Notes under the pieces: generated by a model
Told to the model about the DNA's origin: nothing
Databases searched by the model: none
Seen by the model: the letters and a program-made list of their open reading frames with translations, nothing else
Program-made: the position numbers and the translations under genes
Part shown: piece after piece, positions 1-64,000 of the stretch
How the letters are laid out: the number at the start of each line of letters is the position of its first letter
Numbering within the stretch: position 1 is the first letter of the stretch
From: Pseudobdellovibrionaceae bacterium
GTDB taxonomy: Bacteria; Bdellovibrionota; Bdellovibrionia; Bdellovibrionales; Bdellovibrionaceae
DNA: 64,000 nt
NCBI GenBank assembly: GCA_039810425.1
Contig: JBDHWW010000002.1
Location: 64,001-128,000 of the forward strand
Reading direction: 5' to 3'

Positions 1-2
1 TT

Positions 3-1697
3 GTCCTCGCAAAAGAAATGGGCCTTATCGACGCAGACCACCCGCATGAAATGACTGAGGATCTGGAGCAAAAGCTCGTTGAAACTTTCTCGATCCAAAT
101 CATCAACGAATACGATGAACTGACTAAAAAAAGAATTCCGCCTGAAAGTATTCTGCCAAACAAATTCATGGCCACTCGCTACTTGCAGCTTCAACACAGC
201 AACAAGCAAGGTAAGACGTCCGGCGACGGCCGCGGTATTTGGAACGGGACGGTTCAACATCGCGGATTGACTTGGGACGTTTCCAGCCGCGGTACCGGCG
301 TCACGTGTCTTGCACCCGGAGCGGTTGAGGCAAACCGTCCGCTAAAAACCGGCGGTACTGAATTTGGCTATGGTTGCGGCCTTGCTGAGATTGATGAACT
401 CCTCGGAGCGGCGATCCTCGCTGAGATCATGCATCTTCAAGGCATTAATACTGAGCGCGTTCTCTGCACCATCGACCTTGGTCGTGGTTATGGTATCGGT
501 GTGCGTGCCGCCCCGAACTTGATCCGCCCGGCGCATCTGTTTCTATATCTAAAACAAGAACGTCATCCGGAGTTAAAAGCCGCGACAGACTATTTTATTC
601 AACGTCAGGTTGCCAATAAAAAGTGGACGATGAAGTCAAAGCTGAGCACCCAGGCGGCTTATGATGAAATGACGGAGATCGTTGCGGATTCGTTTGCGAA
701 ATTCACGGCGAAATTAGATATTGACTACGTTTTTGCATGGCTGGACTGGGACGGAGACAACGTCTTGGCTGATGCCGGCATCATCGACTATGGCAGCGTC
801 CGTCAGTTTGGTATCCGCCATGACCGCTATCGTTATGATGACGTCGAAAGATTCTCGACAAACTTAAATGAACAGCGCAAGAAAGCCCGATTGATCGTCC
901 AAGTGTTCTTACAGCTCTCTGATTTCTTGAAAACTCAGAAAAAGAAGTCATTGCGTTCGTTTACCAATCACCCAGTGGCATTGAAGTTTGATAAAATGTT
1001 TATCAAACACCGTGCAGAGCGCTTACTTTTCCGCATGGGCTTCAATCAAATCCAACGCGATAACATCCTAAAGAGCAAAACAGACTCTTTCACGCAGTTT
1101 GAAAAAGTCTTTAGTTTTCTTGAGCGCGCTAAGGTCAGCGGCGCGCAAATCAAAGTGGCCGATGGCGTAAATCATCCCGCTTTGTTTAACATGCGCAATA
1201 TCCTCGGCACCTTGCCGCAGTACTATTTGCAAAGCAAAGACTTCTCGAATGCCCACATGGGCGAAGAAGAGTTCTTTAAATCCATCCTCTCGGTTTTTGG
1301 TAAATCTAAAAATGCGAAGCTGGGCCAGAAGCAACGTTTCCATATTCAAAAATTCCAAGCTCTTTATAAAGACCTTGTTGTTTTGGCTGCCGGTAAAGGC
1401 CGTTCAGAGCACATCCTTCGCGGGATTTCTCGTCGTGCGCAGGTTCTGAACTCAGAACAGCGCATCACCGGCAATGCCTTGATCGAAATCGTTGAGGCTG
1501 TCTTGACCGAAAAGAAACGCGGTCTTTCCCATGACCAGATCCAGAAGGTTGTCGACCGCTTTATTCACGATCATTTAGATCTGCCCGAAGCCCCGATCAG
1601 CCGCCACCACAAGCATAAAACCGGTGTGCCAGCAGTGCGTCCGGATCTTTACTCCAAACTACTGACTTTGGTTGCCGACCATCGCGACGATATCTAA
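3..1697 (+). CDS. Divergent SelO/YdiU-like pseudokinase (protein adenylyltransferase family), 5'-truncated by window edge
   Basis: Motifs GDGRG, RGTGxT and DGDN...IIDYG follow the SelO GDGR / KGxGxT / NTDN...IDYG order. The frame is open upstream of ATG18 (VLAKEM). Confidence 0.7.
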   Translation, partial: VLAKEMGLIDADHPHEMTEDLEQKLVETFSIQIINEYDELTKKRIPPESILPNKFMATRYLQLQHSNKQGKTSGDGRGIWNGTVQHRGLTWDVSSRGTGVTCLAPGAVEANRPLKTGGTEFGYGCGLAEIDELLGAAILAEIMHLQGINTERVLCTIDLGRGYGIGVRAAPNLIRPAHLFLYLKQERHPELKAATDYFIQRQVANKKWTMKSKLSTQAAYDEMTEIVADSFAKFTAKLDIDYVFAWLDWDGDNVLADAGIIDYGSVRQFGIRHDRYRYDDVERFSTNLNEQRKKARLIVQVFLQLSDFLKTQKKKSLRSFTNHPVALKFDKMFIKHRAERLLFRMGFNQIQRDNILKSKTDSFTQFEKVFSFLERAKVSGAQIKVADGVNHPALFNMRNILGTLPQYYLQSKDFSNAHMGEEEFFKSILSVFGKSKNAKLGQKQRFHIQKFQALYKDLVVLAAGKGRSEHILRGISRRAQVLNSEQRITGNALIEIVEAVLTEKKRGLSHDQIQKVVDRFIHDHLDLPEAPISRHHKHKTGVPAVRPDLYSKLLTLVADHRDDI

Positions 1698-1706
1698 GAT
1701 ACTCTG

Positions 1707-2555
1707 ATGAGGTATCTATTTTGCCTACTCATAGCGCTGCCGGTGTTTTCTTTTGCGGAAGACGTCTCCCCTAATTTCGAAACCGAAGGTCCCGTGGCCG
1801 CGCCCGCAGAGGCTTCTGAAATCCCACAACCCGATTCACAGAAGTTTGTCGTCGGTTTGAAAACCGTCGACTTTAACTATAAAGAGCCGGACCTCATGTC
1901 TGATCGCGGATGGCTCAGTGGCTTGAATTTTCAGTATCATCGCAAGTTGAGCGAGACAAATACGTTGATCATTTCCGCAGACTACATTCAGGGATCTACG
2001 GTTTACAATGGCGCGCTTCAAACCAACACCGGCAATACAACCCCTTATTCATCGACTGAACAATTCCGTGTCATGAGTCTCGAAGCGGCTTTTAGCGCGT
2101 CGATTACGAACTCGCCTACATGGGGCATCCTCGTCGGTGTTGGCTATCGCAATACTTACGACAACAAAACCGGTCAATATGACTATCGCCGCGACATCAC
2201 TTACTACTACACTGTCCTGGGCCTGACCGCTCAACTGTACAACCAAGGACGGATCAAGGCCGTCGGAGTCGGCGAGCTGAACACTCTCTTGGGTGGTGGG
2301 GCGAAGACCTACCTGTCGGATGTGTCTTCGTCTTATAAAGATGTGAACTTCACCTTTAGAAGTGGGAGTGCAATAAAGATCGGCGTTGAGACCTCTATCA
2401 AAGATTTTATCGGCAAGGAAATCCTTGTGGATGTATCTTACAAGCACTGGACGGTGGCAGATTCTAATATCGAATACGTCGGCAATAGCAGCTATGCCCT
2501 GGAACCCCACAATACGACGGACCTCACTAGCCTCTCCATCGGCTACGTTTTCTAA
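1707..2555 (+). CDS. Outer-membrane beta-barrel protein
   Basis: Signal peptide, alternating amphipathic strands, C-terminal IGYVF (BAM-type signal). Confidence 0.7.
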   Translation: MRYLFCLLIALPVFSFAEDVSPNFETEGPVAAPAEASEIPQPDSQKFVVGLKTVDFNYKEPDLMSDRGWLSGLNFQYHRKLSETNTLIISADYIQGSTVYNGALQTNTGNTTPYSSTEQFRVMSLEAAFSASITNSPTWGILVGVGYRNTYDNKTGQYDYRRDITYYYTVLGLTAQLYNQGRIKAVGVGELNTLLGGGAKTYLSDVSSSYKDVNFTFRSGSAIKIGVETSIKDFIGKEILVDVSYKHWTVADSNIEYVGNSSYALEPHNTTDLTSLSIGYVF

Positions 2556-2615
2556 AGCTCCCGGGAGGGGTCGTTTTCAGACGTGGTCTGCCTCTTGCAG
2601 CCCTTCCTCGAAGCT

Positions 2616-4151
2616 ATGAACCACAGATGGGCTTTACCTACATTAGTGACCACTTTCTGCGTACTTACCCTCGGGATGCTCTACATGTCCCGAAAGCCGG
2701 TCTGTATTGATTCCAAAGTCGTTGAAAGAATTGACAGGGCTGGCGAATCCATTTTTCGCTGCAGCCTGAATAAACACGTGCCTTTTAGCACCTACTTTGA
2801 CGAACATTTACCTGCGATCGAAGGCCGAGTTCAGCAAGTGGAAAAGTTCGTGGATAACATCGCGCCTTACAAGAATTCCTACCGTCTGGTGATCTTGAAA
2901 AACAAACCGAACTACTTCTTGGTAACCAACAACATCATCTACATCGGCGAAACCTTGCTCGAAGCCCGTGGCCATATAGAAAAAGCTTTGCTCAAAACTT
3001 GGTACCGCGAAAACGCTCAGCATCTGTTTGCTTATGAGATTCTCTTTGAAGAGGTTTACACCGACTTCATGCTTTACCTCGCAAAAGGCAGCCTGAAAAT
3101 CGAAGATCCCTTCCGTGGCGCCCGCACGCGTATTGGAGGCTCACGTTGGCCTCAGGTTCTAAAATCGACTCAGGCGTATTGCCAATCGCCTTGGAAGAAC
3201 TCTGAGCACTATCGCTTCTGCGCGCAGATGCAGATGCAGGATTCCCCGCTTAAAGACCAAGTTGCCGAGCTGAGTCTCCGCCCATTACTCGTGTCGAGCT
3301 GGATTGAAGCCTACGACAGCCTTAGTTTCAAAGATCAATACCGACTGGTTCGCAACCTGAAGGAGCTTGTCACCGGCGACCACAGTCCGGATCTTCCGCT
3401 TGTGAAAACCGGCGGCTTCATTCCGCAGAGCGCGCCCCTGCTCGAAGCCTCTGAAGCGGTGAAGAACATCAGCAACTTTTTGATGAGTTCAAATTTAACG
3501 AAAACCTCTGAGGTTCAACGGGTGTTTGTGACTTTAGTGGCCAATAACCTCAGCCGTTATGGGTACAACGACGCTTTAGGCGGTATTAATTTCGACTTGT
3601 TGATTGTGAACGATACGAAGATCAATCCTTCATCCGAACAGTTCAAACACTTCCTAACGCTATCCCAGCAGAACCCGCGCACGAAGATCGCGTTGAAAGA
3701 CCCAGAAAACCTCTGGATGTTGCCATCGGCTTATCCAATCCACTGGCGCGCGATTGATTCTTTGCATGCCAACCGCCTGGTTTACAGCAAGTGTGGCAGC
3801 TACGATTTTAATTTTATATGGCAGTTCTCCCTGAACACAGAGAAGTTATTGATCTTGAATGTCTGCAAAGATCAGAAGGTCAACTTAGCCGGTTATATTA
3901 AAGAAGGTCCCGAAGCTTTCGGTGAACAGAATAAAAATATTCCGTTCATCCAATTCCATATCCCTTCTTTGTTGATGCGTAAGAATCAACTTGCGGGCGT
4001 CAACAATGTTTATGAGCTCGTCACCCGCCGTGAGATTGACAATCCGGTCTTCCAAAGCTTGGGCTGGCAAAAGCTCCAATGGAGTGAGCGCGCACAAGCT
4101 TATCAACCTAAGTCCTTCATTGAAGGCATCGAGTGGTTTAAGGTTCAATAA
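2616..4151 (+). CDS. Hypothetical membrane-anchored protein
   Basis: Long ORF with N-terminal TM helix after ATG2616 (track start 2583 is GTG). Confidence 0.6.
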   Translation: MNHRWALPTLVTTFCVLTLGMLYMSRKPVCIDSKVVERIDRAGESIFRCSLNKHVPFSTYFDEHLPAIEGRVQQVEKFVDNIAPYKNSYRLVILKNKPNYFLVTNNIIYIGETLLEARGHIEKALLKTWYRENAQHLFAYEILFEEVYTDFMLYLAKGSLKIEDPFRGARTRIGGSRWPQVLKSTQAYCQSPWKNSEHYRFCAQMQMQDSPLKDQVAELSLRPLLVSSWIEAYDSLSFKDQYRLVRNLKELVTGDHSPDLPLVKTGGFIPQSAPLLEASEAVKNISNFLMSSNLTKTSEVQRVFVTLVANNLSRYGYNDALGGINFDLLIVNDTKINPSSEQFKHFLTLSQQNPRTKIALKDPENLWMLPSAYPIHWRAIDSLHANRLVYSKCGSYDFNFIWQFSLNTEKLLILNVCKDQKVNLAGYIKEGPEAFGEQNKNIPFIQFHIPSLLMRKNQLAGVNNVYELVTRREIDNPVFQSLGWQKLQWSERAQAYQPKSFIEGIEWFKVQ

Positions 4152-4167
4152 CTGCTGAGTTTTATAG

Positions 4168-5088
4168 TTAAACTTTTCCGAGGGGTTTTAAAAAACCTAC
4201 CTTACCCACTTTCGTGGAAAGAGTGTGCTGGATTTTTTCTGTAAGCCAGGGATAGATCGCAACCATCTTGTCTATATCAAGGCCTGTCTTCACTCCCATC
4301 CCATGGAACATATAAGCGACATCTTCCGTCGATACGTTGCCGGCCGCGCCGGGGGCATAAGGGCATCCGCCGAGTCCGCCCACGCTAGCATCAAACACTT
4401 TTACGCCCAACTCATAGGCTTCTAGAATATTCGCGAGTGCGGTCCCACGTGTATCATGGAAGTGCGCTGCGAGCATTTTCACGGGAATCGCTTTTTTGAG
4501 TTTCTTAAAGACGCTTTGGACTTGCGCAGGATTGGCGACACCGATGGTGTCACCGATGGAAATCTCGTAGCAGCCTAACTGATGCAGGCGTTTTGCAAGC
4601 TGCACGACTTTGGCTTCAGAAACTTTTCCTTCAAACGGACAACCAAAACAGGTGCTAAGATACCCACGGACTTTGATTTTATGCTTCTTTGCGAGCACCA
4701 TCACTGGCTTAAAACGCTCAAAGCTCTCATCGATCGTACAGTTGATATTTTTCTTCGAAAACGATTCACTGGCGGCGGCAAAGATCGCGACTTCTTTCAC
4801 GCCAGACTCGATCGCCATCATCATGCCCTTTTCATTCGGCACAAGCACAGAGAACTCGGTTCCCTTGGGCGTTTTCATTTGCATCGCGGCGGCCGTGACT
4901 TCCCTAGAGCCCGCCATTTGCGGAACCCATTGCGGAGAAACAAATGCGCCCACTTCAATTCGGCGGGCGCCGATATCTAAAAGGTGCTTTAGAAGCTCCA
5001 AACGCGCGTCTGTCGACAAAACGATTTTTTCGTTTTGCAATCCATCTCGCAGAGCCATTTCTACTATCGTGACTTTTTTCGCTGCCAT
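4168..5088 (-). CDS. liuE: Hydroxymethylglutaryl-CoA lyase
   Basis: RDGLQNE, HFHDTRG and GGLGGCPYAPGA motifs. Confidence 0.95.
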   Translation of the reverse strand: MAAKKVTIVEMALRDGLQNEKIVLSTDARLELLKHLLDIGARRIEVGAFVSPQWVPQMAGSREVTAAAMQMKTPKGTEFSVLVPNEKGMMMAIESGVKEVAIFAAASESFSKKNINCTIDESFERFKPVMVLAKKHKIKVRGYLSTCFGCPFEGKVSEAKVVQLAKRLHQLGCYEISIGDTIGVANPAQVQSVFKKLKKAIPVKMLAAHFHDTRGTALANILEAYELGVKVFDASVGGLGGCPYAPGAAGNVSTEDVAYMFHGMGVKTGLDIDKMVAIYPWLTEKIQHTLSTKVGKVGFLKPLGKV

Positions 5089-5095
5089 TTAAACC

Positions 5096-5473
5096 TTAAG
5101 CCTTTGCCGCTTCAATTTTCACGAGCAATTTACCAAGAACCACTTGGTCCCCGGCCCGGCATTCGATTTGCCCGATTTTACCGGCGATCTCGGCTTTTAA
5201 AGTATACTCCATCTTCATGGCTTCCATCACTAGCACCGCTTGGCCTTTCGTGATTTCCTGACCTGGATTCACCAAGATCTTGGTTACTTTCCCCGGCATT
5301 GGCGCCAAAACCGTTTCAGAAGAAGCACCCCCACCGGCTTTGTGGCGTTTACGTCCCGCGGGTTTCCCTTCGATAGCAAAAGTACGACCATTGAAGTGAA
5401 CCCAAAGAGTGTCTTTGATCAACTGGGCTTCGGCTTTAAGATCCGTGCCATTATGGCGAACTTTAATTTCCAT
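5096..5473 (-). CDS. Biotin carboxyl carrier protein (separate C-terminal part of methylcrotonyl-CoA carboxylase alpha)
   Basis: APMPGKV and EAMKME biotinylation motif. ATG5473 overlaps the upstream stop (TAATG). Confidence 0.9.
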   Translation of the reverse strand: MEIKVRHNGTDLKAEAQLIKDTLWVHFNGRTFAIEGKPAGRKRHKAGGGASSETVLAPMPGKVTKILVNPGQEITKGQAVLVMEAMKMEYTLKAEIAGKIGQIECRAGDQVVLGKLLVKIEAAKA

Positions 5474-6966
5474 TAGATACCTCTCCAGAAAGTCTGCCAT
5501 GGCGATTCAATAGTCAACGCATGCACATGGTGAGCGGAAGACGCCCCCACGCCGCGAAGCTGTTGCAGAGCTTTTTCAACAATCTTCTTATCGGCCTCAG
5601 AAAGTTGCGGCTGTGCAATGGGATCTTTAAAGTAATTTTCAATAAATCGTGTCGTCATTGTCCCATTAGCGAATTCGGCATGGTTGAGGATCTCAATCAA
5701 GTACGGAATATTCGTGTAAACACCAAAGACAACTGACTCTTTTAAAACACGAATCATTTTTTGGATCGCTCGCGAACGGTTTTCGTCCCAGACAATAACT
5801 TTCGCGATCATTGGGTCATAGAACGGAGTAATCTCATCACCTTCTTCAAAGCCGTATTCATAGCGACGGCCCGGGCCCTCTGGCCACTCGATTATACCAA
5901 GTTTGCCTGTACTGGGAACACCACCAAGATACGGGTTCTCAGCGTAAATACGGCATTCAATGGAGTGACCGTGTGGAACACGGATTTGTTGGGGATTGAA
6001 AACAAACTCGCCTTGAGCCGTCAAGATCTGAGCTTTTACAAGATCCACCCCCATGACCATTTCAGTCACTGGATGCTCTACCTGCAGACGCGTATTCACT
6101 TCCAGGAGATAGAACTTCCCCTCTTGAAGAAGAAACTCAACCGTGCCCGCACCCTTGTATTTACCAAGCTCTGCAATGGCACAAGCCGCCTCGCCCATTT
6201 GGCGGCGCAGCTCGTCCGTCAAGGAAGGTGAAGTGGCTTCTTCAATAATTTTCTGGTGACGACGCTGAACCGAACATTCCCGGTCAAAGTAGTGCATTAC
6301 TTTACCCGTTGAATCGCCAAAGATTTGGAATTCGATGTGTTTTGCGCGGTCCAAATATTTTTCGATGAATACTTTTGCTGAACCAAACGCCGACAAAGCT
6401 TCCCGCTGAGCGGATTCGATCTGTTCGCGGGCCTCTTTCACGTTTGTAATGAGCTTCATGCCACGGCCACCGCCGCCGGCCGCCGCTTTCACAATCACAG
6501 GGAAGCCAATATTTTCCGCTTCCGCCATCAAACGAGAGACCTCTTGTTGTTCACCTTCGTAGCCCGGCACCAAAGGAAGACCGGCTTTTTTTGCAAGCTC
6601 CTTACAATGGACTTTGTCGCCAAGCGCGCGAATGGCTTTTGCCGACGGACCAATAAATACGATGCCGGCTTTATCACAGGCTTCGGCAAAATCAGCGTTC
6701 TCAGATAGGAAACCAAAACCAGGGTGAACCGCTTCAGCACCGCCGGCAAGAACACCTTCGATATTGGCAGGAATATTCAAGTAACTTTTGGCAGTTTCCG
6801 CAGGGCCAATACAAACCGTCTTTGTCGCCATACGGAAAGCACGTGTGCCAATGTCGGCCTCAGAGTGCAAAAGAACCGTTTCGATCCCCATCTCTTCACA
6901 TGCTTTAATAATACGAACAGCCACTTCACCGCGATTGGCGATGGCAATGCGTTTGAACTTTTTCAT
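5473..6966 (-). CDS. liuD: Biotin carboxylase subunit (methylcrotonyl-CoA carboxylase alpha)
   Basis: IANRGEVA, GGGGRGM, RECSVQRRHQK and EVNTRLQVEHPVTE motifs; liu operon context. Confidence 0.9.
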   Translation of the reverse strand: MKKFKRIAIANRGEVAVRIIKACEEMGIETVLLHSEADIGTRAFRMATKTVCIGPAETAKSYLNIPANIEGVLAGGAEAVHPGFGFLSENADFAEACDKAGIVFIGPSAKAIRALGDKVHCKELAKKAGLPLVPGYEGEQQEVSRLMAEAENIGFPVIVKAAAGGGGRGMKLITNVKEAREQIESAQREALSAFGSAKVFIEKYLDRAKHIEFQIFGDSTGKVMHYFDRECSVQRRHQKIIEEATSPSLTDELRRQMGEAACAIAELGKYKGAGTVEFLLQEGKFYLLEVNTRLQVEHPVTEMVMGVDLVKAQILTAQGEFVFNPQQIRVPHGHSIECRIYAENPYLGGVPSTGKLGIIEWPEGPGRRYEYGFEEGDEITPFYDPMIAKVIVWDENRSRAIQKMIRVLKESVVFGVYTNIPYLIEILNHAEFANGTMTTRFIENYFKDPIAQPQLSEADKKIVEKALQQLRGVGASSAHHVHALTIESPWQTFWRGI

Positions 6967-7746
6967 TTAAGTATTTCTCCAACCAGGACTGCGTTTTTCG
7001 AGGAAGCTCTTAAGACCTTCCTGCCCTTCGCTACTGACACGGCGTTCAGCGATCAACTGGCTCGTACGCTTGCGTTGATCATCCCAAGAAAGGTTTGGAA
7101 TATCATTCAATAATTTTTTAGTCTCGCGAACCGCCTCGGGTCCACATTCTTTGTATGCTTTCAACACGTGCTCTAAACGAACCGCGAAGTCCGTGCTAGA
7201 AGCCACCTCATTCACTAGCCCCGCATCCGCTGCCTGAGAGGAGTTAAACACGGCGCCCGACATCATGAAATGACGAACCTTGCCCGCAGCCACTTTACGA
7301 TTGATGAAAGAGCTGATCACCGCCGGAGCGATTCCCAGCTTCACCTCGCTGAAGCAGAACTGTGATTGCGAATCCGCAATCACGTAGTCACAACAAGCGA
7401 CCAAACCCAAAGCACCGCCGAACGCCGCACCTTGAACCAGACCGATCACCGGCAAACCGCATTTTGCAATCGCTTCAAACATCGCAAACAGTTTTAAACT
7501 GTCTTCTTTGTTTTGCTCCAAGGTGTAGTTCACCATTTCACGCATCCAATTCAAATCCGCGCCGGCGCAGAACACTTTACCTTCGCCTTGTAAAACCACG
7601 GCCCGAAGATCCGCGCGAGTGTTCAAGCTCGCGAAGACTTTGGTGATATCCGCGATCATACTTGGATCAAAGGCATTACGGATATCCGGACGATTCAATT
7701 TAACGTGGGCTACTTGAGCCGTTTCTTTAACTTCAACAAATGACAT
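6967..7746 (-). CDS. liuC: Enoyl-CoA hydratase family, likely methylglutaconyl-CoA hydratase
   Basis: LNRPDIRNAFD, FCAGADL and FSEVKLGIAP motifs; operon context. Confidence 0.88.
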   Translation of the reverse strand: MSFVEVKETAQVAHVKLNRPDIRNAFDPSMIADITKVFASLNTRADLRAVVLQGEGKVFCAGADLNWMREMVNYTLEQNKEDSLKLFAMFEAIAKCGLPVIGLVQGAAFGGALGLVACCDYVIADSQSQFCFSEVKLGIAPAVISSFINRKVAAGKVRHFMMSGAVFNSSQAADAGLVNEVASSTDFAVRLEHVLKAYKECGPEAVRETKKLLNDIPNLSWDDQRKRTSQLIAERRVSSEGQEGLKSFLEKRSPGWRNT

Positions 7747-7749
7747 GCA

Positions 7750-9357
7750 TTACATCCTGAAGACGCCCTGAACTTGCGGGCCCCATTCTTTGTTTAAGCT
7801 TGCCGCAAGACCGAGGGCCAAAACGCGGCGAGTATCCGCTGGATCGATTATGCCATCATCCCAGAGACGGGCTGAAGAATAGTAAGCAGAACTTTCGTGA
7901 TCGTATTTTTCCAAAGTCGGACGTTTGAATTCAGCTTGCTGTTCTGGAGTCATGGTCTGTCCCTTCGCGGCGATCTGATCCATCTTTACTGTCAGCAAAA
8001 CATTGGAAGCCTGCTCGCCCCCCATCACGCTGATACGGGCGTTCGGCCACATCCACAACTGGCGAGGCTGGAACGCGCGACCACACATTCCGTAGTTACC
8101 GGCGCCATAAGAGCCACCGATCACAACTGTGAACTTCGGAACACGCGCATTCGAGACGGCCATGACCATCTTTGCGCCATGCTTTGCAATCCCTTCGTTT
8201 TCATATTTCTGGCCAACCATGAAGCCCGTGATATTCTGCAAAAAGATCAAAGGCACTTCACGTTGTTCGCACAGCTCGATGAAGTGCGCCGCCTTCAAAG
8301 AACTTTCGCTGAACAACACGCCGTTGTTCGCGATGATTCCCACGGGCATTCCCCAGATGTGAGCCAAACCGGTTACTAAAGTTTTGCCGTACAAAGGTTT
8401 GAACTCATGGAACTTCGAACCATCCACGATCCGTGCAATCACTTCACGCACGTCATATGGTATACGCGAGTCTTTAGGGATCACGCCGTAAATTTCTTTG
8501 GCGTCATACAACGGCTCCACTACTGGCAAGGTTTTCATCGTCACCTCACGGCGATGATTCAGGTGCGCCACGATTGAGCGTGTGATTTCAATCGCGTGCT
8601 GATCGTCTTCCGCAAAGTGATCGGTCACGCCGCTGACTTCACAGTGAACTTTCGCGCCACCCAAAGTTTGCGCATCAACTACTTCACCGGTGGCCGCCTT
8701 CACCAAAGGAGGACCACCTAAGAAGATCGTCCCGTTATCTTTTACGATCACATTCTCATCACTCATCGCGGGAACATACGCCCCGCCCGCCGTGCAAGAA
8801 CCCATCACCACAGAGATCTGCGGAATGTTCTGAGCGCTCATGCGAGCTTGATTATAGAAAATCCTGCCGAAGTGGTCTCGGTCTGGGAAAACTTCCGCTT
8901 GCAGCGGCAAAAACGCGCCCCCAGAGTCAACCAGGTAAATACAAGGCAAACCGTTTTCCATCGCGATTTCTTGCGCGCGAAGGTGCTTCTTCACCGTCAT
9001 AGGGAAGTACGTACCACCCTTTACCGTCGCATCGTTTGCAACGATCACGCACTCCGTCCCGTGAATCACACCAATCCCCGTGATCACACCCGCTGCGGGA
9101 GCCGAATTTTCGTACATCTCCCAAGCTGCCAAAGTCGAGAACTCCAGAAACGCCGACCCAGGATCAAGCAAGGCTTCGATACGCTCGCGCGCTGTCAGCT
9201 TGCCGCGGGATTTGTGTTTTTTCATCGCCTCTTCGCCACCACCCAATTTCACTTGATCGAGGCGAGAACGCCATTGTCCCACAAATCCCATCATTGCTTC
9301 AGTATTCACTTTAAAGTCGGCGGAGTTACTATCAACAAGGCTTTCAATTACTTCCAC
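7750..9357 (-). CDS. liuB: Methylcrotonyl-CoA carboxylase beta (carboxyltransferase) subunit
   Basis: [28 protein letters not shown] motifs and C-terminal GVFRM. GTG start after GGAG. Confidence 0.95.
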
Positions 9358-9366
9358 GAAAACTCC

Positions 9367-9930
9367 TTAGGGTGCTGTCAATCTGGCAATGTGTTTCAAC
9401 TGCAAAGTCATTGTGGCTTCGGCCACGGATTTTTCTTTTTCGTCAAAGAAGTGCAAAGTCACTTCGGTCTCGGCTCTATGGTGAGCGCGAATTTGCGCAA
9501 ATACGGTTTCACGCTGAATCTCAGGCAGCTCCATGCGAACGCGCACATCGCCCGTGTATTCCTGCAAAACTTGAAACTGAGCGCGAGACATATGCACATG
9601 GAATTCACCAAGTGGGGCATGGCGGAGCCACAACAAGCGCGCCGCTTCGAGCGCGCCGGTCAACAACGCGCCTTCGTGAATCCGGCCTTCGTCATCCTGG
9701 TTGCGTTTACGAACCGGCACAACCAGCTCAACATGACGGTCCGACAGGCGTGTGATGCGAAAACCCATCCCGGCAGAGAATGGACGCAAGAAATCCAGAG
9801 CATAGCTCAAAGCCGTCCGCGTAGATTTCGGCGCAACACCTTCAACAAAAGCTGCCAAATCCGTTGGCCGTAAACTAAGCCCCCGGTCTTTGAGATTTTT
9901 CTCGAGATTTTTACGGAGTGTTGAAAGCAT
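9367..9930 (-). CDS. Hotdog-fold (thioesterase-like, DUF4442/YiiD-like) protein
   Basis: PFSAGMGFRI...NQ...IHEGAL hotdog pattern; first gene of the liu operon. Confidence 0.6.
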   Translation of the reverse strand: MLSTLRKNLEKNLKDRGLSLRPTDLAAFVEGVAPKSTRTALSYALDFLRPFSAGMGFRITRLSDRHVELVVPVRKRNQDDEGRIHEGALLTGALEAARLLWLRHAPLGEFHVHMSRAQFQVLQEYTGDVRVRMELPEIQRETVFAQIRAHHRAETEVTLHFFDEKEKSVAEATMTLQLKHIARLTAP

Positions 9931-10016
9931 GGGCTCCCCCTTTCACACGCTATCCTGTTGAAAAATACGGGATATCATGCTCCTATGTGGTTGTCTAAGA
10001 GAGGAACTGGGGATCT

Positions 10017-10484
10017 ATGAAAAAAATTGTGAGTTTGGTTATTTTCACGGCCGCGTTGTTTTGGACTTGGAACGTTATTCATAGCTCAGCCGCAATTGGC
10101 TTCGAGACGCACTCCGGCATTCAAGAGAAATTAGCTATTTTGATCAAGCAAACAGTGATGACTAAAAAGCCAACGGCGAAAAATTTTAAAATCATCCGCC
10201 TCTGGACAGAGCCTATGAGCGAAAACAAAGTTCGTGCGGTGTTTGCTTATTCTTTCAGCGACGCAATGGAAGCTGATAGTACGGAACAGACCGTTGAAGG
10301 CGAGGCGGTTCTTTTCCGGGAGCCTGAAGACGAATCTGGTCAAGACAAATGGACGCTGCAAAGCGTTCGCACAACCAATGACATCGTGACGTTCAGCGAA
10401 GGGTTGACGGTCACTCCTAACTCGGGCCCAGAACCTTCTGACGCGGCACCAACTCCTCCTCCAGCCGCAGAACCTGCACACTAA
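10017..10484 (+). CDS. Hypothetical exported protein
   Basis: N-terminal hydrophobic segment and Pro/Ala-rich tail. Confidence 0.6.
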   Translation: MKKIVSLVIFTAALFWTWNVIHSSAAIGFETHSGIQEKLAILIKQTVMTKKPTAKNFKIIRLWTEPMSENKVRAVFAYSFSDAMEADSTEQTVEGEAVLFREPEDESGQDKWTLQSVRTTNDIVTFSEGLTVTPNSGPEPSDAAPTPPPAAEPAH

Positions 10485-10489
10485 TCCGT

Positions 10490-11545
10490 ATGTCAGAAAT
10501 TGCCGAGCTTCCCCATCGTTTCATTCAAATCGATGAAGAGGGCTATATCCTCTTAGGGGAACTCCGTACTCAAGACCCTGAAGTCGGCGGCGAAGTCTTG
10601 CTGGAAATGGCTTTTGCGGACAACGGAGCGTTCATCAGCCGCTGCGGCGGCGTTCCGGTGACCGTTGAAGCCTTTGACGAGCCCTATGTGGTTGCGCAAG
10701 TTTCTTATGAAGGAAGCAAATGGGTTCTGTTGCTTCCGTATCATGTCGATTTTGAATTCAAACTGGAATCTCTCAGCCTCGATGAATGGGATCGTTTCCA
10801 CGGCAAAGCCAGCAATGGCATTCCATTTGTGATGTCTCGCAAAGCTCAAGCAACATTCTTTGGATTGCTTGAGGATTACGATGATAACACCATTACTTTT
10901 GACGGCGAAACCTATAACATCCCTTCGTACTTTCCCTCTGACAAAGACGTGAACAAGGCGGATTATTGGACGAATATTTACCACGAAGAGAAAAATCCCG
11001 GCTGGAATTTGGGAGAGCCTGCTGAAGCCCTCAAAGACATGTTGCCACGATTAAAGCTGCCAAAATCCCGCGTTTTGGTTTTGGGCTGTGGCGAAGGGCA
11101 TGATGCTGCCTTATTTGCGCAAGCAGGCCATGTTGTCACGGGAGTGGATTTCTCGGGGGAAGCTGTGGCCCGCGCGCGGAAAAACTACGGTGATATTCCT
11201 GGTTTGAAATTTGTCCAAGCGGACGCTTTCAAACTCGATCCGAGCTTTCAGAAGTCTTTTGATATCGTCTTCGAACACACTTGCTACTGCGCGATAGATC
11301 CGAGCCGTCGCCAAGAACTCGTGAAGGTGTGGAAAAACGTGCTTCATGACCAAGGCCAGCTCATGGGTGTCTTCTTCACAATGTATAAAAAGCAAGGTCC
11401 ACCTTATGGTGGTTCCGAATGGGAACTGCGCCAACGTCTGAAAGATTCTTTCCAGTTTGTTTTCTGGGGACGCTGGCAGAAGTCGCTGCCGAGAAGACAA
11501 GGTAAAGAGCTCTTTGTCTATGCTCAAAAAAAGTCGCTGAAATAA
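10490..11545 (+). CDS. Class I SAM methyltransferase (TPMT-like) with an extra N-terminal domain (DUF1285-like)
   Basis: WNLGEP, VLVLGCGEGHD, FEHTCYCAI and GPPYG motifs of the thiopurine/halide methyltransferase family; ~150-aa N-terminal extension. Confidence 0.8.
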   Translation: MSEIAELPHRFIQIDEEGYILLGELRTQDPEVGGEVLLEMAFADNGAFISRCGGVPVTVEAFDEPYVVAQVSYEGSKWVLLLPYHVDFEFKLESLSLDEWDRFHGKASNGIPFVMSRKAQATFFGLLEDYDDNTITFDGETYNIPSYFPSDKDVNKADYWTNIYHEEKNPGWNLGEPAEALKDMLPRLKLPKSRVLVLGCGEGHDAALFAQAGHVVTGVDFSGEAVARARKNYGDIPGLKFVQADAFKLDPSFQKSFDIVFEHTCYCAIDPSRRQELVKVWKNVLHDQGQLMGVFFTMYKKQGPPYGGSEWELRQRLKDSFQFVFWGRWQKSLPRRQGKELFVYAQKKSLK

Positions 11546-11635
11546 TATTATGCGACATGTGTATAATACTATTATTCATATGTATTTTAAATTCTCTATC
11601 AACTCCTTTATGTTGAATACATGAGGAGAACTCAT

Positions 11636-12160
11636 ATGAAATCACTAATCTCAGTTGTCGTATTTGTTTCAACAGTTCTTGGCGGAAATGTTTACGCTGA
11701 TGCCAAGGGCCCCGACGCCGATGCGTTCTACACATTGATCGAAACATACCGCCAAGCTTGTGCTCACGGCTGCACCGACCCGTTCAAAAATGAAGACGCT
11801 TTCAACTCAGAAGCGCCGGGACAATCCCGCCTTGCAAGCGATGTCGAGACAACATTGAAATACGTTGCAACTTCCCAAGCGCAAGTTTGGGCCGATACAA
11901 TTCTTGAAGGCGACTACTATGCCGCAGGCAACACCCGTTTAGACAGCGTCGTTGCTATCTACAAAAACAATGAGTTTATCGGTTACAAAATCACTTACTC
12001 CGAGCGCGCCTGGTTCACAGGTGACTGTGACTTCAACGGTATTGATGAGGCCACATTGACAAATTGCCAAGAAGGCCGCATTCACGAATCCACTTTTGTT
12101 TCACCTGATTTCAAAACATTCTTCCGCGATGAGGATGCACTTGCGGACTTCTCAGGCTAG
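11636..12160 (+). CDS. Hypothetical secreted protein
   Basis: AGGAG RBS, signal peptide, four Cys. Confidence 0.65.
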   Translation: MKSLISVVVFVSTVLGGNVYADAKGPDADAFYTLIETYRQACAHGCTDPFKNEDAFNSEAPGQSRLASDVETTLKYVATSQAQVWADTILEGDYYAAGNTRLDSVVAIYKNNEFIGYKITYSERAWFTGDCDFNGIDEATLTNCQEGRIHESTFVSPDFKTFFRDEDALADFSG

Positions 12161-12192
12161 TTAAAAAAGTCTTTAATAATATGTAAATTCTG

Positions 12193-12230
12193 CAAAGGGC
12201 TCGTATTTTTTAGCGGGCCCTTTGTTTTTT
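12193..12230 (+). terminator. Rho-independent terminator
   Basis: caaagggctcg / cgggccctttg stem followed by a T run. Confidence 0.7.
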
Positions 12231-12281
12231 CCCCAAGTCTGGGGCATTTTCCTGCTGTTTTTAACCTAAGGAGAATTTTCT

Positions 12282-13511
12282 ATGACTAAAATGCTTTCCT
12301 CCGTCGTTCTCGGTGCGCTCCTTTTCGGCGCGACGCTTTCTCACGCAGCCGTATGGCAAGAAACCCAAACTTGGACTCCAGAATGGGAACAAAAATACTC
12401 TCAATGGGTTCAAAACGAGTTCAATGAAGATATCTACATGACCGGCAACTACAAAGGCATCCCAACAGATTGTTCTGATGCTGTTTACTTGGGCCGTATC
12501 ATCTTTTCTTACGAAAACAAACTTCCATTCGTTATCAAGGACTCTACGGGTGGTTCTAGCCGTCTTTCAAACCAGATGTCCCGCTTCGACAGCACTGGTG
12601 ATTCTCTTCAACGCGTTCGCAAGTTCATGAACTTTGTTGCCGACGTGACGAGCACAAAGACTATGCCAGACGATACTTACCCTGTCGCGATCAACCGCAC
12701 TTACATCCGCCCAGGCACCGTATGGAGCCGCCCTCGCATCACGAAGGACAACATCTGGCGCAAAATCATCGGCGGCAGCGTGAAAGAGGATCCAGGACAC
12801 GCGGAAGTTGTCAAAGAAGTCACTGAGACTGGCGTCGTGAACTTGATCGGCTCCACCGTTCCTAAAGACCTCCGTATGCTCAACACGACTTCAAGCCTTG
12901 TGTTCATGCCCATCGAGACAAGCACTGGTTTCCGCAACTGGAAACAACCTTCTTTCTACTCTCAAGCGGTAGAAAGCCTTCCGGGCTATTCTTTGGAACA
13001 GTTCAATACTCTCGGTAAACGCGATGATGGACGCCGCAACCTAAAAGACTGGACTTCAGACGTTCAAGATCATTTGGCTTTGCGTGAAGAATCTAAAGAT
13101 GAAGAGGTGATCCGCCAAGTTGCTAACGTATGCAGCCTCGTGAATGCACGTGTGGACATCATCAAGAAGTCTGAAGCTCGCCGGGCAGCTCTCGGCGGCC
13201 AGTGCATGAACGCTGGTGACTATGATTCTTACTCTACACCGTCCCGAGATAAGCGCATTAAGACGACTTTGAAACAGATCATCGACACTGCCGGTGGCTA
13301 CGGCCTGACTTCTGCACAACGCGCGAAGAAGTTGAAGCCCGCTTTAGATAGCTGCCCAGATATCGAAATCACTCCGGGCCAAAAGATCGCTTTATACGAC
13401 TTCTCTATCGCCATGTTGAAGAACGACGTCTCTTCAAATCCAAACGACAGTTTTGCAGCTCGCTGGGGTTTAGAAACTCCTCCTGCAAACAAATGTCCAA
13501 AATATGAGTAA
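12282..13511 (+). CDS. Secreted protein with a possible papain-like/NlpC-P60 Cys-His site
   Basis: AAGGAG RBS, signal peptide, TDCSD ... IRPGTV ... PGHAEVV. Confidence 0.6.
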   Translation: MTKMLSSVVLGALLFGATLSHAAVWQETQTWTPEWEQKYSQWVQNEFNEDIYMTGNYKGIPTDCSDAVYLGRIIFSYENKLPFVIKDSTGGSSRLSNQMSRFDSTGDSLQRVRKFMNFVADVTSTKTMPDDTYPVAINRTYIRPGTVWSRPRITKDNIWRKIIGGSVKEDPGHAEVVKEVTETGVVNLIGSTVPKDLRMLNTTSSLVFMPIETSTGFRNWKQPSFYSQAVESLPGYSLEQFNTLGKRDDGRRNLKDWTSDVQDHLALREESKDEEVIRQVANVCSLVNARVDIIKKSEARRAALGGQCMNAGDYDSYSTPSRDKRIKTTLKQIIDTAGGYGLTSAQRAKKLKPALDSCPDIEITPGQKIALYDFSIAMLKNDVSSNPNDSFAARWGLETPPANKCPKYE

Positions 13512-14232
13512 CAAACGAAATCTTTTCGCTATTGTTTTTGGGGGAGCTGCCTTGATAGGGGTGGCTCTTCACTTTTTTGGGGCCCCAAAACAAGCTTCAG
13601 AACCTAAAATCCCGACGGCGGCGGAGGCTGTCCCTGCTGTGGATGTTTCGCCGACTCCGGCCTTTAATGTGGCGGCACCAACTCCGCAACCAACCCCAAG
13701 TCCGGAGGGGCCCATTCCGCTTTTGGGTCCGCAATTACGTAAAATCGGCGACTGCCTGCAAATCCATAATAGTCTAGATGATAAGGCTGATTTGAATTTC
13801 CACTCTCTGCAGGATTCCCTGCGTGGCGAACTCGGCGATCTCTTGGCTACCGATATTGACTGGCAGAATGTGCACTTCACGTTGCCTAATGGTGAAAAGC
13901 GCCGCTTACGTATCGAAATCGAAGGCACCGGCGAAGAAGGCTCTGCTCGCGTGCTAAAGCTCTACGGCGTTGATAAAGAAGATTTGCCAATCCCTATTCC
14001 ACTGACCGAAGCACAGAGCAAAAATCCATCGACTGAATACATTGCGAGTATTGAAAACCAAGGCCAAGTGACTCTGCGCGAAGCCGCTAGCCACGGTGTT
14101 TTTAGCAAAGGCGCTGATTTGTTTTATACCGAACGCAACGGTTTTCTTTCCGATTTAGAAATTTCTTACGAAGGCAAGGGTGTGAAGTGCCAGGATCTTC
14201 AAAGCAGTCACGGAAACTGCAACTGTTTTTGA
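13504..14232 (+). CDS. Hypothetical membrane-anchored protein
   Basis: N-terminal TM, Pro-rich linker; overlaps the upstream stop (operon). Confidence 0.6.
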   Translation: MSNKRNLFAIVFGGAALIGVALHFFGAPKQASEPKIPTAAEAVPAVDVSPTPAFNVAAPTPQPTPSPEGPIPLLGPQLRKIGDCLQIHNSLDDKADLNFHSLQDSLRGELGDLLATDIDWQNVHFTLPNGEKRRLRIEIEGTGEEGSARVLKLYGVDKEDLPIPIPLTEAQSKNPSTEYIASIENQGQVTLREAASHGVFSKGADLFYTERNGFLSDLEISYEGKGVKCQDLQSSHGNCNCF

Positions 14233-14314
14233 AATTTCAGTCATTTGTTCTCTTACATAAAAACCGCTAGAACCCTTGATATATGATAGTCCTAATATTT
14301 AAGGAGGGTTCTAT

Positions 14315-14488
14315 ATGTTACGCGCAGCTATTGCATTTTTCATCTTGGCGATTGTCGCATTCATCCTAGGAGCCGCAGGTATTGCCGGCGTTTCTATGGA
14401 GATTGGTAAGCTTCTTCTGACCGTCTTCCTCGTTCTCGCCGTCATTAGCTTTATCATCGACCTTGTCAGCCGCCGCGGCAGTCGTTGA
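14315..14488 (+). CDS. DUF1328 (UPF0391) small membrane protein, 57 aa, not in ORF track
   Basis: AAGGAGG RBS; translates MLRAAIAFFILAIVAFILGAAGIAGVSMEIGKLLLTVFLVLAVISFIIDLVSRRGSR. Confidence 0.9.
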   Translation: MLRAAIAFFILAIVAFILGAAGIAGVSMEIGKLLLTVFLVLAVISFIIDLVSRRGSR

Positions 14489-14585
14489 CGTCTTCAGACT
14501 TTGACAAAGTAAAGTCTAGATCCATAAATGAATTTACATATTCGCGCCCCCTCTTGTACCTTAACAAAGTAACAAGAGGGGAAAA

Positions 14586-15386
14586 ATGCGTTTATTCATA
14601 TCTTTGTTCATTCTATTGCTGACGGTCGCTGCCCAGGCTCAGACTGTTGAAAAAGTAAGTGGTGATCAAGTCACTGTAACTCTGCAAGGTTCTGAAACCT
14701 TGACCCCTGGTGACAAGGTTTCATTCCTCAATGCCTTACTAAACACCTTCGGCCAAGGTGAGGTGACAGGTGTTTCTGAAGGCGGCCGCAGGGCGACGAT
14801 CAAAATTACCTCGGGTGATGCAAGGCCCGGCATGACTCTGGAAAAAGCGACTCACGCTGCGGCTCCTGAGAAAAAAATAATGGACCACGATGAACAGGTC
14901 GAAATTGTTCCGCGCAATCAACCAAATCCTCCGAACTCCCGTTACCTTACCGACGAGGACCGCCGCATTCTAAGTGTCGGTGAAATTAGCAGCACGGCTT
15001 ATATCGTCGGTGGTTTACTGAGTATTTATCCCGGCTTTGGCATCGGTCATGCGGCTCAGGGCCGTTTCTCTGATAAAGGCTGGATCTTTACCGCCGGCGA
15101 ACTCGGCTCTCTTGCCCTGGTCGTCGCGGGCGCCAGTGATTGCTGGAGTGATACGTCGTCGTCTGCACACTCAGACCATACTTGTAACGGCGGTGACGCT
15201 ATTGTCCTGGGCCTCGTGGGTTACATCGGATTTCACATATGGGAAATCGTCGATGCCTGGGTTGCACCTTCGCAAATTAACAATCACTACCGCAGCCTGC
15301 GTGGCCAGACGAACCAGAGTTCCCTGCAACCGATCTTTGCACCCACCAAAGATGGTGCTGTGGCGGGCTTCCGGGTGACATTTTAA
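14586..15386 (+). CDS. Exported protein with C-terminal Borrelia P13-like region
   Basis: Signal peptide; PGFGIGHAAQG motif followed by hydrophobic helices; C-terminal F. Confidence 0.55.
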   Translation: MRLFISLFILLLTVAAQAQTVEKVSGDQVTVTLQGSETLTPGDKVSFLNALLNTFGQGEVTGVSEGGRRATIKITSGDARPGMTLEKATHAAAPEKKIMDHDEQVEIVPRNQPNPPNSRYLTDEDRRILSVGEISSTAYIVGGLLSIYPGFGIGHAAQGRFSDKGWIFTAGELGSLALVVAGASDCWSDTSSSAHSDHTCNGGDAIVLGLVGYIGFHIWEIVDAWVAPSQINNHYRSLRGQTNQSSLQPIFAPTKDGAVAGFRVTF

Positions 15387-15557
15387 AACGCGTCCCTTAA
15401 TAGTCCTGAAAGCGCCTCGATCGCGCCACGCCAAGTGCCAAGGCAGTTCTTAAATTCTTAAAATGAGACTTTCTTAGAAATTGCAAATCTCTTCCTCACT
15501 TGATTCTCAGAGCGAGAACCTCTCGGGGAAGACTGGAAATGCCCCTATACTAAGTGA

Positions 15558-16079
15558 ATGAAGACGTTTGTTGTGCTGGCGATAGTTTGGTTTTTGTATT
15601 CTTTGACTGCCTGTTCTAGTGGTGACGCCGGCTTAACAAATGGTGAGCTGCAAATGGGCTCGTCAGCCACCTATGAGCTGACGCCTGATTGCCTTGACTA
15701 CGACATGGATGGCCCTTCTTGTGCCGCTTTTAAGGCAACGAACGCCCAACGTATCGTGAATGGCTTGCCTGCTTTTTCTTACTGCAAAACTTGCACAGCT
15801 ATGGCCGAAGAACAGAGCAAGGATATGAATGACCGTGGTTACTTTGACCATACTCGTCCTGATGGCGAAACCTTCGCCCAGCGCGCCGCCCGCTTTGGTA
15901 TCAGCAAAGGTGCTGGCGAAAACATCGCTTGGGGGAAACTCGGTAATGATGTAGTTGTTCTGTGGATGAATAGCCCTGGTCACCGCGCCAATATCCTCAA
16001 CCCTAACTTCAAATCCATGGGTATCGGAACTTATAACCTCTACACCTCTCAAGTGTTCTACATCGGAACTGACAAATAG
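15558..16079 (+). CDS. CAP/SCP-domain lipoprotein
   Basis: Lipobox LTAC; GYFDH, GENIA and WMNSPGHRANIL motifs. Confidence 0.9.
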   Translation: MKTFVVLAIVWFLYSLTACSSGDAGLTNGELQMGSSATYELTPDCLDYDMDGPSCAAFKATNAQRIVNGLPAFSYCKTCTAMAEEQSKDMNDRGYFDHTRPDGETFAQRAARFGISKGAGENIAWGKLGNDVVVLWMNSPGHRANILNPNFKSMGIGTYNLYTSQVFYIGTDK

Positions 16080-17036
16080 TTAGAAAATATTGAGCGTTGT
16101 ATTAAGCCCCGCATTCGTGCGCCCAAGGCTTAAATGCTCCGGGGCAAATTGAATATTCGGATACAGATACACGTCTCTGGTGACTGCAATGCCAAACCCC
16201 ACCGACTGTGTGTAAAGCGCGCGGTTATAGGTTCTTGAGTTGTCGTAGCGGTAATGGTCAAAGGTGAGGAAGCGAAAGACCGTTCGGAACGAATAGCGTT
16301 CATTAAACGCATACTCCGCAAAAGGATAAAGACCAATCGTATAATCCGAGCGTCCCGATTCGGGATTTGTCAGTGCATCCGCCGGCTGTTTCTCATCGTT
16401 AAAGAATGTGTAGTTGAAATCAATATTGCCGCCGACTTCCCATTCTGTATCCGTGATTTTGTACAAAGCCGTGTGGTTTAGGTCGAAAGTTCCAACGTAG
16501 TGGGCCTGGGTATAAGCTGACTGCGTGATCTGTGTGTAAGACGTATCGAAAATATTCTGCCAGCGCCCAAGTTTCATCGAGCGGGAATATTCTAAGTAGG
16601 GATTCGAGATATCGGCCTTGCGATTGCCGTTAGAGTTGGTGACTTCTTCCCACGAGTTGTGAAAGGGCGTTAGAACTAAAACCCCCGTTCCTGCCCGTAC
16701 GCTATCATGCGCGGTTAGACGATAGGCCACCGCAATGGTTCCGGCAATGGACGTGCTATTATCTTGCGAAGAAATGCCGGCGTAGTTCGGGCGAATCGGG
16801 CCAAAAGGAGTTTCTAAATTCCCGCCGTTATAGCTTATGTCGGCCTTGATCGACCACTCTGATTTTGATCCGGACTCCGCCCGCAATTTGGCGTTAGTGA
16901 TCTCGGCATCAAGGTCCGGAATGTCCGTGGCCTGAGCCACCGTTGTGGGCTTTGGCTTATTCTCCGGTACGCTGGCATCTTGAGCTCGGGCACTCATGAC
17001 TGAAAATGCCATGAGAGCAACTATGTAAAGTCTCAT
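16080..17036 (-). CDS. Outer-membrane beta-barrel (porin-like) protein
   Basis: Signal peptide, amphipathic strands, C-terminal LNIF. Confidence 0.7.
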   Translation of the reverse strand: MRLYIVALMAFSVMSARAQDASVPENKPKPTTVAQATDIPDLDAEITNAKLRAESGSKSEWSIKADISYNGGNLETPFGPIRPNYAGISSQDNSTSIAGTIAVAYRLTAHDSVRAGTGVLVLTPFHNSWEEVTNSNGNRKADISNPYLEYSRSMKLGRWQNIFDTSYTQITQSAYTQAHYVGTFDLNHTALYKITDTEWEVGGNIDFNYTFFNDEKQPADALTNPESGRSDYTIGLYPFAEYAFNERYSFRTVFRFLTFDHYRYDNSRTYNRALYTQSVGFGIAVTRDVYLYPNIQFAPEHLSLGRTNAGLNTTLNIF

Positions 17037-17077
17037 AGAGCCTCATCATAGGACGTTCCACCGCAATGAATGTGAAG

Positions 17078-17899
17078 TTAAGGTCCGCATTTCGTAGCAA
17101 CTTTATGGCCTACAACAGTTTTGCGATGCCCTTGCGGCTCTCCCTTTTCAAAGAGCCACAATGTCCCCGGTTCAAAGGGAACCCAGGCTTCATTATCTGT
17201 CAACGGAGCTGTTGCAATGACCGCCACTTGATCGGTAGACGACGCCACAGAACTAAAGTCCACTTTGACGTCACGATCTTTAAGATGCGCCGTTGGGAAC
17301 GGCGCCTTGCGAATGATATAGGAAAGTTTATCGGCCATCGAGCAATGCGCAAAAAGCTGATCACCATTTGAAAACAAGAAGTTGAACTCACCGTGCTTGC
17401 CAATTTCTTTGGTAAGCGTTGCCAGAGTTTCAAAGAGCGCTTCCATGCCCGGCATTTGCAAACCATGGCGGTTACGGAATTCCTGCATGATCCAGCAAAA
17501 GGCGCGCTCACTGTCGGTACTTCCCACTGGCAAGAAAGAACCATCGAGTGTCGGTTTGAAATCCGGCACGTTTCCATTGTGTGCGAAAATCCAGTAGCGG
17601 CCCCAAAGTTCACGCATGAAGGGATGGGTGTTTTCTAAACTCGCCACCCCTTGCGTGGCTTTGCGAATGTGGGCAATGACACTCTTTGAATGAATCGGAT
17701 AGGCCTTTATGAACTCGGCCACCGGAGAATGAATCGATGCTTTGGAATCTAAAAATTGCCGAACGGCTTTGCCCTCGAAGAATGCAATCCCCCAACCATC
17801 TTTATGATCGCCAGTAAGACCGCCACGCGCTTGAAAACCGGTGAACGAAAAACAAATATCGGTGGGCACATTGCAATTCATTGCAAGAAGTTGGCACAT
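17078..17899 (-). CDS. yafJ: Class II glutamine amidotransferase (YafJ family)
   Basis: N-terminal MCQLLAMN (Cys2), HKDGWG, NTHPF, FAHNG and TDSE motifs. Confidence 0.9.
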   Translation of the reverse strand: MCQLLAMNCNVPTDICFSFTGFQARGGLTGDHKDGWGIAFFEGKAVRQFLDSKASIHSPVAEFIKAYPIHSKSVIAHIRKATQGVASLENTHPFMRELWGRYWIFAHNGNVPDFKPTLDGSFLPVGSTDSERAFCWIMQEFRNRHGLQMPGMEALFETLATLTKEIGKHGEFNFLFSNGDQLFAHCSMADKLSYIIRKAPFPTAHLKDRDVKVDFSSVASSTDQVAVIATAPLTDNEAWVPFEPGTLWLFEKGEPQGHRKTVVGHKVATKCGP

Positions 17900-18010
17900 A
17901 TCCCTATTCTAGCAAGATTCGGACAAAATGAAAGGATGTCCTGGGCCTTCCACCCGTCATAAGTAGGACCTTGCGGAGGGAGGTCGCCTAGAGAAACAAC
18001 GAGGTGGGAA

Positions 18011-18392
18011 CGTGGTTTTGCTGTAAGCCGGATTCTGTCCCAGTCACCAGGTCCCATAAGTTTCCCGATAACCTTGGATGATCATTCCTCTAGGAGGGTC
18101 CTTACGGACCCCCTCAAGCGATCTTACCCGGAAGCTACCCACGGGTCGTGGTACTATTGCTTCCCTATTTGATCTTGCTCCGCGCAGAGTTTGGCTGTTT
18201 TCACTCCAGCGGCTCCCCCGGACCCTCCCGTTCCCGGAATCCGGCTCAATGCCCTGGACATTCTCTCTGTTCCACTGTTCCTTGCATTACTGCAGAGGGG
18301 CGTTACCCCTTGCGCTACCCTTTGGAGTCCGGACTTTCCTCCCCCCAAGAACCCCGAAAGGCCCTTTGGCGGCGATCATCCGCAAAACCGCA
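18011..18392 (-). ncRNA. rnpB: RNase P RNA (bacterial class A)
   Basis: Minus strand has GAGGAAAGUCCGG near the 5' end and ACAGAAUCCGGCUUA near the 3' end. P1 pairs gcggttttgc with gcaaaaccac. Confidence 0.95.
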
Positions 18393-18505
18393 GTTCTTCT
18401 AACACTCTAGGCCATAAACTGTAAACCCCCAAACGCTGTTTTGAGTTCACAGGGGGCGATTTTTCTATTAATTTGGGGTTCTTCAGCTAAATAAGGATGC
18501 TACAT

Positions 18506-18949
18506 ATGAAAATTTTAGTTTCAGTTCTCGTTTTCGTGACAGCTTTGACCCTTGGCGTGAGTGCCTTGGCCGAAATGAATAAAGAAGGCGCCATCGATAT
18601 GGACGGCCTTTTCCCACCTCCTAAAAATGATATGAGCCAAAGCGAGCGTCCTGAGAAGCCGGAATTGGTGGCTCCCGTGTTTTTCGCTAAAATCGGCGCC
18701 TCTTCGGTCAAGCTGGAATGGAAGGCGTCTCCTCACGCCGAGGCTTACCACGTGCAAGTAGCAACAGACTCAAGCTTCAAATGGTTGGTCAAAGAAGAGG
18801 AGATGTTCAAAGGCACTTCTTTGGAAGTCACTGGTCTTGAGGGTGGAAAGCACTATTTCTGGCGTGTTTCTGCGGAAAGGCCCAGCAATAAAGAAGGCCA
18901 CACACATGGCTCTTTCGTGTCGTCCATGTTTGCGACTTCCGCGAAGTAG
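18506..18949 (+). CDS. Secreted fibronectin type III domain protein
   Basis: Signal peptide; LEW...AYHVQV...GLEGGKHYFWRV Fn3 pattern. Confidence 0.8.
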   Translation: MKILVSVLVFVTALTLGVSALAEMNKEGAIDMDGLFPPPKNDMSQSERPEKPELVAPVFFAKIGASSVKLEWKASPHAEAYHVQVATDSSFKWLVKEEEMFKGTSLEVTGLEGGKHYFWRVSAERPSNKEGHTHGSFVSSMFATSAK

Positions 18950-18952
18950 TTT

Positions 18953-19726
18953 CTATTTTGTTTTATACTTAGATTTTGTTTTCGGACGGGGCAAGGTTTT
19001 TACAAAGGACCTTGCCTCTTCTTTTTCCAGCTCAGTAATCGCGCCCCAGTCTTTATTCGTGAGTGCACCAATAATCGCATAGGCAAATAGCGAATGTCTG
19101 CTCTGAGCATCCGCTTTTACGAGCTTCACCATGGTTTTTTTCCACCCGAGCTCTATGAATTGTCGAACGGTTTTAATCCCCGCTTTGCGAAATGCTTCTT
19201 CACTCTTCGGGCCTAGGTTTTTAAGATCCGAAATCTTCTTAGCTTTCTTCAAGGCATCTACGGCCGGCTCATCCGAGAACATTCTCGGCGTGCGTGTGTC
19301 GATGTTGCCGTAGTCTTCTTCTTTTTGGGCGCGCTTCTTTTTCGAAGTCTTCGGCTTCGGAACGCTTCCCCAATAGCTTGTCGGCTTCACCGCCTGAGCT
19401 ATCACCTCAGTGACGAGGTCTTCGAAATTTTCAGTCTCTAGCGGAAGATAGAGCCACTTCGGCAGAATCGGATGCGGCGTTAAAAAGGGAAAGCGCGCTA
19501 ACGCCTTTCCCTGAAACTCGCGATCCACCGGAAACATACAACCATTCCATATTTCAAATGGATATTTTTGGCGCTTATAAGTGCGATTCCCCGTACTCTC
19601 AAAGGTCGCAAGAACCATCTTGTCCTCGATATAATAGGCAAAGCCACCGAACATTGCTTTTCGGCGGTACTCGTCTTCGGGAAGAAGACCTTCAATCCAT
19701 TTAAGTTCTTGGGGTTCTTTAGCCAT
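18953..19726 (-). CDS. TfoX/Sxy family protein (TfoX_N plus TfoX_C/HhH)
   Basis: KAMFGGFAYY (TfoX_N) and LKNLGPKSEEAFRKAGI (TfoX_C). Confidence 0.8.
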   Translation of the reverse strand: MAKEPQELKWIEGLLPEDEYRRKAMFGGFAYYIEDKMVLATFESTGNRTYKRQKYPFEIWNGCMFPVDREFQGKALARFPFLTPHPILPKWLYLPLETENFEDLVTEVIAQAVKPTSYWGSVPKPKTSKKKRAQKEEDYGNIDTRTPRMFSDEPAVDALKKAKKISDLKNLGPKSEEAFRKAGIKTVRQFIELGWKKTMVKLVKADAQSRHSLFAYAIIGALTNKDWGAITELEKEEARSFVKTLPRPKTKSKYKTK

Positions 19727-19766
19727 ACATTCTTATAGCGCGGCTCTCTGTGGGCCGTCTAGGGAT

Positions 19767-19782
19767 TGGTAGTTTCATTGCA
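19767..19782 (+). promoter_or_regulatory. Candidate sigma54 -24/-12 promoter of the MBOAT-like gene
   Basis: TGGTAGTTTCATTGCA gives GG-N10-GC with TTGCA, ~90 bp upstream of ATG19870. Confidence 0.3.
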
Positions 19783-19869
19783 AAGCCGCCAAAAGTTCTA
19801 TCAGGACCTTAGTGCCCCTCTCGACGGCGGTTTACTTGTGGTCCCATACAAAATGAACAAAAATGGGCC

Positions 19870-21294
19870 ATGGGCTTTAAAATAATTTCTCCCGCGCAGT
19901 TAGAAATTCAGCTGCGGCGGTTTGAAATTCGTCTATCGCAATACTGTGCCGCCAGATTTAAGTGGCTCACTCCTCTGGCGGCAGCGCTTCTGGTTCTCTT
20001 AGCCTTTTGGACTAAATCCCTGATTGAAGTAGACCCGAAGAGTTTGCAAAACTCCGGCATGTTCTTGTTTACCCACCATGCCCGTTATGTCATGCCTTTT
20101 CTTCTGGCGGGTGCGGGAATCTCTATTTTTTTCCATCGCAAAAATCGGGCGTATTATACGACAGCCGTTACCATGATCGCCTGGGCACTGAATTGCTACA
20201 TGCTTTTCCTGGGTAAAGTGCCCGCGGATGTTTTCATCTGCATTCTTTGTTCCTTTCCAACGAATTGTATCTTTACATACTATTTAGGGGTCCATCGCCG
20301 CGAAGGCAGGCCCCGGGTGAGCCTTTCCATCGGCATGATCGCGTACTTTGCATTGACATGGGTTTACATCAGTACGCGACTCTACTCGCAGGATGAATAT
20401 GGGCAGTTACTACTGTTTTGGAATTTCAAGCTGCAGTACATGATTCTTGTCGCCATTCAGCTGGCTTTCGCGTTTTCTCCCCGGCCGGTGGATCCATTTC
20501 TTGCTTATAATCCGGTGACAGCGGCCCACAGTATACTTTGGCCCGTCACGACTTTGTTGGCCCGGCGAAACCGCCCTGCGATTTCGCGACTCTGGTGGAA
20601 TGGGTTTTGGTGCGTAATTTTGGGATATCTGATTATCTCTCTGCGCATTCAATTGGATAAATCAGACTTGGACGTTTCTAAAAATCTCTTTATTCGATCG
20701 ACCTCACGCTATTTTCTGCTGATTCTATCCGACGTTGGTGTTTTCAATCTCGTGACGGGTGTTGCAAGACTTTACGGCTACCGCGCTCGCGATGCCACGA
20801 GCTTTTCTTGGTTGGCTCGAACTCCAGCGGAATATTGGCGCCGTGGCAGCGTTTACCACTACGACTTCATCAATAGATATCTTTATCGTCGGCTATGGAA
20901 ACGCATCCGGATCCGATTTGTAGTAGCTTTCATTTGTTTCTTTTTCTTCTATGTGATGAAAAATGGGGCCCTGGACGTGGGGGCCATGTTCCTAAATTGG
21001 ATGGGCGCTGATATTCATGGCGCGTTTTATCGTAGCCCCGATACCCGTTACTCGGTGATTTTGTTCCTCCTGCACTTTCTATTGCTGTACACGACTCAGA
21101 GGTATTGGTTTTTTGAATGGTCACACCAAAAGAAAGTTTGGCAATCGTGGGCCTCGGTTCTCGCAACCTATGCCCTGCAAATATCGGCCATTGCTCTAGC
21201 CGTTGTATTGAACACTCATGGCCATCAATGGTTGATGCATCTTTGGAAAATTCTTACTTTATTTGGGTCAGGGGGCGATCTAAAGCTTCTGTAA
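19870..21294 (+). CDS. MBOAT-family (DltB/AlgI-like) polytopic membrane protein, divergent
   Basis: Many TM helices; GVARLYGY...LARTPAEYWRR...RYLY matches the MBOAT GxAxLxG...SxxEFWRRWH...DYLY block. Confidence 0.7.
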   Translation: MGFKIISPAQLEIQLRRFEIRLSQYCAARFKWLTPLAAALLVLLAFWTKSLIEVDPKSLQNSGMFLFTHHARYVMPFLLAGAGISIFFHRKNRAYYTTAVTMIAWALNCYMLFLGKVPADVFICILCSFPTNCIFTYYLGVHRREGRPRVSLSIGMIAYFALTWVYISTRLYSQDEYGQLLLFWNFKLQYMILVAIQLAFAFSPRPVDPFLAYNPVTAAHSILWPVTTLLARRNRPAISRLWWNGFWCVILGYLIISLRIQLDKSDLDVSKNLFIRSTSRYFLLILSDVGVFNLVTGVARLYGYRARDATSFSWLARTPAEYWRRGSVYHYDFINRYLYRRLWKRIRIRFVVAFICFFFFYVMKNGALDVGAMFLNWMGADIHGAFYRSPDTRYSVILFLLHFLLLYTTQRYWFFEWSHQKKVWQSWASVLATYALQISAIALAVVLNTHGHQWLMHLWKILTLFGSGGDLKLL

Positions 21295-22066
21295 CTTTCT
21301 TCACTTTAGACATCATGCTTTTGAAATCATCAAAAGTCAGCGCTTGAGGTCCATCTGATAGCGCTTCCGCAGGACAAGGATGTACTTCCACGATAACGCC
21401 GTCAGCACCCGACGCCGCCGATGCAATTGCAAGATCTGGAACTAGGGCGCGGATCCCCACCGCATGTGACGGGTCGACAATGACTGGAAATGACGTATTC
21501 TTCTTTACGTAAACGACCGCATTTAAATCTAGAGTGTTACGAGTCGCCGTTTCAAATGTTCGAATTCCGCGCTCACAAAGAATGACGTTTTCGTTACCAC
21601 CGTTTGTGATGTACTCCGCTGCTTTAATCCACTCATCGATCAGGGCGGCGAACCCACGCTTCAAAAGGACCGGTTTGTTCTGCCTGCCCAGTTCTTTTAA
21701 GAGCGAGTAATTAAACATGTTCCGCGCACCCACTTGAAACATGTCGACGAAATCATGGACCTCTTCGACTTGCTCCGCGTCGGTAATTTCCGAAACGAGA
21801 CCCATGTTCGTTTCTTTTAAAACTTCTCGAACAAAATCAAACGAGCTTTCTCCCAAACCTTGAAAGGTCTTCGAAGACGTGCGCATCTTCCAAATCCCCC
21901 CGCGAAGTAAGCAGGCCCCATTGGATTTCACTGTCTGGGCTGTATCTAGAAACTGTTTTTTACTCTCGATGGAACAAGGGCCCGCAATGACTGAAAAGCT
22001 TTCGCCGCCGACTTCTACATTTCCGTAAGCAGTTCTAATTTTCACAACGCGGGTGAAGGGATTCAT
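21254..22066 (-). CDS. aroF: DAHP synthase, type I-beta, without N-terminal regulatory domain
   Basis: IAGPCSIES, LRGGxxKxRTS, QVGARNM, LCERGIRTFE and DPSHA motifs; 270 aa. Confidence 0.92.
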   Translation of the reverse strand: MNPFTRVVKIRTAYGNVEVGGESFSVIAGPCSIESKKQFLDTAQTVKSNGACLLRGGIWKMRTSSKTFQGLGESSFDFVREVLKETNMGLVSEITDAEQVEEVHDFVDMFQVGARNMFNYSLLKELGRQNKPVLLKRGFAALIDEWIKAAEYITNGGNENVILCERGIRTFETATRNTLDLNAVVYVKKNTSFPVIVDPSHAVGIRALVPDLAIASAASGADGVIVEVHPCPAEALSDGPQALTFDDFKSMMSKVKKVTEALDRPLTQIK

Positions 22067-22246
22067 ATAATAAGTATCGGTAAATATTAAACTTACCTCA
22101 AGCGCTCTCTCGCTGAAATGAACAGAGTTAACATCGCCGGCTACTTTTAAAATGTGAAGCCCGCACTAGGTCTAGCACCCAATCACTTTTTGCGCTGGTT
22201 TTTCGTACCGAGGAGTATAATAATTACTAAACAGTGAGAGGGAATC

Positions 22247-22543
22247 ATGAGCAAAAACGATACAGCACTGGCCATCTATGAGCTGAGAAATCAGATCGAC
22301 CTGATAGACAATCAAATTGCTGAAGCCCTGAATAAGCGCGCTGCCATCGTCGAAGAAGTTTGGACACTGAAACAGCAAAGCCAGCTCCCTTTTATTGATC
22401 AAGGCAGGGAAAACGCCATCTTCGCCCGGGTTCGCTCGATCGCAAAAGAGCCTCTGACGGCGGACTCCATGCAAAACATCTTTCAATGCATTCTCCACGA
22501 AGTCCGACCAAGAATTAAGAGTGCAAAAGCCAAATCAGGATAA
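22247..22543 (+). CDS. Chorismate mutase type II (AroQ), monofunctional
   Basis: LRNQIDLIDNQI..LNKR...K...D.GRE pattern; 98 aa. Confidence 0.9.
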   Translation: MSKNDTALAIYELRNQIDLIDNQIAEALNKRAAIVEEVWTLKQQSQLPFIDQGRENAIFARVRSIAKEPLTADSMQNIFQCILHEVRPRIKSAKAKSG

Positions 22544-22546
22544 AAA

Positions 22547-24019
22547 GTGGTCGCTAAAAACGTAAAGAAAAAAACACCCTTTGAAGTCGAGCCTGGCTTC
22601 TACCTAGAAGACAACCGCAACCAACGGGCTGTCGTCCCCGTCACCAAAGAAACTCTTGAAACCAAACACGCAGCCATTATGCCTGAATGGGTGGTCGAAG
22701 GAAAAAGCGTACTCGATTTGGGCTGCTGCCTGGCGGCTACGGGACATTGGTGTCTTTCTTATGGCGCAAAAAAGTACACTGGCGTGGAACTCCAGCCCGT
22801 CTATGCCAAAAAAGCCAAAGAGCTTCTTGGCAAGCATTGGTCTAAGGATCAGTTTAAAATTGTCCAATCGGAAATTTCTGATTTTCTCGATGAAGTCAAA
22901 AAAGATGAATACGATATCGTGATGATGGCTGGCGTGCTTTATGTCTTCCTCGACTACTTCTCAGTTCTGGAGAAAATGGCCTATGCTTCGAAGGAATGGG
23001 TTCTGCTGGAATCCATCATGCCACAAAAAAATTTAGATCCAGAAACTCCATATGTCGAATTCGTGAACAAGCAAACCATCACCTTACCGAACGGGCAAGA
23101 ACGCGCACGCGGTATTGGCAGTCGTGTGAGTCCCGGCGGCTTAAAGATGGTTATGGAGCACTTTGGTTTCACAAGCCAAGAGGGTATTATTACCCCGGCT
23201 GCGGTTAAAGACACTCACGATGCTTTCAACGAAGTAATTCCGGGTTGGAAATCTCCGGTGCGTTTTATGATGCGCTTTCAAAAAAGTGGCGCAAAAGTCG
23301 CGGATTTATCCACCGAGCTCAAAACGGGTAGATTCAAACAGCCTAAAGCCGGCTTCGACTCCTACAAGCCCGGAACGAAATTGAAAGCCGGCTCTTGGCA
23401 GTTTAACGACATAGTCGCCGATGAGTTTGAAAATATCGCACTGACTTCGATTCCCCGCTACAAAGAAGTCATCGGCATGTGTGTCGAACTCGCCGCCAAA
23501 GCATATCCGGATAAAAAGTGCCGTGTTCTGGATGTGGGTTCTGCCATTGGCAAAACCATGGACGAATTCCATAGCAACGGATTCAAAGACGTTTGGGGCG
23601 TTGAAAAGTCCGAGGCCATGATCAAGGGGTCTAAATACCGTGATCATGTTATTCACTCCGACACTTTCCCGCCTGGCCAAAAGCCCTTCCACATAGTGTG
23701 CGCGAACTGGACACTTCATTTCGTGAAAGAGCGCCGGGCTTATTTGAAAGATATCTACAATGGCCTGGAGAAAGATGGCTTTTTAATTTTGTCTGATAAA
23801 ACTCAGGGAAATCCATTTCTTCTTGAGCTGTATCATGATTTTAAGCGCCGAAATGGCCTGACAGAGCAGCAGATTGCAGACAAAGCGGAATCTATCAAAG
23901 GGGTTCTGGAACCTTATCCTTTGACTTGGTATTTGGTCGAATTGAAAAACATCGGTTTTAACGAGGTTCACGTGATCAATGCCTACTATCACTTCACAAC
24001 CTTTTTGGCGCGCAAGTAG
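22547..24019 (+). CDS. Fusion of a CmoB-like (carboxy)methyltransferase and a CmoA-like carboxy-SAM synthase domain
   Basis: N-half VLDLGC, GVLY, VLLES and PVR resemble CmoB. C-half WQFNDIVADEF..SIPRY, NWTLHF and HDFKRRNG resemble CmoA ([30 protein letters not shown]). Confidence 0.75.
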   Translation: MVAKNVKKKTPFEVEPGFYLEDNRNQRAVVPVTKETLETKHAAIMPEWVVEGKSVLDLGCCLAATGHWCLSYGAKKYTGVELQPVYAKKAKELLGKHWSKDQFKIVQSEISDFLDEVKKDEYDIVMMAGVLYVFLDYFSVLEKMAYASKEWVLLESIMPQKNLDPETPYVEFVNKQTITLPNGQERARGIGSRVSPGGLKMVMEHFGFTSQEGIITPAAVKDTHDAFNEVIPGWKSPVRFMMRFQKSGAKVADLSTELKTGRFKQPKAGFDSYKPGTKLKAGSWQFNDIVADEFENIALTSIPRYKEVIGMCVELAAKAYPDKKCRVLDVGSAIGKTMDEFHSNGFKDVWGVEKSEAMIKGSKYRDHVIHSDTFPPGQKPFHIVCANWTLHFVKERRAYLKDIYNGLEKDGFLILSDKTQGNPFLLELYHDFKRRNGLTEQQIADKAESIKGVLEPYPLTWYLVELKNIGFNEVHVINAYYHFTTFLARK

Positions 24020-24039
24020 TTTTATATTGATCGCTAAAT

Positions 24040-24762
24040 TTGTTTTTGAGACAGTTTATATCTATGGAAGCAGCTAAAGTAAGAGCCTCACGCAGAAGTA
24101 TTTGTATTTTGTGGCATTTGAAATCGAAAAGAATTCTCTGCGTGACTCGCTATACTAGTACCGCCCAAGCACTGATGTCTTCCGGAATGGAGATGGGTTT
24201 TAATATTGTGTCTAGGGCCAAACCCATCCTCCACTCCGAAGACCGTGTCGAGCGTTTAAGACGTATCCCGCCGGAAGAACTCCCGAACTATCTTTTCCAT
24301 CGCCAGTCCGGGACCATCGTAAAAATTGAGAATCCAAAGCCCCTCACAGAAAAACAGAAAAATGCCTGCATTCTGCTCGCCGGCCGCGCTCGTTATCTTC
24401 GACGGGTCACTCGGGTGGTGAGTCAGGCTCGTAAACGCGTGGCGCCTTCTGAGCTCTATGGAGCCTTCGTTGACCAGATTCGCCGCGAACAAGCGTTGAA
24501 GTTCCGTGCATCCGGGTATGACGAGGCTTTGATTCAAGAATGCCTTTTCGTATTTCAGTATGCCCAAGTGAAGAAGATCACGGCACGAGCGGCGGCTGAT
24601 GAGATCATCTTCCGCTTTAGCTTGTTTGAAGCTGACCTGTGGAAAACAGAAGAAGTGAAGTTGAAATATTACGACCTCTTTGCCAATGCCGCAAATTTAG
24701 AAGACCTTCATGATATTTTTCAAGATTTTATCAGGGAGTACTATTTAAATGCCCGTGTCTAA
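24040..24762 (+). CDS. Hypothetical protein (partner X1; paralog of 26898-27470)
   Basis: ORF in operon, overlapping the next gene; start is TTG24040 or ATG24064. Confidence 0.6.
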   Translation: MFLRQFISMEAAKVRASRRSICILWHLKSKRILCVTRYTSTAQALMSSGMEMGFNIVSRAKPILHSEDRVERLRRIPPEELPNYLFHRQSGTIVKIENPKPLTEKQKNACILLAGRARYLRRVTRVVSQARKRVAPSELYGAFVDQIRREQALKFRASGYDEALIQECLFVFQYAQVKKITARAAADEIIFRFSLFEADLWKTEEVKLKYYDLFANAANLEDLHDIFQDFIREYYLNARV

Positions 24763-25864
24763 AAATATTTATATTTATAATCCCATGCTCATTACGAAGA
24801 AAAAGCTGCAGGATCTGCCGGGAATCCGGGCTTTTCGGCATGTGTTACATCTTTTCAATGAAAATGTTGTTTTGGTCGATCGCACCAATACCATTCAGGT
24901 GCCTGTGAATGTCACGGTTCACGCTCCAATTCCGGAGTTTCGTATGATTGACAAGTCTTACGAACAAATTTGTGATGAGCGTGCCCAGGAACTGCTTCAC
25001 CGGTCGGATGAACATGATTTACCGATCAATGTGTTCTATTCGGGCGGCATTGATTCCACTCTCGTTCTGGTTTCTCTCTTAAAAAATGCGACGGAAGCGC
25101 AGAAAAATCGCATCTGTGCTTTTATGTCCCAAGAATCTATCAACGAAAATCCCGCTTTCTACCGCGATCACCTCCGCGGCAAAGTCAAACTCGAGGCGGC
25201 CGCAATTTATCCCTACGCGCTGTCTAAGCGAGCCCTATTTGTCGGTGGTGAGCACAATGATCAAATCTTTGGGTCGGCATTATTTAAAGACTTCCTAGAC
25301 CTCCATGGTGAAGATGCCCTCGCGAAGAAATACAGCCGTAGTCAAATGGGGCAAATGTTTGGTCGAAAATGGCACAATGATGTCGTGATCTCTTGGTATA
25401 TGGACCTCTTTGAAAAAGTGCGTGCGGCGGCTCCTTGTCCGGTGGATTCCAATGCGGATTTCCTATGGTGGATTAATTTTTCTTTAAAGTGGCAGTCCGT
25501 TTATTTCCGAATGCTAACTTATGCTTCGGACTTTGTGATTCACAACATTGATCGAGATTTCATTGATAATAACTTCTTTCATTTCTATGGTACTGATGCT
25601 TTCCAGCTCTGGTCCATGGGGAATCCGGATAAGCGTGTCGTGACGAAATGGGAGTCTTACAAGCAAGAAGCAAAAGATGTGATTTATCGCTTTAATAAAG
25701 ATTCAGAGTATCGCGACTATAAAACAAAAAATGGCTCACTCGCATGGGTGATTATGCATCAGATCCAAAAGAACTTTATTGATGATCAAATGCATATGTA
25801 CATGACTTTGCCGCGTAAGGATTGGTTCAATCCCAATAATAGCTTTAGGGACGCTCCATTTTAG
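24749..25864 (+). CDS. AsnB-synthetase-like PP-loop ATP pyrophosphatase lacking the glutaminase domain (copy 1)
   Basis: YSGGIDST PP-loop, GGEHNDQIFG, WWINFSLKWQ. Confidence 0.75.
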   Translation: MPVSKNIYIYNPMLITKKKLQDLPGIRAFRHVLHLFNENVVLVDRTNTIQVPVNVTVHAPIPEFRMIDKSYEQICDERAQELLHRSDEHDLPINVFYSGGIDSTLVLVSLLKNATEAQKNRICAFMSQESINENPAFYRDHLRGKVKLEAAAIYPYALSKRALFVGGEHNDQIFGSALFKDFLDLHGEDALAKKYSRSQMGQMFGRKWHNDVVISWYMDLFEKVRAAAPCPVDSNADFLWWINFSLKWQSVYFRMLTYASDFVIHNIDRDFIDNNFFHFYGTDAFQLWSMGNPDKRVVTKWESYKQEAKDVIYRFNKDSEYRDYKTKNGSLAWVIMHQIQKNFIDDQMHMYMTLPRKDWFNPNNSFRDAPF

Positions 25865-25867
25865 AAT

Positions 25868-26908
25868 ATGGAAAAACTCCTAAATCTGAGCTTTAAATCT
25901 AGCCAAAGCCTTAAGAAGGTTATCTTTCAGGAAGATCTTTTATTTGATCCCTTCGATAAGGCTGTTAGCCGTCTCAACTACAAGCCGGATCTTTTCAACT
26001 ACGATCTTCAATCGGAAACAGTTATTAGCATTCAAAAGCTCCACAAAGCAAAGACATGGGAAGAGTGCTGTGCGGAAAGGGCGTTAAGCTTACTGAAACT
26101 CGAATATGAAAATTATTGGTTTGCCTACAGTGGTGGCATCGATAGCACGGCGATGCTCACTTCGATCCTGAAGTTTTGGCCCGTCAAAGACCTAGCTCGT
26201 GTTTCCGTTGTGCTCACCCATCACTCTGTCGAGGAGAATCCATTTTTTTTTGATAAGTATATCGTGAAGTTTAATCTTATTAACACTCTTCGCCCGCTCT
26301 CAAAAATGTTGTTGAAGGAACGCACGCTCTTGGTGACCGGTGAACTTGGCGATCAACTTTTTGGCTCCGATATACTAGGGGCTGGTAGCCGCCATTATGG
26401 CGATGAGGTCCTTTTTAAAAACTATAAAGACGTGGCTCCAAAGATTATTGAAGCTTACCTTGGCACAAAAGGGCCTGGAAAAAGTATTTTTGAGCACTTT
26501 TATCCGATTGTTGAAGAAGCTCCTTTCCCGATTAAGACAGCCTATGACTTTTTTTGGTGGTTGAACTTCTCGCAAAAATGGCAACACGTGAAATTTCGTT
26601 TTACCGAAAGCAAAAGTTGGCATTTGGCGGCCAAATATGGCAGTCATATCCAGCACTTCTACGACAGCCCGGACTTCCAAAGCTGGAGCTTACAGAATCA
26701 TGATTTAAAAGTTCGCAGTACTTGGCAGTCTTACAAGTTCACTGCAAAGGACTACATTGCGGATTTTACCAAGGATCCAGGGCAGCTGGATCTGATGAAG
26801 ATTCAAAGCCTGGAAAAAACCTATGTCCTCGATGAAAAACGTATTGGCGTAGACTCGAACTACAAACCGATCCGAGCCTTTGAGGAGCTCAGGCACTATG
26901 CCAGATAG
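25868..26908 (+). CDS. AsnB-synthetase-like PP-loop ATP pyrophosphatase lacking the glutaminase domain (copy 2)
   Basis: YSGGIDST, TGELGDQLFG, WWLNFSQKWQ; clear paralog of the previous gene. Confidence 0.75.
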   Translation: MEKLLNLSFKSSQSLKKVIFQEDLLFDPFDKAVSRLNYKPDLFNYDLQSETVISIQKLHKAKTWEECCAERALSLLKLEYENYWFAYSGGIDSTAMLTSILKFWPVKDLARVSVVLTHHSVEENPFFFDKYIVKFNLINTLRPLSKMLLKERTLLVTGELGDQLFGSDILGAGSRHYGDEVLFKNYKDVAPKIIEAYLGTKGPGKSIFEHFYPIVEEAPFPIKTAYDFFWWLNFSQKWQHVKFRFTESKSWHLAAKYGSHIQHFYDSPDFQSWSLQNHDLKVRSTWQSYKFTAKDYIADFTKDPGQLDLMKIQSLEKTYVLDEKRIGVDSNYKPIRAFEELRHYAR

Positions 26909-27470
26909 AGTAAAGCTCTTCATTTATACCGACGCTAAAACTCACCGTGTACTTTTAACAAAGCGAAGTACGAGGTTCAATTTTCTGGTAACTGTTCAAG
27001 GTGTTCATGTGCACATTCTCAGTTCGCGCCTTGAACTTCCGGAAATCAAGCCTATGGCTCAAACTTACACACCTAAAGTGGGACTGAAGAAGGCTGGATC
27101 AAAACTTGGCAAGCCGGCGCAAGAGCGCCTGGGCATTTTGCGTCGAAAGGTCGAGATCGTCATTCTGGTGCTGACGAGCCTCTATATTATGCGCGATGAG
27201 ATGAAGGCCACCTTCGCAAAGCGTGTTCTTGAAAACACCCCGATAAGTTCAGATAACTTCAAAAAATACTGGCTTTTTTCCGCCGAAGAAAAGAATCTCC
27301 TATCTGTGCGTCTTCAAAAATTCGAGAAAAAGTTCACTATGGCGGTCAATGCCGCAGAAACCCTGGATCAAGTGGATGCTCTTTACGAGCATCTGCATTT
27401 TAATGTGAATCTTGGGGTCTACTCAGTGATGAATAGAGAGAGAAAGGGGCTCCATGGCACAAAAAGTTAG
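26898..27470 (+). CDS. Hypothetical protein (partner X2; paralog of X1)
   Basis: GAGGAG RBS before ATG26898; overlaps both neighbours. Confidence 0.6.
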   Translation: MPDRVKLFIYTDAKTHRVLLTKRSTRFNFLVTVQGVHVHILSSRLELPEIKPMAQTYTPKVGLKKAGSKLGKPAQERLGILRRKVEIVILVLTSLYIMRDEMKATFAKRVLENTPISSDNFKKYWLFSAEEKNLLSVRLQKFEKKFTMAVNAAETLDQVDALYEHLHFNVNLGVYSVMNRERKGLHGTKS

Positions 27471-27798
27471 TATTGATATCTTAAAGAAGGCCCTTCTGGA
27501 GGTTAATCCTCGTGTGCGTAAGATAAACTTCACGGCACAAACAGATCTCTTTGAAGAGGGAATTCTGGATTCATACTCCGTGATTCAGCTTGTGAATACT
27601 TTTGAAAAGCGCTTTGGTATTGTCTTTGATTATGCCGATTTGAAGGCGGCGTATTTTAGGAACCTCATAAGTCTTATCGGTATCCTCACGATGAAGTATA
27701 AGCTCAAGGAGGGCAAGAATCCTCCGCCAAATAAGAAGAAAAAGAAAAGAAAGGCCAAAAAAGCCGGGGTCGTCAAAAAGGCTAAAAAGAAGAATTAA
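27454..27798 (+). CDS. Acyl/aminoacyl carrier protein (DltC-like) with Lys-rich tail
   Basis: DLFEEGILDS phosphopantetheine motif followed by IQLV..FEKRFGI. Confidence 0.85.
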   Translation: MAQKVSIDILKKALLEVNPRVRKINFTAQTDLFEEGILDSYSVIQLVNTFEKRFGIVFDYADLKAAYFRNLISLIGILTMKYKLKEGKNPPPNKKKKKRKAKKAGVVKKAKKKN

Positions 27799-28451
27799 AA
27801 CTTCGTAAATGTTCGATTTAACATCGGATGAGAATCATCTGTCGGCCCGGTATCCGAATCCGGATGAAAGGCGATAATTTTCAATTTTTCGCCGAAAGAA
27901 TTGAATGAGTGAACTAAACCCTCCGGTAAATAGAAGGCCATGCCCGGTTTCAAAGGGAGTTTCTGATTCGGCATCACACACTCCCCTTCACCTTCAAACA
28001 CGACACCAAGACGAACCGTCGGATGAATATGCGGCGTTTGAACCACTTTGGGCGGAAATACTAAAAGGTTGAAAACGGGATCCCCCATACGGGGCGGCGG
28101 AATGATAATTGTTGTGTTGGAATTATCGATGTAACAGAGACGACCACTGTCTTCTACGGGGCCACCTACATGGAGAAGCCCCCGGTATCCGACGCGTTCG
28201 ATGACGATGATTTCGCCATCCCCTTTGATATGAAACGGGCCGGGCGCAGAGAAGTACATGCCACCCTGAAGTGTGACATAGTGTTGCCCCTGGCGCTGCA
28301 ATTCATATTTGCCATTGAGAACGAATCCAAAGTAAGTACTTGTCGGGAGCGCAAAACTCTCATCACAGCGTCCGAAGCCTTTTAAGACACTCGGATACAT
28401 CGTGGCAGACGCATCTAAAACACATCCTTCTTTAACCTGCTTATAAATCAT
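27795..28451 (-). CDS. Cupin-domain protein
   Basis: QTPHIHP...G.VFEGEG...LKPG...LPEGLVHSF metal-binding cupin motifs. Confidence 0.8.
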   Translation of the reverse strand: MIYKQVKEGCVLDASATMYPSVLKGFGRCDESFALPTSTYFGFVLNGKYELQRQGQHYVTLQGGMYFSAPGPFHIKGDGEIIVIERVGYRGLLHVGGPVEDSGRLCYIDNSNTTIIIPPPRMGDPVFNLLVFPPKVVQTPHIHPTVRLGVVFEGEGECVMPNQKLPLKPGMAFYLPEGLVHSFNSFGEKLKIIAFHPDSDTGPTDDSHPMLNRTFTKF

Positions 28452-28540
28452 AGTTGCTCCCCCACTCCTCTACTTTAAAGACTATCTCCCTATTTCCATT
28501 CGCTGTCATGGTCCAATGCATATGGATCCAGACCTAAGTT

Positions 28541-29509
28541 TTAAATCGTCGCCTTCGCTTTCTGCTTCTTATGCATTGTTTTTGGCTTCTTTGTTTCCGC
28601 CTTCATCTTTTCTGCATTTTCTTTTCTATTTTTTTCCATGGCTAAATAGCTTGAGATCATCGGCTTGATTATTTGAAAGCTCTTATTGACGCCATTCGAA
28701 TTTAGCTGCGTCCTCGAACCACCCATAAGATTTTCTGAGCGGAAAAGTTGATAGAACTCCCGCGTAAGTAATTGAAAATTGAAGCCAGAATAAGCCAAAT
28801 ATTCTTTTATCTCTTTTTTATCTACGTTAGCGCCGCTGAAAAATATTTGAGCTACAGAGGAACTCATTTGATTGTCAGGAAATATTTCACGGTTATATCG
28901 TATTCTTTCTGGAGATATAAGAAAGACGACTCGGGCTTTATCTTTCAATAAGAACTGGATAGACCGGAGTGGCACGAAACTTACATCGAGAAAAAATTCC
29001 CTTTTGTCGGTAGCCGAGCCTTCGACATTCCAGCTCGTCTCCAATCTATCCTGTATGAAAATGGCCTTCTTAACGGGCAACAGATAATCTAATCTAGGCA
29101 ACAACACTCGCGACCACGTGGGTTGATTCGTAAAAATTTCATCTTTAGAAAAGACTTCTGCAGTGAGAGGCGTGTCAGGTAAGTTCCTGCTAAAAAGCAC
29201 TTCTTCAAAATCCCTTGCAAACATTCTGGACGGCTGGACATAGAAAATGTAGTCAGGCTGTGACGTCTTTAGACGCTCTTGGAGAAAGAAGTACTGGCTA
29301 AGAGCGAATCCCGGAGATGTCTTTAGCTCCACTTGAACCGGCCTTCCCAAAGACTGTAACAAATAGGATTCCAGGTTGTGCAGGCTCGTTTTGAGTTCTG
29401 GCGTATCAGCACTCCAAATCTCCGGCGCAACAAGCCACACGATCAGTGGCCCGTCATCTGCTTTAGCCTGTAGACATAATAGTACAAGAAAGCTTAAAAC
29501 GTACTTCAA
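28541..29509 (-). CDS. Secreted SGNH/DltD-AlgJ-like protein with degenerate catalytic motifs
   Basis: Signal peptide; VQVE...PGFALSQY...QPDYIF and QLNSNG resemble SGNH blocks; no GDS or DxxH. Confidence 0.45.
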   Translation of the reverse strand: MKYVLSFLVLLCLQAKADDGPLIVWLVAPEIWSADTPELKTSLHNLESYLLQSLGRPVQVELKTSPGFALSQYFFLQERLKTSQPDYIFYVQPSRMFARDFEEVLFSRNLPDTPLTAEVFSKDEIFTNQPTWSRVLLPRLDYLLPVKKAIFIQDRLETSWNVEGSATDKREFFLDVSFVPLRSIQFLLKDKARVVFLISPERIRYNREIFPDNQMSSSVAQIFFSGANVDKKEIKEYLAYSGFNFQLLTREFYQLFRSENLMGGSRTQLNSNGVNKSFQIIKPMISSYLAMEKNRKENAEKMKAETKKPKTMHKKQKAKATI

Positions 29510-30840
29510 TAGAGTTCTCCAGTTTTGACTGCGTGGTTTAATTTATACTGATTTGGATAAAAAAGAACCTTTTGAGCCCAATCTTTCATCCCGTTACGAT
29601 ACCAATAAATGCTCTTATATCCTTTGGATTTTAAGTAAATAGCGGCTTTATACGCACGCCAATCATACTCGTTCTCACCAATGAGAACGATCGTCTTATT
29701 TTTTGGTATGTTGATACTATTCTTATAGCCTTCCTTGTGTCTCCTCAATCCTTTCGCATTCATCCTGCCACGAAAGACCGGCATGGAAAGTGCGTTTCTT
29801 TTTTCGGGGAAAGACATCGCTAATGTTCCCGGCAAAGAGAATTTTTTTTCCAAGCGAACGTCGACTATTGTATTTTTCTTTTTATCCCGCATAAACTCTC
29901 GAACTTGATTTGCCTCGACGACTATTGCCGCATCAGACTTATCCGGCGTTAGACACGGCTTTGCTTTGTCTCCATACTCCGCCATTCCACCGGGAAACCA
30001 ACCTACGTTTCTATACCCCATAGAGACTAGCAGTGTGACCGTGTTATAAGCAGAGTACTCTGCGGGACACCCAGAAATGATATTTACAGGCTCGCCTTTA
30101 TTTGCGGGAAGAGGGTTTTTACTAAACATGATCTTATGTTTTTTCATTTCCTCCGGTGACAAAATCTCAGAGGAAATTCGCATATAGTCAACATACTCAA
30201 GAGCCTTTGCATACTCCAGGGGAACCTTCTTTTTTAAGGTCGCGGGCCGGATATCATATACGTGACTGTTTTTTAAACTCTCCATGAACTCCTTTTTTTT
30301 AAGACTCTTAGCCTCAGGATGCACGCGAGGACTTCCATAAGATTTCAAAGTGTCGGACAAATGATCCGCTATGACAGTTACGGCAATAAGAGGAGCCATA
30401 TCAAGATCGGGACCTTTTCTCCCGGTAAAGTCAGCAATCTTATTTTTAAAATAATTTAACTCTTTTTCAGTCGCCTGGTGTGATTCACGTTTTTTGTACT
30501 CAGCATAGTTAATTTTTTCTACTTTCAGGATTTTAACAGTCCCTCTGTTTGCCCGCCAAAATACCAGGCTTTCTGAATTTTTCGTCTCTACCAACTCAAT
30601 TTTTTGATTAGGCATAAAACATTTATCGGTGTTCACAAAATAGAGCGTTTCTGGCTGGTTCTTAATCACCTTCCAAAATTTGGCACTATTCATGTGTATA
30701 TTTTTTTCCGCTGTTTTCTCTGAGCATGCTACGGCCGTGACGCCCTCCACGGCTGTCTTTTCGGCCGCCACCACAGGCCAGGCCAGTAGTGATAAGGCTA
30801 AAATGAAACAAGCAATATAACCGTTATAATTCACTTCCAT
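29506..30840 (-). CDS. Secreted tandem rhodanese-like protein
   Basis: Signal peptide; two YDIR/VDVR ... GYxxVxWF/YxGGMxxW/Y repeats. Confidence 0.75.
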   Translation of the reverse strand: MEVNYNGYIACFILALSLLAWPVVAAEKTAVEGVTAVACSEKTAEKNIHMNSAKFWKVIKNQPETLYFVNTDKCFMPNQKIELVETKNSESLVFWRANRGTVKILKVEKINYAEYKKRESHQATEKELNYFKNKIADFTGRKGPDLDMAPLIAVTVIADHLSDTLKSYGSPRVHPEAKSLKKKEFMESLKNSHVYDIRPATLKKKVPLEYAKALEYVDYMRISSEILSPEEMKKHKIMFSKNPLPANKGEPVNIISGCPAEYSAYNTVTLLVSMGYRNVGWFPGGMAEYGDKAKPCLTPDKSDAAIVVEANQVREFMRDKKKNTIVDVRLEKKFSLPGTLAMSFPEKRNALSMPVFRGRMNAKGLRRHKEGYKNSINIPKNKTIVLIGENEYDWRAYKAAIYLKSKGYKSIYWYRNGMKDWAQKVLFYPNQYKLNHAVKTGELY

Positions 30841-33227
30841 CGAACAAGCCCCCCAGACGTATCGAGTGAAAAAATAATTTCGCCATTGTTAATCCAAGGA
30901 ACAGAACTCAAACGGTCTCCGAGATTAATCCGCCTTTTAATGGTCCCTTTTAAAGAATTAAAAATACATAGTTCTCTTTCAAAACAATTTGCCAGAAGCT
31001 CCTCCTGCTGATTTTTCCCTTTTTTTTCTACAAGCAATACCGGGCTTGAGAAAAAAACTCCGCTTCCTTGATGCCGCCACAGTTCTTTTCCGTTCGAGAA
31101 GTCAAGGGCTATGGTTCTTCCAGAAGACGTGCTAATGTAGACAGCATTCGCTTTTTTTGACCATGTCGGCGAGCTTTGACAAGCGCCTTCTAAAGGCGAA
31201 TTCCAAAGGAGCTCACCCGTAGCTGCCTTCACCTTATAGATATTCTTGTCCCAAGAGCAGAAGACCACCGAACCATCAGCGACCATGGGTGTGCCCTTAA
31301 TCGCCAGTCCAATGGGGTACCGCCATGCAAACTTCCCGGTCACCACATCTAACGCGTTTAAATAGCCATTGTTCGAGCCCACAAAGACCAGCCTGCCGTC
31401 TTCTGAAAGTGCGGGCGACGAATGCGCCTGATCTCCAAAGAAGGGACTCTTCCACTGAAGCTCTCCTGTGGCGGCGTCAATTTTGGCAATAAAGCCGTCC
31501 GGTGGTGAAAAGGTCTCTACAGCAACGTAGATTGAACCTCGATCATATAAAGGCGAAGATCCAATAGTCTGGCCCAGAGGTAATAGCCAATTGAGTTCAC
31601 CTGACTCTTTATTAGCTGAATAAAGCATGCCGTCGTAGTCACCCCAATAAACTGAGTTTCCCGCTATAAGCCCGCTGCCGTGGATTCCTTTGTCCGCTGA
31701 TGTCGTCCACCGCCAAATTTCCCTTCCTGACATATCTATCGCAGAGAAATAGCCCTGATCAGAACCAGCAAAGATCTTAGTGCCGTCTGATATCGGAGAA
31801 CTTTTACTCGCTGTATGCCGTGAATCATTCCAATTTGGTTTGCGCCATATAGGTCGGCTCATCGGATGAATTAGCTCCTTAGTCTGGACAACTCCAGTAC
31901 GTTGAGCATCTTCACGATACATCACCGTCCTCTGCGAAGAATCCAATTTCGCACTTTGATAGCGCCATGGAGTGATTTCAGCCGAGCCATTCTTATTTGT
32001 CTCTATCCAAGGGTTGCTCCAAAGAGGGTTAAAGGATGGACTGCTCTTACAAATGTCATCCAATTTTACCGTCGGATGAAAATTGCTTTCACTGCTCAAT
32101 CGCGTCTGCAAAAAAAGGCTTACGGAAGCAGCGTCATTGTTTTTGCGATTGTACTCGCAAAGACGACGTGCGAATTCGAGATATAAGTAGGGCTCACAGC
32201 GAATCCGGGTTCCCACGTTTTCCAAATTGATCTGCATTTGAACATAGTGCCCTACTCCTTTATTGATCACAAAGCTATGTCGGCAAACCGCGCGGGCATC
32301 AAACATGTTGAGAGAGACAAGCCGGCCCTCCCCTGTTAGCGCCGAATTACCAGACAAAAGCATGGGGTAAATTTGGGCAAGAATAAATGCCCCAATTAAG
32401 AAACGATGTGGTCTATAAGACCAAATATCAGAAAGTCGTGGCGACGGAGTATCCGTCTTAAACATGAATATAAAAATGCTGAGGACACAAAACATAACGG
32501 CTGGATAAAATAGTCCTACAATTTGAATGGAGTATATGTGAAAGATAAAAAATTGAATCAAGGAGACTTTTTGTAAATGTCGTCTCGAACTCAAAAGTAA
32601 AAAAGAAATCCCAATCTCTAAAACTATCACATATACCGTGGCAAGCTGAATTGGAATCCATTTTAATGGCCCAATATCACCATAGAGAGCACTTCCTGAA
32701 ATCCACTCATTGTTCAGCTTAAGAACACCTGCTCCTAGATAGATCATGACAATGGCTATTGGAATCAATTGAATTTTACGTGGGACTAACAAGAAAATAA
32801 GAATAAAGATGAAGTGGATATAATGAAAGTTGCCCATCAAACGATAGTCTTGCGAATAAATAAAGAACTTAAATAATAGAATAAAGAATGAATAGCTGTA
32901 AGCCGCGGCAATTGATTTTCTTAGCCATAACGTCGATCCAATCAAACCCGCAATAAAATAAGTGACAAGAATCCAACGCCACAGCTCTGGCGTGCCAAAG
33001 CGAAAACTTTCGCAAAATTGCATAAAGGGCTGGCAATACCCCGGCGTGGCTTTGCTGATCTGGTTGTAGACTTCGCCGACAAAAAACCAATAAGAAAAAG
33101 TGAAGAAGTGAATAAGGGACAAAAGAAATCCATAATTTCGCAACGCCGGCGATTTCTGAATTTCTTCCCTATTAACCCGTATGAATTGCTTACTTTTTGC
33201 TGGCAAACCAGACGTCAACGACTTCAC
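30831..33227 (-). CDS. HTTM (vitamin-K carboxylase-like) membrane domain fused to a PQQ/BamB-type beta-propeller
   Basis: TM region with YLGAGVLKLNNEWISG and EGRLVSLNMFD; C-terminal repeats SSP...V...ALD..TG...W. Confidence 0.7.
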   Translation of the reverse strand: MKSLTSGLPAKSKQFIRVNREEIQKSPALRNYGFLLSLIHFFTFSYWFFVGEVYNQISKATPGYCQPFMQFCESFRFGTPELWRWILVTYFIAGLIGSTLWLRKSIAAAYSYSFFILLFKFFIYSQDYRLMGNFHYIHFIFILIFLLVPRKIQLIPIAIVMIYLGAGVLKLNNEWISGSALYGDIGPLKWIPIQLATVYVIVLEIGISFLLLSSRRHLQKVSLIQFFIFHIYSIQIVGLFYPAVMFCVLSIFIFMFKTDTPSPRLSDIWSYRPHRFLIGAFILAQIYPMLLSGNSALTGEGRLVSLNMFDARAVCRHSFVINKGVGHYVQMQINLENVGTRIRCEPYLYLEFARRLCEYNRKNNDAASVSLFLQTRLSSESNFHPTVKLDDICKSSPSFNPLWSNPWIETNKNGSAEITPWRYQSAKLDSSQRTVMYREDAQRTGVVQTKELIHPMSRPIWRKPNWNDSRHTASKSSPISDGTKIFAGSDQGYFSAIDMSGREIWRWTTSADKGIHGSGLIAGNSVYWGDYDGMLYSANKESGELNWLLPLGQTIGSSPLYDRGSIYVAVETFSPPDGFIAKIDAATGELQWKSPFFGDQAHSSPALSEDGRLVFVGSNNGYLNALDVVTGKFAWRYPIGLAIKGTPMVADGSVVFCSWDKNIYKVKAATGELLWNSPLEGACQSSPTWSKKANAVYISTSSGRTIALDFSNGKELWRHQGSGVFFSSPVLLVEKKGKNQQEELLANCFERELCIFNSLKGTIKRRINLGDRLSSVPWINNGEIIFSLDTSGGLVRWK

Positions 33228-34752
33228 CCTTCATTCTTTTACCGCTCTTCAATAGAGTAAAAGAGGACCGCTCTCTTAGCTCCGCCCGACTCCCAATTGC
33301 CAACGCCGCATTCTTCGAGTATCTCAAAGAAATAGATTCGACACCCGCCTCTTTCAAAGTTTTTAAATCCTTTTTTAGAGTTACACCCTTCCCTGTGGAG
33401 TCATGCCAAAGCCGCAGTTGGGGATAAATCGGATCTTTGGCGTCGATAACTCCATCTCCATTCTCATCAAATACGGCCAAGAGTTCAAACCCATTTAAGG
33501 AACTATCCTCGCTGCCAAACATTTCAGTGACATCGTTGATTATTCCATCGCTGTTTCTATCCAAAACTAAGAAGGCCGCATTAAGCTCTGGCTCTGGCCA
33601 ATAAGTTTTATCCGCATAACTACTCATTTTGAAATCGATGAATCGATTAAACTGGGCTTCCTGTCGATCGAAGAACAGCATCAATGGAGAAAAGTACCCC
33701 CCACAGAAATCGACTTGGCCTGGAAAGGCCGCGGTGATATTTAAGACTTTGAAATCGCTGGACCAAAAGGCTTCCCAATTTACGGAAATACCGCCATCTC
33801 TGCCCATATATTTTTGAATGTCCGCGGGCGCGTTAGTGTAATTGAATGGATTTGGAACTGGATTAACAACCGCATCGATGGCCCGTATTTGGTTCCACCA
33901 GGCGAAGCGTGGCTGGCCCCATCCGGGATCTTTATTAAATGCCGGCCCATCACGCATTGGTACCTCATCCACCACGGGGGTTCCTGGATCATTGATCGTT
34001 CCGCCACCGCCATCGCCGCCGCCATCACCGCCATCGCCGCCTGCATATGACTTTTCCGTAGCGCCCCATGAAAGCCACTTAAATGGAGTCATGAAAGAGG
34101 ATAGTGCCGTTTGAATTCCCCAAGGCCTTATCTTTTGCTTTTCTTCAAGCTTTGAGACCTTAACTTGTCCCACGACACTGTACACATCTTGAGTGACATC
34201 AACTTGGCTCACTAAAGAAGCGAAGTCGGAATTCGTATAGGTATTTCCCGTGAGTGGAACCCCGGGGGTTATGCTTAGTGGTGCATTAAAAATGATAGTA
34301 TTTCCAAAAGCGCTGGTGAGGCCTGGCTGGCGTCCGGTCGGCTCGTAAGGCCAGTCATTGTTGTCTGGCGATTTATCAACATAAAAAACAGAGCCATTAA
34401 CAATAGCCAGCGGATTAGGAAAGGGTACCATCGTGCTTTGCTTTGTATTCATAACCATCCAGCCAGGAAATACGATGGAAAATGAATCTCCATTTCGAAA
34501 GGCCATACTAAACTTGATACTTCCGGTCGGCGAAATAGGATTTGGAACACTACGAAGATTCGTGCCAAAACACGAAACATTCATTCTTACTTGAAAGCCC
34601 ATTGTAGGATCGCTAAAAGAGCTGGCTTGATCAGAAAATATTATTGTATCTGTGGCCCGGCCCGCTTGGCTGGGACGAACCAACACTTGAGCCCCCTGCA
34701 CCGGGCCTGATGTTGCTGCCAATAAAATGCTTAGAAATACTTTTTTCTTCAT
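33190..34752 (-). CDS. Secreted protein with C-terminal FrpC self-processing-module-like EF-hand domain
   Basis: Signal peptide; SPL...LVLDRNSDGIIND..EMFG...NGFELLAVFDENGDGVIDAKD..Y..LRLWHD. Confidence 0.7.
   Translation of the reverse strand: MKKKVFLSILLAATSGPVQGAQVLVRPSQAGRATDTIIFSDQASSFSDPTMGFQVRMNVSCFGTNLRSVPNPISPTGSIKFSMAFRNGDSFSIVFPGWMVMNTKQSTMVPFPNPLAIVNGSVFYVDKSPDNNDWPYEPTGRQPGLTSAFGNTIIFNAPLSITPGVPLTGNTYTNSDFASLVSQVDVTQDVYSVVGQVKVSKLEEKQKIRPWGIQTALSSFMTPFKWLSWGATEKSYAGGDGGDGGGDGGGGTINDPGTPVVDEVPMRDGPAFNKDPGWGQPRFAWWNQIRAIDAVVNPVPNPFNYTNAPADIQKYMGRDGGISVNWEAFWSSDFKVLNITAAFPGQVDFCGGYFSPLMLFFDRQEAQFNRFIDFKMSSYADKTYWPEPELNAAFLVLDRNSDGIINDVTEMFGSEDSSLNGFELLAVFDENGDGVIDAKDPIYPQLRLWHDSTGKGVTLKKDLKTLKEAGVESISLRYSKNAALAIGSRAELRERSSFTLLKSGKRMKGEVVDVWFASKK
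34000..34041 (-). repeat. Gly/Asp low-complexity repeat encoding GGDGGDGGGDGGGG
   Basis: ccgcca/ccatcg triplet repeats inside the 33190-34752 CDS. Confidence 0.8.
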
Positions 34753-34753
34753 T

Positions 34754-35749
34754 TTATTTTCCTAGCCTTTGCTCCGACGTTTGAGGTGTCACATCAATGG
34801 TGATTGTTGGATCGCTGATGTTAGGTCGGGCGAATACCACCTGAACGATGCGATCGCCAATGAGAACCGGAGAACCAAAGCTCGCTCCATTCCAAGTACT
34901 ATAGTAAAAGTCGCCCGCATGGTTTCCGTAGGCCACTACCGGATTTGCTTTTATCTCATACTTTATCAATCGCACGGTTCGCACCAAGAGTGGCGGGATA
35001 CCGCCACTAGCTGGTGGAATGGTTTTCAAATAGTCATCAAAATCTAAGATACTAACTGCGTTGTTTTGAGCATTTTTAAAAGAAACCACGCCACCAAAAT
35101 TCTCTGTATTGCAGGGTGTTCCAGGGACATTTGTACAGCGGATAAAGTAACTGGTTGAATTCGGCATGGTGCTCGTCGAAGCTCCAATATTTCTCATCGT
35201 CGAGGGCACATAAACTTCGAGAACCTGGGTCGCCTTCATTAGGAAGTTTGGGTTCAAAGCACTGACAAATTGCCTAAAGAGACTCCAGTCCAACAGGGAG
35301 GTCGCCGGCGTGGAAGCCAAGGAAAGGTTGTAGAATTTCGCCGGGTCCATAAGTAGAACTTCGGGGTATCCACTACTAACTTGCGCGGTGAATGATTCGC
35401 TTAAAAGCGCAAGAAAACTAGTGCTTCCGCCAGTTAAGTTCAGCGTGATTTTCCGAGTCATGCCCGGAGTACTTGTCGTCACCGCCAGATCGCGGTTTAA
35501 ATCATAGAAATTTTGACTGTTATCGTCGGGTTGAAGCACATTATTGAAAGATGGCGCTGCATTTTTCAAGTGCATCCAAACATATCTTTCAGCAAGTGCC
35601 TGTGTAGTGTGAGAGTCGCTCTTAACACGAACTCGATTTTCCATAATACGCATGTATTGGACTATGTCCATAAGCGCGAGCAACACCATGCCGGCAAGGG
35701 CGATGGCGACACACAACTCTGTGATGGTGAAACCCCGACTGTCTCTCAT
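34754..35749 (-). CDS. Type IV minor pilin/pseudopilin (PilW-like)
   Basis: Class III signal RG/FTITE followed by a hydrophobic helix. Confidence 0.85.
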   Translation of the reverse strand: MRDSRGFTITELCVAIALAGMVLLALMDIVQYMRIMENRVRVKSDSHTTQALAERYVWMHLKNAAPSFNNVLQPDDNSQNFYDLNRDLAVTTSTPGMTRKITLNLTGGSTSFLALLSESFTAQVSSGYPEVLLMDPAKFYNLSLASTPATSLLDWSLFRQFVSALNPNFLMKATQVLEVYVPSTMRNIGASTSTMPNSTSYFIRCTNVPGTPCNTENFGGVVSFKNAQNNAVSILDFDDYLKTIPPASGGIPPLLVRTVRLIKYEIKANPVVAYGNHAGDFYYSTWNGASFGSPVLIGDRIVQVVFARPNISDPTITIDVTPQTSEQRLGK

Positions 35750-35755
35750 ACCTAC

Positions 35756-36292
35756 CTAGTTTGTATTAATCAAAAAGTAGTAAAAATTATCCTGCAACTC
35801 TGTTGCCGTTGCACTCAGATCTTTCTGAATATGGGCGACACGAATCGTTCCTTCAAACATCCCACTCACGTTTGTCGAGGGTAAAATTGTATATGAAATT
35901 AAACCGTCGCAATACGAATCCGTGGGTAAATTGGATCCATTAGGCGTCGCTGTTAATGTCGGATTATTTGGATCACATTTTGGAGGGTTACCATTACTAC
36001 CGACATACATAACAGCTCCAGCGTAACCGTAAGAGAAACTTGACAAGAAACTTTGGCTGGTCCCCGCATTAATAGTAAAGTTTTTCTGATAAACTGCAGG
36101 TTCACCTTTAATCGTTTCAATAATTTGAGAAACGACTTGATATTCAGATGTCGCTCTCACTGTATTACTGTCTGTTTTAAAAAGCTGAAGACTTCCATCC
36201 ACAATCATATAGAACACTGCCACCAGCAAAACCATCGCTAACAAGCTTTCAATAATAGTCTGACCATGGTTGTTTCTGATGAAATTTCTCAC
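35756..36292 (-). CDS. Type IV minor pilin (PilV-like)
   Basis: Class III signal HG/QTIIE followed by a hydrophobic helix. Confidence 0.75.
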   Translation of the reverse strand: MRNFIRNNHGQTIIESLLAMVLLVAVFYMIVDGSLQLFKTDSNTVRATSEYQVVSQIIETIKGEPAVYQKNFTINAGTSQSFLSSFSYGYAGAVMYVGSNGNPPKCDPNNPTLTATPNGSNLPTDSYCDGLISYTILPSTNVSGMFEGTIRVAHIQKDLSATATELQDNFYYFLINTN

Positions 36293-39045
36293 TGTAACTC
36301 GCTTGTTCGACTGATTTCATTCACAATGTAGTTCACTGCATGCTTTTGGCATTGCACGTAGGTGTTCCCTGCCACAATACCGCAATCAGGATCCACCGCT
36401 GTCCAGGTAAAAGGATTCGCACTATCACGCAACGAAATGACATTACATTTCCGGAAACCGTCATATTCAGTATTGGTCAAATTCGGCCACCAAATTGGGA
36501 GTGATGGCGGCGTAGAACACGCATTGCCGTTTTTATCTTTCAAAATACCTTCGGCAATCAAATCATTTGTCGATTGAGAATGATAAATACTTCTAAACGA
36601 GATGCCATTCAGAACCGCCGATGGATCGATTTCGGCCCTACCTACGATGAAAGTTCCTATCATTTTTAAAGGTGAAGTTCGCGGCTGAATGACCAGCCGA
36701 TCACAAGTCATAAAACCAGCAGCGACCGTCGTTGAACTAGGAACGATGCATTCACTGATAATCGATTTCACATAAAACACACCGTTTTGTATCGTAACAG
36801 TATTCCCCGGGCTTACCGGAATATTGTCATAGGCCTTGTCCGGTTGCGTGGGCATAGGGTCCGGAGCAAAATGCCAAGAATGGCGCGTTGTCGAGGCAAA
36901 CGGACTGTTCCAACCAATAGATTTAAAGGCAATAGCATTTGATCCGCCATTATTCGAAAAGCATTTATTAACCAAACCTTGATAGTCCCAAGCTGGGTTC
37001 GGCAAAGTTGCCGTTGGAATATCAGTCGGAACTAGATTAATCGGGACGGCACCAGGCACGGGAGTGGGGTTTGGGGCAAGAGTCGTCAAACTAGTCACCT
37101 GATAAGGGGCTAAGGGTCCCAATGGTGGCGGCGGATAGTCAACAGGGAGATTTTGCGAAGGACCATCCAGTCTTTGGAAAGCCGCGACCGCGCCATGAGG
37201 AGATCCATCAGAATTGATCCAGCTTAAAGTGTGTGTTGGGCCGGTCGCAGATCCACCCGTGACCTGGAAATGAAGCCAACCTTCCATCGAATGCCCTTCA
37301 ATGAGCGAAGGATCTGGGGTCACCAACGGATCTGCAGGATAGCGTCGATCACGGCCCGCAAAAACACCTAAATCAAACGCCTTCATATAAAGAGAAAAGC
37401 GCTGAACAGTTTCTGGAGGATACCGTGTCGCCGGGAGATTAACCCGTAACTCTACCAACTGCTGCTGCATAGCCGGGTTGCCGCCTATGTAAACCGGTAG
37501 TAACGCGACTTCAACTCTTCCATTCCTGGGTTTACCGTTTATATATGGATGCTTCATGGTTGCCATAGATCCTGGGCGAAGCGTGAATGCGGTGGTGTAC
37601 GCATTTGTAGTTCCAGGCGTTGTCGTCTGATAGGTACTCCCGCCCAGTGCGGTACCTGCCGCGGCAGATCCTGAGTCAAATCTAAAAAACATGGTCGCCT
37701 GACCATTTAATTTGTTTCCAATAGTCATTGTGCTTATGTCCGTCAAAAAAGCTCGTCCCATAGCCCCATAGGGGAAGTAAGGCCGCAGCTCTTGAGGTAA
37801 AAACATGTTTCCGCGGGTTAATCCCAATAGAAATCGCAGATGCGGCGTCGACACACCAGGATCTGGGGGAAGCTGTAAAAAGACCAAATCTGAATCGTTA
37901 GTGCTTGCCAACCTGTAAAATACCTTATTAACACCAATGCAATCAGATGCAGCCTGAGCCGCGTTTGCAGGCGGCGGTACCGCATTGTATCCGGCCAGGA
38001 CATCCAGCCCCAGATCCCGAATACCATCAACATCAATACCTTTTTTAAAACCGCCGAAATTTGGTAAAGCCGAATATAAGTAGCCGGACATGTTCCCGTT
38101 ATTAGGAGCGGTGAAAGGACTTCCGCTCCTCATAATACGTCCGCCGCTACTGCCGTCGAATCCACCCAAAATCACGCGATTTGTAAACGTCGCTGAAGTG
38201 TAGCTGGCGACGGTATCAGGAATATGAATATCACCATTAACAAAAACGGGACTCTCAAAAGTGATGCCCGCGCCGCCCGTTCCAGATGGTATTCCAATAT
38301 CACCGCTATTACCGGCAAGCCCGGGGACTGTACCATCCAAATATAAGTCCCGTGGGACAATCAAAGAGAAATAGTTTAATTCGCGAGGATTCACCATCAA
38401 CCTGCTCGTCGCTGAAATGGCAGAAAGACTTCTGAAAATCACGGACCCCGACATTAATGTCACTTTAACATCCAAAAAAATTTCGCGGCCACGGCGAGGA
38501 ATATTTATATTGTTCACTCTTTTAACTTTAATCCCAATTTGCGTAACCGCGCTGCCGGTCTTATCAAGATTTTTAATAATGTTGAATAACGGATGTGCGC
38601 TAGTGATTTGGCTAACATTCACTATAGTACTAATCGTTTCAGATACTATTCCTGATGATGTAAAAGTCGCGTCGCCCGCATTCAAATCACGAAGTGCGGT
38701 GATCGCGCTACCATCCAAAGTCAAGCGCTCAAGACTCATGAGATTTTTAATATCGCAACTTGCCAAATCGCGAGTCCAGGTCGAAGTCATGCACCAGCGA
38801 TTCTTGATGGCATAATTAGTATAATCAATCACACCATCCAAGACGGCGGAATACGAAACGATATTACGATTGATAATAGCTTGCCGCTTAGAAATCAGAA
38901 CCAATTCTATGAGGGAAAAAAACAAGGCGGCTGCAATCGGGGCAGCGATCATTACTAAAAGGAGTACGGAGCCTTTGTTGTTCCGGCCAAGGCGGAGCCA
39001 ACGACGGCGAGTCACTTTCACCATAGGGTCGTTTAATCGAGACAC
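36289..39045 (-). CDS. Very large PilX/GspK-like minor pilin (918 aa)
   Basis: Basic leader, KG/SVLLLVM lacking Glu5 (PilX/GspK hallmark); large Pro/Gly/Thr-rich, Cys-containing ectodomain. Confidence 0.7.
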   Translation of the reverse strand: MSRLNDPMVKVTRRRWLRLGRNNKGSVLLLVMIAAPIAAALFFSLIELVLISKRQAIINRNIVSYSAVLDGVIDYTNYAIKNRWCMTSTWTRDLASCDIKNLMSLERLTLDGSAITALRDLNAGDATFTSSGIVSETISTIVNVSQITSAHPLFNIIKNLDKTGSAVTQIGIKVKRVNNINIPRRGREIFLDVKVTLMSGSVIFRSLSAISATSRLMVNPRELNYFSLIVPRDLYLDGTVPGLAGNSGDIGIPSGTGGAGITFESPVFVNGDIHIPDTVASYTSATFTNRVILGGFDGSSGGRIMRSGSPFTAPNNGNMSGYLYSALPNFGGFKKGIDVDGIRDLGLDVLAGYNAVPPPANAAQAASDCIGVNKVFYRLASTNDSDLVFLQLPPDPGVSTPHLRFLLGLTRGNMFLPQELRPYFPYGAMGRAFLTDISTMTIGNKLNGQATMFFRFDSGSAAAGTALGGSTYQTTTPGTTNAYTTAFTLRPGSMATMKHPYINGKPRNGRVEVALLPVYIGGNPAMQQQLVELRVNLPATRYPPETVQRFSLYMKAFDLGVFAGRDRRYPADPLVTPDPSLIEGHSMEGWLHFQVTGGSATGPTHTLSWINSDGSPHGAVAAFQRLDGPSQNLPVDYPPPPLGPLAPYQVTSLTTLAPNPTPVPGAVPINLVPTDIPTATLPNPAWDYQGLVNKCFSNNGGSNAIAFKSIGWNSPFASTTRHSWHFAPDPMPTQPDKAYDNIPVSPGNTVTIQNGVFYVKSIISECIVPSSTTVAAGFMTCDRLVIQPRTSPLKMIGTFIVGRAEIDPSAVLNGISFRSIYHSQSTNDLIAEGILKDKNGNACSTPPSLPIWWPNLTNTEYDGFRKCNVISLRDSANPFTWTAVDPDCGIVAGNTYVQCQKHAVNYIVNEISRTSELQ

Positions 39046-39340
39046 GTGAGCCTTCCCCAGCAGCGCCCCTAATAACTAGCACAAGAATGACAGCAATTGA
39101 CATGCTTTAGAAACGTACGGGCCGCTGATTTTTCAATGCATTTCTCAACTTAATTTTAATTATATTGTAAGTGGGCACTAATGTGTCAAATCACGCCCGG
39201 TATTTCCCGTTTTGGTATGGACCTAGTGCCAGTGCTCGCAAATAAATGCGTGTAAAGTGGAGAGCACCTCCCAAAAGCAATCCCCGTGAAGATCTATAGA
39301 TAAAAAAACCAATTTTTTCGAACAGTCTCAAAATGAATTT

Positions 39341-39973
39341 CTAAAGCCTGCGCAACAACTCTTCGCGCTTCTGATTGTACTCCGCCTCTGTAAGAATGCC
39401 TTTTTGGAACAACTCATAAAGCCCGGCCAGATCCGCCGCTGTAGGAGCGGTTTTGAAGTCTAGCTTTGAAACTGGAGCGCCCTCAGGGCCGCTGCCCGCG
39501 CGGTTTTCAGGAATTTTATCAGTCATGCCCAGCACAGCCAAAACTTGGTGATACCAAGCCTCAAAGAAATTTACGTTCTTCACTTCGCCACGAACAACGA
39601 GGGTTTCCGCAGCCAAATCGTGCAGTGTTTGCTTTTTCTCGGTGAAAAGCATCATCAAAAAGCCAAAGCACAAAAGCACACCACTCACAATGCGAACCAA
39701 ATAACGAATGAACGCCTTTTTGAAAGTGATACGCCCGCCACTCATGCTCACCACGCGCATATCAAGCAACGCCTTGCCCGGAGTTGCTTGCAATTCTGAA
39801 GCTTCAAAAAACGGGGTGTATAATAACGCCAGTAAGATATCCAAGCCGACGGAATACAAACCGATCACTTTAAAAAGCAAGCTTGCGATGACGATAAGAA
39901 AACCATCAACAATGACGGCGCCGAAACGTCTCCAGAAGCCACCATACTCCGTAGTTGCGATTGCGTAATTCAT
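39341..39973 (-). CDS. RDD family membrane protein with C-terminal SHOCT
   Basis: FWRRFGAVIVD, ATPGK, QTLHD; C-terminal GILTEAEYNQKREELL. Confidence 0.9.
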   Translation of the reverse strand: MNYAIATTEYGGFWRRFGAVIVDGFLIVIASLLFKVIGLYSVGLDILLALLYTPFFEASELQATPGKALLDMRVVSMSGGRITFKKAFIRYLVRIVSGVLLCFGFLMMLFTEKKQTLHDLAAETLVVRGEVKNVNFFEAWYHQVLAVLGMTDKIPENRAGSGPEGAPVSKLDFKTAPTAADLAGLYELFQKGILTEAEYNQKREELLRRL

Positions 39974-40012
39974 AAGCTCTCCTCATGTGCGAATCCATTT
40001 AAATCAAAATTC

Positions 40013-40840
<828 letters not shown>

Positions 40841-40896
40841 TTATTGTCTAAAACAGTCACTATAGTGACGAAGTGACATCTGGAGTGGATCTACAA

Positions 40897-41823
40897 ATGG
40901 ATATGATCAAAAACCGCCTTGATAAAAACCACCGCAAACTTAAAGCTTGGGCAAACCGCCACCATATTGAGGCCTACCGCCTGTATGATCGCGATATTCC
41001 TGAATATCCCTACATCGTCGATGTCTACAAAGACCATTTCGTTGTTTACGATAAAACGGATTCAGTAGTCGATGCGGCTAAGAACTTTTTGCCGCACGTG
41101 CTTGAGGCCCTCAAGGTTTTGTTTAAAACCCCTGACGAAAAAATCGTCGTTAAGCGCCGAGCCCGCCAAGAAGGCCTTCAGCAATATGAAAAACTCGGTC
41201 GCCGCGAGGAGACCTTTTCTGTCCGCGAAAGCCAGGCACAGCTTTACGTGAACCTTCACGACTATCTCGATACCGGGCTTTTTTTGGATCACCGACCGAT
41301 GCGCCAGGTGGTTTTTAAATCTGTTCGCGATAAAGATTTCTTGAATCTGTTCTGTTACACGGGCGCGGTCAGCGTCTTTGCCGCGCTGGGCGGAGCTCAC
41401 AGCACTACCAGCGTCGATATGTCACAGACTTATCTCAACTGGGCCAAGGAGAACTTCCAGCTCAATCAGATCCCAGCGGGACACCATGAATTTGTAAACA
41501 TGAATGCTTTAGAGTTTTTGCACAAAATGCAGGGTCAACAACATTTTGACCTGATCTTCCTCGACCCTCCGACTTTTTCAAACTCCAAAAAGATGGAGGA
41601 CGCTTTTGAGGTCGAAAAAGACCAGGATTTCCTCGTTGAAAAGGCCATGAGCATGCTTCGCCCCGGGGGAGTTTTGTATTTTTCTAACAATAAAAGAAAG
41701 TTCAAATTGTCGGAAAATATCCAGCAAAAATATCAAATCAAAGACCTCACACAAGAGTCTATTCCACAGGATTTTCATGACCAAAAAATCCACCACTGTT
41801 TTGAAATAAAAAATAAATTCTAA
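40897..41823 (+). CDS. Stand-alone RlmK-like 23S rRNA methyltransferase
   Basis: [31 protein letters not shown] and DPPTFSNSK match the C-terminal half of RlmKL. Confidence 0.85.
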
Positions 41824-41885
41824 AGACAGACTTTGGGGCAAATAATGATTTACTTTGGGAAAAAAAGCCCTTAATTAACCCCTCT

Positions 41886-43166
41886 ATGAAGTCATTAGGC
41901 CGCCATATTTTAGTTGAATTTAGCAACTGTAACGCTCAAGTTTTGAACGATGCCCAAATCGTGGAAGAAGCTATGATTAGTGCCGCGAAAACCGCGGGTG
42001 CCACAGTGATCAATTCCACCTTCCATCACTTTTCTCCGTGGGGTATTTCTGGAGTGGTTGTGATCCAGGAAAGCCATTTGGCGATCCACACATGGCCTGA
42101 ATACAAATACGCGGCCGTTGACCTCTTCACATGTGGCGAGAGCGTCGACCCTTGGGTGTGCTTTGAGCACTTAAAGCAAGTCTTTCAGGCGAATTACTCA
42201 GCAATGGAACTCAACCGCGGTTCTTTGCACTTGATCAAAAAGTCCGAATTTGTGCCTCAAGCAACTCGCCACGAGCCAAGCCCGATCCACGATCCACACG
42301 TTGAGCGTAGCGTTTGGTTCACCGACAAAGATGAGAACCAGGCCCTTTCACTCCGCTATAACGGCGAGGTTCTGTTCAACGAGGTTTCTCCGTTTCAGCA
42401 GGTGCGCGTTTTCAAAACTCACGCTTACGGTAAGATGCTGGCGATCAACAACATGATCATGTGCACTGAGCGCGATGAGTATCACTATCACGAAATGATC
42501 ACTCACCCGATCATGCAAATGCATGGCAACGCGAAGAACATCCTGGTGATCGGCGGCGGTGATGGCGGGACAATCCGCGAACTTTTCAAATACGACGTTG
42601 AGAAAGTCACGATGGTCGAAATCGATGACGCAGTTATCCGCGCCTCGAAACAGCATCTGCCAACCGTGGCGTCTGAGTTCAATAATCCAAAACTGGATCT
42701 CATTGTCGGTGACGGCATCCAGTTCGTGAAGAGCGCTGCTCCAAATAGTTTTGATGTGATCGTCGTCGACGGTTCAGACCCGGTAGGTCCAGCTAAAGGT
42801 CTTTTCACGGCAGAATTCTACGGCAATTGCCGTAACGCGCTTAAAGAGGGCGGTGCTTTGATCACTCAGGGCGAATCACCAATGTTCCACGAAGAGACCT
42901 TCATGGAGCTCAATAAGTGCTTAAAAGACATCTTCGGCAAAGAGCAAACGCATACGATGCTCTTCCATGCGACAACTTACCCATCCGGCATGTGGAGTCT
43001 TCAAATGGGTGTTAAAGGACACACTCACCCTGTGAGGAACTTTAACGCCGATAGAGCGCGTCAGTTCGCGTCGGCAAAGAAATTGAAATACTACAATCAC
43101 GAATTGCATACAGCGGCATTCAGTCTCCCTACCTTTGTCAGAAATATGTTGGGAGAGAGCGTTTAA
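41886..43166 (+). CDS. speE: S-adenosylmethionine decarboxylase proenzyme - spermidine synthase fusion
   Basis: N-terminal [12 protein letters not shown] pyruvoyl site; C-terminal YHEM, IGGGDGG and DGSDP motifs. Confidence 0.92.
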
Positions 43167-43260
43167 ATTGGACCTCGAAAGGGGTCCTGGCTATAGTGTC
43201 CTCTTGGAAATCAATTGAGAAATAGTGAACTCAATTTTATCTCACTTCAAGGAGACATCT

Positions 43261-43881
43261 ATGTTTAAACTACCTACACTTCCCTACGCTAAAACGGCTC
43301 TCGCCCCTTTCTTGTCAGAAGAGCAAATGACTTATCACTACGATAAGCATCACAAAGCTTACATCGACAATTTGAACAAATTCATGGAAACAGACGCCTC
43401 TCTCAAAGGAAAATCTTTGGAAGAAATCGTTTTGTCCTCGACGGGCGGCGTATTCAACAATGCCGCTCAGGCGTACAACCACACATTCTTCTGGTTCAAT
43501 ATGCAACCAAACTCGACAATGAAGCCTTCTGCAAATTTACTGGCGGCGGTCACTCGTGACTTCGGCGGCTTGGATCAACTCAAAGAAAAGTTTGTTGATG
43601 GCGGCGTGAAGACTTTCGGCTCTGGCTGGATCTGGCTGTGCGCTGACAACTCTGGCAAATTGAGCCTTGTTTCTACTTCAAATGCACAAGTGCCCTTTAC
43701 CAACAACGGCCCGCGTCCATTGATGGTGGCCGATGTTTGGGAGCATGCTTACTATATTGATTACCGAAACTTGCGCGCTAAGTTCCTTGAGACATTCTGG
43801 AACAACGTAAACTGGGACTTCGTATCTCAAAACTTTGACTCTCAAAAAGTTCGCGAATTAACGACTTCCATGAAGGCGTAG
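43261..43881 (+). CDS. sodB: Fe/Mn superoxide dismutase (likely Fe type)
   Basis: HYDKHH, NNAAQAYNH, FGSGW and DVWEHAYY motifs; AAGGAG RBS. Confidence 0.93.
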   Translation: MFKLPTLPYAKTALAPFLSEEQMTYHYDKHHKAYIDNLNKFMETDASLKGKSLEEIVLSSTGGVFNNAAQAYNHTFFWFNMQPNSTMKPSANLLAAVTRDFGGLDQLKEKFVDGGVKTFGSGWIWLCADNSGKLSLVSTSNAQVPFTNNGPRPLMVADVWEHAYYIDYRNLRAKFLETFWNNVNWDFVSQNFDSQKVRELTTSMKA

Positions 43882-43918
43882 TTTTGCTATACTGATTCCA
43901 CGCTGATGAAAAGGCGGA

Positions 43919-44003
43919 CAAGAACCCTCACTAAGCCTTAGTGGGGGTTCTTGCATTTTGCGGTCTGCAAAAGAGAACGGGGAGCCTTTTCGGCTCCCCG
44001 TTC
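43919..44003. terminator. Tandem hairpins between convergent sodB and hpf (probable bidirectional termination)
   Basis: Stems caagaaccctcactaa/ttagtgggggttcttg and gaacggggagcc/ggctccccgttc. Confidence 0.7.
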
Positions 44004-44039
44004 AGCAGGGTAGAATAAATCACACTTCATAATTTCTAA

Positions 44040-44405
44040 TCACGCGACGAGATCACGCAGTTCGCGTGTGTGCTCATGTCGGCGATGTTGTGCTTTTTTA
44101 GCAGAACGTCGACTCAAAACAGTCTTGAGGGCCGCTGAGGCCTCACTCACAGCGGTATAAACATCCTCTGCATGCTTTGAGATTTTGATGAGTTGTTTAG
44201 ATCGTGTCGGTTTTAAGATAATTTCGCAATGGAACGAAGGCTTTCTGGTTTGACTGCGGCGACGGTCTAATTCAATTCGGACCGTCGCTGTTGTATTTGG
44301 TTGATATTTCAGGAAGTTTTCAATACTGGCCCCTACTTTTTCCTCTAAATAAGTCTCGAGGGCTTCGGATCGGTCCAGGTCTCGGAAGAGTGTCTGTATT
44401 CTCAT
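44040..44405 (-). CDS. HPF/RaiA-family ribosome-associated protein
   Basis: SEALETYLEEK ... EDVYTAVSEA..L pattern; AGGAG RBS. Confidence 0.75.
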   Translation of the reverse strand: MRIQTLFRDLDRSEALETYLEEKVGASIENFLKYQPNTTATVRIELDRRRSQTRKPSFHCEIILKPTRSKQLIKISKHAEDVYTAVSEASAALKTVLSRRSAKKAQHRRHEHTRELRDLVA

Positions 44406-44497
44406 AACGTTCTCCTATCTTGTTCCTGAGATAAGTATCGTTGATTTGAGACATTAGTTAAAATATATAATATCTAACTAATAGTTAGGATTTATAT

Positions 44498-45418
44498 ATG
44501 TTTAACTACAATCACCTTTACTACTTCTATGTGACGGCTCGTCTGGATGGTGTTAGCAACGCCTCAAAACACCTCGCAATCAGCCAACCTTCACTGAGCG
44601 CGCAAATTAAAACCTTTGAAAACAGCATCAACCGCAAACTCTTCGAGAAAAATGGAAGAAAAATGCAACTCACCAGAGACGGTGAACAAGTTTATACTTA
44701 CTGCCGGCAAATTTTTGAAATCGCAGATCACCTGGCGAACCATCTAAAAAGTCCCGAGCAGCTTGAAAAACGCCGGATTCACATTGGTGTCAGCGATCAG
44801 GTTGAGCGCCCCTTTGTTGCAGATTTGCTAGGAGACATCCTCCAGCAAGGCAAGGACCATATTAACTGTATTCTTAATATCAGCTCTGCCAGCGAGCCCG
44901 AACTCTTAATAAAACTGAAGTCTCATAAGATTGATCTTTTTCTGACAAACAATCCGGTGCAGAATGAAAACCTGCACGAGGTGGTGTCCGTGCGCATGCC
45001 GGTCGCCTTGGTGATCTCTAAAGACTTGCTCCGTAAGAACGGCTATCGCAAAATTCCAAAATTCAGCGAACTTTTTAAAAATGATAAAGTGGGTTTACTC
45101 CTCCCCGCGCCGGATCTTCGCCTGCGCCAGGAAGCAGATATTTTTCTGCGGCAGAAAAACCTCAAAAAGCCGATTCTGATGGAAAGCGATATCGTTTCCG
45201 TCGTCGTCCGCGCCGTGGTGGATAGCGGTGGATGCGCATTCCTGCCGATTCCTTATTTTGCAAGTGAATTAAAGATGGGTCTCGTGAAGATCATTGGGCC
45301 GTCAGAGGGGCTTTGGAAACATAACTTGAGCTTGATCTCCAGAAAGCAGATCAAGTACGATCCGCTTTTTGAAGAGATTAAGAATAATCTCCTGGACCTC
45401 AATCGGCCGGTGGTCTAG
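44498..45418 (+). CDS. LysR-family regulator (NhaR-like)
   Basis: NYNHLYYF...ISQPSLSAQIK HTH. Confidence 0.92.
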   Translation: MFNYNHLYYFYVTARLDGVSNASKHLAISQPSLSAQIKTFENSINRKLFEKNGRKMQLTRDGEQVYTYCRQIFEIADHLANHLKSPEQLEKRRIHIGVSDQVERPFVADLLGDILQQGKDHINCILNISSASEPELLIKLKSHKIDLFLTNNPVQNENLHEVVSVRMPVALVISKDLLRKNGYRKIPKFSELFKNDKVGLLLPAPDLRLRQEADIFLRQKNLKKPILMESDIVSVVVRAVVDSGGCAFLPIPYFASELKMGLVKIIGPSEGLWKHNLSLISRKQIKYDPLFEEIKNNLLDLNRPVV

Positions 45419-45455
45419 CGCAGCCGACAAGCGTAAGCCCGTATCAAATAGCGCA

Positions 45456-47054
45456 CTAAATGTGGCTTTCAAAACGCAAGACTCCTTTTCCATCGGGGCG
45501 GTTTTCCACCCGAGGACCCTTTTCGATATAGAAGCGGTTTAAGTATTTGAGTAGCTGAGTGATATCCAGCGCATCGTCACAATAACAAACGTAACCATCC
45601 GGGCGAACAAGGATCAAACCGTCTCTGTAAATTCCGAAGACTTGCAAAATGGTATGTAAATCCGGCCGCTTATCCAGAGTATGGAAAATCATCCGGTTGT
45701 CCAAAAACTTTTCCAGCACGTCCATCGTCTGCTTTTGCGCTTCTTGTCCGCCAACCAGGAAGGCATGGAACATCCCGTTCTGGCAACCCACTTGGCAAAA
45801 ACGATCCCCTGCGCGAAGCGCTCCAGCGGCTGAGAAGCATTGTTGCGTGAGTGAACTCCCTCGGTATTGAATGCCGATTTGCGAAACTAGTTTGAAAAAA
45901 GCCGCGCGAAAGAAATTAAACTTTGAAACCAGTCCCAAAATACGTGGTACTAAATGCAACCGTGTCCAACGCACATAGGGCTTTTGGTTGATCACAAAAG
46001 AAAAACCCTGATCGGCCCTATGAATCAGTTTGCGGGCGATCGGATGGCGTTCCTCATGATAGGTTTCTAAAATTTTTGGCAGTGCTCTTCCAGACAGAGT
46101 GGAGGAAAGCTTCCATGCAAGATTGTAAGCATCCTGAATTCCAGTATTCATCCCCTGCCCTCCAGCCGGGCTATGAACGTGGGCTGCATCACCCGCAAAG
46201 AAACACCTCTGTTCCTTGAAGCGATTTACACCGCGGTGATGAAGATTATAACTCGAGAACCAGCGTGGAGCGGAAATTTTTAACGGCAGTTCCGAGCGTA
46301 AACTAATTTCCCCGGCAATGAGCCCCTGCATTCCGGCTTCACTCTTTGGAAAGTCGTTGCTCAAAAGGCTAATGGCTCTAAAGTGATCCGCACCATCCAG
46401 CGGAAAGAATTCGACAAATCCCCTCTCCGAAAGGCAAAGGGAAACATGGCGGCGCGAAACTGGCCCCTGCGCCTGAATATCAGCAAGCAGGAAGCAGTTC
46501 TCAGAAGTCACACCTTCAAACGGCAGTTGCAGAAAGGCCCGCACCGAGCTTCGTGCTCCGTCGGCGGCCACCAGGTACTTTGCACGGACGGTCTCCATCC
46601 GCTCTCCCCCGGCCACATAGGCTTCGACAAACTCGGGGTGTTGAACAAGTTCAACCAACTCGTGTTGCCATTCTACTTTTTTTCCGAAGCTCTCCAGTTT
46701 ATCCGCGAGGAGTTTTTCAGTTCTATTCTGCGCTAGAATTAATACGTAAGGATACTTCGTATACACCTGACCATATTCCCGAAGATCAATACTGACACGG
46801 GGCTTTCCCTCAACAATCAGATCAAACCCGTCTGCGGGATGGCCCTGTTCCAAGGCTTTTTCCGTGAGGTCGAGTTGTTCAAAGAGCTCCAAGGTCCTTG
46901 CTTGAATGGCGAGGGCCTTGGAATGCTCGGTGAGGCCTTTGTTTTTCTCAATGATCCGGAATTTGATTCCGAATTGCGCCAAGAGACAGGCCATCGTCAG
47001 GCCTGTGGGGCCGGCCCCGACAATAAGAACATCAACATCGGTTGGATGTGTCAT
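45456..47054 (-). CDS. FAD-dependent monooxygenase (PheA/TfdB family)
   Basis: GAGPTG, ADGARS, GDAAHVHSPAGGQGMNTG and LVRPDG motifs. Confidence 0.92.
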   Translation of the reverse strand: MTHPTDVDVLIVGAGPTGLTMACLLAQFGIKFRIIEKNKGLTEHSKALAIQARTLELFEQLDLTEKALEQGHPADGFDLIVEGKPRVSIDLREYGQVYTKYPYVLILAQNRTEKLLADKLESFGKKVEWQHELVELVQHPEFVEAYVAGGERMETVRAKYLVAADGARSSVRAFLQLPFEGVTSENCFLLADIQAQGPVSRRHVSLCLSERGFVEFFPLDGADHFRAISLLSNDFPKSEAGMQGLIAGEISLRSELPLKISAPRWFSSYNLHHRGVNRFKEQRCFFAGDAAHVHSPAGGQGMNTGIQDAYNLAWKLSSTLSGRALPKILETYHEERHPIARKLIHRADQGFSFVINQKPYVRWTRLHLVPRILGLVSKFNFFRAAFFKLVSQIGIQYRGSSLTQQCFSAAGALRAGDRFCQVGCQNGMFHAFLVGGQEAQKQTMDVLEKFLDNRMIFHTLDKRPDLHTILQVFGIYRDGLILVRPDGYVCYCDDALDITQLLKYLNRFYIEKGPRVENRPDGKGVLRFESHI

Positions 47055-47143
47055 AGAAGGCTCCCGAAGCAATTGAACATCGACATTCAAAAGTGGACCA
47101 CTTATAGTGGGTCCAAAACAATCACTATGAATGGAAGATTTGT

Positions 47144-48370
47144 ATGCAAAAAATTAAAGTCACCAATCCTGTAGTAGAGCTTGATGGCGACGAAATGACT
47201 CGCGTCATCTGGTCCTTTATTAAGAACAAACTCATCACTCCTTACCTCGATATGGATATCAAGTATTACGATTTGGGTATGGAACATCGTGATGCCACTA
47301 ATGACGAAGTGACTGTTGCTGCCGCGGAAGCGATCAAAAAATACAATGTGGGTATCAAGTGCGCAACGATCACTCCTGACGAAGCCCGCGTAAAAGAATT
47401 TAACTTAAAGCAGATGTGGAAATCACCAAACGGAACTATCAGAAATATTTTGGATGGCACAGTTTTCCGCGAACCTATCGTTTGTGAAAACATTCCTCGT
47501 TTGGTTCCTAACTGGACCGCCCCGATCTGCATCGGCCGTCACGCGTTCGGCGATCAGTATCGTGCAACTGATTTCGTTACTAAAGGCAAAGGTAAACTGA
47601 CGATCACTTTCGAACCAGAAGGCGGCGAGAAAATTTCTCACGAAGTTTACAACTTTAAAGGCGATGGCGTTGCTTTGGCAATGTACAATACGGACGAATC
47701 AATCCGTGGCTTTGCGCGCTCTTGCTTTAACATGGCTTTGACAAAGAAATGGCCTTTGTATTTCTCTTCTAAGAACACGATCTTGAAGAAGTACGATGGT
47801 CGCTTTAAAGACATCTTCCAAGAGCTCTATGACAAAGAATTCAAAGAGACTTTCGCAAAAGCCGGAATCACTTACGAGCATCGTCTAATCGACGACATGG
47901 TTGCCTCGGCGTTAAAGTGGAACGGAAACTTCGTATGGGCTTGTAAGAACTACGATGGGGACGTCCAATCAGATACCGTTGCTCAAGGTTTCGGTTCCTT
48001 GGGCTTGATGACTTCTGTCTTGATCACTCCAGACGGTAAGACCATGGAGTCCGAAGCAGCTCACGGCACTGTGACCCGTCACTTCCGCGCGCACCAGCAA
48101 GGTAAATCAACCTCTACCAACCCAATTGCTTCGATCTTTGCATGGACCCGTGGCCTTGAGCATCGTGGTAACTTGGATGGTAACAAAGCTTTGGTTAACT
48201 TTGCGCGGACATTGGAGACAGTTTGTGTGGACACAGTTCAATCCGGCAATATGACTAAAGACCTCGCAGTTTGTATCTACGGCGACAAAGTCACTCAAGA
48301 TCAGTATATGAATACTGAGCCGTTCTTGGAGTTGTTGGACAGCAACTTGAAAAAAGCGCTTACTAAGTAA
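47144..48370 (+). CDS. icd: NADP-dependent isocitrate dehydrogenase
   Basis: [23 protein letters not shown] and [10 protein letters not shown] motifs. Confidence 0.97.
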
Positions 48371-48379
48371 TTCATTCAA

Positions 48380-48407
48380 CTCCTAGCGGCCTTCGGGCTG
48401 TTAGGAG
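48380..48407. terminator. Hairpin with C(UUCG)G loop between convergent genes
   Basis: ctcctagcggcc-ttcg-ggctgttaggag. Confidence 0.65.
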
Positions 48408-49630
48408 CTCTTTCGAAATCCCATCTGCTTTTTCGGTAGCGTCAGGACAAAACAGGTGTTTTTGGCGATCGAATCAAGTTCCAATCGACCACCATGTTCT
48501 TCGGCAATCGCTTTGGAAATACTCAAACCTAAACCGGTTCCCTGATGCATTTCTTTCGTCGTAAAGAATGGTTGCATGATTCTCTCTTGCATATTTTCAG
48601 CAATGCCCGGACCGCTGTCTGTAATGCGAATGACCCAGAAGTCTCGGTTATCAAAAACCGTGATATCCACCCACTTCTGAGGCAAATCTCGAACCGCATC
48701 GAACGAATTGCTCATAAGATTAATGATAATCTGTTCGATCTGAACAGGGCGACACTCTATCGGCGCCCCCGCAGCCGGCAAGTTCTGGCGAATTTCAATT
48801 CCGTGATAGATGAACTTCTCGCCGTTGAGAGAGTTGGCATTAATAATCGACGTGGTTAAATCCACCGTTTCATAGAGGTCGCTGAACCCATCTCGCGAAA
48901 GCGCCTTAAGGCCGCGGATGATTTTGTCAATTCTATGCACGGTCTTCTCAATGCTTTCCAAGTACTGATTGGCTTTTGGCAAATGTCCCTCAGGAATGTG
49001 GCTGAAAATTCTGCGTAAGAGCCCCACATTTCCGTTGATGATCGTTAGTGGATTGTTGATCTCATGGGCTATCGAAGCGGCCATTTCACCGAGCGATGCG
49101 AGCTTTGTTTTATGAACAAGTTTTGCCCGTTGATCATTAAACTGTGATTTGCTTTTACGAAGTTCCAGCAGCGCGACCACCTGACGGGCTAATACCGTCA
49201 AGGTTTTCATCTGTTCCGAGGTCATGAACCTCGGCTCAATATCCATCACACAGAGAGCGCCGAGCCCAATGCCCTCGGGAGATATCAGTGGTACTCCGGC
49301 ATAAAAGCGAATGAAAGGAGGCCCCCTCATAAGTTCCAAATCGCGGAAGCGCGGATCATTCATGGTGTCGGGCACAATCATCGGCTGGCGGTCTCGTGCG
49401 ACGTACGCGCAGATCGAAGTATCCAATGAAGTTTGTTGAAGTGAGGATCCCCTATGTGATTTGAACCATTGTCGGTCCCTATCGATGAAACTCACTAAAG
49501 AAATGGGTGTACGACAGATCGCCGAAGCCAGATAGGTGATATCATCGTACGCTTGCTCCGCTTCTGAATCGAGGATTTGATAGTCTTTTAAAACACGCAG
49601 TCTGAGTTGTTCGTCAGTGTTTAATTCCAA
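48401..49630 (-). CDS. Cytoplasmic GAF-domain sensor histidine kinase
   Basis: GAF region (RFYAGVPL), H-box AHEINNPL, DSGPG, GTGLGL. Confidence 0.92.
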   Translation of the reverse strand: MELNTDEQLRLRVLKDYQILDSEAEQAYDDITYLASAICRTPISLVSFIDRDRQWFKSHRGSSLQQTSLDTSICAYVARDRQPMIVPDTMNDPRFRDLELMRGPPFIRFYAGVPLISPEGIGLGALCVMDIEPRFMTSEQMKTLTVLARQVVALLELRKSKSQFNDQRAKLVHKTKLASLGEMAASIAHEINNPLTIINGNVGLLRRIFSHIPEGHLPKANQYLESIEKTVHRIDKIIRGLKALSRDGFSDLYETVDLTTSIINANSLNGEKFIYHGIEIRQNLPAAGAPIECRPVQIEQIIINLMSNSFDAVRDLPQKWVDITVFDNRDFWVIRITDSGPGIAENMQERIMQPFFTTKEMHQGTGLGLSISKAIAEEHGGRLELDSIAKNTCFVLTLPKKQMGFRKSS

Positions 49631-49754
49631 GTGTTGCAGCCTTCTCGTTGTGTTCGAATAAGTCTATAAACAAACTTAGTCTATGGATACATTATTCTGA
49701 CTCTTATCCTCCATAGGTCTAGCAATTCCGGCCTTTCAGAGGTATTTTGCAAAC

Positions 49755-50129
49755 ATGATGGGCCACTTCGAATTGCTACTCAGATACACACTTGGAATAC
49801 AACTCATATTTTGGGGACTCAATGGATTCTTCCACTGGAGGCAAATTCCACCCTCCGCAAAGGTGATCGACAACTTCACAACCGCTTGTACTGACATCCG
49901 ATTCATTATGCCCATCGTTAAAATTTTTGAAGTTGTATTTGGTGTGTTTCTTTTGGCGAACTTTGCAGTACCGCTCGCATTGGTACTACTGGCGCCGATC
50001 ATCTTTGTGGTTACTGGACTTCATGCACTCTTTAGTAAAAAATCCTGGAAAGTCTTAGTGCCAATATCGCTGCCTTTTGCCGTCCTTGTAATTTTGCACT
50101 ATGAGGCCTGGCGGAAACTACTTAACTAA
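49755..50129 (+). CDS. DoxX-like membrane protein
   Basis: FWGLNGFF ... E...G..LL...VPLAL..LAPI; four TM helices. Confidence 0.7.
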   Translation: MMGHFELLLRYTLGIQLIFWGLNGFFHWRQIPPSAKVIDNFTTACTDIRFIMPIVKIFEVVFGVFLLANFAVPLALVLLAPIIFVVTGLHALFSKKSWKVLVPISLPFAVLVILHYEAWRKLLN

Positions 50130-51011
50130 ATCGTTGGCGGATTTACCAAGGTCTAAAAGCATCTGCTGAACTTTGTCGTAGTCCTTTAGATTCGCGTCTT
50201 TGAAATCATCCATGTGATAAAGATTATAGATAATCTTACCGCCTTTTTCGTCTTTGACCATTTTCTTCAACGTATCCACAATTTTCTTCCTTAACTCAGG
50301 CGGAAAGCCTTTTCTGAAAACAACAGGATCATTCGGAATAGCCTCGGTCTTCGCAATAATAACGATCTGATCGAATACATCCGGGAACTGAGTCTTCACA
50401 AGTTTGCGCGCATCTTGGGGCTCGCCATTTTCCGCAGGCGTATGATAAGTCGCCCCGGCATCTACTTGGCGCTGATAAACCATCGTGACAACACTGTCGT
50501 GGCGTCCAGCAAAGACGACTTCTTTCGGCTGCACTTTTTCGTCTTTCAAAAGCTTCGAGGGCAAAACAAAACCTGATCCAGATGACGGATCGACAAAAGC
50601 GATTTTTTTATTGCTCAGATCTTTGAGCGTTTTCGGTCCGTCTTTTCGTGCAATAATCTGGCCCCAGTAAACGTCGCGGCCTTTATGAACACCTGTTAAC
50701 GCCGCTTCGGCGCCATACTTGTCGTGGGCAATGACATAGCCAAATGTGTTTATAATCGCCATGTCAGCCCGCTTTGAACCAAGAGCTTCAATTACCGCGA
50801 TAAAACTTGACGGAACATTGACCTCAAATGGCAAACCGGTTTTCTCGTGAAGGTAAGCCTCCAGCTCTTTGCCATTTTCTTCGAGAAGCTTTGTATCTTG
50901 GCCGGGAACCAAAGAAATTTTAATAGGGTTTCCAGGCGCGCCCACCTCAGACTTCGAGGTGCAATTTGCAAAAACCAAGATACTTGCGAGAATTAGAAGA
51001 TATTTAGTCAT
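50118..51011 (-). CDS. PhnD-like phosphate/phosphonate substrate-binding lipoprotein
   Basis: Lipobox FANC; AFVDPSSGSGF, GRHD and IPND motifs. Confidence 0.88.
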   Translation of the reverse strand: MTKYLLILASILVFANCTSKSEVGAPGNPIKISLVPGQDTKLLEENGKELEAYLHEKTGLPFEVNVPSSFIAVIEALGSKRADMAIINTFGYVIAHDKYGAEAALTGVHKGRDVYWGQIIARKDGPKTLKDLSNKKIAFVDPSSGSGFVLPSKLLKDEKVQPKEVVFAGRHDSVVTMVYQRQVDAGATYHTPAENGEPQDARKLVKTQFPDVFDQIVIIAKTEAIPNDPVVFRKGFPPELRKKIVDTLKKMVKDEKGGKIIYNLYHMDDFKDANLKDYDKVQQMLLDLGKSANDLVK

Positions 51012-51181
51012 AGGCTGACCGTTCAGCTCCGGATTTGATGTCGCTACTAGGACGATTCTTTTATTTTCAAGTTCAGCCATCGCTTAATGCTATTTCAAGT
51101 CGCATAATTAGCAAGTGAAAACCGGGCCCTCATGGACCAACTAATGTTCGAAGGGATTTGCAAGGCCTTTCCTTCTTGGCA

Positions 51182-51212
51182 CTAAAATGACTCACAAAGT
51201 GAGTCATTTTAG
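51182..51212. promoter_or_regulatory. Perfect 14-bp inverted repeat, candidate operator or hairpin
   Basis: ctaaaatgactcac-aaa-gtgagtcattttag in the divergent intergenic region. Confidence 0.55.
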
Positions 51213-51250
51213 CTCTCGAAAAAACTTGAAAAAATGCCGATCTATTACAC

Positions 51251-52021
51251 ATGACACTATCCAAAAAGCGTATCGGCGTTTTCGCCATTTTGTCGGGCTG
51301 GGGCCTCGCGGTTCTGCTGTTTCAAAACATGACACTCGTCGAGTTCTCGATGCTGAATCTGCCTAGCGTGGACGAGCAAGCGCGCCAGGATCAAGCACGC
51401 GAACTCTTAGGGGTCTCATACAACGGTAGCCTTGCGCAGCGCTTCGAGGGTGAACAAGCCCTTAATTACCTAGTTTATAAAAAGATCGAGTCTTCCATGG
51501 ATGAGAAATGGAAGGGCCGTCTTGCTGAGATTACAGAAGCGGTGATTAGGGAAAGTCGTAACCAGGAATTAGATCCTATTTTCGTCCTCGCCGTTATCCA
51601 GACAGAAAGTGGTTTTAACACTGATGCCCGTGGAGACGCGGGTGAAATTGGCCTCATGCAAATTCTACCGAAGACCGCCGAGTGGATTGCCAAAAAATAT
51701 AAACTGCCGTGGCTGGGGCCAAAATCTCTTTTTGACCCTATAACAAACATCAAGATTGGGATCACTTACTTTGCCCATCTCCGTAGTGAGTTCGACAGCC
51801 GGGCTTACCACTACCTTCCGGCCTACAATATGGGTCCAAAGAATATGCGTAGAGTCAGCCGCACGATCGGCAGCATTTCACCTGATGGCAAAATCATCAA
51901 ACGAGACTACGCGATGCGAGTCATGAAAAACTACACCAGTATCTATGAGCAGATGGTGTCCACTCAAAAATTAATGGTGCAGGTTGCAAAAGACGGCAAA
52001 GGGGAACAAATCGCACGTTAG
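51251..52021 (+). CDS. Lytic transglycosylase (SLT domain)
   Basis: VIQTES, GLMQI and AYNMGP motifs. Confidence 0.9.
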   Translation: MTLSKKRIGVFAILSGWGLAVLLFQNMTLVEFSMLNLPSVDEQARQDQARELLGVSYNGSLAQRFEGEQALNYLVYKKIESSMDEKWKGRLAEITEAVIRESRNQELDPIFVLAVIQTESGFNTDARGDAGEIGLMQILPKTAEWIAKKYKLPWLGPKSLFDPITNIKIGITYFAHLRSEFDSRAYHYLPAYNMGPKNMRRVSRTIGSISPDGKIIKRDYAMRVMKNYTSIYEQMVSTQKLMVQVAKDGKGEQIAR

Positions 52022-52088
52022 TAGTTAGTTAATCGCTATATTGACAAATTCGACACACTTCTTTATCTAAGAGTTAGTAAAGGGCCCC

Positions 52089-52568
52089 GTGGATAAGAAA
52101 AAACTGCTTGCTCACATTCGTGCTGAACTGGAAAAAGATCTTTTAGTATTAAAAGAATCTGAACGTGCGACCCGCGAAGCCGCGACTCATGAGGAAAACA
52201 AGCCTGAGAATGAGTATGATACGCGGGCACTGGAGGCCTCTTATTTGGCGGGTGCCCAGTCTAAGCGCATTACGGATACGGAAGAACTTTTAGTACTCTT
52301 CAAACACGCAGCGCCTAAATCCTTTACTGACAAAGATCCGATTTCAGCCACCGCACTCATTGAGACCGAGCTCAACGGTAAAAGTAGCTACTTTTTTGTG
52401 ATGGCTAAAGGTGGCGGGGTGAATGTCACGTTTGAGGGAAAAAAGATCCAAGTGATCACGCCAAGCAGCCCGCTGGGCGAAGCCCTTCTTGGGCTTAAAG
52501 TCGGAGACACCGCTCTGCTTGAGCAGGGTGATAAAACTCTCGAGTACGATATTATTTCTATCCAGTAA
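52089..52568 (+). CDS. GreA/GreB-family factor (atypical)
   Basis: ENEYD acidic tip; ITPSSPLGEALLGLKVGD. Confidence 0.8.
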   Translation: MDKKKLLAHIRAELEKDLLVLKESERATREAATHEENKPENEYDTRALEASYLAGAQSKRITDTEELLVLFKHAAPKSFTDKDPISATALIETELNGKSSYFFVMAKGGGVNVTFEGKKIQVITPSSPLGEALLGLKVGDTALLEQGDKTLEYDIISIQ

Positions 52569-53307
52569 GAACTTTGTTAGCACGCTTCAAGCGCTGAGAA
52601 AGCGTTTTCACCAGAGCCCGTGCCCATGAAGGCTTCGAGAAAATCACGTTGTCCAAAGAACTCATCGGAATTTCAACAAGATCCACATCGGTGACAGCTT
52701 CGATCGTTGCTGACCGTGGTTCGTGATTGAAGTGACCCATCTCGCCGACGAACTCGCCTGCACCGATTTCACCTAAAGTAACACGGCCACCTGAGAGTGC
52801 ATCTGAATACGCTTTCAGCGTTCCGTTCTTTACTATATAGACGGACTGAGTGGCATCGCCCTCTTTAAAAAGCACTTCACCGGCTTGGAGATGGCGGAGC
52901 GTATACTCTGTCGTTTGTGTCCCCGTTTTTGGAGTCACAAGCTTTGCGACCACTTCCACCACGGCCTGTTCGCGCTCCGGCTCGGTGAGATAATGAATAC
53001 GGCCATTTGGAGGATATAGATCCAAATCCGCCACCACCGACATGATCACTATATGAACATCGCTATGATTTTTCTCTTTATAGATTTTTGCGACAATCTC
53101 AAGACCAGAACACTTGGGCAGATACTCATCGACAAAGACCATCTTTGGAAAGACATTGTCGATCTTATATTTCGTATCAAACCAGTCCGCTGCATGAAAA
53201 ATCGAGCAGTTCGTAAAGTTCTTATTGATAAATTCGGACATCGCAGTGATGCGGTTCCCGTTACCACTAACAATGAGAAAGACATTCTTATCTTGTGGAC
53301 GTGCCAT
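52558..53307 (-). CDS. Receiver-like plus cNMP-binding domain protein
   Basis: N-terminal VDEYLPKCSG; C-terminal GEFVGEM...PRSAT. Confidence 0.8.
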   Translation of the reverse strand: MARPQDKNVFLIVSGNGNRITAMSEFINKNFTNCSIFHAADWFDTKYKIDNVFPKMVFVDEYLPKCSGLEIVAKIYKEKNHSDVHIVIMSVVADLDLYPPNGRIHYLTEPEREQAVVEVVAKLVTPKTGTQTTEYTLRHLQAGEVLFKEGDATQSVYIVKNGTLKAYSDALSGGRVTLGEIGAGEFVGEMGHFNHEPRSATIEAVTDVDLVEIPMSSLDNVIFSKPSWARALVKTLSQRLKRANKVLTG

Positions 53308-53476
53308 GTTGTACCTTCCATTCCAATTCGCCTCTTCTTGAGACGCAACCGACGTACTACTTTATACAACAATTATCTCCCGCTTTGTGTTCCGGCTCAA
53401 GCCGCTGTCAAAAGGAACGCCAGATTCGATTTAGTTCGCACCAAGATGAGAAAAGCCGGCGAACTTCTATACGGTC

Positions 53477-54031
53477 TTATGGATAACACCATGGTCGCGG
53501 AGTGACTACGCGGGTGATCTCGTTTGCGCGCATATATAGGAATTCATTACCGACCGCGATTTTCAAGCGCTCTGTTTTCGGTGAGCGCGCCGAGACCGTC
53601 ATGATCTGTGCAAACCCGTCACTATCCGTTGTTGTGACTCCCTGATTGGGTTTCATATTCCACCGCACCGGACGGTTTGCAATTGCGGTCAGATCGGCAC
53701 TTGTGACGCCCGTTGCAACAGTGCCCTCAGAGTCGCGGCACTGCAACTGAATATTGATCACCACCATGTACTGTTTGTGACAATTATGCGTGGTCGAATA
53801 ACCATAGCCGGCTTGGCAGGTTTCAAATGGTTTTTCACGATAACCCAGTTTTTCCACGGGAATTTCCATCCCCATGGCTCTTTGCAAGCCCACATAGTCA
53901 ACGGATGGTTGCTCATTGCTAACAGGTTCACTCGGTGGCATCGTTTTTTCTTTATGTAGAGATGATTCAACAGGCGCTGAAGAGCATGCCGTAGCCAGCG
54001 CCGCAAGAACGACGATACCGATCCATTTCAT
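53477..54031 (-). CDS. Hypothetical lipoprotein
   Basis: AGGAG RBS; lipobox ATAC. Confidence 0.7.
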   Translation of the reverse strand: MKWIGIVVLAALATACSSAPVESSLHKEKTMPPSEPVSNEQPSVDYVGLQRAMGMEIPVEKLGYREKPFETCQAGYGYSTTHNCHKQYMVVINIQLQCRDSEGTVATGVTSADLTAIANRPVRWNMKPNQGVTTTDSDGFAQIMTVSARSPKTERLKIAVGNEFLYMRANEITRVVTPRPWCYP

Positions 54032-54113
54032 AGTGACTCCTAGGTAGAACTCTAAGATATCAAACAAACTGCGGCAGGGATCTATGTTTTAGTCCAGTTT
54101 TGTAGCGGCTTTT

Positions 54114-54548
54114 TTAGAGAACTTTCTTGCTGAATGCGTAGGCACGTTTAGTCCAGTGGTTCTTCTCGTAGAACTTGATCCCAAGATCATTTTCAAGAAC
54201 CGCACAAAGACGCATTGATTTACAATGAAGAGCCTTCGCCATGACCTCGGCTTTTTTCAGCATTTCAGCCCCAAGCCCTTTGGAGCGCATCTTTTCTGTA
54301 CTGACAAGATCATCGATGTACAGATGACGGCCGCGAACGAAGTCATACAAAATTCTGTAACCCATCACCGCGACAACTGCACCCTTGTACTCCATCGCAA
54401 TAATTTCGTATCCATCCATGGCATGGGCATGTCGGTAGATTTCCAGATACTCTTGCACATTCAAATGAGGACGCAGTTCTTTCATCACGGGAAAGCAGCG
54501 CTCAAGTTCCTCTCGATTTTGAATTTTAACAAAAGTAGTGTCCTTCAT
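54114..54548 (-). CDS. GNAT acetyltransferase
   Basis: LYIDDLV...RSKGLG and FYEK motifs. Confidence 0.9.
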   Translation of the reverse strand: MKDTTFVKIQNREELERCFPVMKELRPHLNVQEYLEIYRHAHAMDGYEIIAMEYKGAVVAVMGYRILYDFVRGRHLYIDDLVSTEKMRSKGLGAEMLKKAEVMAKALHCKSMRLCAVLENDLGIKFYEKNHWTKRAYAFSKKVL

Positions 54549-54592
54549 GATTCCTACTAAATCTAAGAGGGATGTACATTAATTTGACGGAC

Positions 54593-54838
54593 TTATTCTT
54601 TAGTTTTCAATTTGTCGTCGTTTTCTTCGATAAATTTTTTGATGTCGTCAGCAATGCCTAAAAGCTTTAGCCATTGCTCTTTATAAAGAGTAACCGGGAA
54701 GCGGCCCATCCCGTAAACAGACAAAGCGCCTTTCTCACTGACTTTCATGGAAAGCGTGCCTTTCGCGCCTTTTTTAGTCTTCAAAGCTTCATTCTCAGCC
54801 TTTAAACGTTCAATTTCCGCCTTTAAATCATCTGACAT
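54593..54838 (-). CDS. Conserved small hypothetical protein
   Basis: GAGGAG RBS; coiled coil followed by KVSEKGALSVYGMGRFPVTLYKEQW. Confidence 0.75.
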   Translation of the reverse strand: MSDDLKAEIERLKAENEALKTKKGAKGTLSMKVSEKGALSVYGMGRFPVTLYKEQWLKLLGIADDIKKFIEENDDKLKTKE

Positions 54839-54933
54839 AAAAAATCTCCTCGTCAACCAATAAACCTTACTATAAATCCAACGTTCTGATTAATACAATC
54901 CAAAATGGATCGCGAGAACCCAGAGGTCACTCT

Positions 54934-55692
54934 TTATGCGCTGGCTAGTTTCTTTCGATCCCGGCGGTAGCGAAGGTGGCCGGGCTTATTCTCGGAAAGT
55001 TTTATGAATTCCAATTGCCGTTCAACCATCCTATCGAAAACATAAAGAAGTTTATCGTGTTCTCTCGAAGCAGTTTCAAACCCCTGACTGTTTCCCAAGA
55101 GTTCAATCGTATGATGAATGGCTTCGATCGTGGAATAGCAGGCAACATTTGGTTGCTTACGTACACGAAATGTTGATGGTTTCTCTGGTGAAAAGCAGAT
55201 CCTTGGCAACGCATGCAGATTTTTACTCTGGCGAACGGTTCTTCTTGCGGTCGCCCAAGTTCCATCAATGACGAACACAGTCAACTTCTTATCTTGAGGG
55301 AACAATTCCAACCGCTCTTTCTCATTGAGGAGACTGATATTTTGAGAAACCCGGCCTGGGTAAAGCATCACGCAATGGCGTAAAGGATCTGCCAACAACC
55401 GGTTCACTTCAGCGTGCTCAGTATAGTCTTGGCCCATAATCAGGTGAGAATTCTGCAACGTGAGGTGCGACATCCTGCCAGTTGCAATCCTGCGATGCAC
55501 TTCGATCGGATGAATTAGAACGATAAAATCGATTTGTGGGTCGAACTTTTGAATATGCTCACAATAGCAGCTGAATTTCGGCTGAATACAAACCATGCAC
55601 AACTCACGGTATTTTGGTTGCTGCTCATTTTGCAGCTGGCGTCTTTCCCGATAACGTTGAATATCCACAGCGTCTTCTCCTGACGCCTTCAT
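54934..55692 (-). CDS. DTW-domain tRNA-uridine aminocarboxypropyltransferase (TapT-like)
   Basis: CxxC..CxC, HPIE, IDGTW and STIEA motifs. Confidence 0.88.
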   Translation of the reverse strand: MKASGEDAVDIQRYRERRQLQNEQQPKYRELCMVCIQPKFSCYCEHIQKFDPQIDFIVLIHPIEVHRRIATGRMSHLTLQNSHLIMGQDYTEHAEVNRLLADPLRHCVMLYPGRVSQNISLLNEKERLELFPQDKKLTVFVIDGTWATARRTVRQSKNLHALPRICFSPEKPSTFRVRKQPNVACYSTIEAIHHTIELLGNSQGFETASREHDKLLYVFDRMVERQLEFIKLSENKPGHLRYRRDRKKLASA

Positions 55693-55751
55693 AGTAACCG
55701 AAACAAAAGACTGACTTAAGATTTACACCCGAGAACTGGACCAAGAAAGGG

Positions 55752-56243
55752 CTAAGACCGCGAGATCTTTCTATCACTGAGATTTGCGGGAACACCCGTT
55801 CCGCTCCATCTCTGGGTTTGATATGTGCCGCTACGGATCTTCTCAGAGGTGATATCCACATCGATCAAACTATTGTAATCCTTTTGAACGGCAAAAAAGG
55901 CCAAGCGAAGCAAAGTTTCATCGTGATCCGCACAATCCTTCACATGGAAAACTTCGTTGGATCTTTTCACAAGCCGGGTTTCTTTTGCCTGATCTTTGAA
56001 AAACACGGCGATATTCTTTGCCCGCTTCATAATGTCGTCATATTCCGCAAGCTCTGGAGCGACCTTCTCGTCAAAACACGGTCCACAATAGGTGCCATGA
56101 GTTAGATCTTCTGGAACTTTCGTCAAAAACGAAAAACTATCTTCTTGAGTGAACTCAGCGCACTTTTTACAGACAGCCTGTGTACAGATCCCACAAACAA
56201 GGGTTGCTTTCGGTTTTTGGCAGACACAACATGAGTTTTCCAT
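55752..56243 (-). CDS. Hypothetical Cys-rich zinc-finger protein
   Basis: Four CxxC motifs followed by an alpha/beta domain. Confidence 0.65.
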   Translation of the reverse strand: MENSCCVCQKPKATLVCGICTQAVCKKCAEFTQEDSFSFLTKVPEDLTHGTYCGPCFDEKVAPELAEYDDIMKRAKNIAVFFKDQAKETRLVKRSNEVFHVKDCADHDETLLRLAFFAVQKDYNSLIDVDITSEKIRSGTYQTQRWSGTGVPANLSDRKISRS

Positions 56244-56286
56244 AGGCCCAACCTAGCATATTTCATGGGTTTTACCCTGATTTTTT

Positions 56287-57240
56287 TTAGAAATTCAGGT
56301 TGATCGCGAAAGTAATACCCAAAACCCTCTTAAAATCCAGGGATCTTTGGAAATCCACGTTCGGAGTCACCTGAAAATCCAGGATTTTACGGTAGAGAAT
56401 CTGGCTGTAACCGACCCCAAAGTTATAACTTTCCAGATGGTAATTCGGTTGATTATTGGAGCCGGCAAACACGTTATAAGAAAGAGCCGACTTACGAGTC
56501 AGGATTTGGCCGAAAGAAATACCATTGGATACCGAATACAAGTGGGACTTTTCTTCGTAGTTTCCTTGATTGACCAGTGTGATTGACCAAATTTTATTCA
56601 GCTGAAAATAAAAGTTCAAGGCTTGAAAAGTTCCAACTCCCTTGTCGGGCGTCGCCCAGAACTCTAGCTTTGGGTTAATTTCGTATCCCGTCATGTGCGC
56701 GACACTTTCAAAACTCAACGAATGCGACACACTTAAAGGATCTTTGAGCTCAATGCGGGGCTCAAAGGACGTTCTGATATTTCCTAATTTTTTGAAGACC
56801 CCGACTGTCGCGCCGTAGTTCCCTTCACGCGGTGTTTGACGAAGATAGTCACTCGGCCCATTACGCCTGTCTTCACGATCATCATACGTGGCAAATTTCA
56901 AATGCCAGTATTCTTCTAAATTTGGCAGTCGGGGATTAACCCCGACGCTGACAGAGTTGTTGAGCGCTTTCCCCTCTTGGGAAACAGCTATGTTTTCAAT
57001 GCGTAGACTGGATTCGTTCACACGATTAGTCACACGACGGCCGACTAAGAATAGATCCAAACCCTCGGCGACGCCATCGAACCATTTTGAAATCGCGATG
57101 TTGCTGTCGATAAAAGTTTGTTCCCAGGTTTTACCCTCTTCTTTTTCAGTTTCTTCCTCTTGACCAAAACTCCGAGCCTGAAACAAAGAAATCCCCAGAC
57201 ATAGCCCCCACAAGAAAGCTTTTCTGCAAACTATTTTCAT
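56287..57240 (-). CDS. Outer-membrane beta-barrel protein
   Basis: Signal peptide from ATG57240, amphipathic strands, C-terminal INLNF. Confidence 0.65.
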   Translation of the reverse strand: MKIVCRKAFLWGLCLGISLFQARSFGQEEETEKEEGKTWEQTFIDSNIAISKWFDGVAEGLDLFLVGRRVTNRVNESSLRIENIAVSQEGKALNNSVSVGVNPRLPNLEEYWHLKFATYDDREDRRNGPSDYLRQTPREGNYGATVGVFKKLGNIRTSFEPRIELKDPLSVSHSLSFESVAHMTGYEINPKLEFWATPDKGVGTFQALNFYFQLNKIWSITLVNQGNYEEKSHLYSVSNGISFGQILTRKSALSYNVFAGSNNQPNYHLESYNFGVGYSQILYRKILDFQVTPNVDFQRSLDFKRVLGITFAINLNF

Positions 57241-57275
57241 TGGATTTTCTTGACTATAAATTCTATTCTTCACGT

Positions 57276-57911
57276 ATGAGATATCTTATAAGGGCTTTTA
57301 TCATTTTGCTATTCCTTACTGGAAAGACCTTTGCTTATGACCCGGTAGAGGGTCAGGTCACAGCGACCTTGGGCCCTTACTATAGCCGCACCAACTATGC
57401 TGGCTTTAATTCCGATACTAATTCTTCCTTTAAAAGCGGCGTAGGTTTAATTGCGGTTGGTGACTTTAACTCTCACTCCAGCCTTGAAATCAGTATGTTT
57501 TATTTTCCGCAAATGTTCTTTCGTGACAGCGATGGCTATCGAATTGCTGAGAAATCACAAGTTATCCACATTGGAATGGGTTATCGGCGCTGGTTAGCCG
57601 CTTATTTTTCCACATCTCTGGCATTTTACTCGTCATATACCATGGGGGAACCCGAAACAATCTATTCAAGCGTTCCTGCCGGCATCTATGTGGACACTTC
57701 GGCCCGCGACATCACGGAGTATGGATTGGATTGGTCTGTTCAAGGGGACATTTGGAACCAAGACCGTCTCGCCGTGGTTTTAGAAGGGCGTTATTCCCTG
57801 TCATTCACTAGTAAACCAGGCGAAAAATCCGATCAGTATGGGGCCCTGATCGGACTCCGCTATATGGTTCAAGAAGAAAAACGGGTTATTGCACCTCCAC
57901 CGGTGAGATGA
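57276..57911 (+). CDS. Small outer-membrane beta-barrel protein
   Basis: Signal peptide; strand pattern ending LIGLRY. Confidence 0.6.
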   Translation: MRYLIRAFIILLFLTGKTFAYDPVEGQVTATLGPYYSRTNYAGFNSDTNSSFKSGVGLIAVGDFNSHSSLEISMFYFPQMFFRDSDGYRIAEKSQVIHIGMGYRRWLAAYFSTSLAFYSSYTMGEPETIYSSVPAGIYVDTSARDITEYGLDWSVQGDIWNQDRLAVVLEGRYSLSFTSKPGEKSDQYGALIGLRYMVQEEKRVIAPPPVR

Positions 57912-59109
57912 GCGGTTTTAGTTCTTCTATCAATCGCCCGGCATCGACCGGCCTTTTCTCACTCCGGAATTGTAGGTCAAAGATGCCTGATGAAACCTCT
58001 TTCGGCCCTAGAACAATTTTTACAAATGGCCTGAGACGATGTGCAAAAAGAATTCTCTTTGAAAGGCTTCCCTGATTCAAATCCACGTGCACGCGGATAT
58101 TACTAGATAAAAGCTTTTTCTCAAGTTCCTTTGCAAAAGGAACCTGAACTTCACTGACTGGAAGCAAATAGACTTGAACCGGGCTGAGCCAACCAGGAAG
58201 TTGCCCGTTATAGTATTCAAGCAACAGGGCCACGAATCGTTCATGACTGCCCAGTGGAGCCCGGTGAATAATCCACGGCCGCTGACTCTGGCCTGATTTA
58301 CCAATGAAATTCAGATCAAACTTGTCCGCGGAGTTAAAATCCAACTGCACACTGGCGATGGATTCCTCATCCCCGCCCCCCATCTTCATTTGCACATCCA
58401 CTTTTGGTCCGTAGAACGCAGCCTCTCCTTCGGCCTCAAAGAACTGAAGACTCTTTTCGACAAGACACTCTCGTAGAATCTCTTCTCCTTTTAGCCAAAG
58501 CTCTCTGTCGCCATCGAAATCCGCCATGTGCCGTGGATCATGTTTCGAAAGCCGATAGCGATAGCCCTTCAAACCGAGAGCCGCATAGCATTTCTCATGC
58601 ATATCAAGAACGTTCTTGATCTCGGACTTGACTTCACATGGATCTATATAGATATGGGCGTCGTTTTGACAAAGCCCCCGGACCCGGGAAAGACCTTTCA
58701 GTGAGCCGCTATTTTCATAACGGTAAACTTGCCCATACTCCGCAATCCTGAGGGGGAGCTGGCGATAACTACGAAGGCTCGAAGAGAACACTTTATGATG
58801 GTGAGGGCAATTCATCGGTTTTAAATAGTAATGACTCTGATCCTCCGGCCATTGCATCGGCGGAAACATATCTTTCTGAAAAGCGCGCAAATGACCCGAG
58901 ATTTCATAAAGCTCGCTCTTCGCGACATGGGGGCTTGAGACTCTTTGATAACCGGCAAGATGTTCCAGATTTTTCACAAAGGCTTCCAAAGAATCTCTCA
59001 TGGCGACTCCATTGGGTAACCACACTGGTAGTCCAGCACCTATTTGTTCATTAAAAAAAAAGATTTCCATTTCATCGGCGAGTTGCCGATGATCAAAAAT
59101 TTTAGACAT
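57886..59109 (-). CDS. thrS: Threonyl-tRNA synthetase lacking N-terminal TGS and editing domains
   Basis: Starts at DHR; has KPMNCP, YRYE.SG, NDAH, AFYGPK, QLDF and IHRAPLGSHERF; only 407 aa. Confidence 0.9.
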   Translation of the reverse strand: MSKIFDHRQLADEMEIFFFNEQIGAGLPVWLPNGVAMRDSLEAFVKNLEHLAGYQRVSSPHVAKSELYEISGHLRAFQKDMFPPMQWPEDQSHYYLKPMNCPHHHKVFSSSLRSYRQLPLRIAEYGQVYRYENSGSLKGLSRVRGLCQNDAHIYIDPCEVKSEIKNVLDMHEKCYAALGLKGYRYRLSKHDPRHMADFDGDRELWLKGEEILRECLVEKSLQFFEAEGEAAFYGPKVDVQMKMGGGDEESIASVQLDFNSADKFDLNFIGKSGQSQRPWIIHRAPLGSHERFVALLLEYYNGQLPGWLSPVQVYLLPVSEVQVPFAKELEKKLLSSNIRVHVDLNQGSLSKRILFAHRLRPFVKIVLGPKEVSSGIFDLQFRSEKRPVDAGRLIEELKPLISPVEVQ

Positions 59110-59199
59110 AAAATACCTCTGATATTTAAGCTAAGTCGTTAGAAATAGACGTAAGAATTTCTGGGATTGTCCGACAAGGACAAAATTATGCGACAACCC

Positions 59200-59253
59200 C
59201 TATGGGGTGGTGTGGAAAAAGCAGAATAGAGGTAAAGAAGACAAGGCTTTCAT
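59200..59253 (-). CDS. Putative thrS leader peptide MKALSSLPLFCFFHTTP
   Basis: 17-codon ORF ending ACC ACC CCA TAG, 90 bp upstream of thrS and overlapping alternative hairpins. Confidence 0.5.
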   Translation of the reverse strand: MKALSSLPLFCFFHTTP

Positions 59254-59370
59254 ACTTGCAGTTTATCTAAAAGAGCCGGTATTTCCCAATTAGATTTACT
59301 TATGGGGTCCAAAAGAAGGTTGAATACCGGCTTTGTCTATAAGTACTATAGTTTCAAAGGAGATCACCGC

Positions 59371-59730
59371 TTGCAGAAAAACCAAAATTTTTATAATCGC
59401 TTCCTTTTCGCTTGGAATGGACTGCGTTCTACTTTCAAACAGGAAAATAGCTTTAAGACAGAAGTGGTTTTTGCCCTCGTTGCAAGTGTCATTCTTTTTT
59501 TTCTGAAAGCTGAACCTCTTTGGTGGGCAATTTTTCTGATTCTGATGTCAAGTATCCTGGCTTTGGAACTCGTCAATACGGCGATTGAAAACGTCCTAGA
59601 CCGTCTTCACCCAGAGCAGAACCCTCAGATCGGCCTCGCCAAAGATTGTGCGGCGGCGGCCATTTTTTTAATGTGTGTTATTTCTATCGTGATCTTTTTT
59701 ATTTTTCTGTACGAAAAATTTAACATCTAA
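59371..59730 (+). CDS. dgkA: Diacylglycerol/undecaprenol kinase family
   Basis: FAWNGL, ELVNTAIE and AKDCAAAA motifs; TTG start after AAGGAG. Confidence 0.85.
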   Translation: MQKNQNFYNRFLFAWNGLRSTFKQENSFKTEVVFALVASVILFFLKAEPLWWAIFLILMSSILALELVNTAIENVLDRLHPEQNPQIGLAKDCAAAAIFLMCVISIVIFFIFLYEKFNI

Positions 59731-60091
59731 ATGTGCTTTTAATACATACACTTATGCGGGATCTGAAAAATTCTTTTTCCGGCTGCCTTGACTTCTTTCA
59801 ATACAAACAGATCTTTGCGGTATGAGAAAGCATTCCTGCGGCCTTTCGGTCGCTCCTCCCAACTAAAGATTCAAGAATTAGAAATCAAATAGTTATTTTC
59901 AATTGTGAGACTGAAATTCTCAACAGGGGGTGTTCTTTTGTCTCAAATACTGGATCGCATATCGAGAAAAATAGTTTTTATTCTGGGGTTGGCGGCTTTA
60001 CTTTTTGTGGCGACATCGCCTTGACAGCTAAAATAGAAAACACATTGTCTAACTAGAAAGAGAAATCAAAAAAACCAATAGGAGGTTTGAA

Positions 60092-60544
60092 ATGAGAGCA
60101 ACACACCCTTTCTTTACTACAGGTCTTCATTCTGATCTCTGGAGGCAGATGGATCGCGTCTTTGAAGAAACAGTCGAATTTACTCCCGCTTATGAGGTGA
60201 GTGAACGAGACGATCACTATGCGATTAGCCTGGATATTCCTGGGGTCAAAAAAGACGAGATCAAGATCGAAGTCTTAGATAAAACTCTCACCATTAGTGG
60301 TGAAAGAAAAAAACTTGAAAAGTCTTATGGCACATTTAAACGCAGCTTTGTGCTACCGAGCACAGTGAGTACCGAAAAAATCGAAGCTCATTATGAGGAC
60401 GGCGTTTTGAATCTTTATGTTCCAAAAACACCGGCTGCTCAGGCCCGAACAATTGAAGTTCAGGCCGGCAAAAGCAGCTTTCTAGAAAAATTCTTGGGCG
60501 CCAAAGCAGCACAAGATTCCACACAAACGACTCAAGTAAACTGA
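60092..60544 (+). CDS. Small heat shock protein (Hsp20)
   Basis: DIPGV, LTISGER, YGTFKRSF.LP and AHYEDGVL motifs. Confidence 0.95.
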   Translation: MRATHPFFTTGLHSDLWRQMDRVFEETVEFTPAYEVSERDDHYAISLDIPGVKKDEIKIEVLDKTLTISGERKKLEKSYGTFKRSFVLPSTVSTEKIEAHYEDGVLNLYVPKTPAAQARTIEVQAGKSSFLEKFLGAKAAQDSTQTTQVN

Positions 60545-60560
60545 GCCCACTTCCCCATAA

Positions 60561-60596
60561 ACGAGCCAGTCCTTCGGGCTGGCTCGTCCTTTTTTT
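60561..60596 (+). terminator. Rho-independent terminator of hsp20
   Basis: acgagccag / ctggctcgt stem followed by a T run. Confidence 0.8.
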
Positions 60597-60642
60597 CAGC
60601 AACTCGTTGTGAAATTCGCGTTCGCCCACTAAAATCGGATGC

Positions 60643-61536
60643 ATGAACGAAATTATCACGACCCGCACAGTGAATGCCTCTTCGGACAAAGTTTTTAAGG
60701 CCTGGACTCACCCACACTACTTGGCTCAATGGTGGGGACCGAAAGATTTCAAAAATACTTTTCGTGAATTTGATTTAAAACCGGGCGGCGCATGGAATTT
60801 TGTCATGCACGGTCCTAATGGCGTCGACTATCCTAATAGCAGTCAATTCGTTGAAATCAAAGCGCCAGACCGCTTGGTCCTGAATCATATTTCCAATCCG
60901 AGATTTCAAGTTGTTGCGACTTTTGAAGAAGTCGGCAGTCAAACAAAGGTCACCTTTCGCCAAATCTTTCCGACAAAGGATGAAGCAGACAAGATCCGCG
61001 CGTTTGTGAAAGAAGCGAATGAACAAAACATGGACCGTATGGAATCCGTCGTTGCTGACATGATTTTAGATCGCTCGATCCGTGAGGTGACTACGCACCG
61101 AATGTTTGATGCAACTCCTGAAGAAATCTACTCGGCGTGGACGGACCCTAAAAAGCTGGGTCATTGGTGGGGAACCAATGGGCTTGGCCTGACCACACAT
61201 TCAATTGATGTGAAAGCCGGAGGTCTCTGGCGTTTCCTCGTTCATAGTACCGATGGAACTCTTTACCCAAACAGGGTAGAATATACCGAAGCAGTGCGGC
61301 CATCACTTTTGTGTTATATCCAAGGAAACGATCACGAGCCAGAACAACTAAAAACCATGGTCCACTTAGAAAGAGTCGAAAGGCAAACCAAAGTCACCGT
61401 GCAAGTGACCTTTCCAAATCCGCAAGCTTTTGAGGCCGCCAAGAAATCCAAATCCTATGAAAGTAGCCGCCAAACGCTCGATCGCCTGGCGACCTTCTTA
61501 ACAAAAAATTCTTCGTTCTTTTCCAGCGCACCCTAA
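60643..61536 (+). CDS. Tandem SRPBCC (AHSA1-like) protein
   Basis: Two AWTxP...WWG...D.K.GG.W repeats. Confidence 0.9.
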   Translation: MNEIITTRTVNASSDKVFKAWTHPHYLAQWWGPKDFKNTFREFDLKPGGAWNFVMHGPNGVDYPNSSQFVEIKAPDRLVLNHISNPRFQVVATFEEVGSQTKVTFRQIFPTKDEADKIRAFVKEANEQNMDRMESVVADMILDRSIREVTTHRMFDATPEEIYSAWTDPKKLGHWWGTNGLGLTTHSIDVKAGGLWRFLVHSTDGTLYPNRVEYTEAVRPSLLCYIQGNDHEPEQLKTMVHLERVERQTKVTVQVTFPNPQAFEAAKKSKSYESSRQTLDRLATFLTKNSSFFSSAP

Positions 61537-61545
61537 AAAACCAGC

Positions 61546-62004
61546 CTACTTAGTTGGAATTAGGATCTCAGTAACGAGTTCCTCTTCTGGAGTCACTCGT
61601 GGATCATTCACGTAATTCTCAATAAAGAAATTATCCTCGACTGAGAGACCGGTTTCTTTCACGGTATGAAATACACGGCCACAGGCTTCAGGCAGCTGCG
61701 AGTAGGAGCCTGTCAGCACAAAGCGGGAGTACTTACCACCCTGGAATTTTTCATACTTAAAACCAGGAGGGATTGTTTCTGGCTTTCTATCCAGCGCAAC
61801 ACCCGCGCGATAAAGCATCTTTGGCGCCATTTTATAGAGACTCATATAGCCATTGATTTTTCCTTGGTTGGCAATTTGATCGACGCCTTTGTGCAGAGTT
61901 TGCCAAGCCGCTGGCGCCGTTTCAAGGAAGGGACCAACGCTTTCGACGAAGACATAGTGAGTTTCGGGCCAGTTCACAACATCGGGTTTTAGTGTGAGAT
62001 TCAT
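61546..62004 (-). CDS. GyrI-like small-molecule-binding protein
   Basis: GPF..AW, GGKY..F...GSY..L and ENYVNDP...EEL.TEILIP motifs. Confidence 0.85.
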   Translation of the reverse strand: MNLTLKPDVVNWPETHYVFVESVGPFLETAPAAWQTLHKGVDQIANQGKINGYMSLYKMAPKMLYRAGVALDRKPETIPPGFKYEKFQGGKYSRFVLTGSYSQLPEACGRVFHTVKETGLSVEDNFFIENYVNDPRVTPEEELVTEILIPTK

Positions 62005-62012
62005 AGCGTCCT

Positions 62013-62555
62013 CTATTTCTGCGCTTCGATAAGCGTTTTCAAGTTTTTAATACCTGCTTCAAACTGACCAGCGATCATCTTTTCACAATCAATAAAGACA
62101 GAGATCAGCTTTGTCAGAAAACCACCATCACCTGACATGGACCAAGTAAAGCGGGTGCCGCCGGTGGCTTCTGGCGTGAGTTTATAAGTGACGATATTCT
62201 CAGCATGAACCGGTTTTGTCATGATAAGCTTAATTTCAACCAACTCGTTAGGAACTACACGAAGCATCTCAAGGCGGCCTGAACCCGCATCGCTATTCCC
62301 TTCAAAGTCCATAGTCTGACCGACTTGCGCCGGTGGGCCCGAAATCGTCTTTTTCATATTTGGATCGATCTTTTCATAAGGAGACCACTCACCACCTTTA
62401 GAAAAGTCACTTAAGTATGGAAAAATTTTTTCCGCCGTGGCGTTGATGACTCCGCTGCGGGAATAATTAAATTTACCTTCGCGAGTTGAGACGTATCCCA
62501 AAAAGACAACCAATGCAGCGACAATACCAATTAAAATCTTTCCTATCACAGGCAC
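62013..62555 (-). CDS. SRPBCC family (polyketide cyclase-like) membrane-anchored protein
   Basis: WSPYEKIDP, GSG.LE, TWSM and FEAGIKNLK motifs. Confidence 0.85.
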   Translation of the reverse strand: MPVIGKILIGIVAALVVFLGYVSTREGKFNYSRSGVINATAEKIFPYLSDFSKGGEWSPYEKIDPNMKKTISGPPAQVGQTMDFEGNSDAGSGRLEMLRVVPNELVEIKLIMTKPVHAENIVTYKLTPEATGGTRFTWSMSGDGGFLTKLISVFIDCEKMIAGQFEAGIKNLKTLIEAQK

Positions 62556-62585
62556 CCCCTTTTATATATTTAGTATCAAAAACTT

Positions 62586-62605
62586 AACATACCAATTAGT
62601 ATGTT
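62586..62605. promoter_or_regulatory. Candidate TetR operator
   Basis: aacatac-N6-gtatgtt inverted repeat between tetR and the divergent operon. Confidence 0.6.
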
Positions 62606-62639
62606 GTCAACTGGGTCCGGCTTTGATAAAGTTAGGTCT

Positions 62640-63269
62640 ATGAAATCAAAGACTTCGCGTGCCAAAAAGACCCGTAACCTAGAGAACTCTAAAAAAGAGA
62701 TTTTAGCGGTCGCATTTGGTGAGATTTTTAGACATGGCTTTCAAGGCGTCAGTGTCGATGATATCGTGAAAAAAACATCACTGACCAAAGGAGCTTTCTA
62801 TCATCACTTTCCGACAAAATTAGATCTCGGCTACGCGTTGGTTGATGAAGTGATTGCGCCCCTGACCGTGAGCCGGTGGACGGCTCCTCTCGAGGAGTAT
62901 GACAATCCTCTTGAGGGTATTCTCAAGCAGATGCGCCACAATATCGGTATGGCCGAACCGAAAGACTTAAAACTCGGTTGCCCGTTAAATAATCTTGTGC
63001 AAGAGATGTCTCCTCTCGATGAGGGCTTCCGCAAACGCCTCGATACAGCTTTGAATTTGTGGATTGACGAAACAGATAGGCATCTTCAGCGAGCAAAGAA
63101 AAATGGCTATCTTAAAAAGGGCATCAACACCCGTCACGTCGCTCAATTTATCGTTATGGCTCATGAAGGTTTCTACGGCATGCTGAAAGGAATGCAGGAT
63201 GCAAAGACTTTCGAAGTTCTGTACAACTCCCTTGAGATCTATTTTGACTCTCTACAAGAAAAGAAATAG
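62640..63269 (+). CDS. TetR/AcrR family regulator
   Basis: GFQGVSVDDI...TKGAFYHHFPTK HTH; GCPL. Confidence 0.93.
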   Translation: MKSKTSRAKKTRNLENSKKEILAVAFGEIFRHGFQGVSVDDIVKKTSLTKGAFYHHFPTKLDLGYALVDEVIAPLTVSRWTAPLEEYDNPLEGILKQMRHNIGMAEPKDLKLGCPLNNLVQEMSPLDEGFRKRLDTALNLWIDETDRHLQRAKKNGYLKKGINTRHVAQFIVMAHEGFYGMLKGMQDAKTFEVLYNSLEIYFDSLQEKK

Positions 63270-63293
63270 AACCCATTCAACGGGGAGAATCAC

Positions 63294-63650
63294 ATGAGCA
63301 CAGAACCCAAATGCCCACAATGCGGATCAGAGCATACGTATGCCGACGGAAATCTATGGGTATGCCCAGAGTGCGCTCATGAATGGAGCCAGCTGGCTTC
63401 GGCAGATGCTCCTGTTGAAGCCGTCGAAGACAATTCTATCCGCGACGCAAATGGCAATGTTCTTGCCGATGGCGATAGTGTCACTGTGATTAAAGAACTA
63501 AAAATTAAAGGGTCTTCTGCAGTCGTAAAAGTGGGCACGAAAGTTAAAAATATTCGTCTTACTGATGGCGCCGATGGCCACAACATCTCATGTAAAATTG
63601 ACGGCATCGGCGCAATGAATTTGAAATCTGAATTCGTTCGCAAGGCCTAA
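63294..63650 (+). CDS. yjdM: PhnA/YjdM zinc-ribbon protein
   Basis: [12 protein letters not shown] and [13 protein letters not shown] motifs. Confidence 0.92.
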
Positions 63651-63781
63651 GGCACCAAAAGCCCTGAATTTTGGGACATCGGCCCATGACAACGGAAGTT
63701 ATTCCCCAAAACGCCTGCGAACGGTCACATTGGAATCACAATCGTGCCGTCCAATAAAAGAGGCTTTAAAGGGAGGTTTTC

Positions 63782-64000
63782 ATGGAGACCAATGAGACAA
63801 TTGATCCGCAAGTTAAAAAATTTTGTGGCCTCGTCGATGATATTAAGATTGCGATGCTCGTGACGATATCTAATGGTAATGTCTTGCATAGTGCCCCACT
63901 AGTCACCCAAGATATGGGCCGTGATGGCAGTTTGTGGTTTTTAGTTTCTAAAACATCACAAATCGTGATGAATATAGAAAACAGCAGCCACGTCGCCGTG
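63782..64000 (+). CDS. General stress protein / pyridoxamine oxidase-like FMN-binding protein, 3'-truncated
   Basis: GGGAGG RBS; METNE...DIKIAMLVT...LHSAPL...DGSLWF; open to the window end. Confidence 0.75.
   Translation, partial: METNETIDPQVKKFCGLVDDIKIAMLVTISNGNVLHSAPLVTQDMGRDGSLWFLVSKTSQIVMNIENSSHVAV

Follow-up and report, generated by a model that had tools for sequence, protein, structure and literature searches.

A conserved accessory gene block in a Pseudobdellovibrionaceae bacterium, read as a possible variant of carrier- and MBOAT-linked envelope acylation

A 2025 article on phage DNA already set out a chemistry that joins CmoA, a carboxymethyl transferase and an AsnB-type amide ligase: CmoA, CmoX and CmoY, an asparagine-synthetase homologue, produce 5-carboxymethylcytosine and its glycine amide in DNA (PMC12783734). 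Two natural-product pathways, TglE/F and MccS/MccB, likewise draw on carboxy-SAM (PMC10491745); TglE/TglF take part in the assembly of 3-thiaglutamate on a peptide. In Dlt-type envelope acylation, activation falls to an ANL (AMP-binding) enzyme. Here we describe a gene block that touches on all of these. The first-pass annotation held its combination of genes to be undescribed, and our literature searches agree, no such cluster having been found described. We tentatively propose that the genes of the block form a single accessory system with linked functions, in which a carboxylic acid is made in the cytoplasm, ATP-activated, bound to a carrier and delivered to the envelope by an MBOAT-like protein.

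Positions 19870-39045 of the window (the whole 64,000-nucleotide stretch of DNA analysed) hold 17 tightly packed genes, all confirmed as ORFs at the coordinates of Table 1. Gaps within each run of the block range from -38 to +20 nt, an operon-like packing, and the plus- and minus-strand runs converge with a 4 nt overlap. A genus-mate, G005, has 17/17 block proteins in the same order and shares the flanks as well (7/7 flank proteins). In a second genus-mate, G002, 16/17 block proteins are colinear at 46-79% identity, the DAHP synthase being the missing gene, and the flanks differ from those of the window (0/7 flank proteins present). With 16 colinear genes and no flanking gene in common, the block travels as a unit; it is more than a chance adjacency, and the ~19 kb block first delineated from the sequence is real. 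It is also accessory, because the fused methyltransferase was found at full length in only 3/7 genomes of the genus. TfoX and RDD do not adjoin each other in G001 or G004, and therefore no clean empty site can be demonstrated. Most of the earlier gene labels stood (DAHP synthase, chorismate mutase, CmoA-like domain, both AsnB-like proteins, carrier, cupin, rhodanese, propeller and, as a remote homologue, MBOAT-like); CmoB, HTTM, SGNH, SPM and PilX were not confirmed.

Table 1. Genes of the block, with positions in the window.
Gene product	Position	Strand	Basis or remarks
MBOAT-like multi-pass membrane protein, 474 aa	19870..21294	+	remote MBOAT-superfamily member; ~6 hydrophobic segments
DAHP synthase, type I-beta, 270 aa	21254..22066	-	divergent from enzyme operon; PF00793 1.2e-70
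Chorismate mutase, AroQ type, 98 aa	22247..22543	+	PF01817 1.3e-20; kept in G005, G002
Fusion protein, 490 aa	22547..24019	+	N-half class-I methyltransferase; C-half CmoA-type carboxy-SAM synthase-like
X1, small partner of PPa-type ligase, ~225-240 aa	24040..24762	+	adjacency to PP-loop gene
PPa, AsnB-fold PP-loop adenylate-forming ligase, 371 aa	24749..25864	+	SGGIDS at residue 98
PPb, PP-loop ligase paralogue, 346 aa	25868..26908	+	SGGIDS at residue 88
X2, small partner of PPb-type ligase, 196 aa	26880..27470	+	position after PPb
DltC-like carrier protein, 114 aa	27454..27798	+	PF00550 25.1 bits (cut-off 20.8)
Cupin_2 protein, 218 aa, HxH metal motif	27795..28451	-	PF07883 5e-12
Secreted protein, 322 aa, Lys-rich tail	28541..29509	-	possibly SGNH/AlgX-like (Atlas lead)
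Exported protein, 444 aa, C-terminal rhodanese-like domain	29506..30840	-	PF00581 1e-10; N-terminal hydrophobic segment
TM-propeller fusion, 798 aa	30831..33227	-	~6-TM domain + PQQ-like beta-propeller; PF13570 149 bits, above cut-off
EF-hand-like secreted protein, 520 aa, Gly/Asp-rich stretch	33190..34752	-	fourth cassette gene; EF-hand E 1.2e-3 (C-terminal)
Prepilin-type protein, PilW-like, 331 aa	34754..35749	-	N-terminus RG|FTITE; PF07963 20.1 bits, cut-off 21.2
Prepilin-type protein, PilV-like, 178 aa	35756..36292	-	N-terminus HG|QTIIE; ComGE 6.3e-4; N_methyl 0.023
Large protein, 918 aa	36289..39045	-	first cassette gene; one N-terminal hydrophobic segment

The initial interpretation gains support in that the cytoplasmic operon includes a dedicated prephenate supply next to a CmoA-type domain. 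The chorismate mutase would be the source of prephenate, which can be made because the genome encodes a chorismate synthase. The DAHP synthase (NF006421, 390 bits, cut-off 335) belongs to the block of G000 and G005 and is absent from that of G002; the genome has three DAHP_synth_1 genes in all, this one included. In the gene directly beside the mutase, the C-half of the fusion protein aligns end to end with the CmoA structures 1im8 (1.3e-17) and 4gek (2e-15), and it matches TIGR00740 at 1.7e-27 with a score (96.7) below the NCBIfam cut-off of 193.3. It is the only CmoA-like gene of the genome, in which neither canonical CmoA nor canonical CmoB was found. The N-half had been taken for CmoB, an assignment that we reject: its best PDB sequence match is PRMT1 (2.2e-5) and no CmoB match appears at E<=1 in that search, so that of the proposed CmoB-CmoA fusion the CmoA-like half alone holds. 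In three viral loci, full-length homologues of the fusion (39-41% identity) are followed directly by an X1 and PP-loop module (with or without cupin).

Both PP-loop proteins carry the SGGIDS motif and bear out the two AsnB-like genes originally called. PPa has no glutaminase domain; its AF2 model (pLDDT 95) gives Z scores of 10.7-13.4 against AsnB-family synthetase domains (TsnB9, beta-lactam synthetase, ASNS, AsnB, CarA) and of at most 9.3 against other PP-loop families, and on this model PPa shares the fold of the AsnB-type ligases that adenylate carboxylates. None of its 375 homologues, mostly from CPR bacteria, carries a name. X1, which matches no Pfam family, adjoins a PP-loop gene in 28/65 genome sources and 73/77 viral loci; its AF2 model (pLDDT 87.7) resembles uncharacterised phage proteins (TM 0.66/0.76). 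The module of X1 and PP-loop ligase, in some cases with a cupin, was found in at least 562 viral stretches and is abundant in CPR bacteria too. As both phages and CPR bacteria have it where carrier and MBOAT-like genes are lacking, its function is independent of any envelope relay. PPb, ~31% identical to PPa, groups with Bdellovibrionota PP-loop genes that adjoin carrier and MBOAT-like genes, with Mu-like prophage copies as the sister group. In seven loci (L012, L013, L059, L062, L063, L064, L086) the gene after the PPb-type ligase encodes a protein of 163-197 aa, and the X2 and X1 profiles match weakly (hhalign E 0.002, probability 13.8%).

The carrier and the MBOAT-like protein recur together. 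Carrier matches to DltC models fall below their cut-offs; Ser40 of the LDS motif is invariant in 10/10 aligned carriers, including those beside AMP-binding enzymes. The MBOAT-like protein, with only 6 close homologues, matches no Pfam or NCBIfam family; its profile (A3) retrieves 267 proteins, and PF03062 was found in 11 of the 43 sampled (9 above cut-off). It retains the core motif of canonical MBOATs with WH replaced by GS and the GxWH histidine by KN; with both canonical histidines missing, it might not act as an acyltransferase. Across 14 Bdellovibrionota loci the MBOAT-like gene is accompanied by a homologous carrier in 11, and by a PP-loop ligase in 7 or an AMP-binding enzyme in 5, the remaining 2, short or at a contig end, showing neither kind of activating enzyme. 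MBOAT-like and carrier genes also cluster in exactly the same 5/65 sources. In L013 the MBOAT-like protein, X1, PPa, PPb, X2 and carrier are present and the methyltransferase and chorismate mutase are absent, meaning that carboxy-SAM is not obligatory for the core. The relay of carrier, MBOAT and SGNH that had been envisaged thus stands for the carrier/MBOAT-like pairing, with the AMP-binding enzyme as an alternative activator; it does not for the SGNH member, a family without conserved histidine, and its MBOAT relative lacks the canonical histidines.

Cupin homologues adjoin PP-loop genes in 31/77 viral loci and 10/65 genome sources, and MBOAT-like genes in L086, L092 and L093 whichever activating enzyme is present, a recurrence that links the cupin, on the minus strand, with the operon on the plus strand. 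In 13/65 sources, propeller homologues lie in clusters with PP-loop genes, and in L086 one lies two genes from a cupin-MBOAT-PP-X-carrier run, so that the minus-strand operon is connected with the enzymes outside this genus as well. The propeller half of the label HTTM-propeller was upheld; for the TM part the only matches are DoxX (E 0.1) and, as Atlas leads scoring under 0.9, MauE/DoxX/HTTM. The rhodanese-like protein matches TIGR03865 at 1.2e-10, below cut-off. The secreted 322-aa protein (7 homologues, no Pfam family) was called SGNH-like; Atlas matches at 0.91-0.93 include GDSL/AlgX clusters as a lead, and its family has no invariant histidine.

The place of the pilin-like cassette (large protein, two prepilins, EF-hand protein) divides the evidence, and we give an even chance to its being a bystander, two or three unrelated units having been co-inherited in one genus with no installation on a pilus. 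The cassette is multi-copy in the group: homologues of the large protein (931-1008 aa) head it in G001, G005 and G015, and the 520-aa family, matched in 18/41 relatives (9 matches in G001, 11 in G005), follows the pilin-like genes in 4/4 other cassette copies, none of which has propeller, rhodanese, 322-aa, cupin, PP-loop or carrier genes within 19 kb. Likewise, a prepilin-motif scan of 64 other PP-loop loci found no credible pilin-like neighbour (one extra match is apparently spurious). Against this, in the window the cassette and the propeller gene share 38 nt, and the series continues gapless to the 322-aa gene, an arrangement kept in G002 at 46-64% identity, and its large protein is the only copy found in this genome. 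That protein matches no family, and its single N-terminal hydrophobic segment does not sustain the name PilX; nor does a weak EF-hand motif, the only match of the 520-aa protein, sustain SPM-like. The link to pili, for which the case is conserved gene order in three genomes of a single genus, is not supported, as the other cassette copies lack the enzyme genes.

Other readings give the enzymes a different product. The enzyme operon could be a phage-derived DNA or tRNA hypermodification system that carboxymethylates a base via carboxy-SAM and amidates it with the PP-loop ligases, in parallel to phage CmoA/CmoX/CmoY (PMC12783734), the carrier, MBOAT-like gene and envelope operon serving another purpose. 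Methyltransferase-X1-PP modules on viral contigs (fused in 3 and split in 2 of 77 loci), the absence of canonical CmoA and CmoB and the strongly basic, Lys-rich C-terminal tail of the carrier are consistent with this, as is the frequent placing of the phage module among nucleotide-metabolism genes (ribonucleotide reductase, thymidylate synthase, dCMP deaminase, MazG-like and exonuclease genes nearby). However, tail-fibre, rSAM-SPASM, Asp/Asn-hydroxylase-like and desaturase-like genes likewise lie near the viral module, there is no C5-cytosine methyltransferase (SPPC motif in 0/24 window proteins checked, 17 block and 7 flank), and Pfam/NCBIfam matched no block protein to a nuclease, glycosylase, helicase or DNA-binding family. 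The N-half has protein arginine methyltransferases as its nearest matches, PPa is not a close relative of CmoY since it has no match at E<=1e-3 in the phage GenBank collection, and in 7 loci PPb-type ligases go together with carrier and MBOAT-like genes; we consider hypermodification unlikely. In our estimate also quite improbable is a small-molecule cluster in the plus-strand operon, making for example an amino-acid-like antimetabolite or signal on the carrier (where TglE/TglF work on a peptide), with the MBOAT-like protein in export or self-protection and the envelope operon merely adjacent. In its favour, carboxy-SAM serves TglE/F and MccS/MccB (PMC10491745), the AsnB-fold ligases nearest in structure include TsnB9, beta-lactam synthetase and carbapenam synthetase, all natural-product enzymes, precursor supply (chorismate mutase, DAHP synthase) is dedicated and the carrier free-standing, and related loci hold PLP decarboxylase, ATP-grasp and desaturase genes. 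Yet thioesterase, condensation, ketosynthase and transporter families were not seen in the block (Pfam/NCBIfam), the strict carrier/MBOAT-like pairing (11/14 loci) is a hallmark of trans-membrane acyl transfer and not of soluble product release, and the minus-strand cupin and propeller recur with the enzymes in distant taxa.

A variant of carrier/MBOAT envelope acylation is in our view the best reading of the block, held with somewhat less than even confidence. Its parts backed by sequence or fold are (i) the chorismate mutase, accompanied in two genomes by a DAHP synthase, next to a fusion of a CmoA-type domain and another methyltransferase domain; and (ii) two AsnB-fold PP-loop ligases, a carrier with the phosphopantetheine serine and an MBOAT-superfamily membrane protein. 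We hypothesize that prephenate and SAM would give carboxy-SAM, from which the N-terminal methyltransferase would move the carboxymethyl group onto a nucleophile; PPa and X1, the module common to phages and CPR bacteria, may then convert a carboxylate to an amide, while PPb and X2 would load the carrier, the acid, possibly modified by the cupin, being thioesterified on this DltC-like protein. The MBOAT-like protein could pass the group outwards via residues other than the canonical histidines, and the convergent envelope operon (TM-propeller, rhodanese-like, secreted 322-aa protein and pilin-like cassette) may supply handlers or the acceptor, candidates for which are a cassette product and an envelope lipid or polymer. 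Unlike Dlt, the block has an AsnB-fold PP-loop ligase with a small partner in place of the ANL enzyme, and because the AMP-binding enzyme of L093 resembles acyl-CoA ligases and not DltA, the analogy to D-alanylation is only formal. Given this combination of genes, together with core genes common in phages and ultra-small parasitic bacteria, the block probably builds and exports a surface modification.

Seventeen ORFs lie between the TfoX-domain and RDD/SHOCT genes of the window, arranged around two runs that meet stop to stop and overlap by 4 nt. The plus-strand run encodes a chorismate mutase (CM), a 490-aa double methyltransferase, a small partner protein (X1), two PP-loop ligases (PPa and PPb), a second small partner (X2) and a carrier protein, the genes being -29 to +20 nt apart. 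The minus-strand run begins with a 918-aa protein, two prepilin-type proteins and a 520-aa secreted protein and continues with a TM-propeller fusion, a rhodanese-domain protein and a 322-aa secreted protein, with gaps of -38 to +6 nt; a cupin gene lies 89 nt beyond it. The double methyltransferase is full-length in three of seven genus genomes: the window's own, G005 (93% identity) and G002 (72%). All 17 block proteins and all seven tested flank proteins are colinear in G005. G002 keeps 16 of the 17 in colinear order at 46-79% identity, the DAHP synthase being the one missing, and there the gene of the MBOAT-like membrane protein sits immediately 5' of CM in the same orientation; none of the seven flank proteins is found within the 30 kb fetched around the block. 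Given this presence in three of seven genomes and the colinearity in G002 without the window's flanks, the block is an accessory unit whose order is kept in another genomic setting. TfoX and RDD homologues are on other contigs in G002 and far from each other in two other relatives (G001 and G004), so that the borders of an island are not definable by empty-site comparison. GC content is not distinctive (0.43-0.47 in the block, 0.43-0.52 elsewhere in the window) and no tRNA gene lies at the block borders. An Rfam scan of the whole window returned no riboswitch or leader 5' of the operon, its sole match being a bacterial class A RNase P RNA outside the block (RF00010, 219 bits); the short ORFs that overlap this RNA are probably not genes. 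A Bd3614-like deaminase-domain protein (PF14439, 6.7e-34) is encoded next to the RDD/SHOCT gene and is kept with the block flanks in G005.

Positions of the features discussed, in the window and in homologous loci of other genomes
Feature	Sequence	Position	Strand	Remark
RNase P RNA	window	18008-18391	minus	outside block
Short ORFs	window	18078-18424		overlap RNase P RNA
TfoX-domain gene	window	18953-19726	minus	left flank
MBOAT-like membrane-protein gene (474 aa)	window	19870-21294	plus	part of block
DAHP synthase gene	window		minus	divergent from CM; spacing 180 nt
Carrier gene	window	27454-27798	plus	Lys-rich C-terminal tail
322-aa secreted-protein gene	window	28541-29509	minus	Lys-rich C-terminal tail
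RDD/SHOCT gene	window	39341-39973	minus	right flank
Bd3614-like deaminase-domain gene	window	40013-40831	minus	adjoins RDD/SHOCT gene
YcaO/X1/ligase cluster	L016, L019, L033 and other CPR loci	~5000-11100 in each
PPb-type pair	L048, Mu-like prophage	8383-11008		likewise L043, L042, L051, L053
Split methyltransferases with ligase	L063, alphaproteobacterial MAG	8135-13864
Genes beside the carrier run	L086, another Bdellovibrionota genome	7184-7765 and 14045-18470
Canonical and histidine-less MBOAT genes	L091, Bdellovibrionota	3828-12913

The DAHP synthase (NF006421, 390 bits against a curated cut-off of 335) belongs to a family with three members in the genome, and CM is a standard AroQ domain; chorismate synthase is encoded elsewhere in the genome. 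The C-terminal half of the 490-aa protein aligns end to end with the CmoA structures 1im8 (1.3e-17) and 4gek (2e-15), in an alignment that takes in the HDFKR.NG..E stretch, and is the only CmoA-like sequence in the genome. TIGR00740 recognises it at E 1.7e-27, yet with 96.7 bits against a cut-off of 193.3, and the fusion protein also matches phrog_4752 (3.1e-43). By its alignments this half is CmoA-like, a putative carboxy-SAM synthase domain. The N-terminal half is a Rossmann methyltransferase, which the first-pass annotation had called CmoB. That label is unsupported, since the best solved relatives of this half are protein arginine methyltransferases (PRMTs; 2.2e-5), which also head its 29 PDB matches at E<=1, among which there is no CmoB chain; the fusion scores far below the cut-offs of the CmoB models (20.5 bits against 209 for NF011650, 16.2 against 275 for TIGR00452), and no CmoB was found in the genome. 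One orthologue, from locus L063, touches PF08003 at 2e-5. In this alphaproteobacterial locus the methyltransferase genes are split, one of them being the one that touches the CmoB family PF08003, and stand with a PP-loop ligase, a 197-aa partner, a cupin and a DUF6065 protein; a flagellin gene adjoins. The block resembles the CmoA/CmoB and TglE/TglF pairs in that its CmoA-like half aligns over the whole CmoA length and in that, according to the available part of PMC10491745, both pairs have a second Rossmann methyltransferase as partner. It differs from them in that this second enzyme is fused N-terminally and is PRMT-like, not CmoB-like. The CmoB residues said there to bind carboxy-SAM are Lys91, Tyr200 and Arg315 (PMC10491745, in the part available). 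A housekeeping tRNA cmo5U pair was rejected as the main reading: the fusion occurs in only three of seven genus genomes, its N-terminal half is not CmoB-like and it travels with the phage-type module described below.

PPa and PPb are paralogues (~31% identical), each with an SGGIDS PP-loop. The predicted structure of PPa (pLDDT 95) matches AsnB-family synthetase domains with Z scores of 10.7-13.4 over 204-259 aligned residues, the highest being that of TsnB9 (13.4), with AsnB and ASNS at 12.1-12.4; beta-lactam synthetase and carbapenam synthetase are further matches, and other PP-loop families reach at most 9.3. Judged from this model and from the SGGIDS motifs, both proteins are AsnB-fold PP-loop ligases. 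What they have in common with the AsnB family (AsnB, beta-lactam synthetase, carbapenam synthetase, TsnB9) is the PP-loop motif and the synthetase-domain fold, whereas they differ from it in two respects: (i), the N-terminal class-II glutaminase domain is absent, only ~85-95 residues preceding the PP-loop in PPa and PPb, and the structural matches of PPa cover only the synthetase halves of their targets (chain residues from about 125-180); (ii), the family has conserved motifs of its own (WW.NFS.KWQ and F..T..FQLWS), and the PPa profile, searched against PDB sequences, recovered solely the 20-residue PP-loop of LarE (E 0.59). A search with PPa gave 375 homologues at E<=0.001; among the best 120, no Pfam domain was found, and the names seen were "hypothetical protein", from Bdellovibrionales and CPR groups. 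A midpoint-rooted FastTree phylogeny of 106 sequences (all genome-locus ligases of at least 280 aa, alternate viral ligases of at least 300 aa, and L086; support values not inspected) places PPa with its L012 and L013 orthologues, beside a CPR clade and then a viral clade, and PPb with carrier-adjoining Bdellovibrionota ligases, whose sister is a prophage clade. From these placements the operon contains two subfamilies of one ligase family.

The partner X1 is predicted (pLDDT 87.7) to fold as a small beta domain followed by long helical hairpins. Its best fold matches are uncharacterised phage proteins (TM 0.66/0.76, E 1.8e-9), with DUF4376 and tail-fibre-assembly proteins as weaker ones; against the PDB the fold gives nothing more specific than three-helix bundles (Z no higher than 10.1, over 78 residues), and the X1 profile finds nothing below E 0.38 among PDB sequences. 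A Pfam search at E<=1 with 20 partner proteins (X1, X2 and the prophage types) gave no meaningful match and did not recover the DUF4376 or Tfa families. X1 and X2 do not match in pairwise BLAST, and the alignment between their profiles is collinear but weak (E 0.002, probability 13.8%). Complex prediction for PPa with X1 scored 0.07 and 0.12 against a mark of 0.32, values that are silent on binding either way.

The membrane protein at the left edge of the block has no direct Pfam match and only six close homologues, and its profile gave only chance connexin matches in the PDB. A search of 1.84 billion representatives with a profile of nine family members gave 267 proteins. In a sample of 43 of them, PF03062 was recognised in 11 at E<=0.001, in nine of these above the cut-off, and all 11 are among the weaker matches. 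Aligned with these PF03062 proteins, the family has the common core G..RL.G.R...NF..P.LA.SP.EFW.R. The conserved histidines of MBOATs are catalytic. At the positions where the canonical MBOAT rows of the alignment have them, the window's protein has GS for WH and KN for GxWH; across its family the WH of FWRRWH is GS, GN or EN and the histidine position of GxWH is KN, RN, KI and the like, a second-site histidine being present in two distant members. With the core in common and both canonical histidines replaced, the protein is a remote MBOAT-superfamily member that departs from the canonical active site. The MBOAT label of the first-pass annotation therefore survives as superfamily homology, through the PF03062-carrying relatives, and falls as far as the two canonical histidines are concerned. 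The carrier label was borne out: PF00550 scores 25.1 bits against a cut-off of 20.8 (the DltC equivalog models stay below theirs, 28.3 against 68), and the phosphopantetheine-attachment serine, Ser40 of the LDS motif, is invariant in all 10 aligned carriers, in both activating-enzyme contexts. The carrier and the 322-aa secreted protein both end in Lys-rich tails; that of the carrier is found in the window and G002 orthologues only and is absent from eight more distant carriers.

In a set made up of the window and 64 other genome loci, five sources contain the MBOAT-like cluster, and these are also the five that contain the carrier cluster. Searched for across the phylum, the MBOAT-like family turned up in nine of 301 genomes, and the set was extended by eight loci. 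Of the 14 MBOAT-like loci in all, 11 have a homologous carrier. The activating enzyme next to them varies: seven of the 14 have a PP-loop ligase as neighbour (the window, G005, G002, L013, L062, L064 and L086), five have an AMP-binding enzyme (L089 to L093), and the two in which neither was seen are short or at a contig end. The cupin accompanies the MBOAT-like gene in seven of the 14, whichever the activating enzyme, and no block protein has an AMP-binding domain, two PP-loop ligases being there instead. We read this as the replacement of one activating enzyme by a non-orthologous one in a single type of pathway, and it is the main support for a Dlt-like mechanism. Because the AMP-binding enzyme of L093 is nearest to malonyl-, feruloyl-, coumaroyl- and oxalyl-CoA ligases, not to DltA, the acid is probably an organic acid rather than D-alanine. 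In L091 a canonical MBOAT (PF03062, 82.7 bits) stands beside an AMP-binding enzyme; 2.5 kb away lies the histidine-less MBOAT-like gene, accompanied by those for a desaturase, a carrier and an ATP-grasp enzyme. In L086, the run of cupin, MBOAT-like protein, PP-loop ligase, partner and carrier is flanked by genes for a superoxide dismutase, a propeller, a nitroreductase-family protein, a fatty-acid hydroxylase and a 967-aa sulfatase/LtaS-like protein; these neighbours hint at a lipid or envelope target.

Our preferred reading, to which we give slightly less than an even chance, is a Dlt-like carrier/MBOAT acylation fed by carboxy-SAM, with a PP-loop ligase as activating enzyme. In this scheme carboxy-SAM chemistry would yield an acid, which would be activated by the PP-loop ligase, loaded onto the carrier and passed by the MBOAT-like protein to an envelope acceptor. 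The likeness to the teichoic-acid D-alanylation pathway (DltA/DltB/DltC/DltD) lies in the small DltC-like carrier with its LDS serine, in the gene for an MBOAT-superfamily membrane protein beside it and in the ATP-dependent carboxylate-activating enzyme of the same operon, which is of the AMP-binding type in related loci. The differences are that the block has an AsnB-fold PP-loop ligase and its small partner for activation where Dlt has an ANL enzyme, that the MBOAT relative is without the canonical histidines and has no convincing SGNH/DltD partner, and that the host is Gram-negative and the acid, as far as can be judged, apparently not D-alanine.

The ligase and its partner also occur in CPR bacteria and viruses. 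In CPR loci X1 lies immediately 5' of the ligase, often with YcaO, a nitroreductase-family protein and a PQQ-like propeller upstream and with EF-Tu and S10 genes nearby. The YcaO/nitroreductase-family/PQQ-like propeller/X1/ligase cluster is conserved in L016, L019, L033 and other CPR loci, often with membrane-anchored proteins without family assignment, and looks like a peptide- or protein-modification set. Relatives of the module are encoded by at least 562 stretches of viral sequence; in the 77 viral loci kept, the order is X1, ligase, cupin, with a ligase ORF in 76, X1 in 73 and the cupin in 31. In three viral loci the fused methyltransferase has a full-length homologue, 39-41% identical, just 5' of the module; in two more the homologue is present as two separate genes. 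The viral neighbours include genes for ribonucleotide reductase, thymidylate synthase, dCMP deaminase, PhoH, a MazG-like protein and an exonuclease, together with desaturase-like, Asp/Asn-hydroxylase-like, rSAM-SPASM, B12-rSAM, 2OG-oxygenase and GNAT genes; in one contig, of a jumbo phage, a tail-fibre gene is beside the module. Mu-like prophages of Xanthomonas, Comamonas, Undibacterium and Ralstonia have a PPb-type gene and a 197-199-aa partner 3' of baseplate J and a tail-fibre-like gene. In L048 and likewise in L043, L042, L051 and L053 (prophages of the first three genera), the pair is followed by a small cupin-like ORF, a 2OG oxygenase, a DUF5675 protein and a holin. The core ligase-partner-cupin module belongs to a large uncharacterised family.

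These contexts raise the possibility that the block carries out a phage-type hypermodification of nucleic acid, for which there is a precedent from 2025: in the available part of PMC12783734, a phage CmoA/CmoX/CmoY system encodes together a CmoA-type synthase, a second transferase and an asparagine-synthetase-fold ligase, and the block's fused-methyltransferase and X1-ligase homologues are likewise phage-borne. CmoX is described there as a C5-cytosine methyltransferase homologue with an SPPC motif. The block is without such an enzyme: the SPPC motif is absent from the 24 window proteins checked (17 of the block and seven of the flanks), and Pfam and NCBIfam scans found no DNA methyltransferase family. 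Its ligase, moreover, has no detectable sequence similarity to the phage GenBank set, and it adds, by comparison with what the available part of that paper describes, an obligatory partner X1, a cupin, a carrier and a membrane protein. We consider hypermodification unlikely. That the carrier tethers a small molecule instead, for which TglE/F and MccS are precedents (PMC10491745, in the part available), seems to us slightly more doubtful still.

Phages, CPR episymbionts and Bdellovibrionota all live by attachment to other bacteria. A further, more speculative reading builds on this and strikes us as improbable: the common module, made up of X1, the AsnB-fold PP-loop ligase, the cupin and sometimes the fused carboxy-SAM synthase/methyltransferase, would modify their own host-recognition fibres or surfaces, namely tail fibres, pilus-tip or adhesin cassettes and surface proteins, X1 acting as fibre-binding adaptor and the Bdellovibrionota adding the carrier and the histidine-less MBOAT for export. 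Hints in this direction are the position of the module directly 3' of a tail-fibre gene in the Mu-like prophages and beside one in the jumbo-phage contig, its position beside flagellin in the alphaproteobacterium and beside the genome's only pilin-like cassette, and the weak resemblance of the predicted X1 fold to DUF4376 and tail-fibre-assembly proteins.

As to the envelope operon, the propeller domain scores above the Pfam cut-off (PF13570), and the TM domain fused to it, for which HTTM (PF05090) was the first-pass label, matches DoxX weakly in Pfam (E 0.1 only) and, in the Atlas, MauE/DoxX clusters at 0.86-0.88 and an HTTM cluster at 0.83, against a lead threshold of 0.9. Homologues of the propeller and TM domain accompany PP-loop genes in 13 of 65 sources (as separate genes in L086), so that the link between the envelope operon and the enzymes extends outside the genus. 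The 322-aa protein, called SGNH-like in the first-pass annotation, has seven homologues and no Pfam match; the Atlas gives a lead to GDSL/AlgX clusters (0.91-0.93, 136-150 features in common). The Ser-His-Asp triad is not conserved, no histidine being invariant among the eight aligned family members, and the label is not supported. An MBOAT relative near a secreted protein with this language-model lead recalls the general MBOAT-SGNH acyltransferase scheme of PatA/PatB and AlgI/AlgJ (PMC12148441, in the part available). Those pairs, however, use acetyl-CoA and no carrier protein and need the MBOAT histidine and the SGNH triad, whereas neither the MBOAT nor the SGNH histidine is conserved in the block proteins.

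In the pilin-like cassette, class III prepilin signals, with Gly-1 and Glu+5, are present in the 331-aa (RG|FTITE) and 178-aa (HG|QTIIE) proteins, the N_methyl score being 20.1 bits against a cut-off of 21.2, and the 918-aa protein has no prepilin motif; of the proposed minor-pilin set two members hold and the largest does not. General Pfam and NCBIfam scans found no PilY1/PilC family match among the block proteins. The 520-aa family has matches in 18 of 41 relatives, with nine matches in G001 and 11 in G005, and the 918-aa protein has no second match in its own genome. All four other cassette copies examined (L177, L178, L179 and L180, from G001, G015 and G005) have the genes in the order large protein, prepilin, prepilin, EF-hand protein. 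In these copies the large protein has 931-1008 aa and the EF-hand-like secreted protein 380-479 aa, and the rest of the block is absent from the 19 kb around them. Being multi-copy in the group and, in all four other copies, without the remaining block genes, the cassette is a generic unit; such copies may represent a set of alternative pilus-tip or adhesin modules. Only in this block does it appear, from the gene layout, to be fused transcriptionally to the propeller, rhodanese and 322-aa genes. Whether the cassette is a mere bystander seems to us evenly balanced, and its being one would not be exclusive of the carrier/MBOAT acylation that we favour.

Carrier/MBOAT envelope acylation is known mainly from Gram-positive D-alanylation, and full-text literature searches yielded no description of a combination of carboxy-SAM, carrier, MBOAT and asparagine-synthetase-type enzymes. 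If our reading is correct, such acylation would be present in predatory Gram-negative bacteria with a different class of activating enzyme, an MBOAT fold would function without its textbook histidines, and carboxy-SAM would have one more use besides those recorded so far in the available parts of two papers, namely tRNA, two natural products (PMC10491745) and phage DNA (PMC12783734). A cultivable predator would then give experimental access to a large unnamed family of AsnB-fold ligase, X1 and cupin, which has no Pfam domain and numbers hundreds of CPR proteins besides its members in at least 562 stretches of viral sequence, and the modification could bear on prey recognition and surface camouflage in predators and phages.
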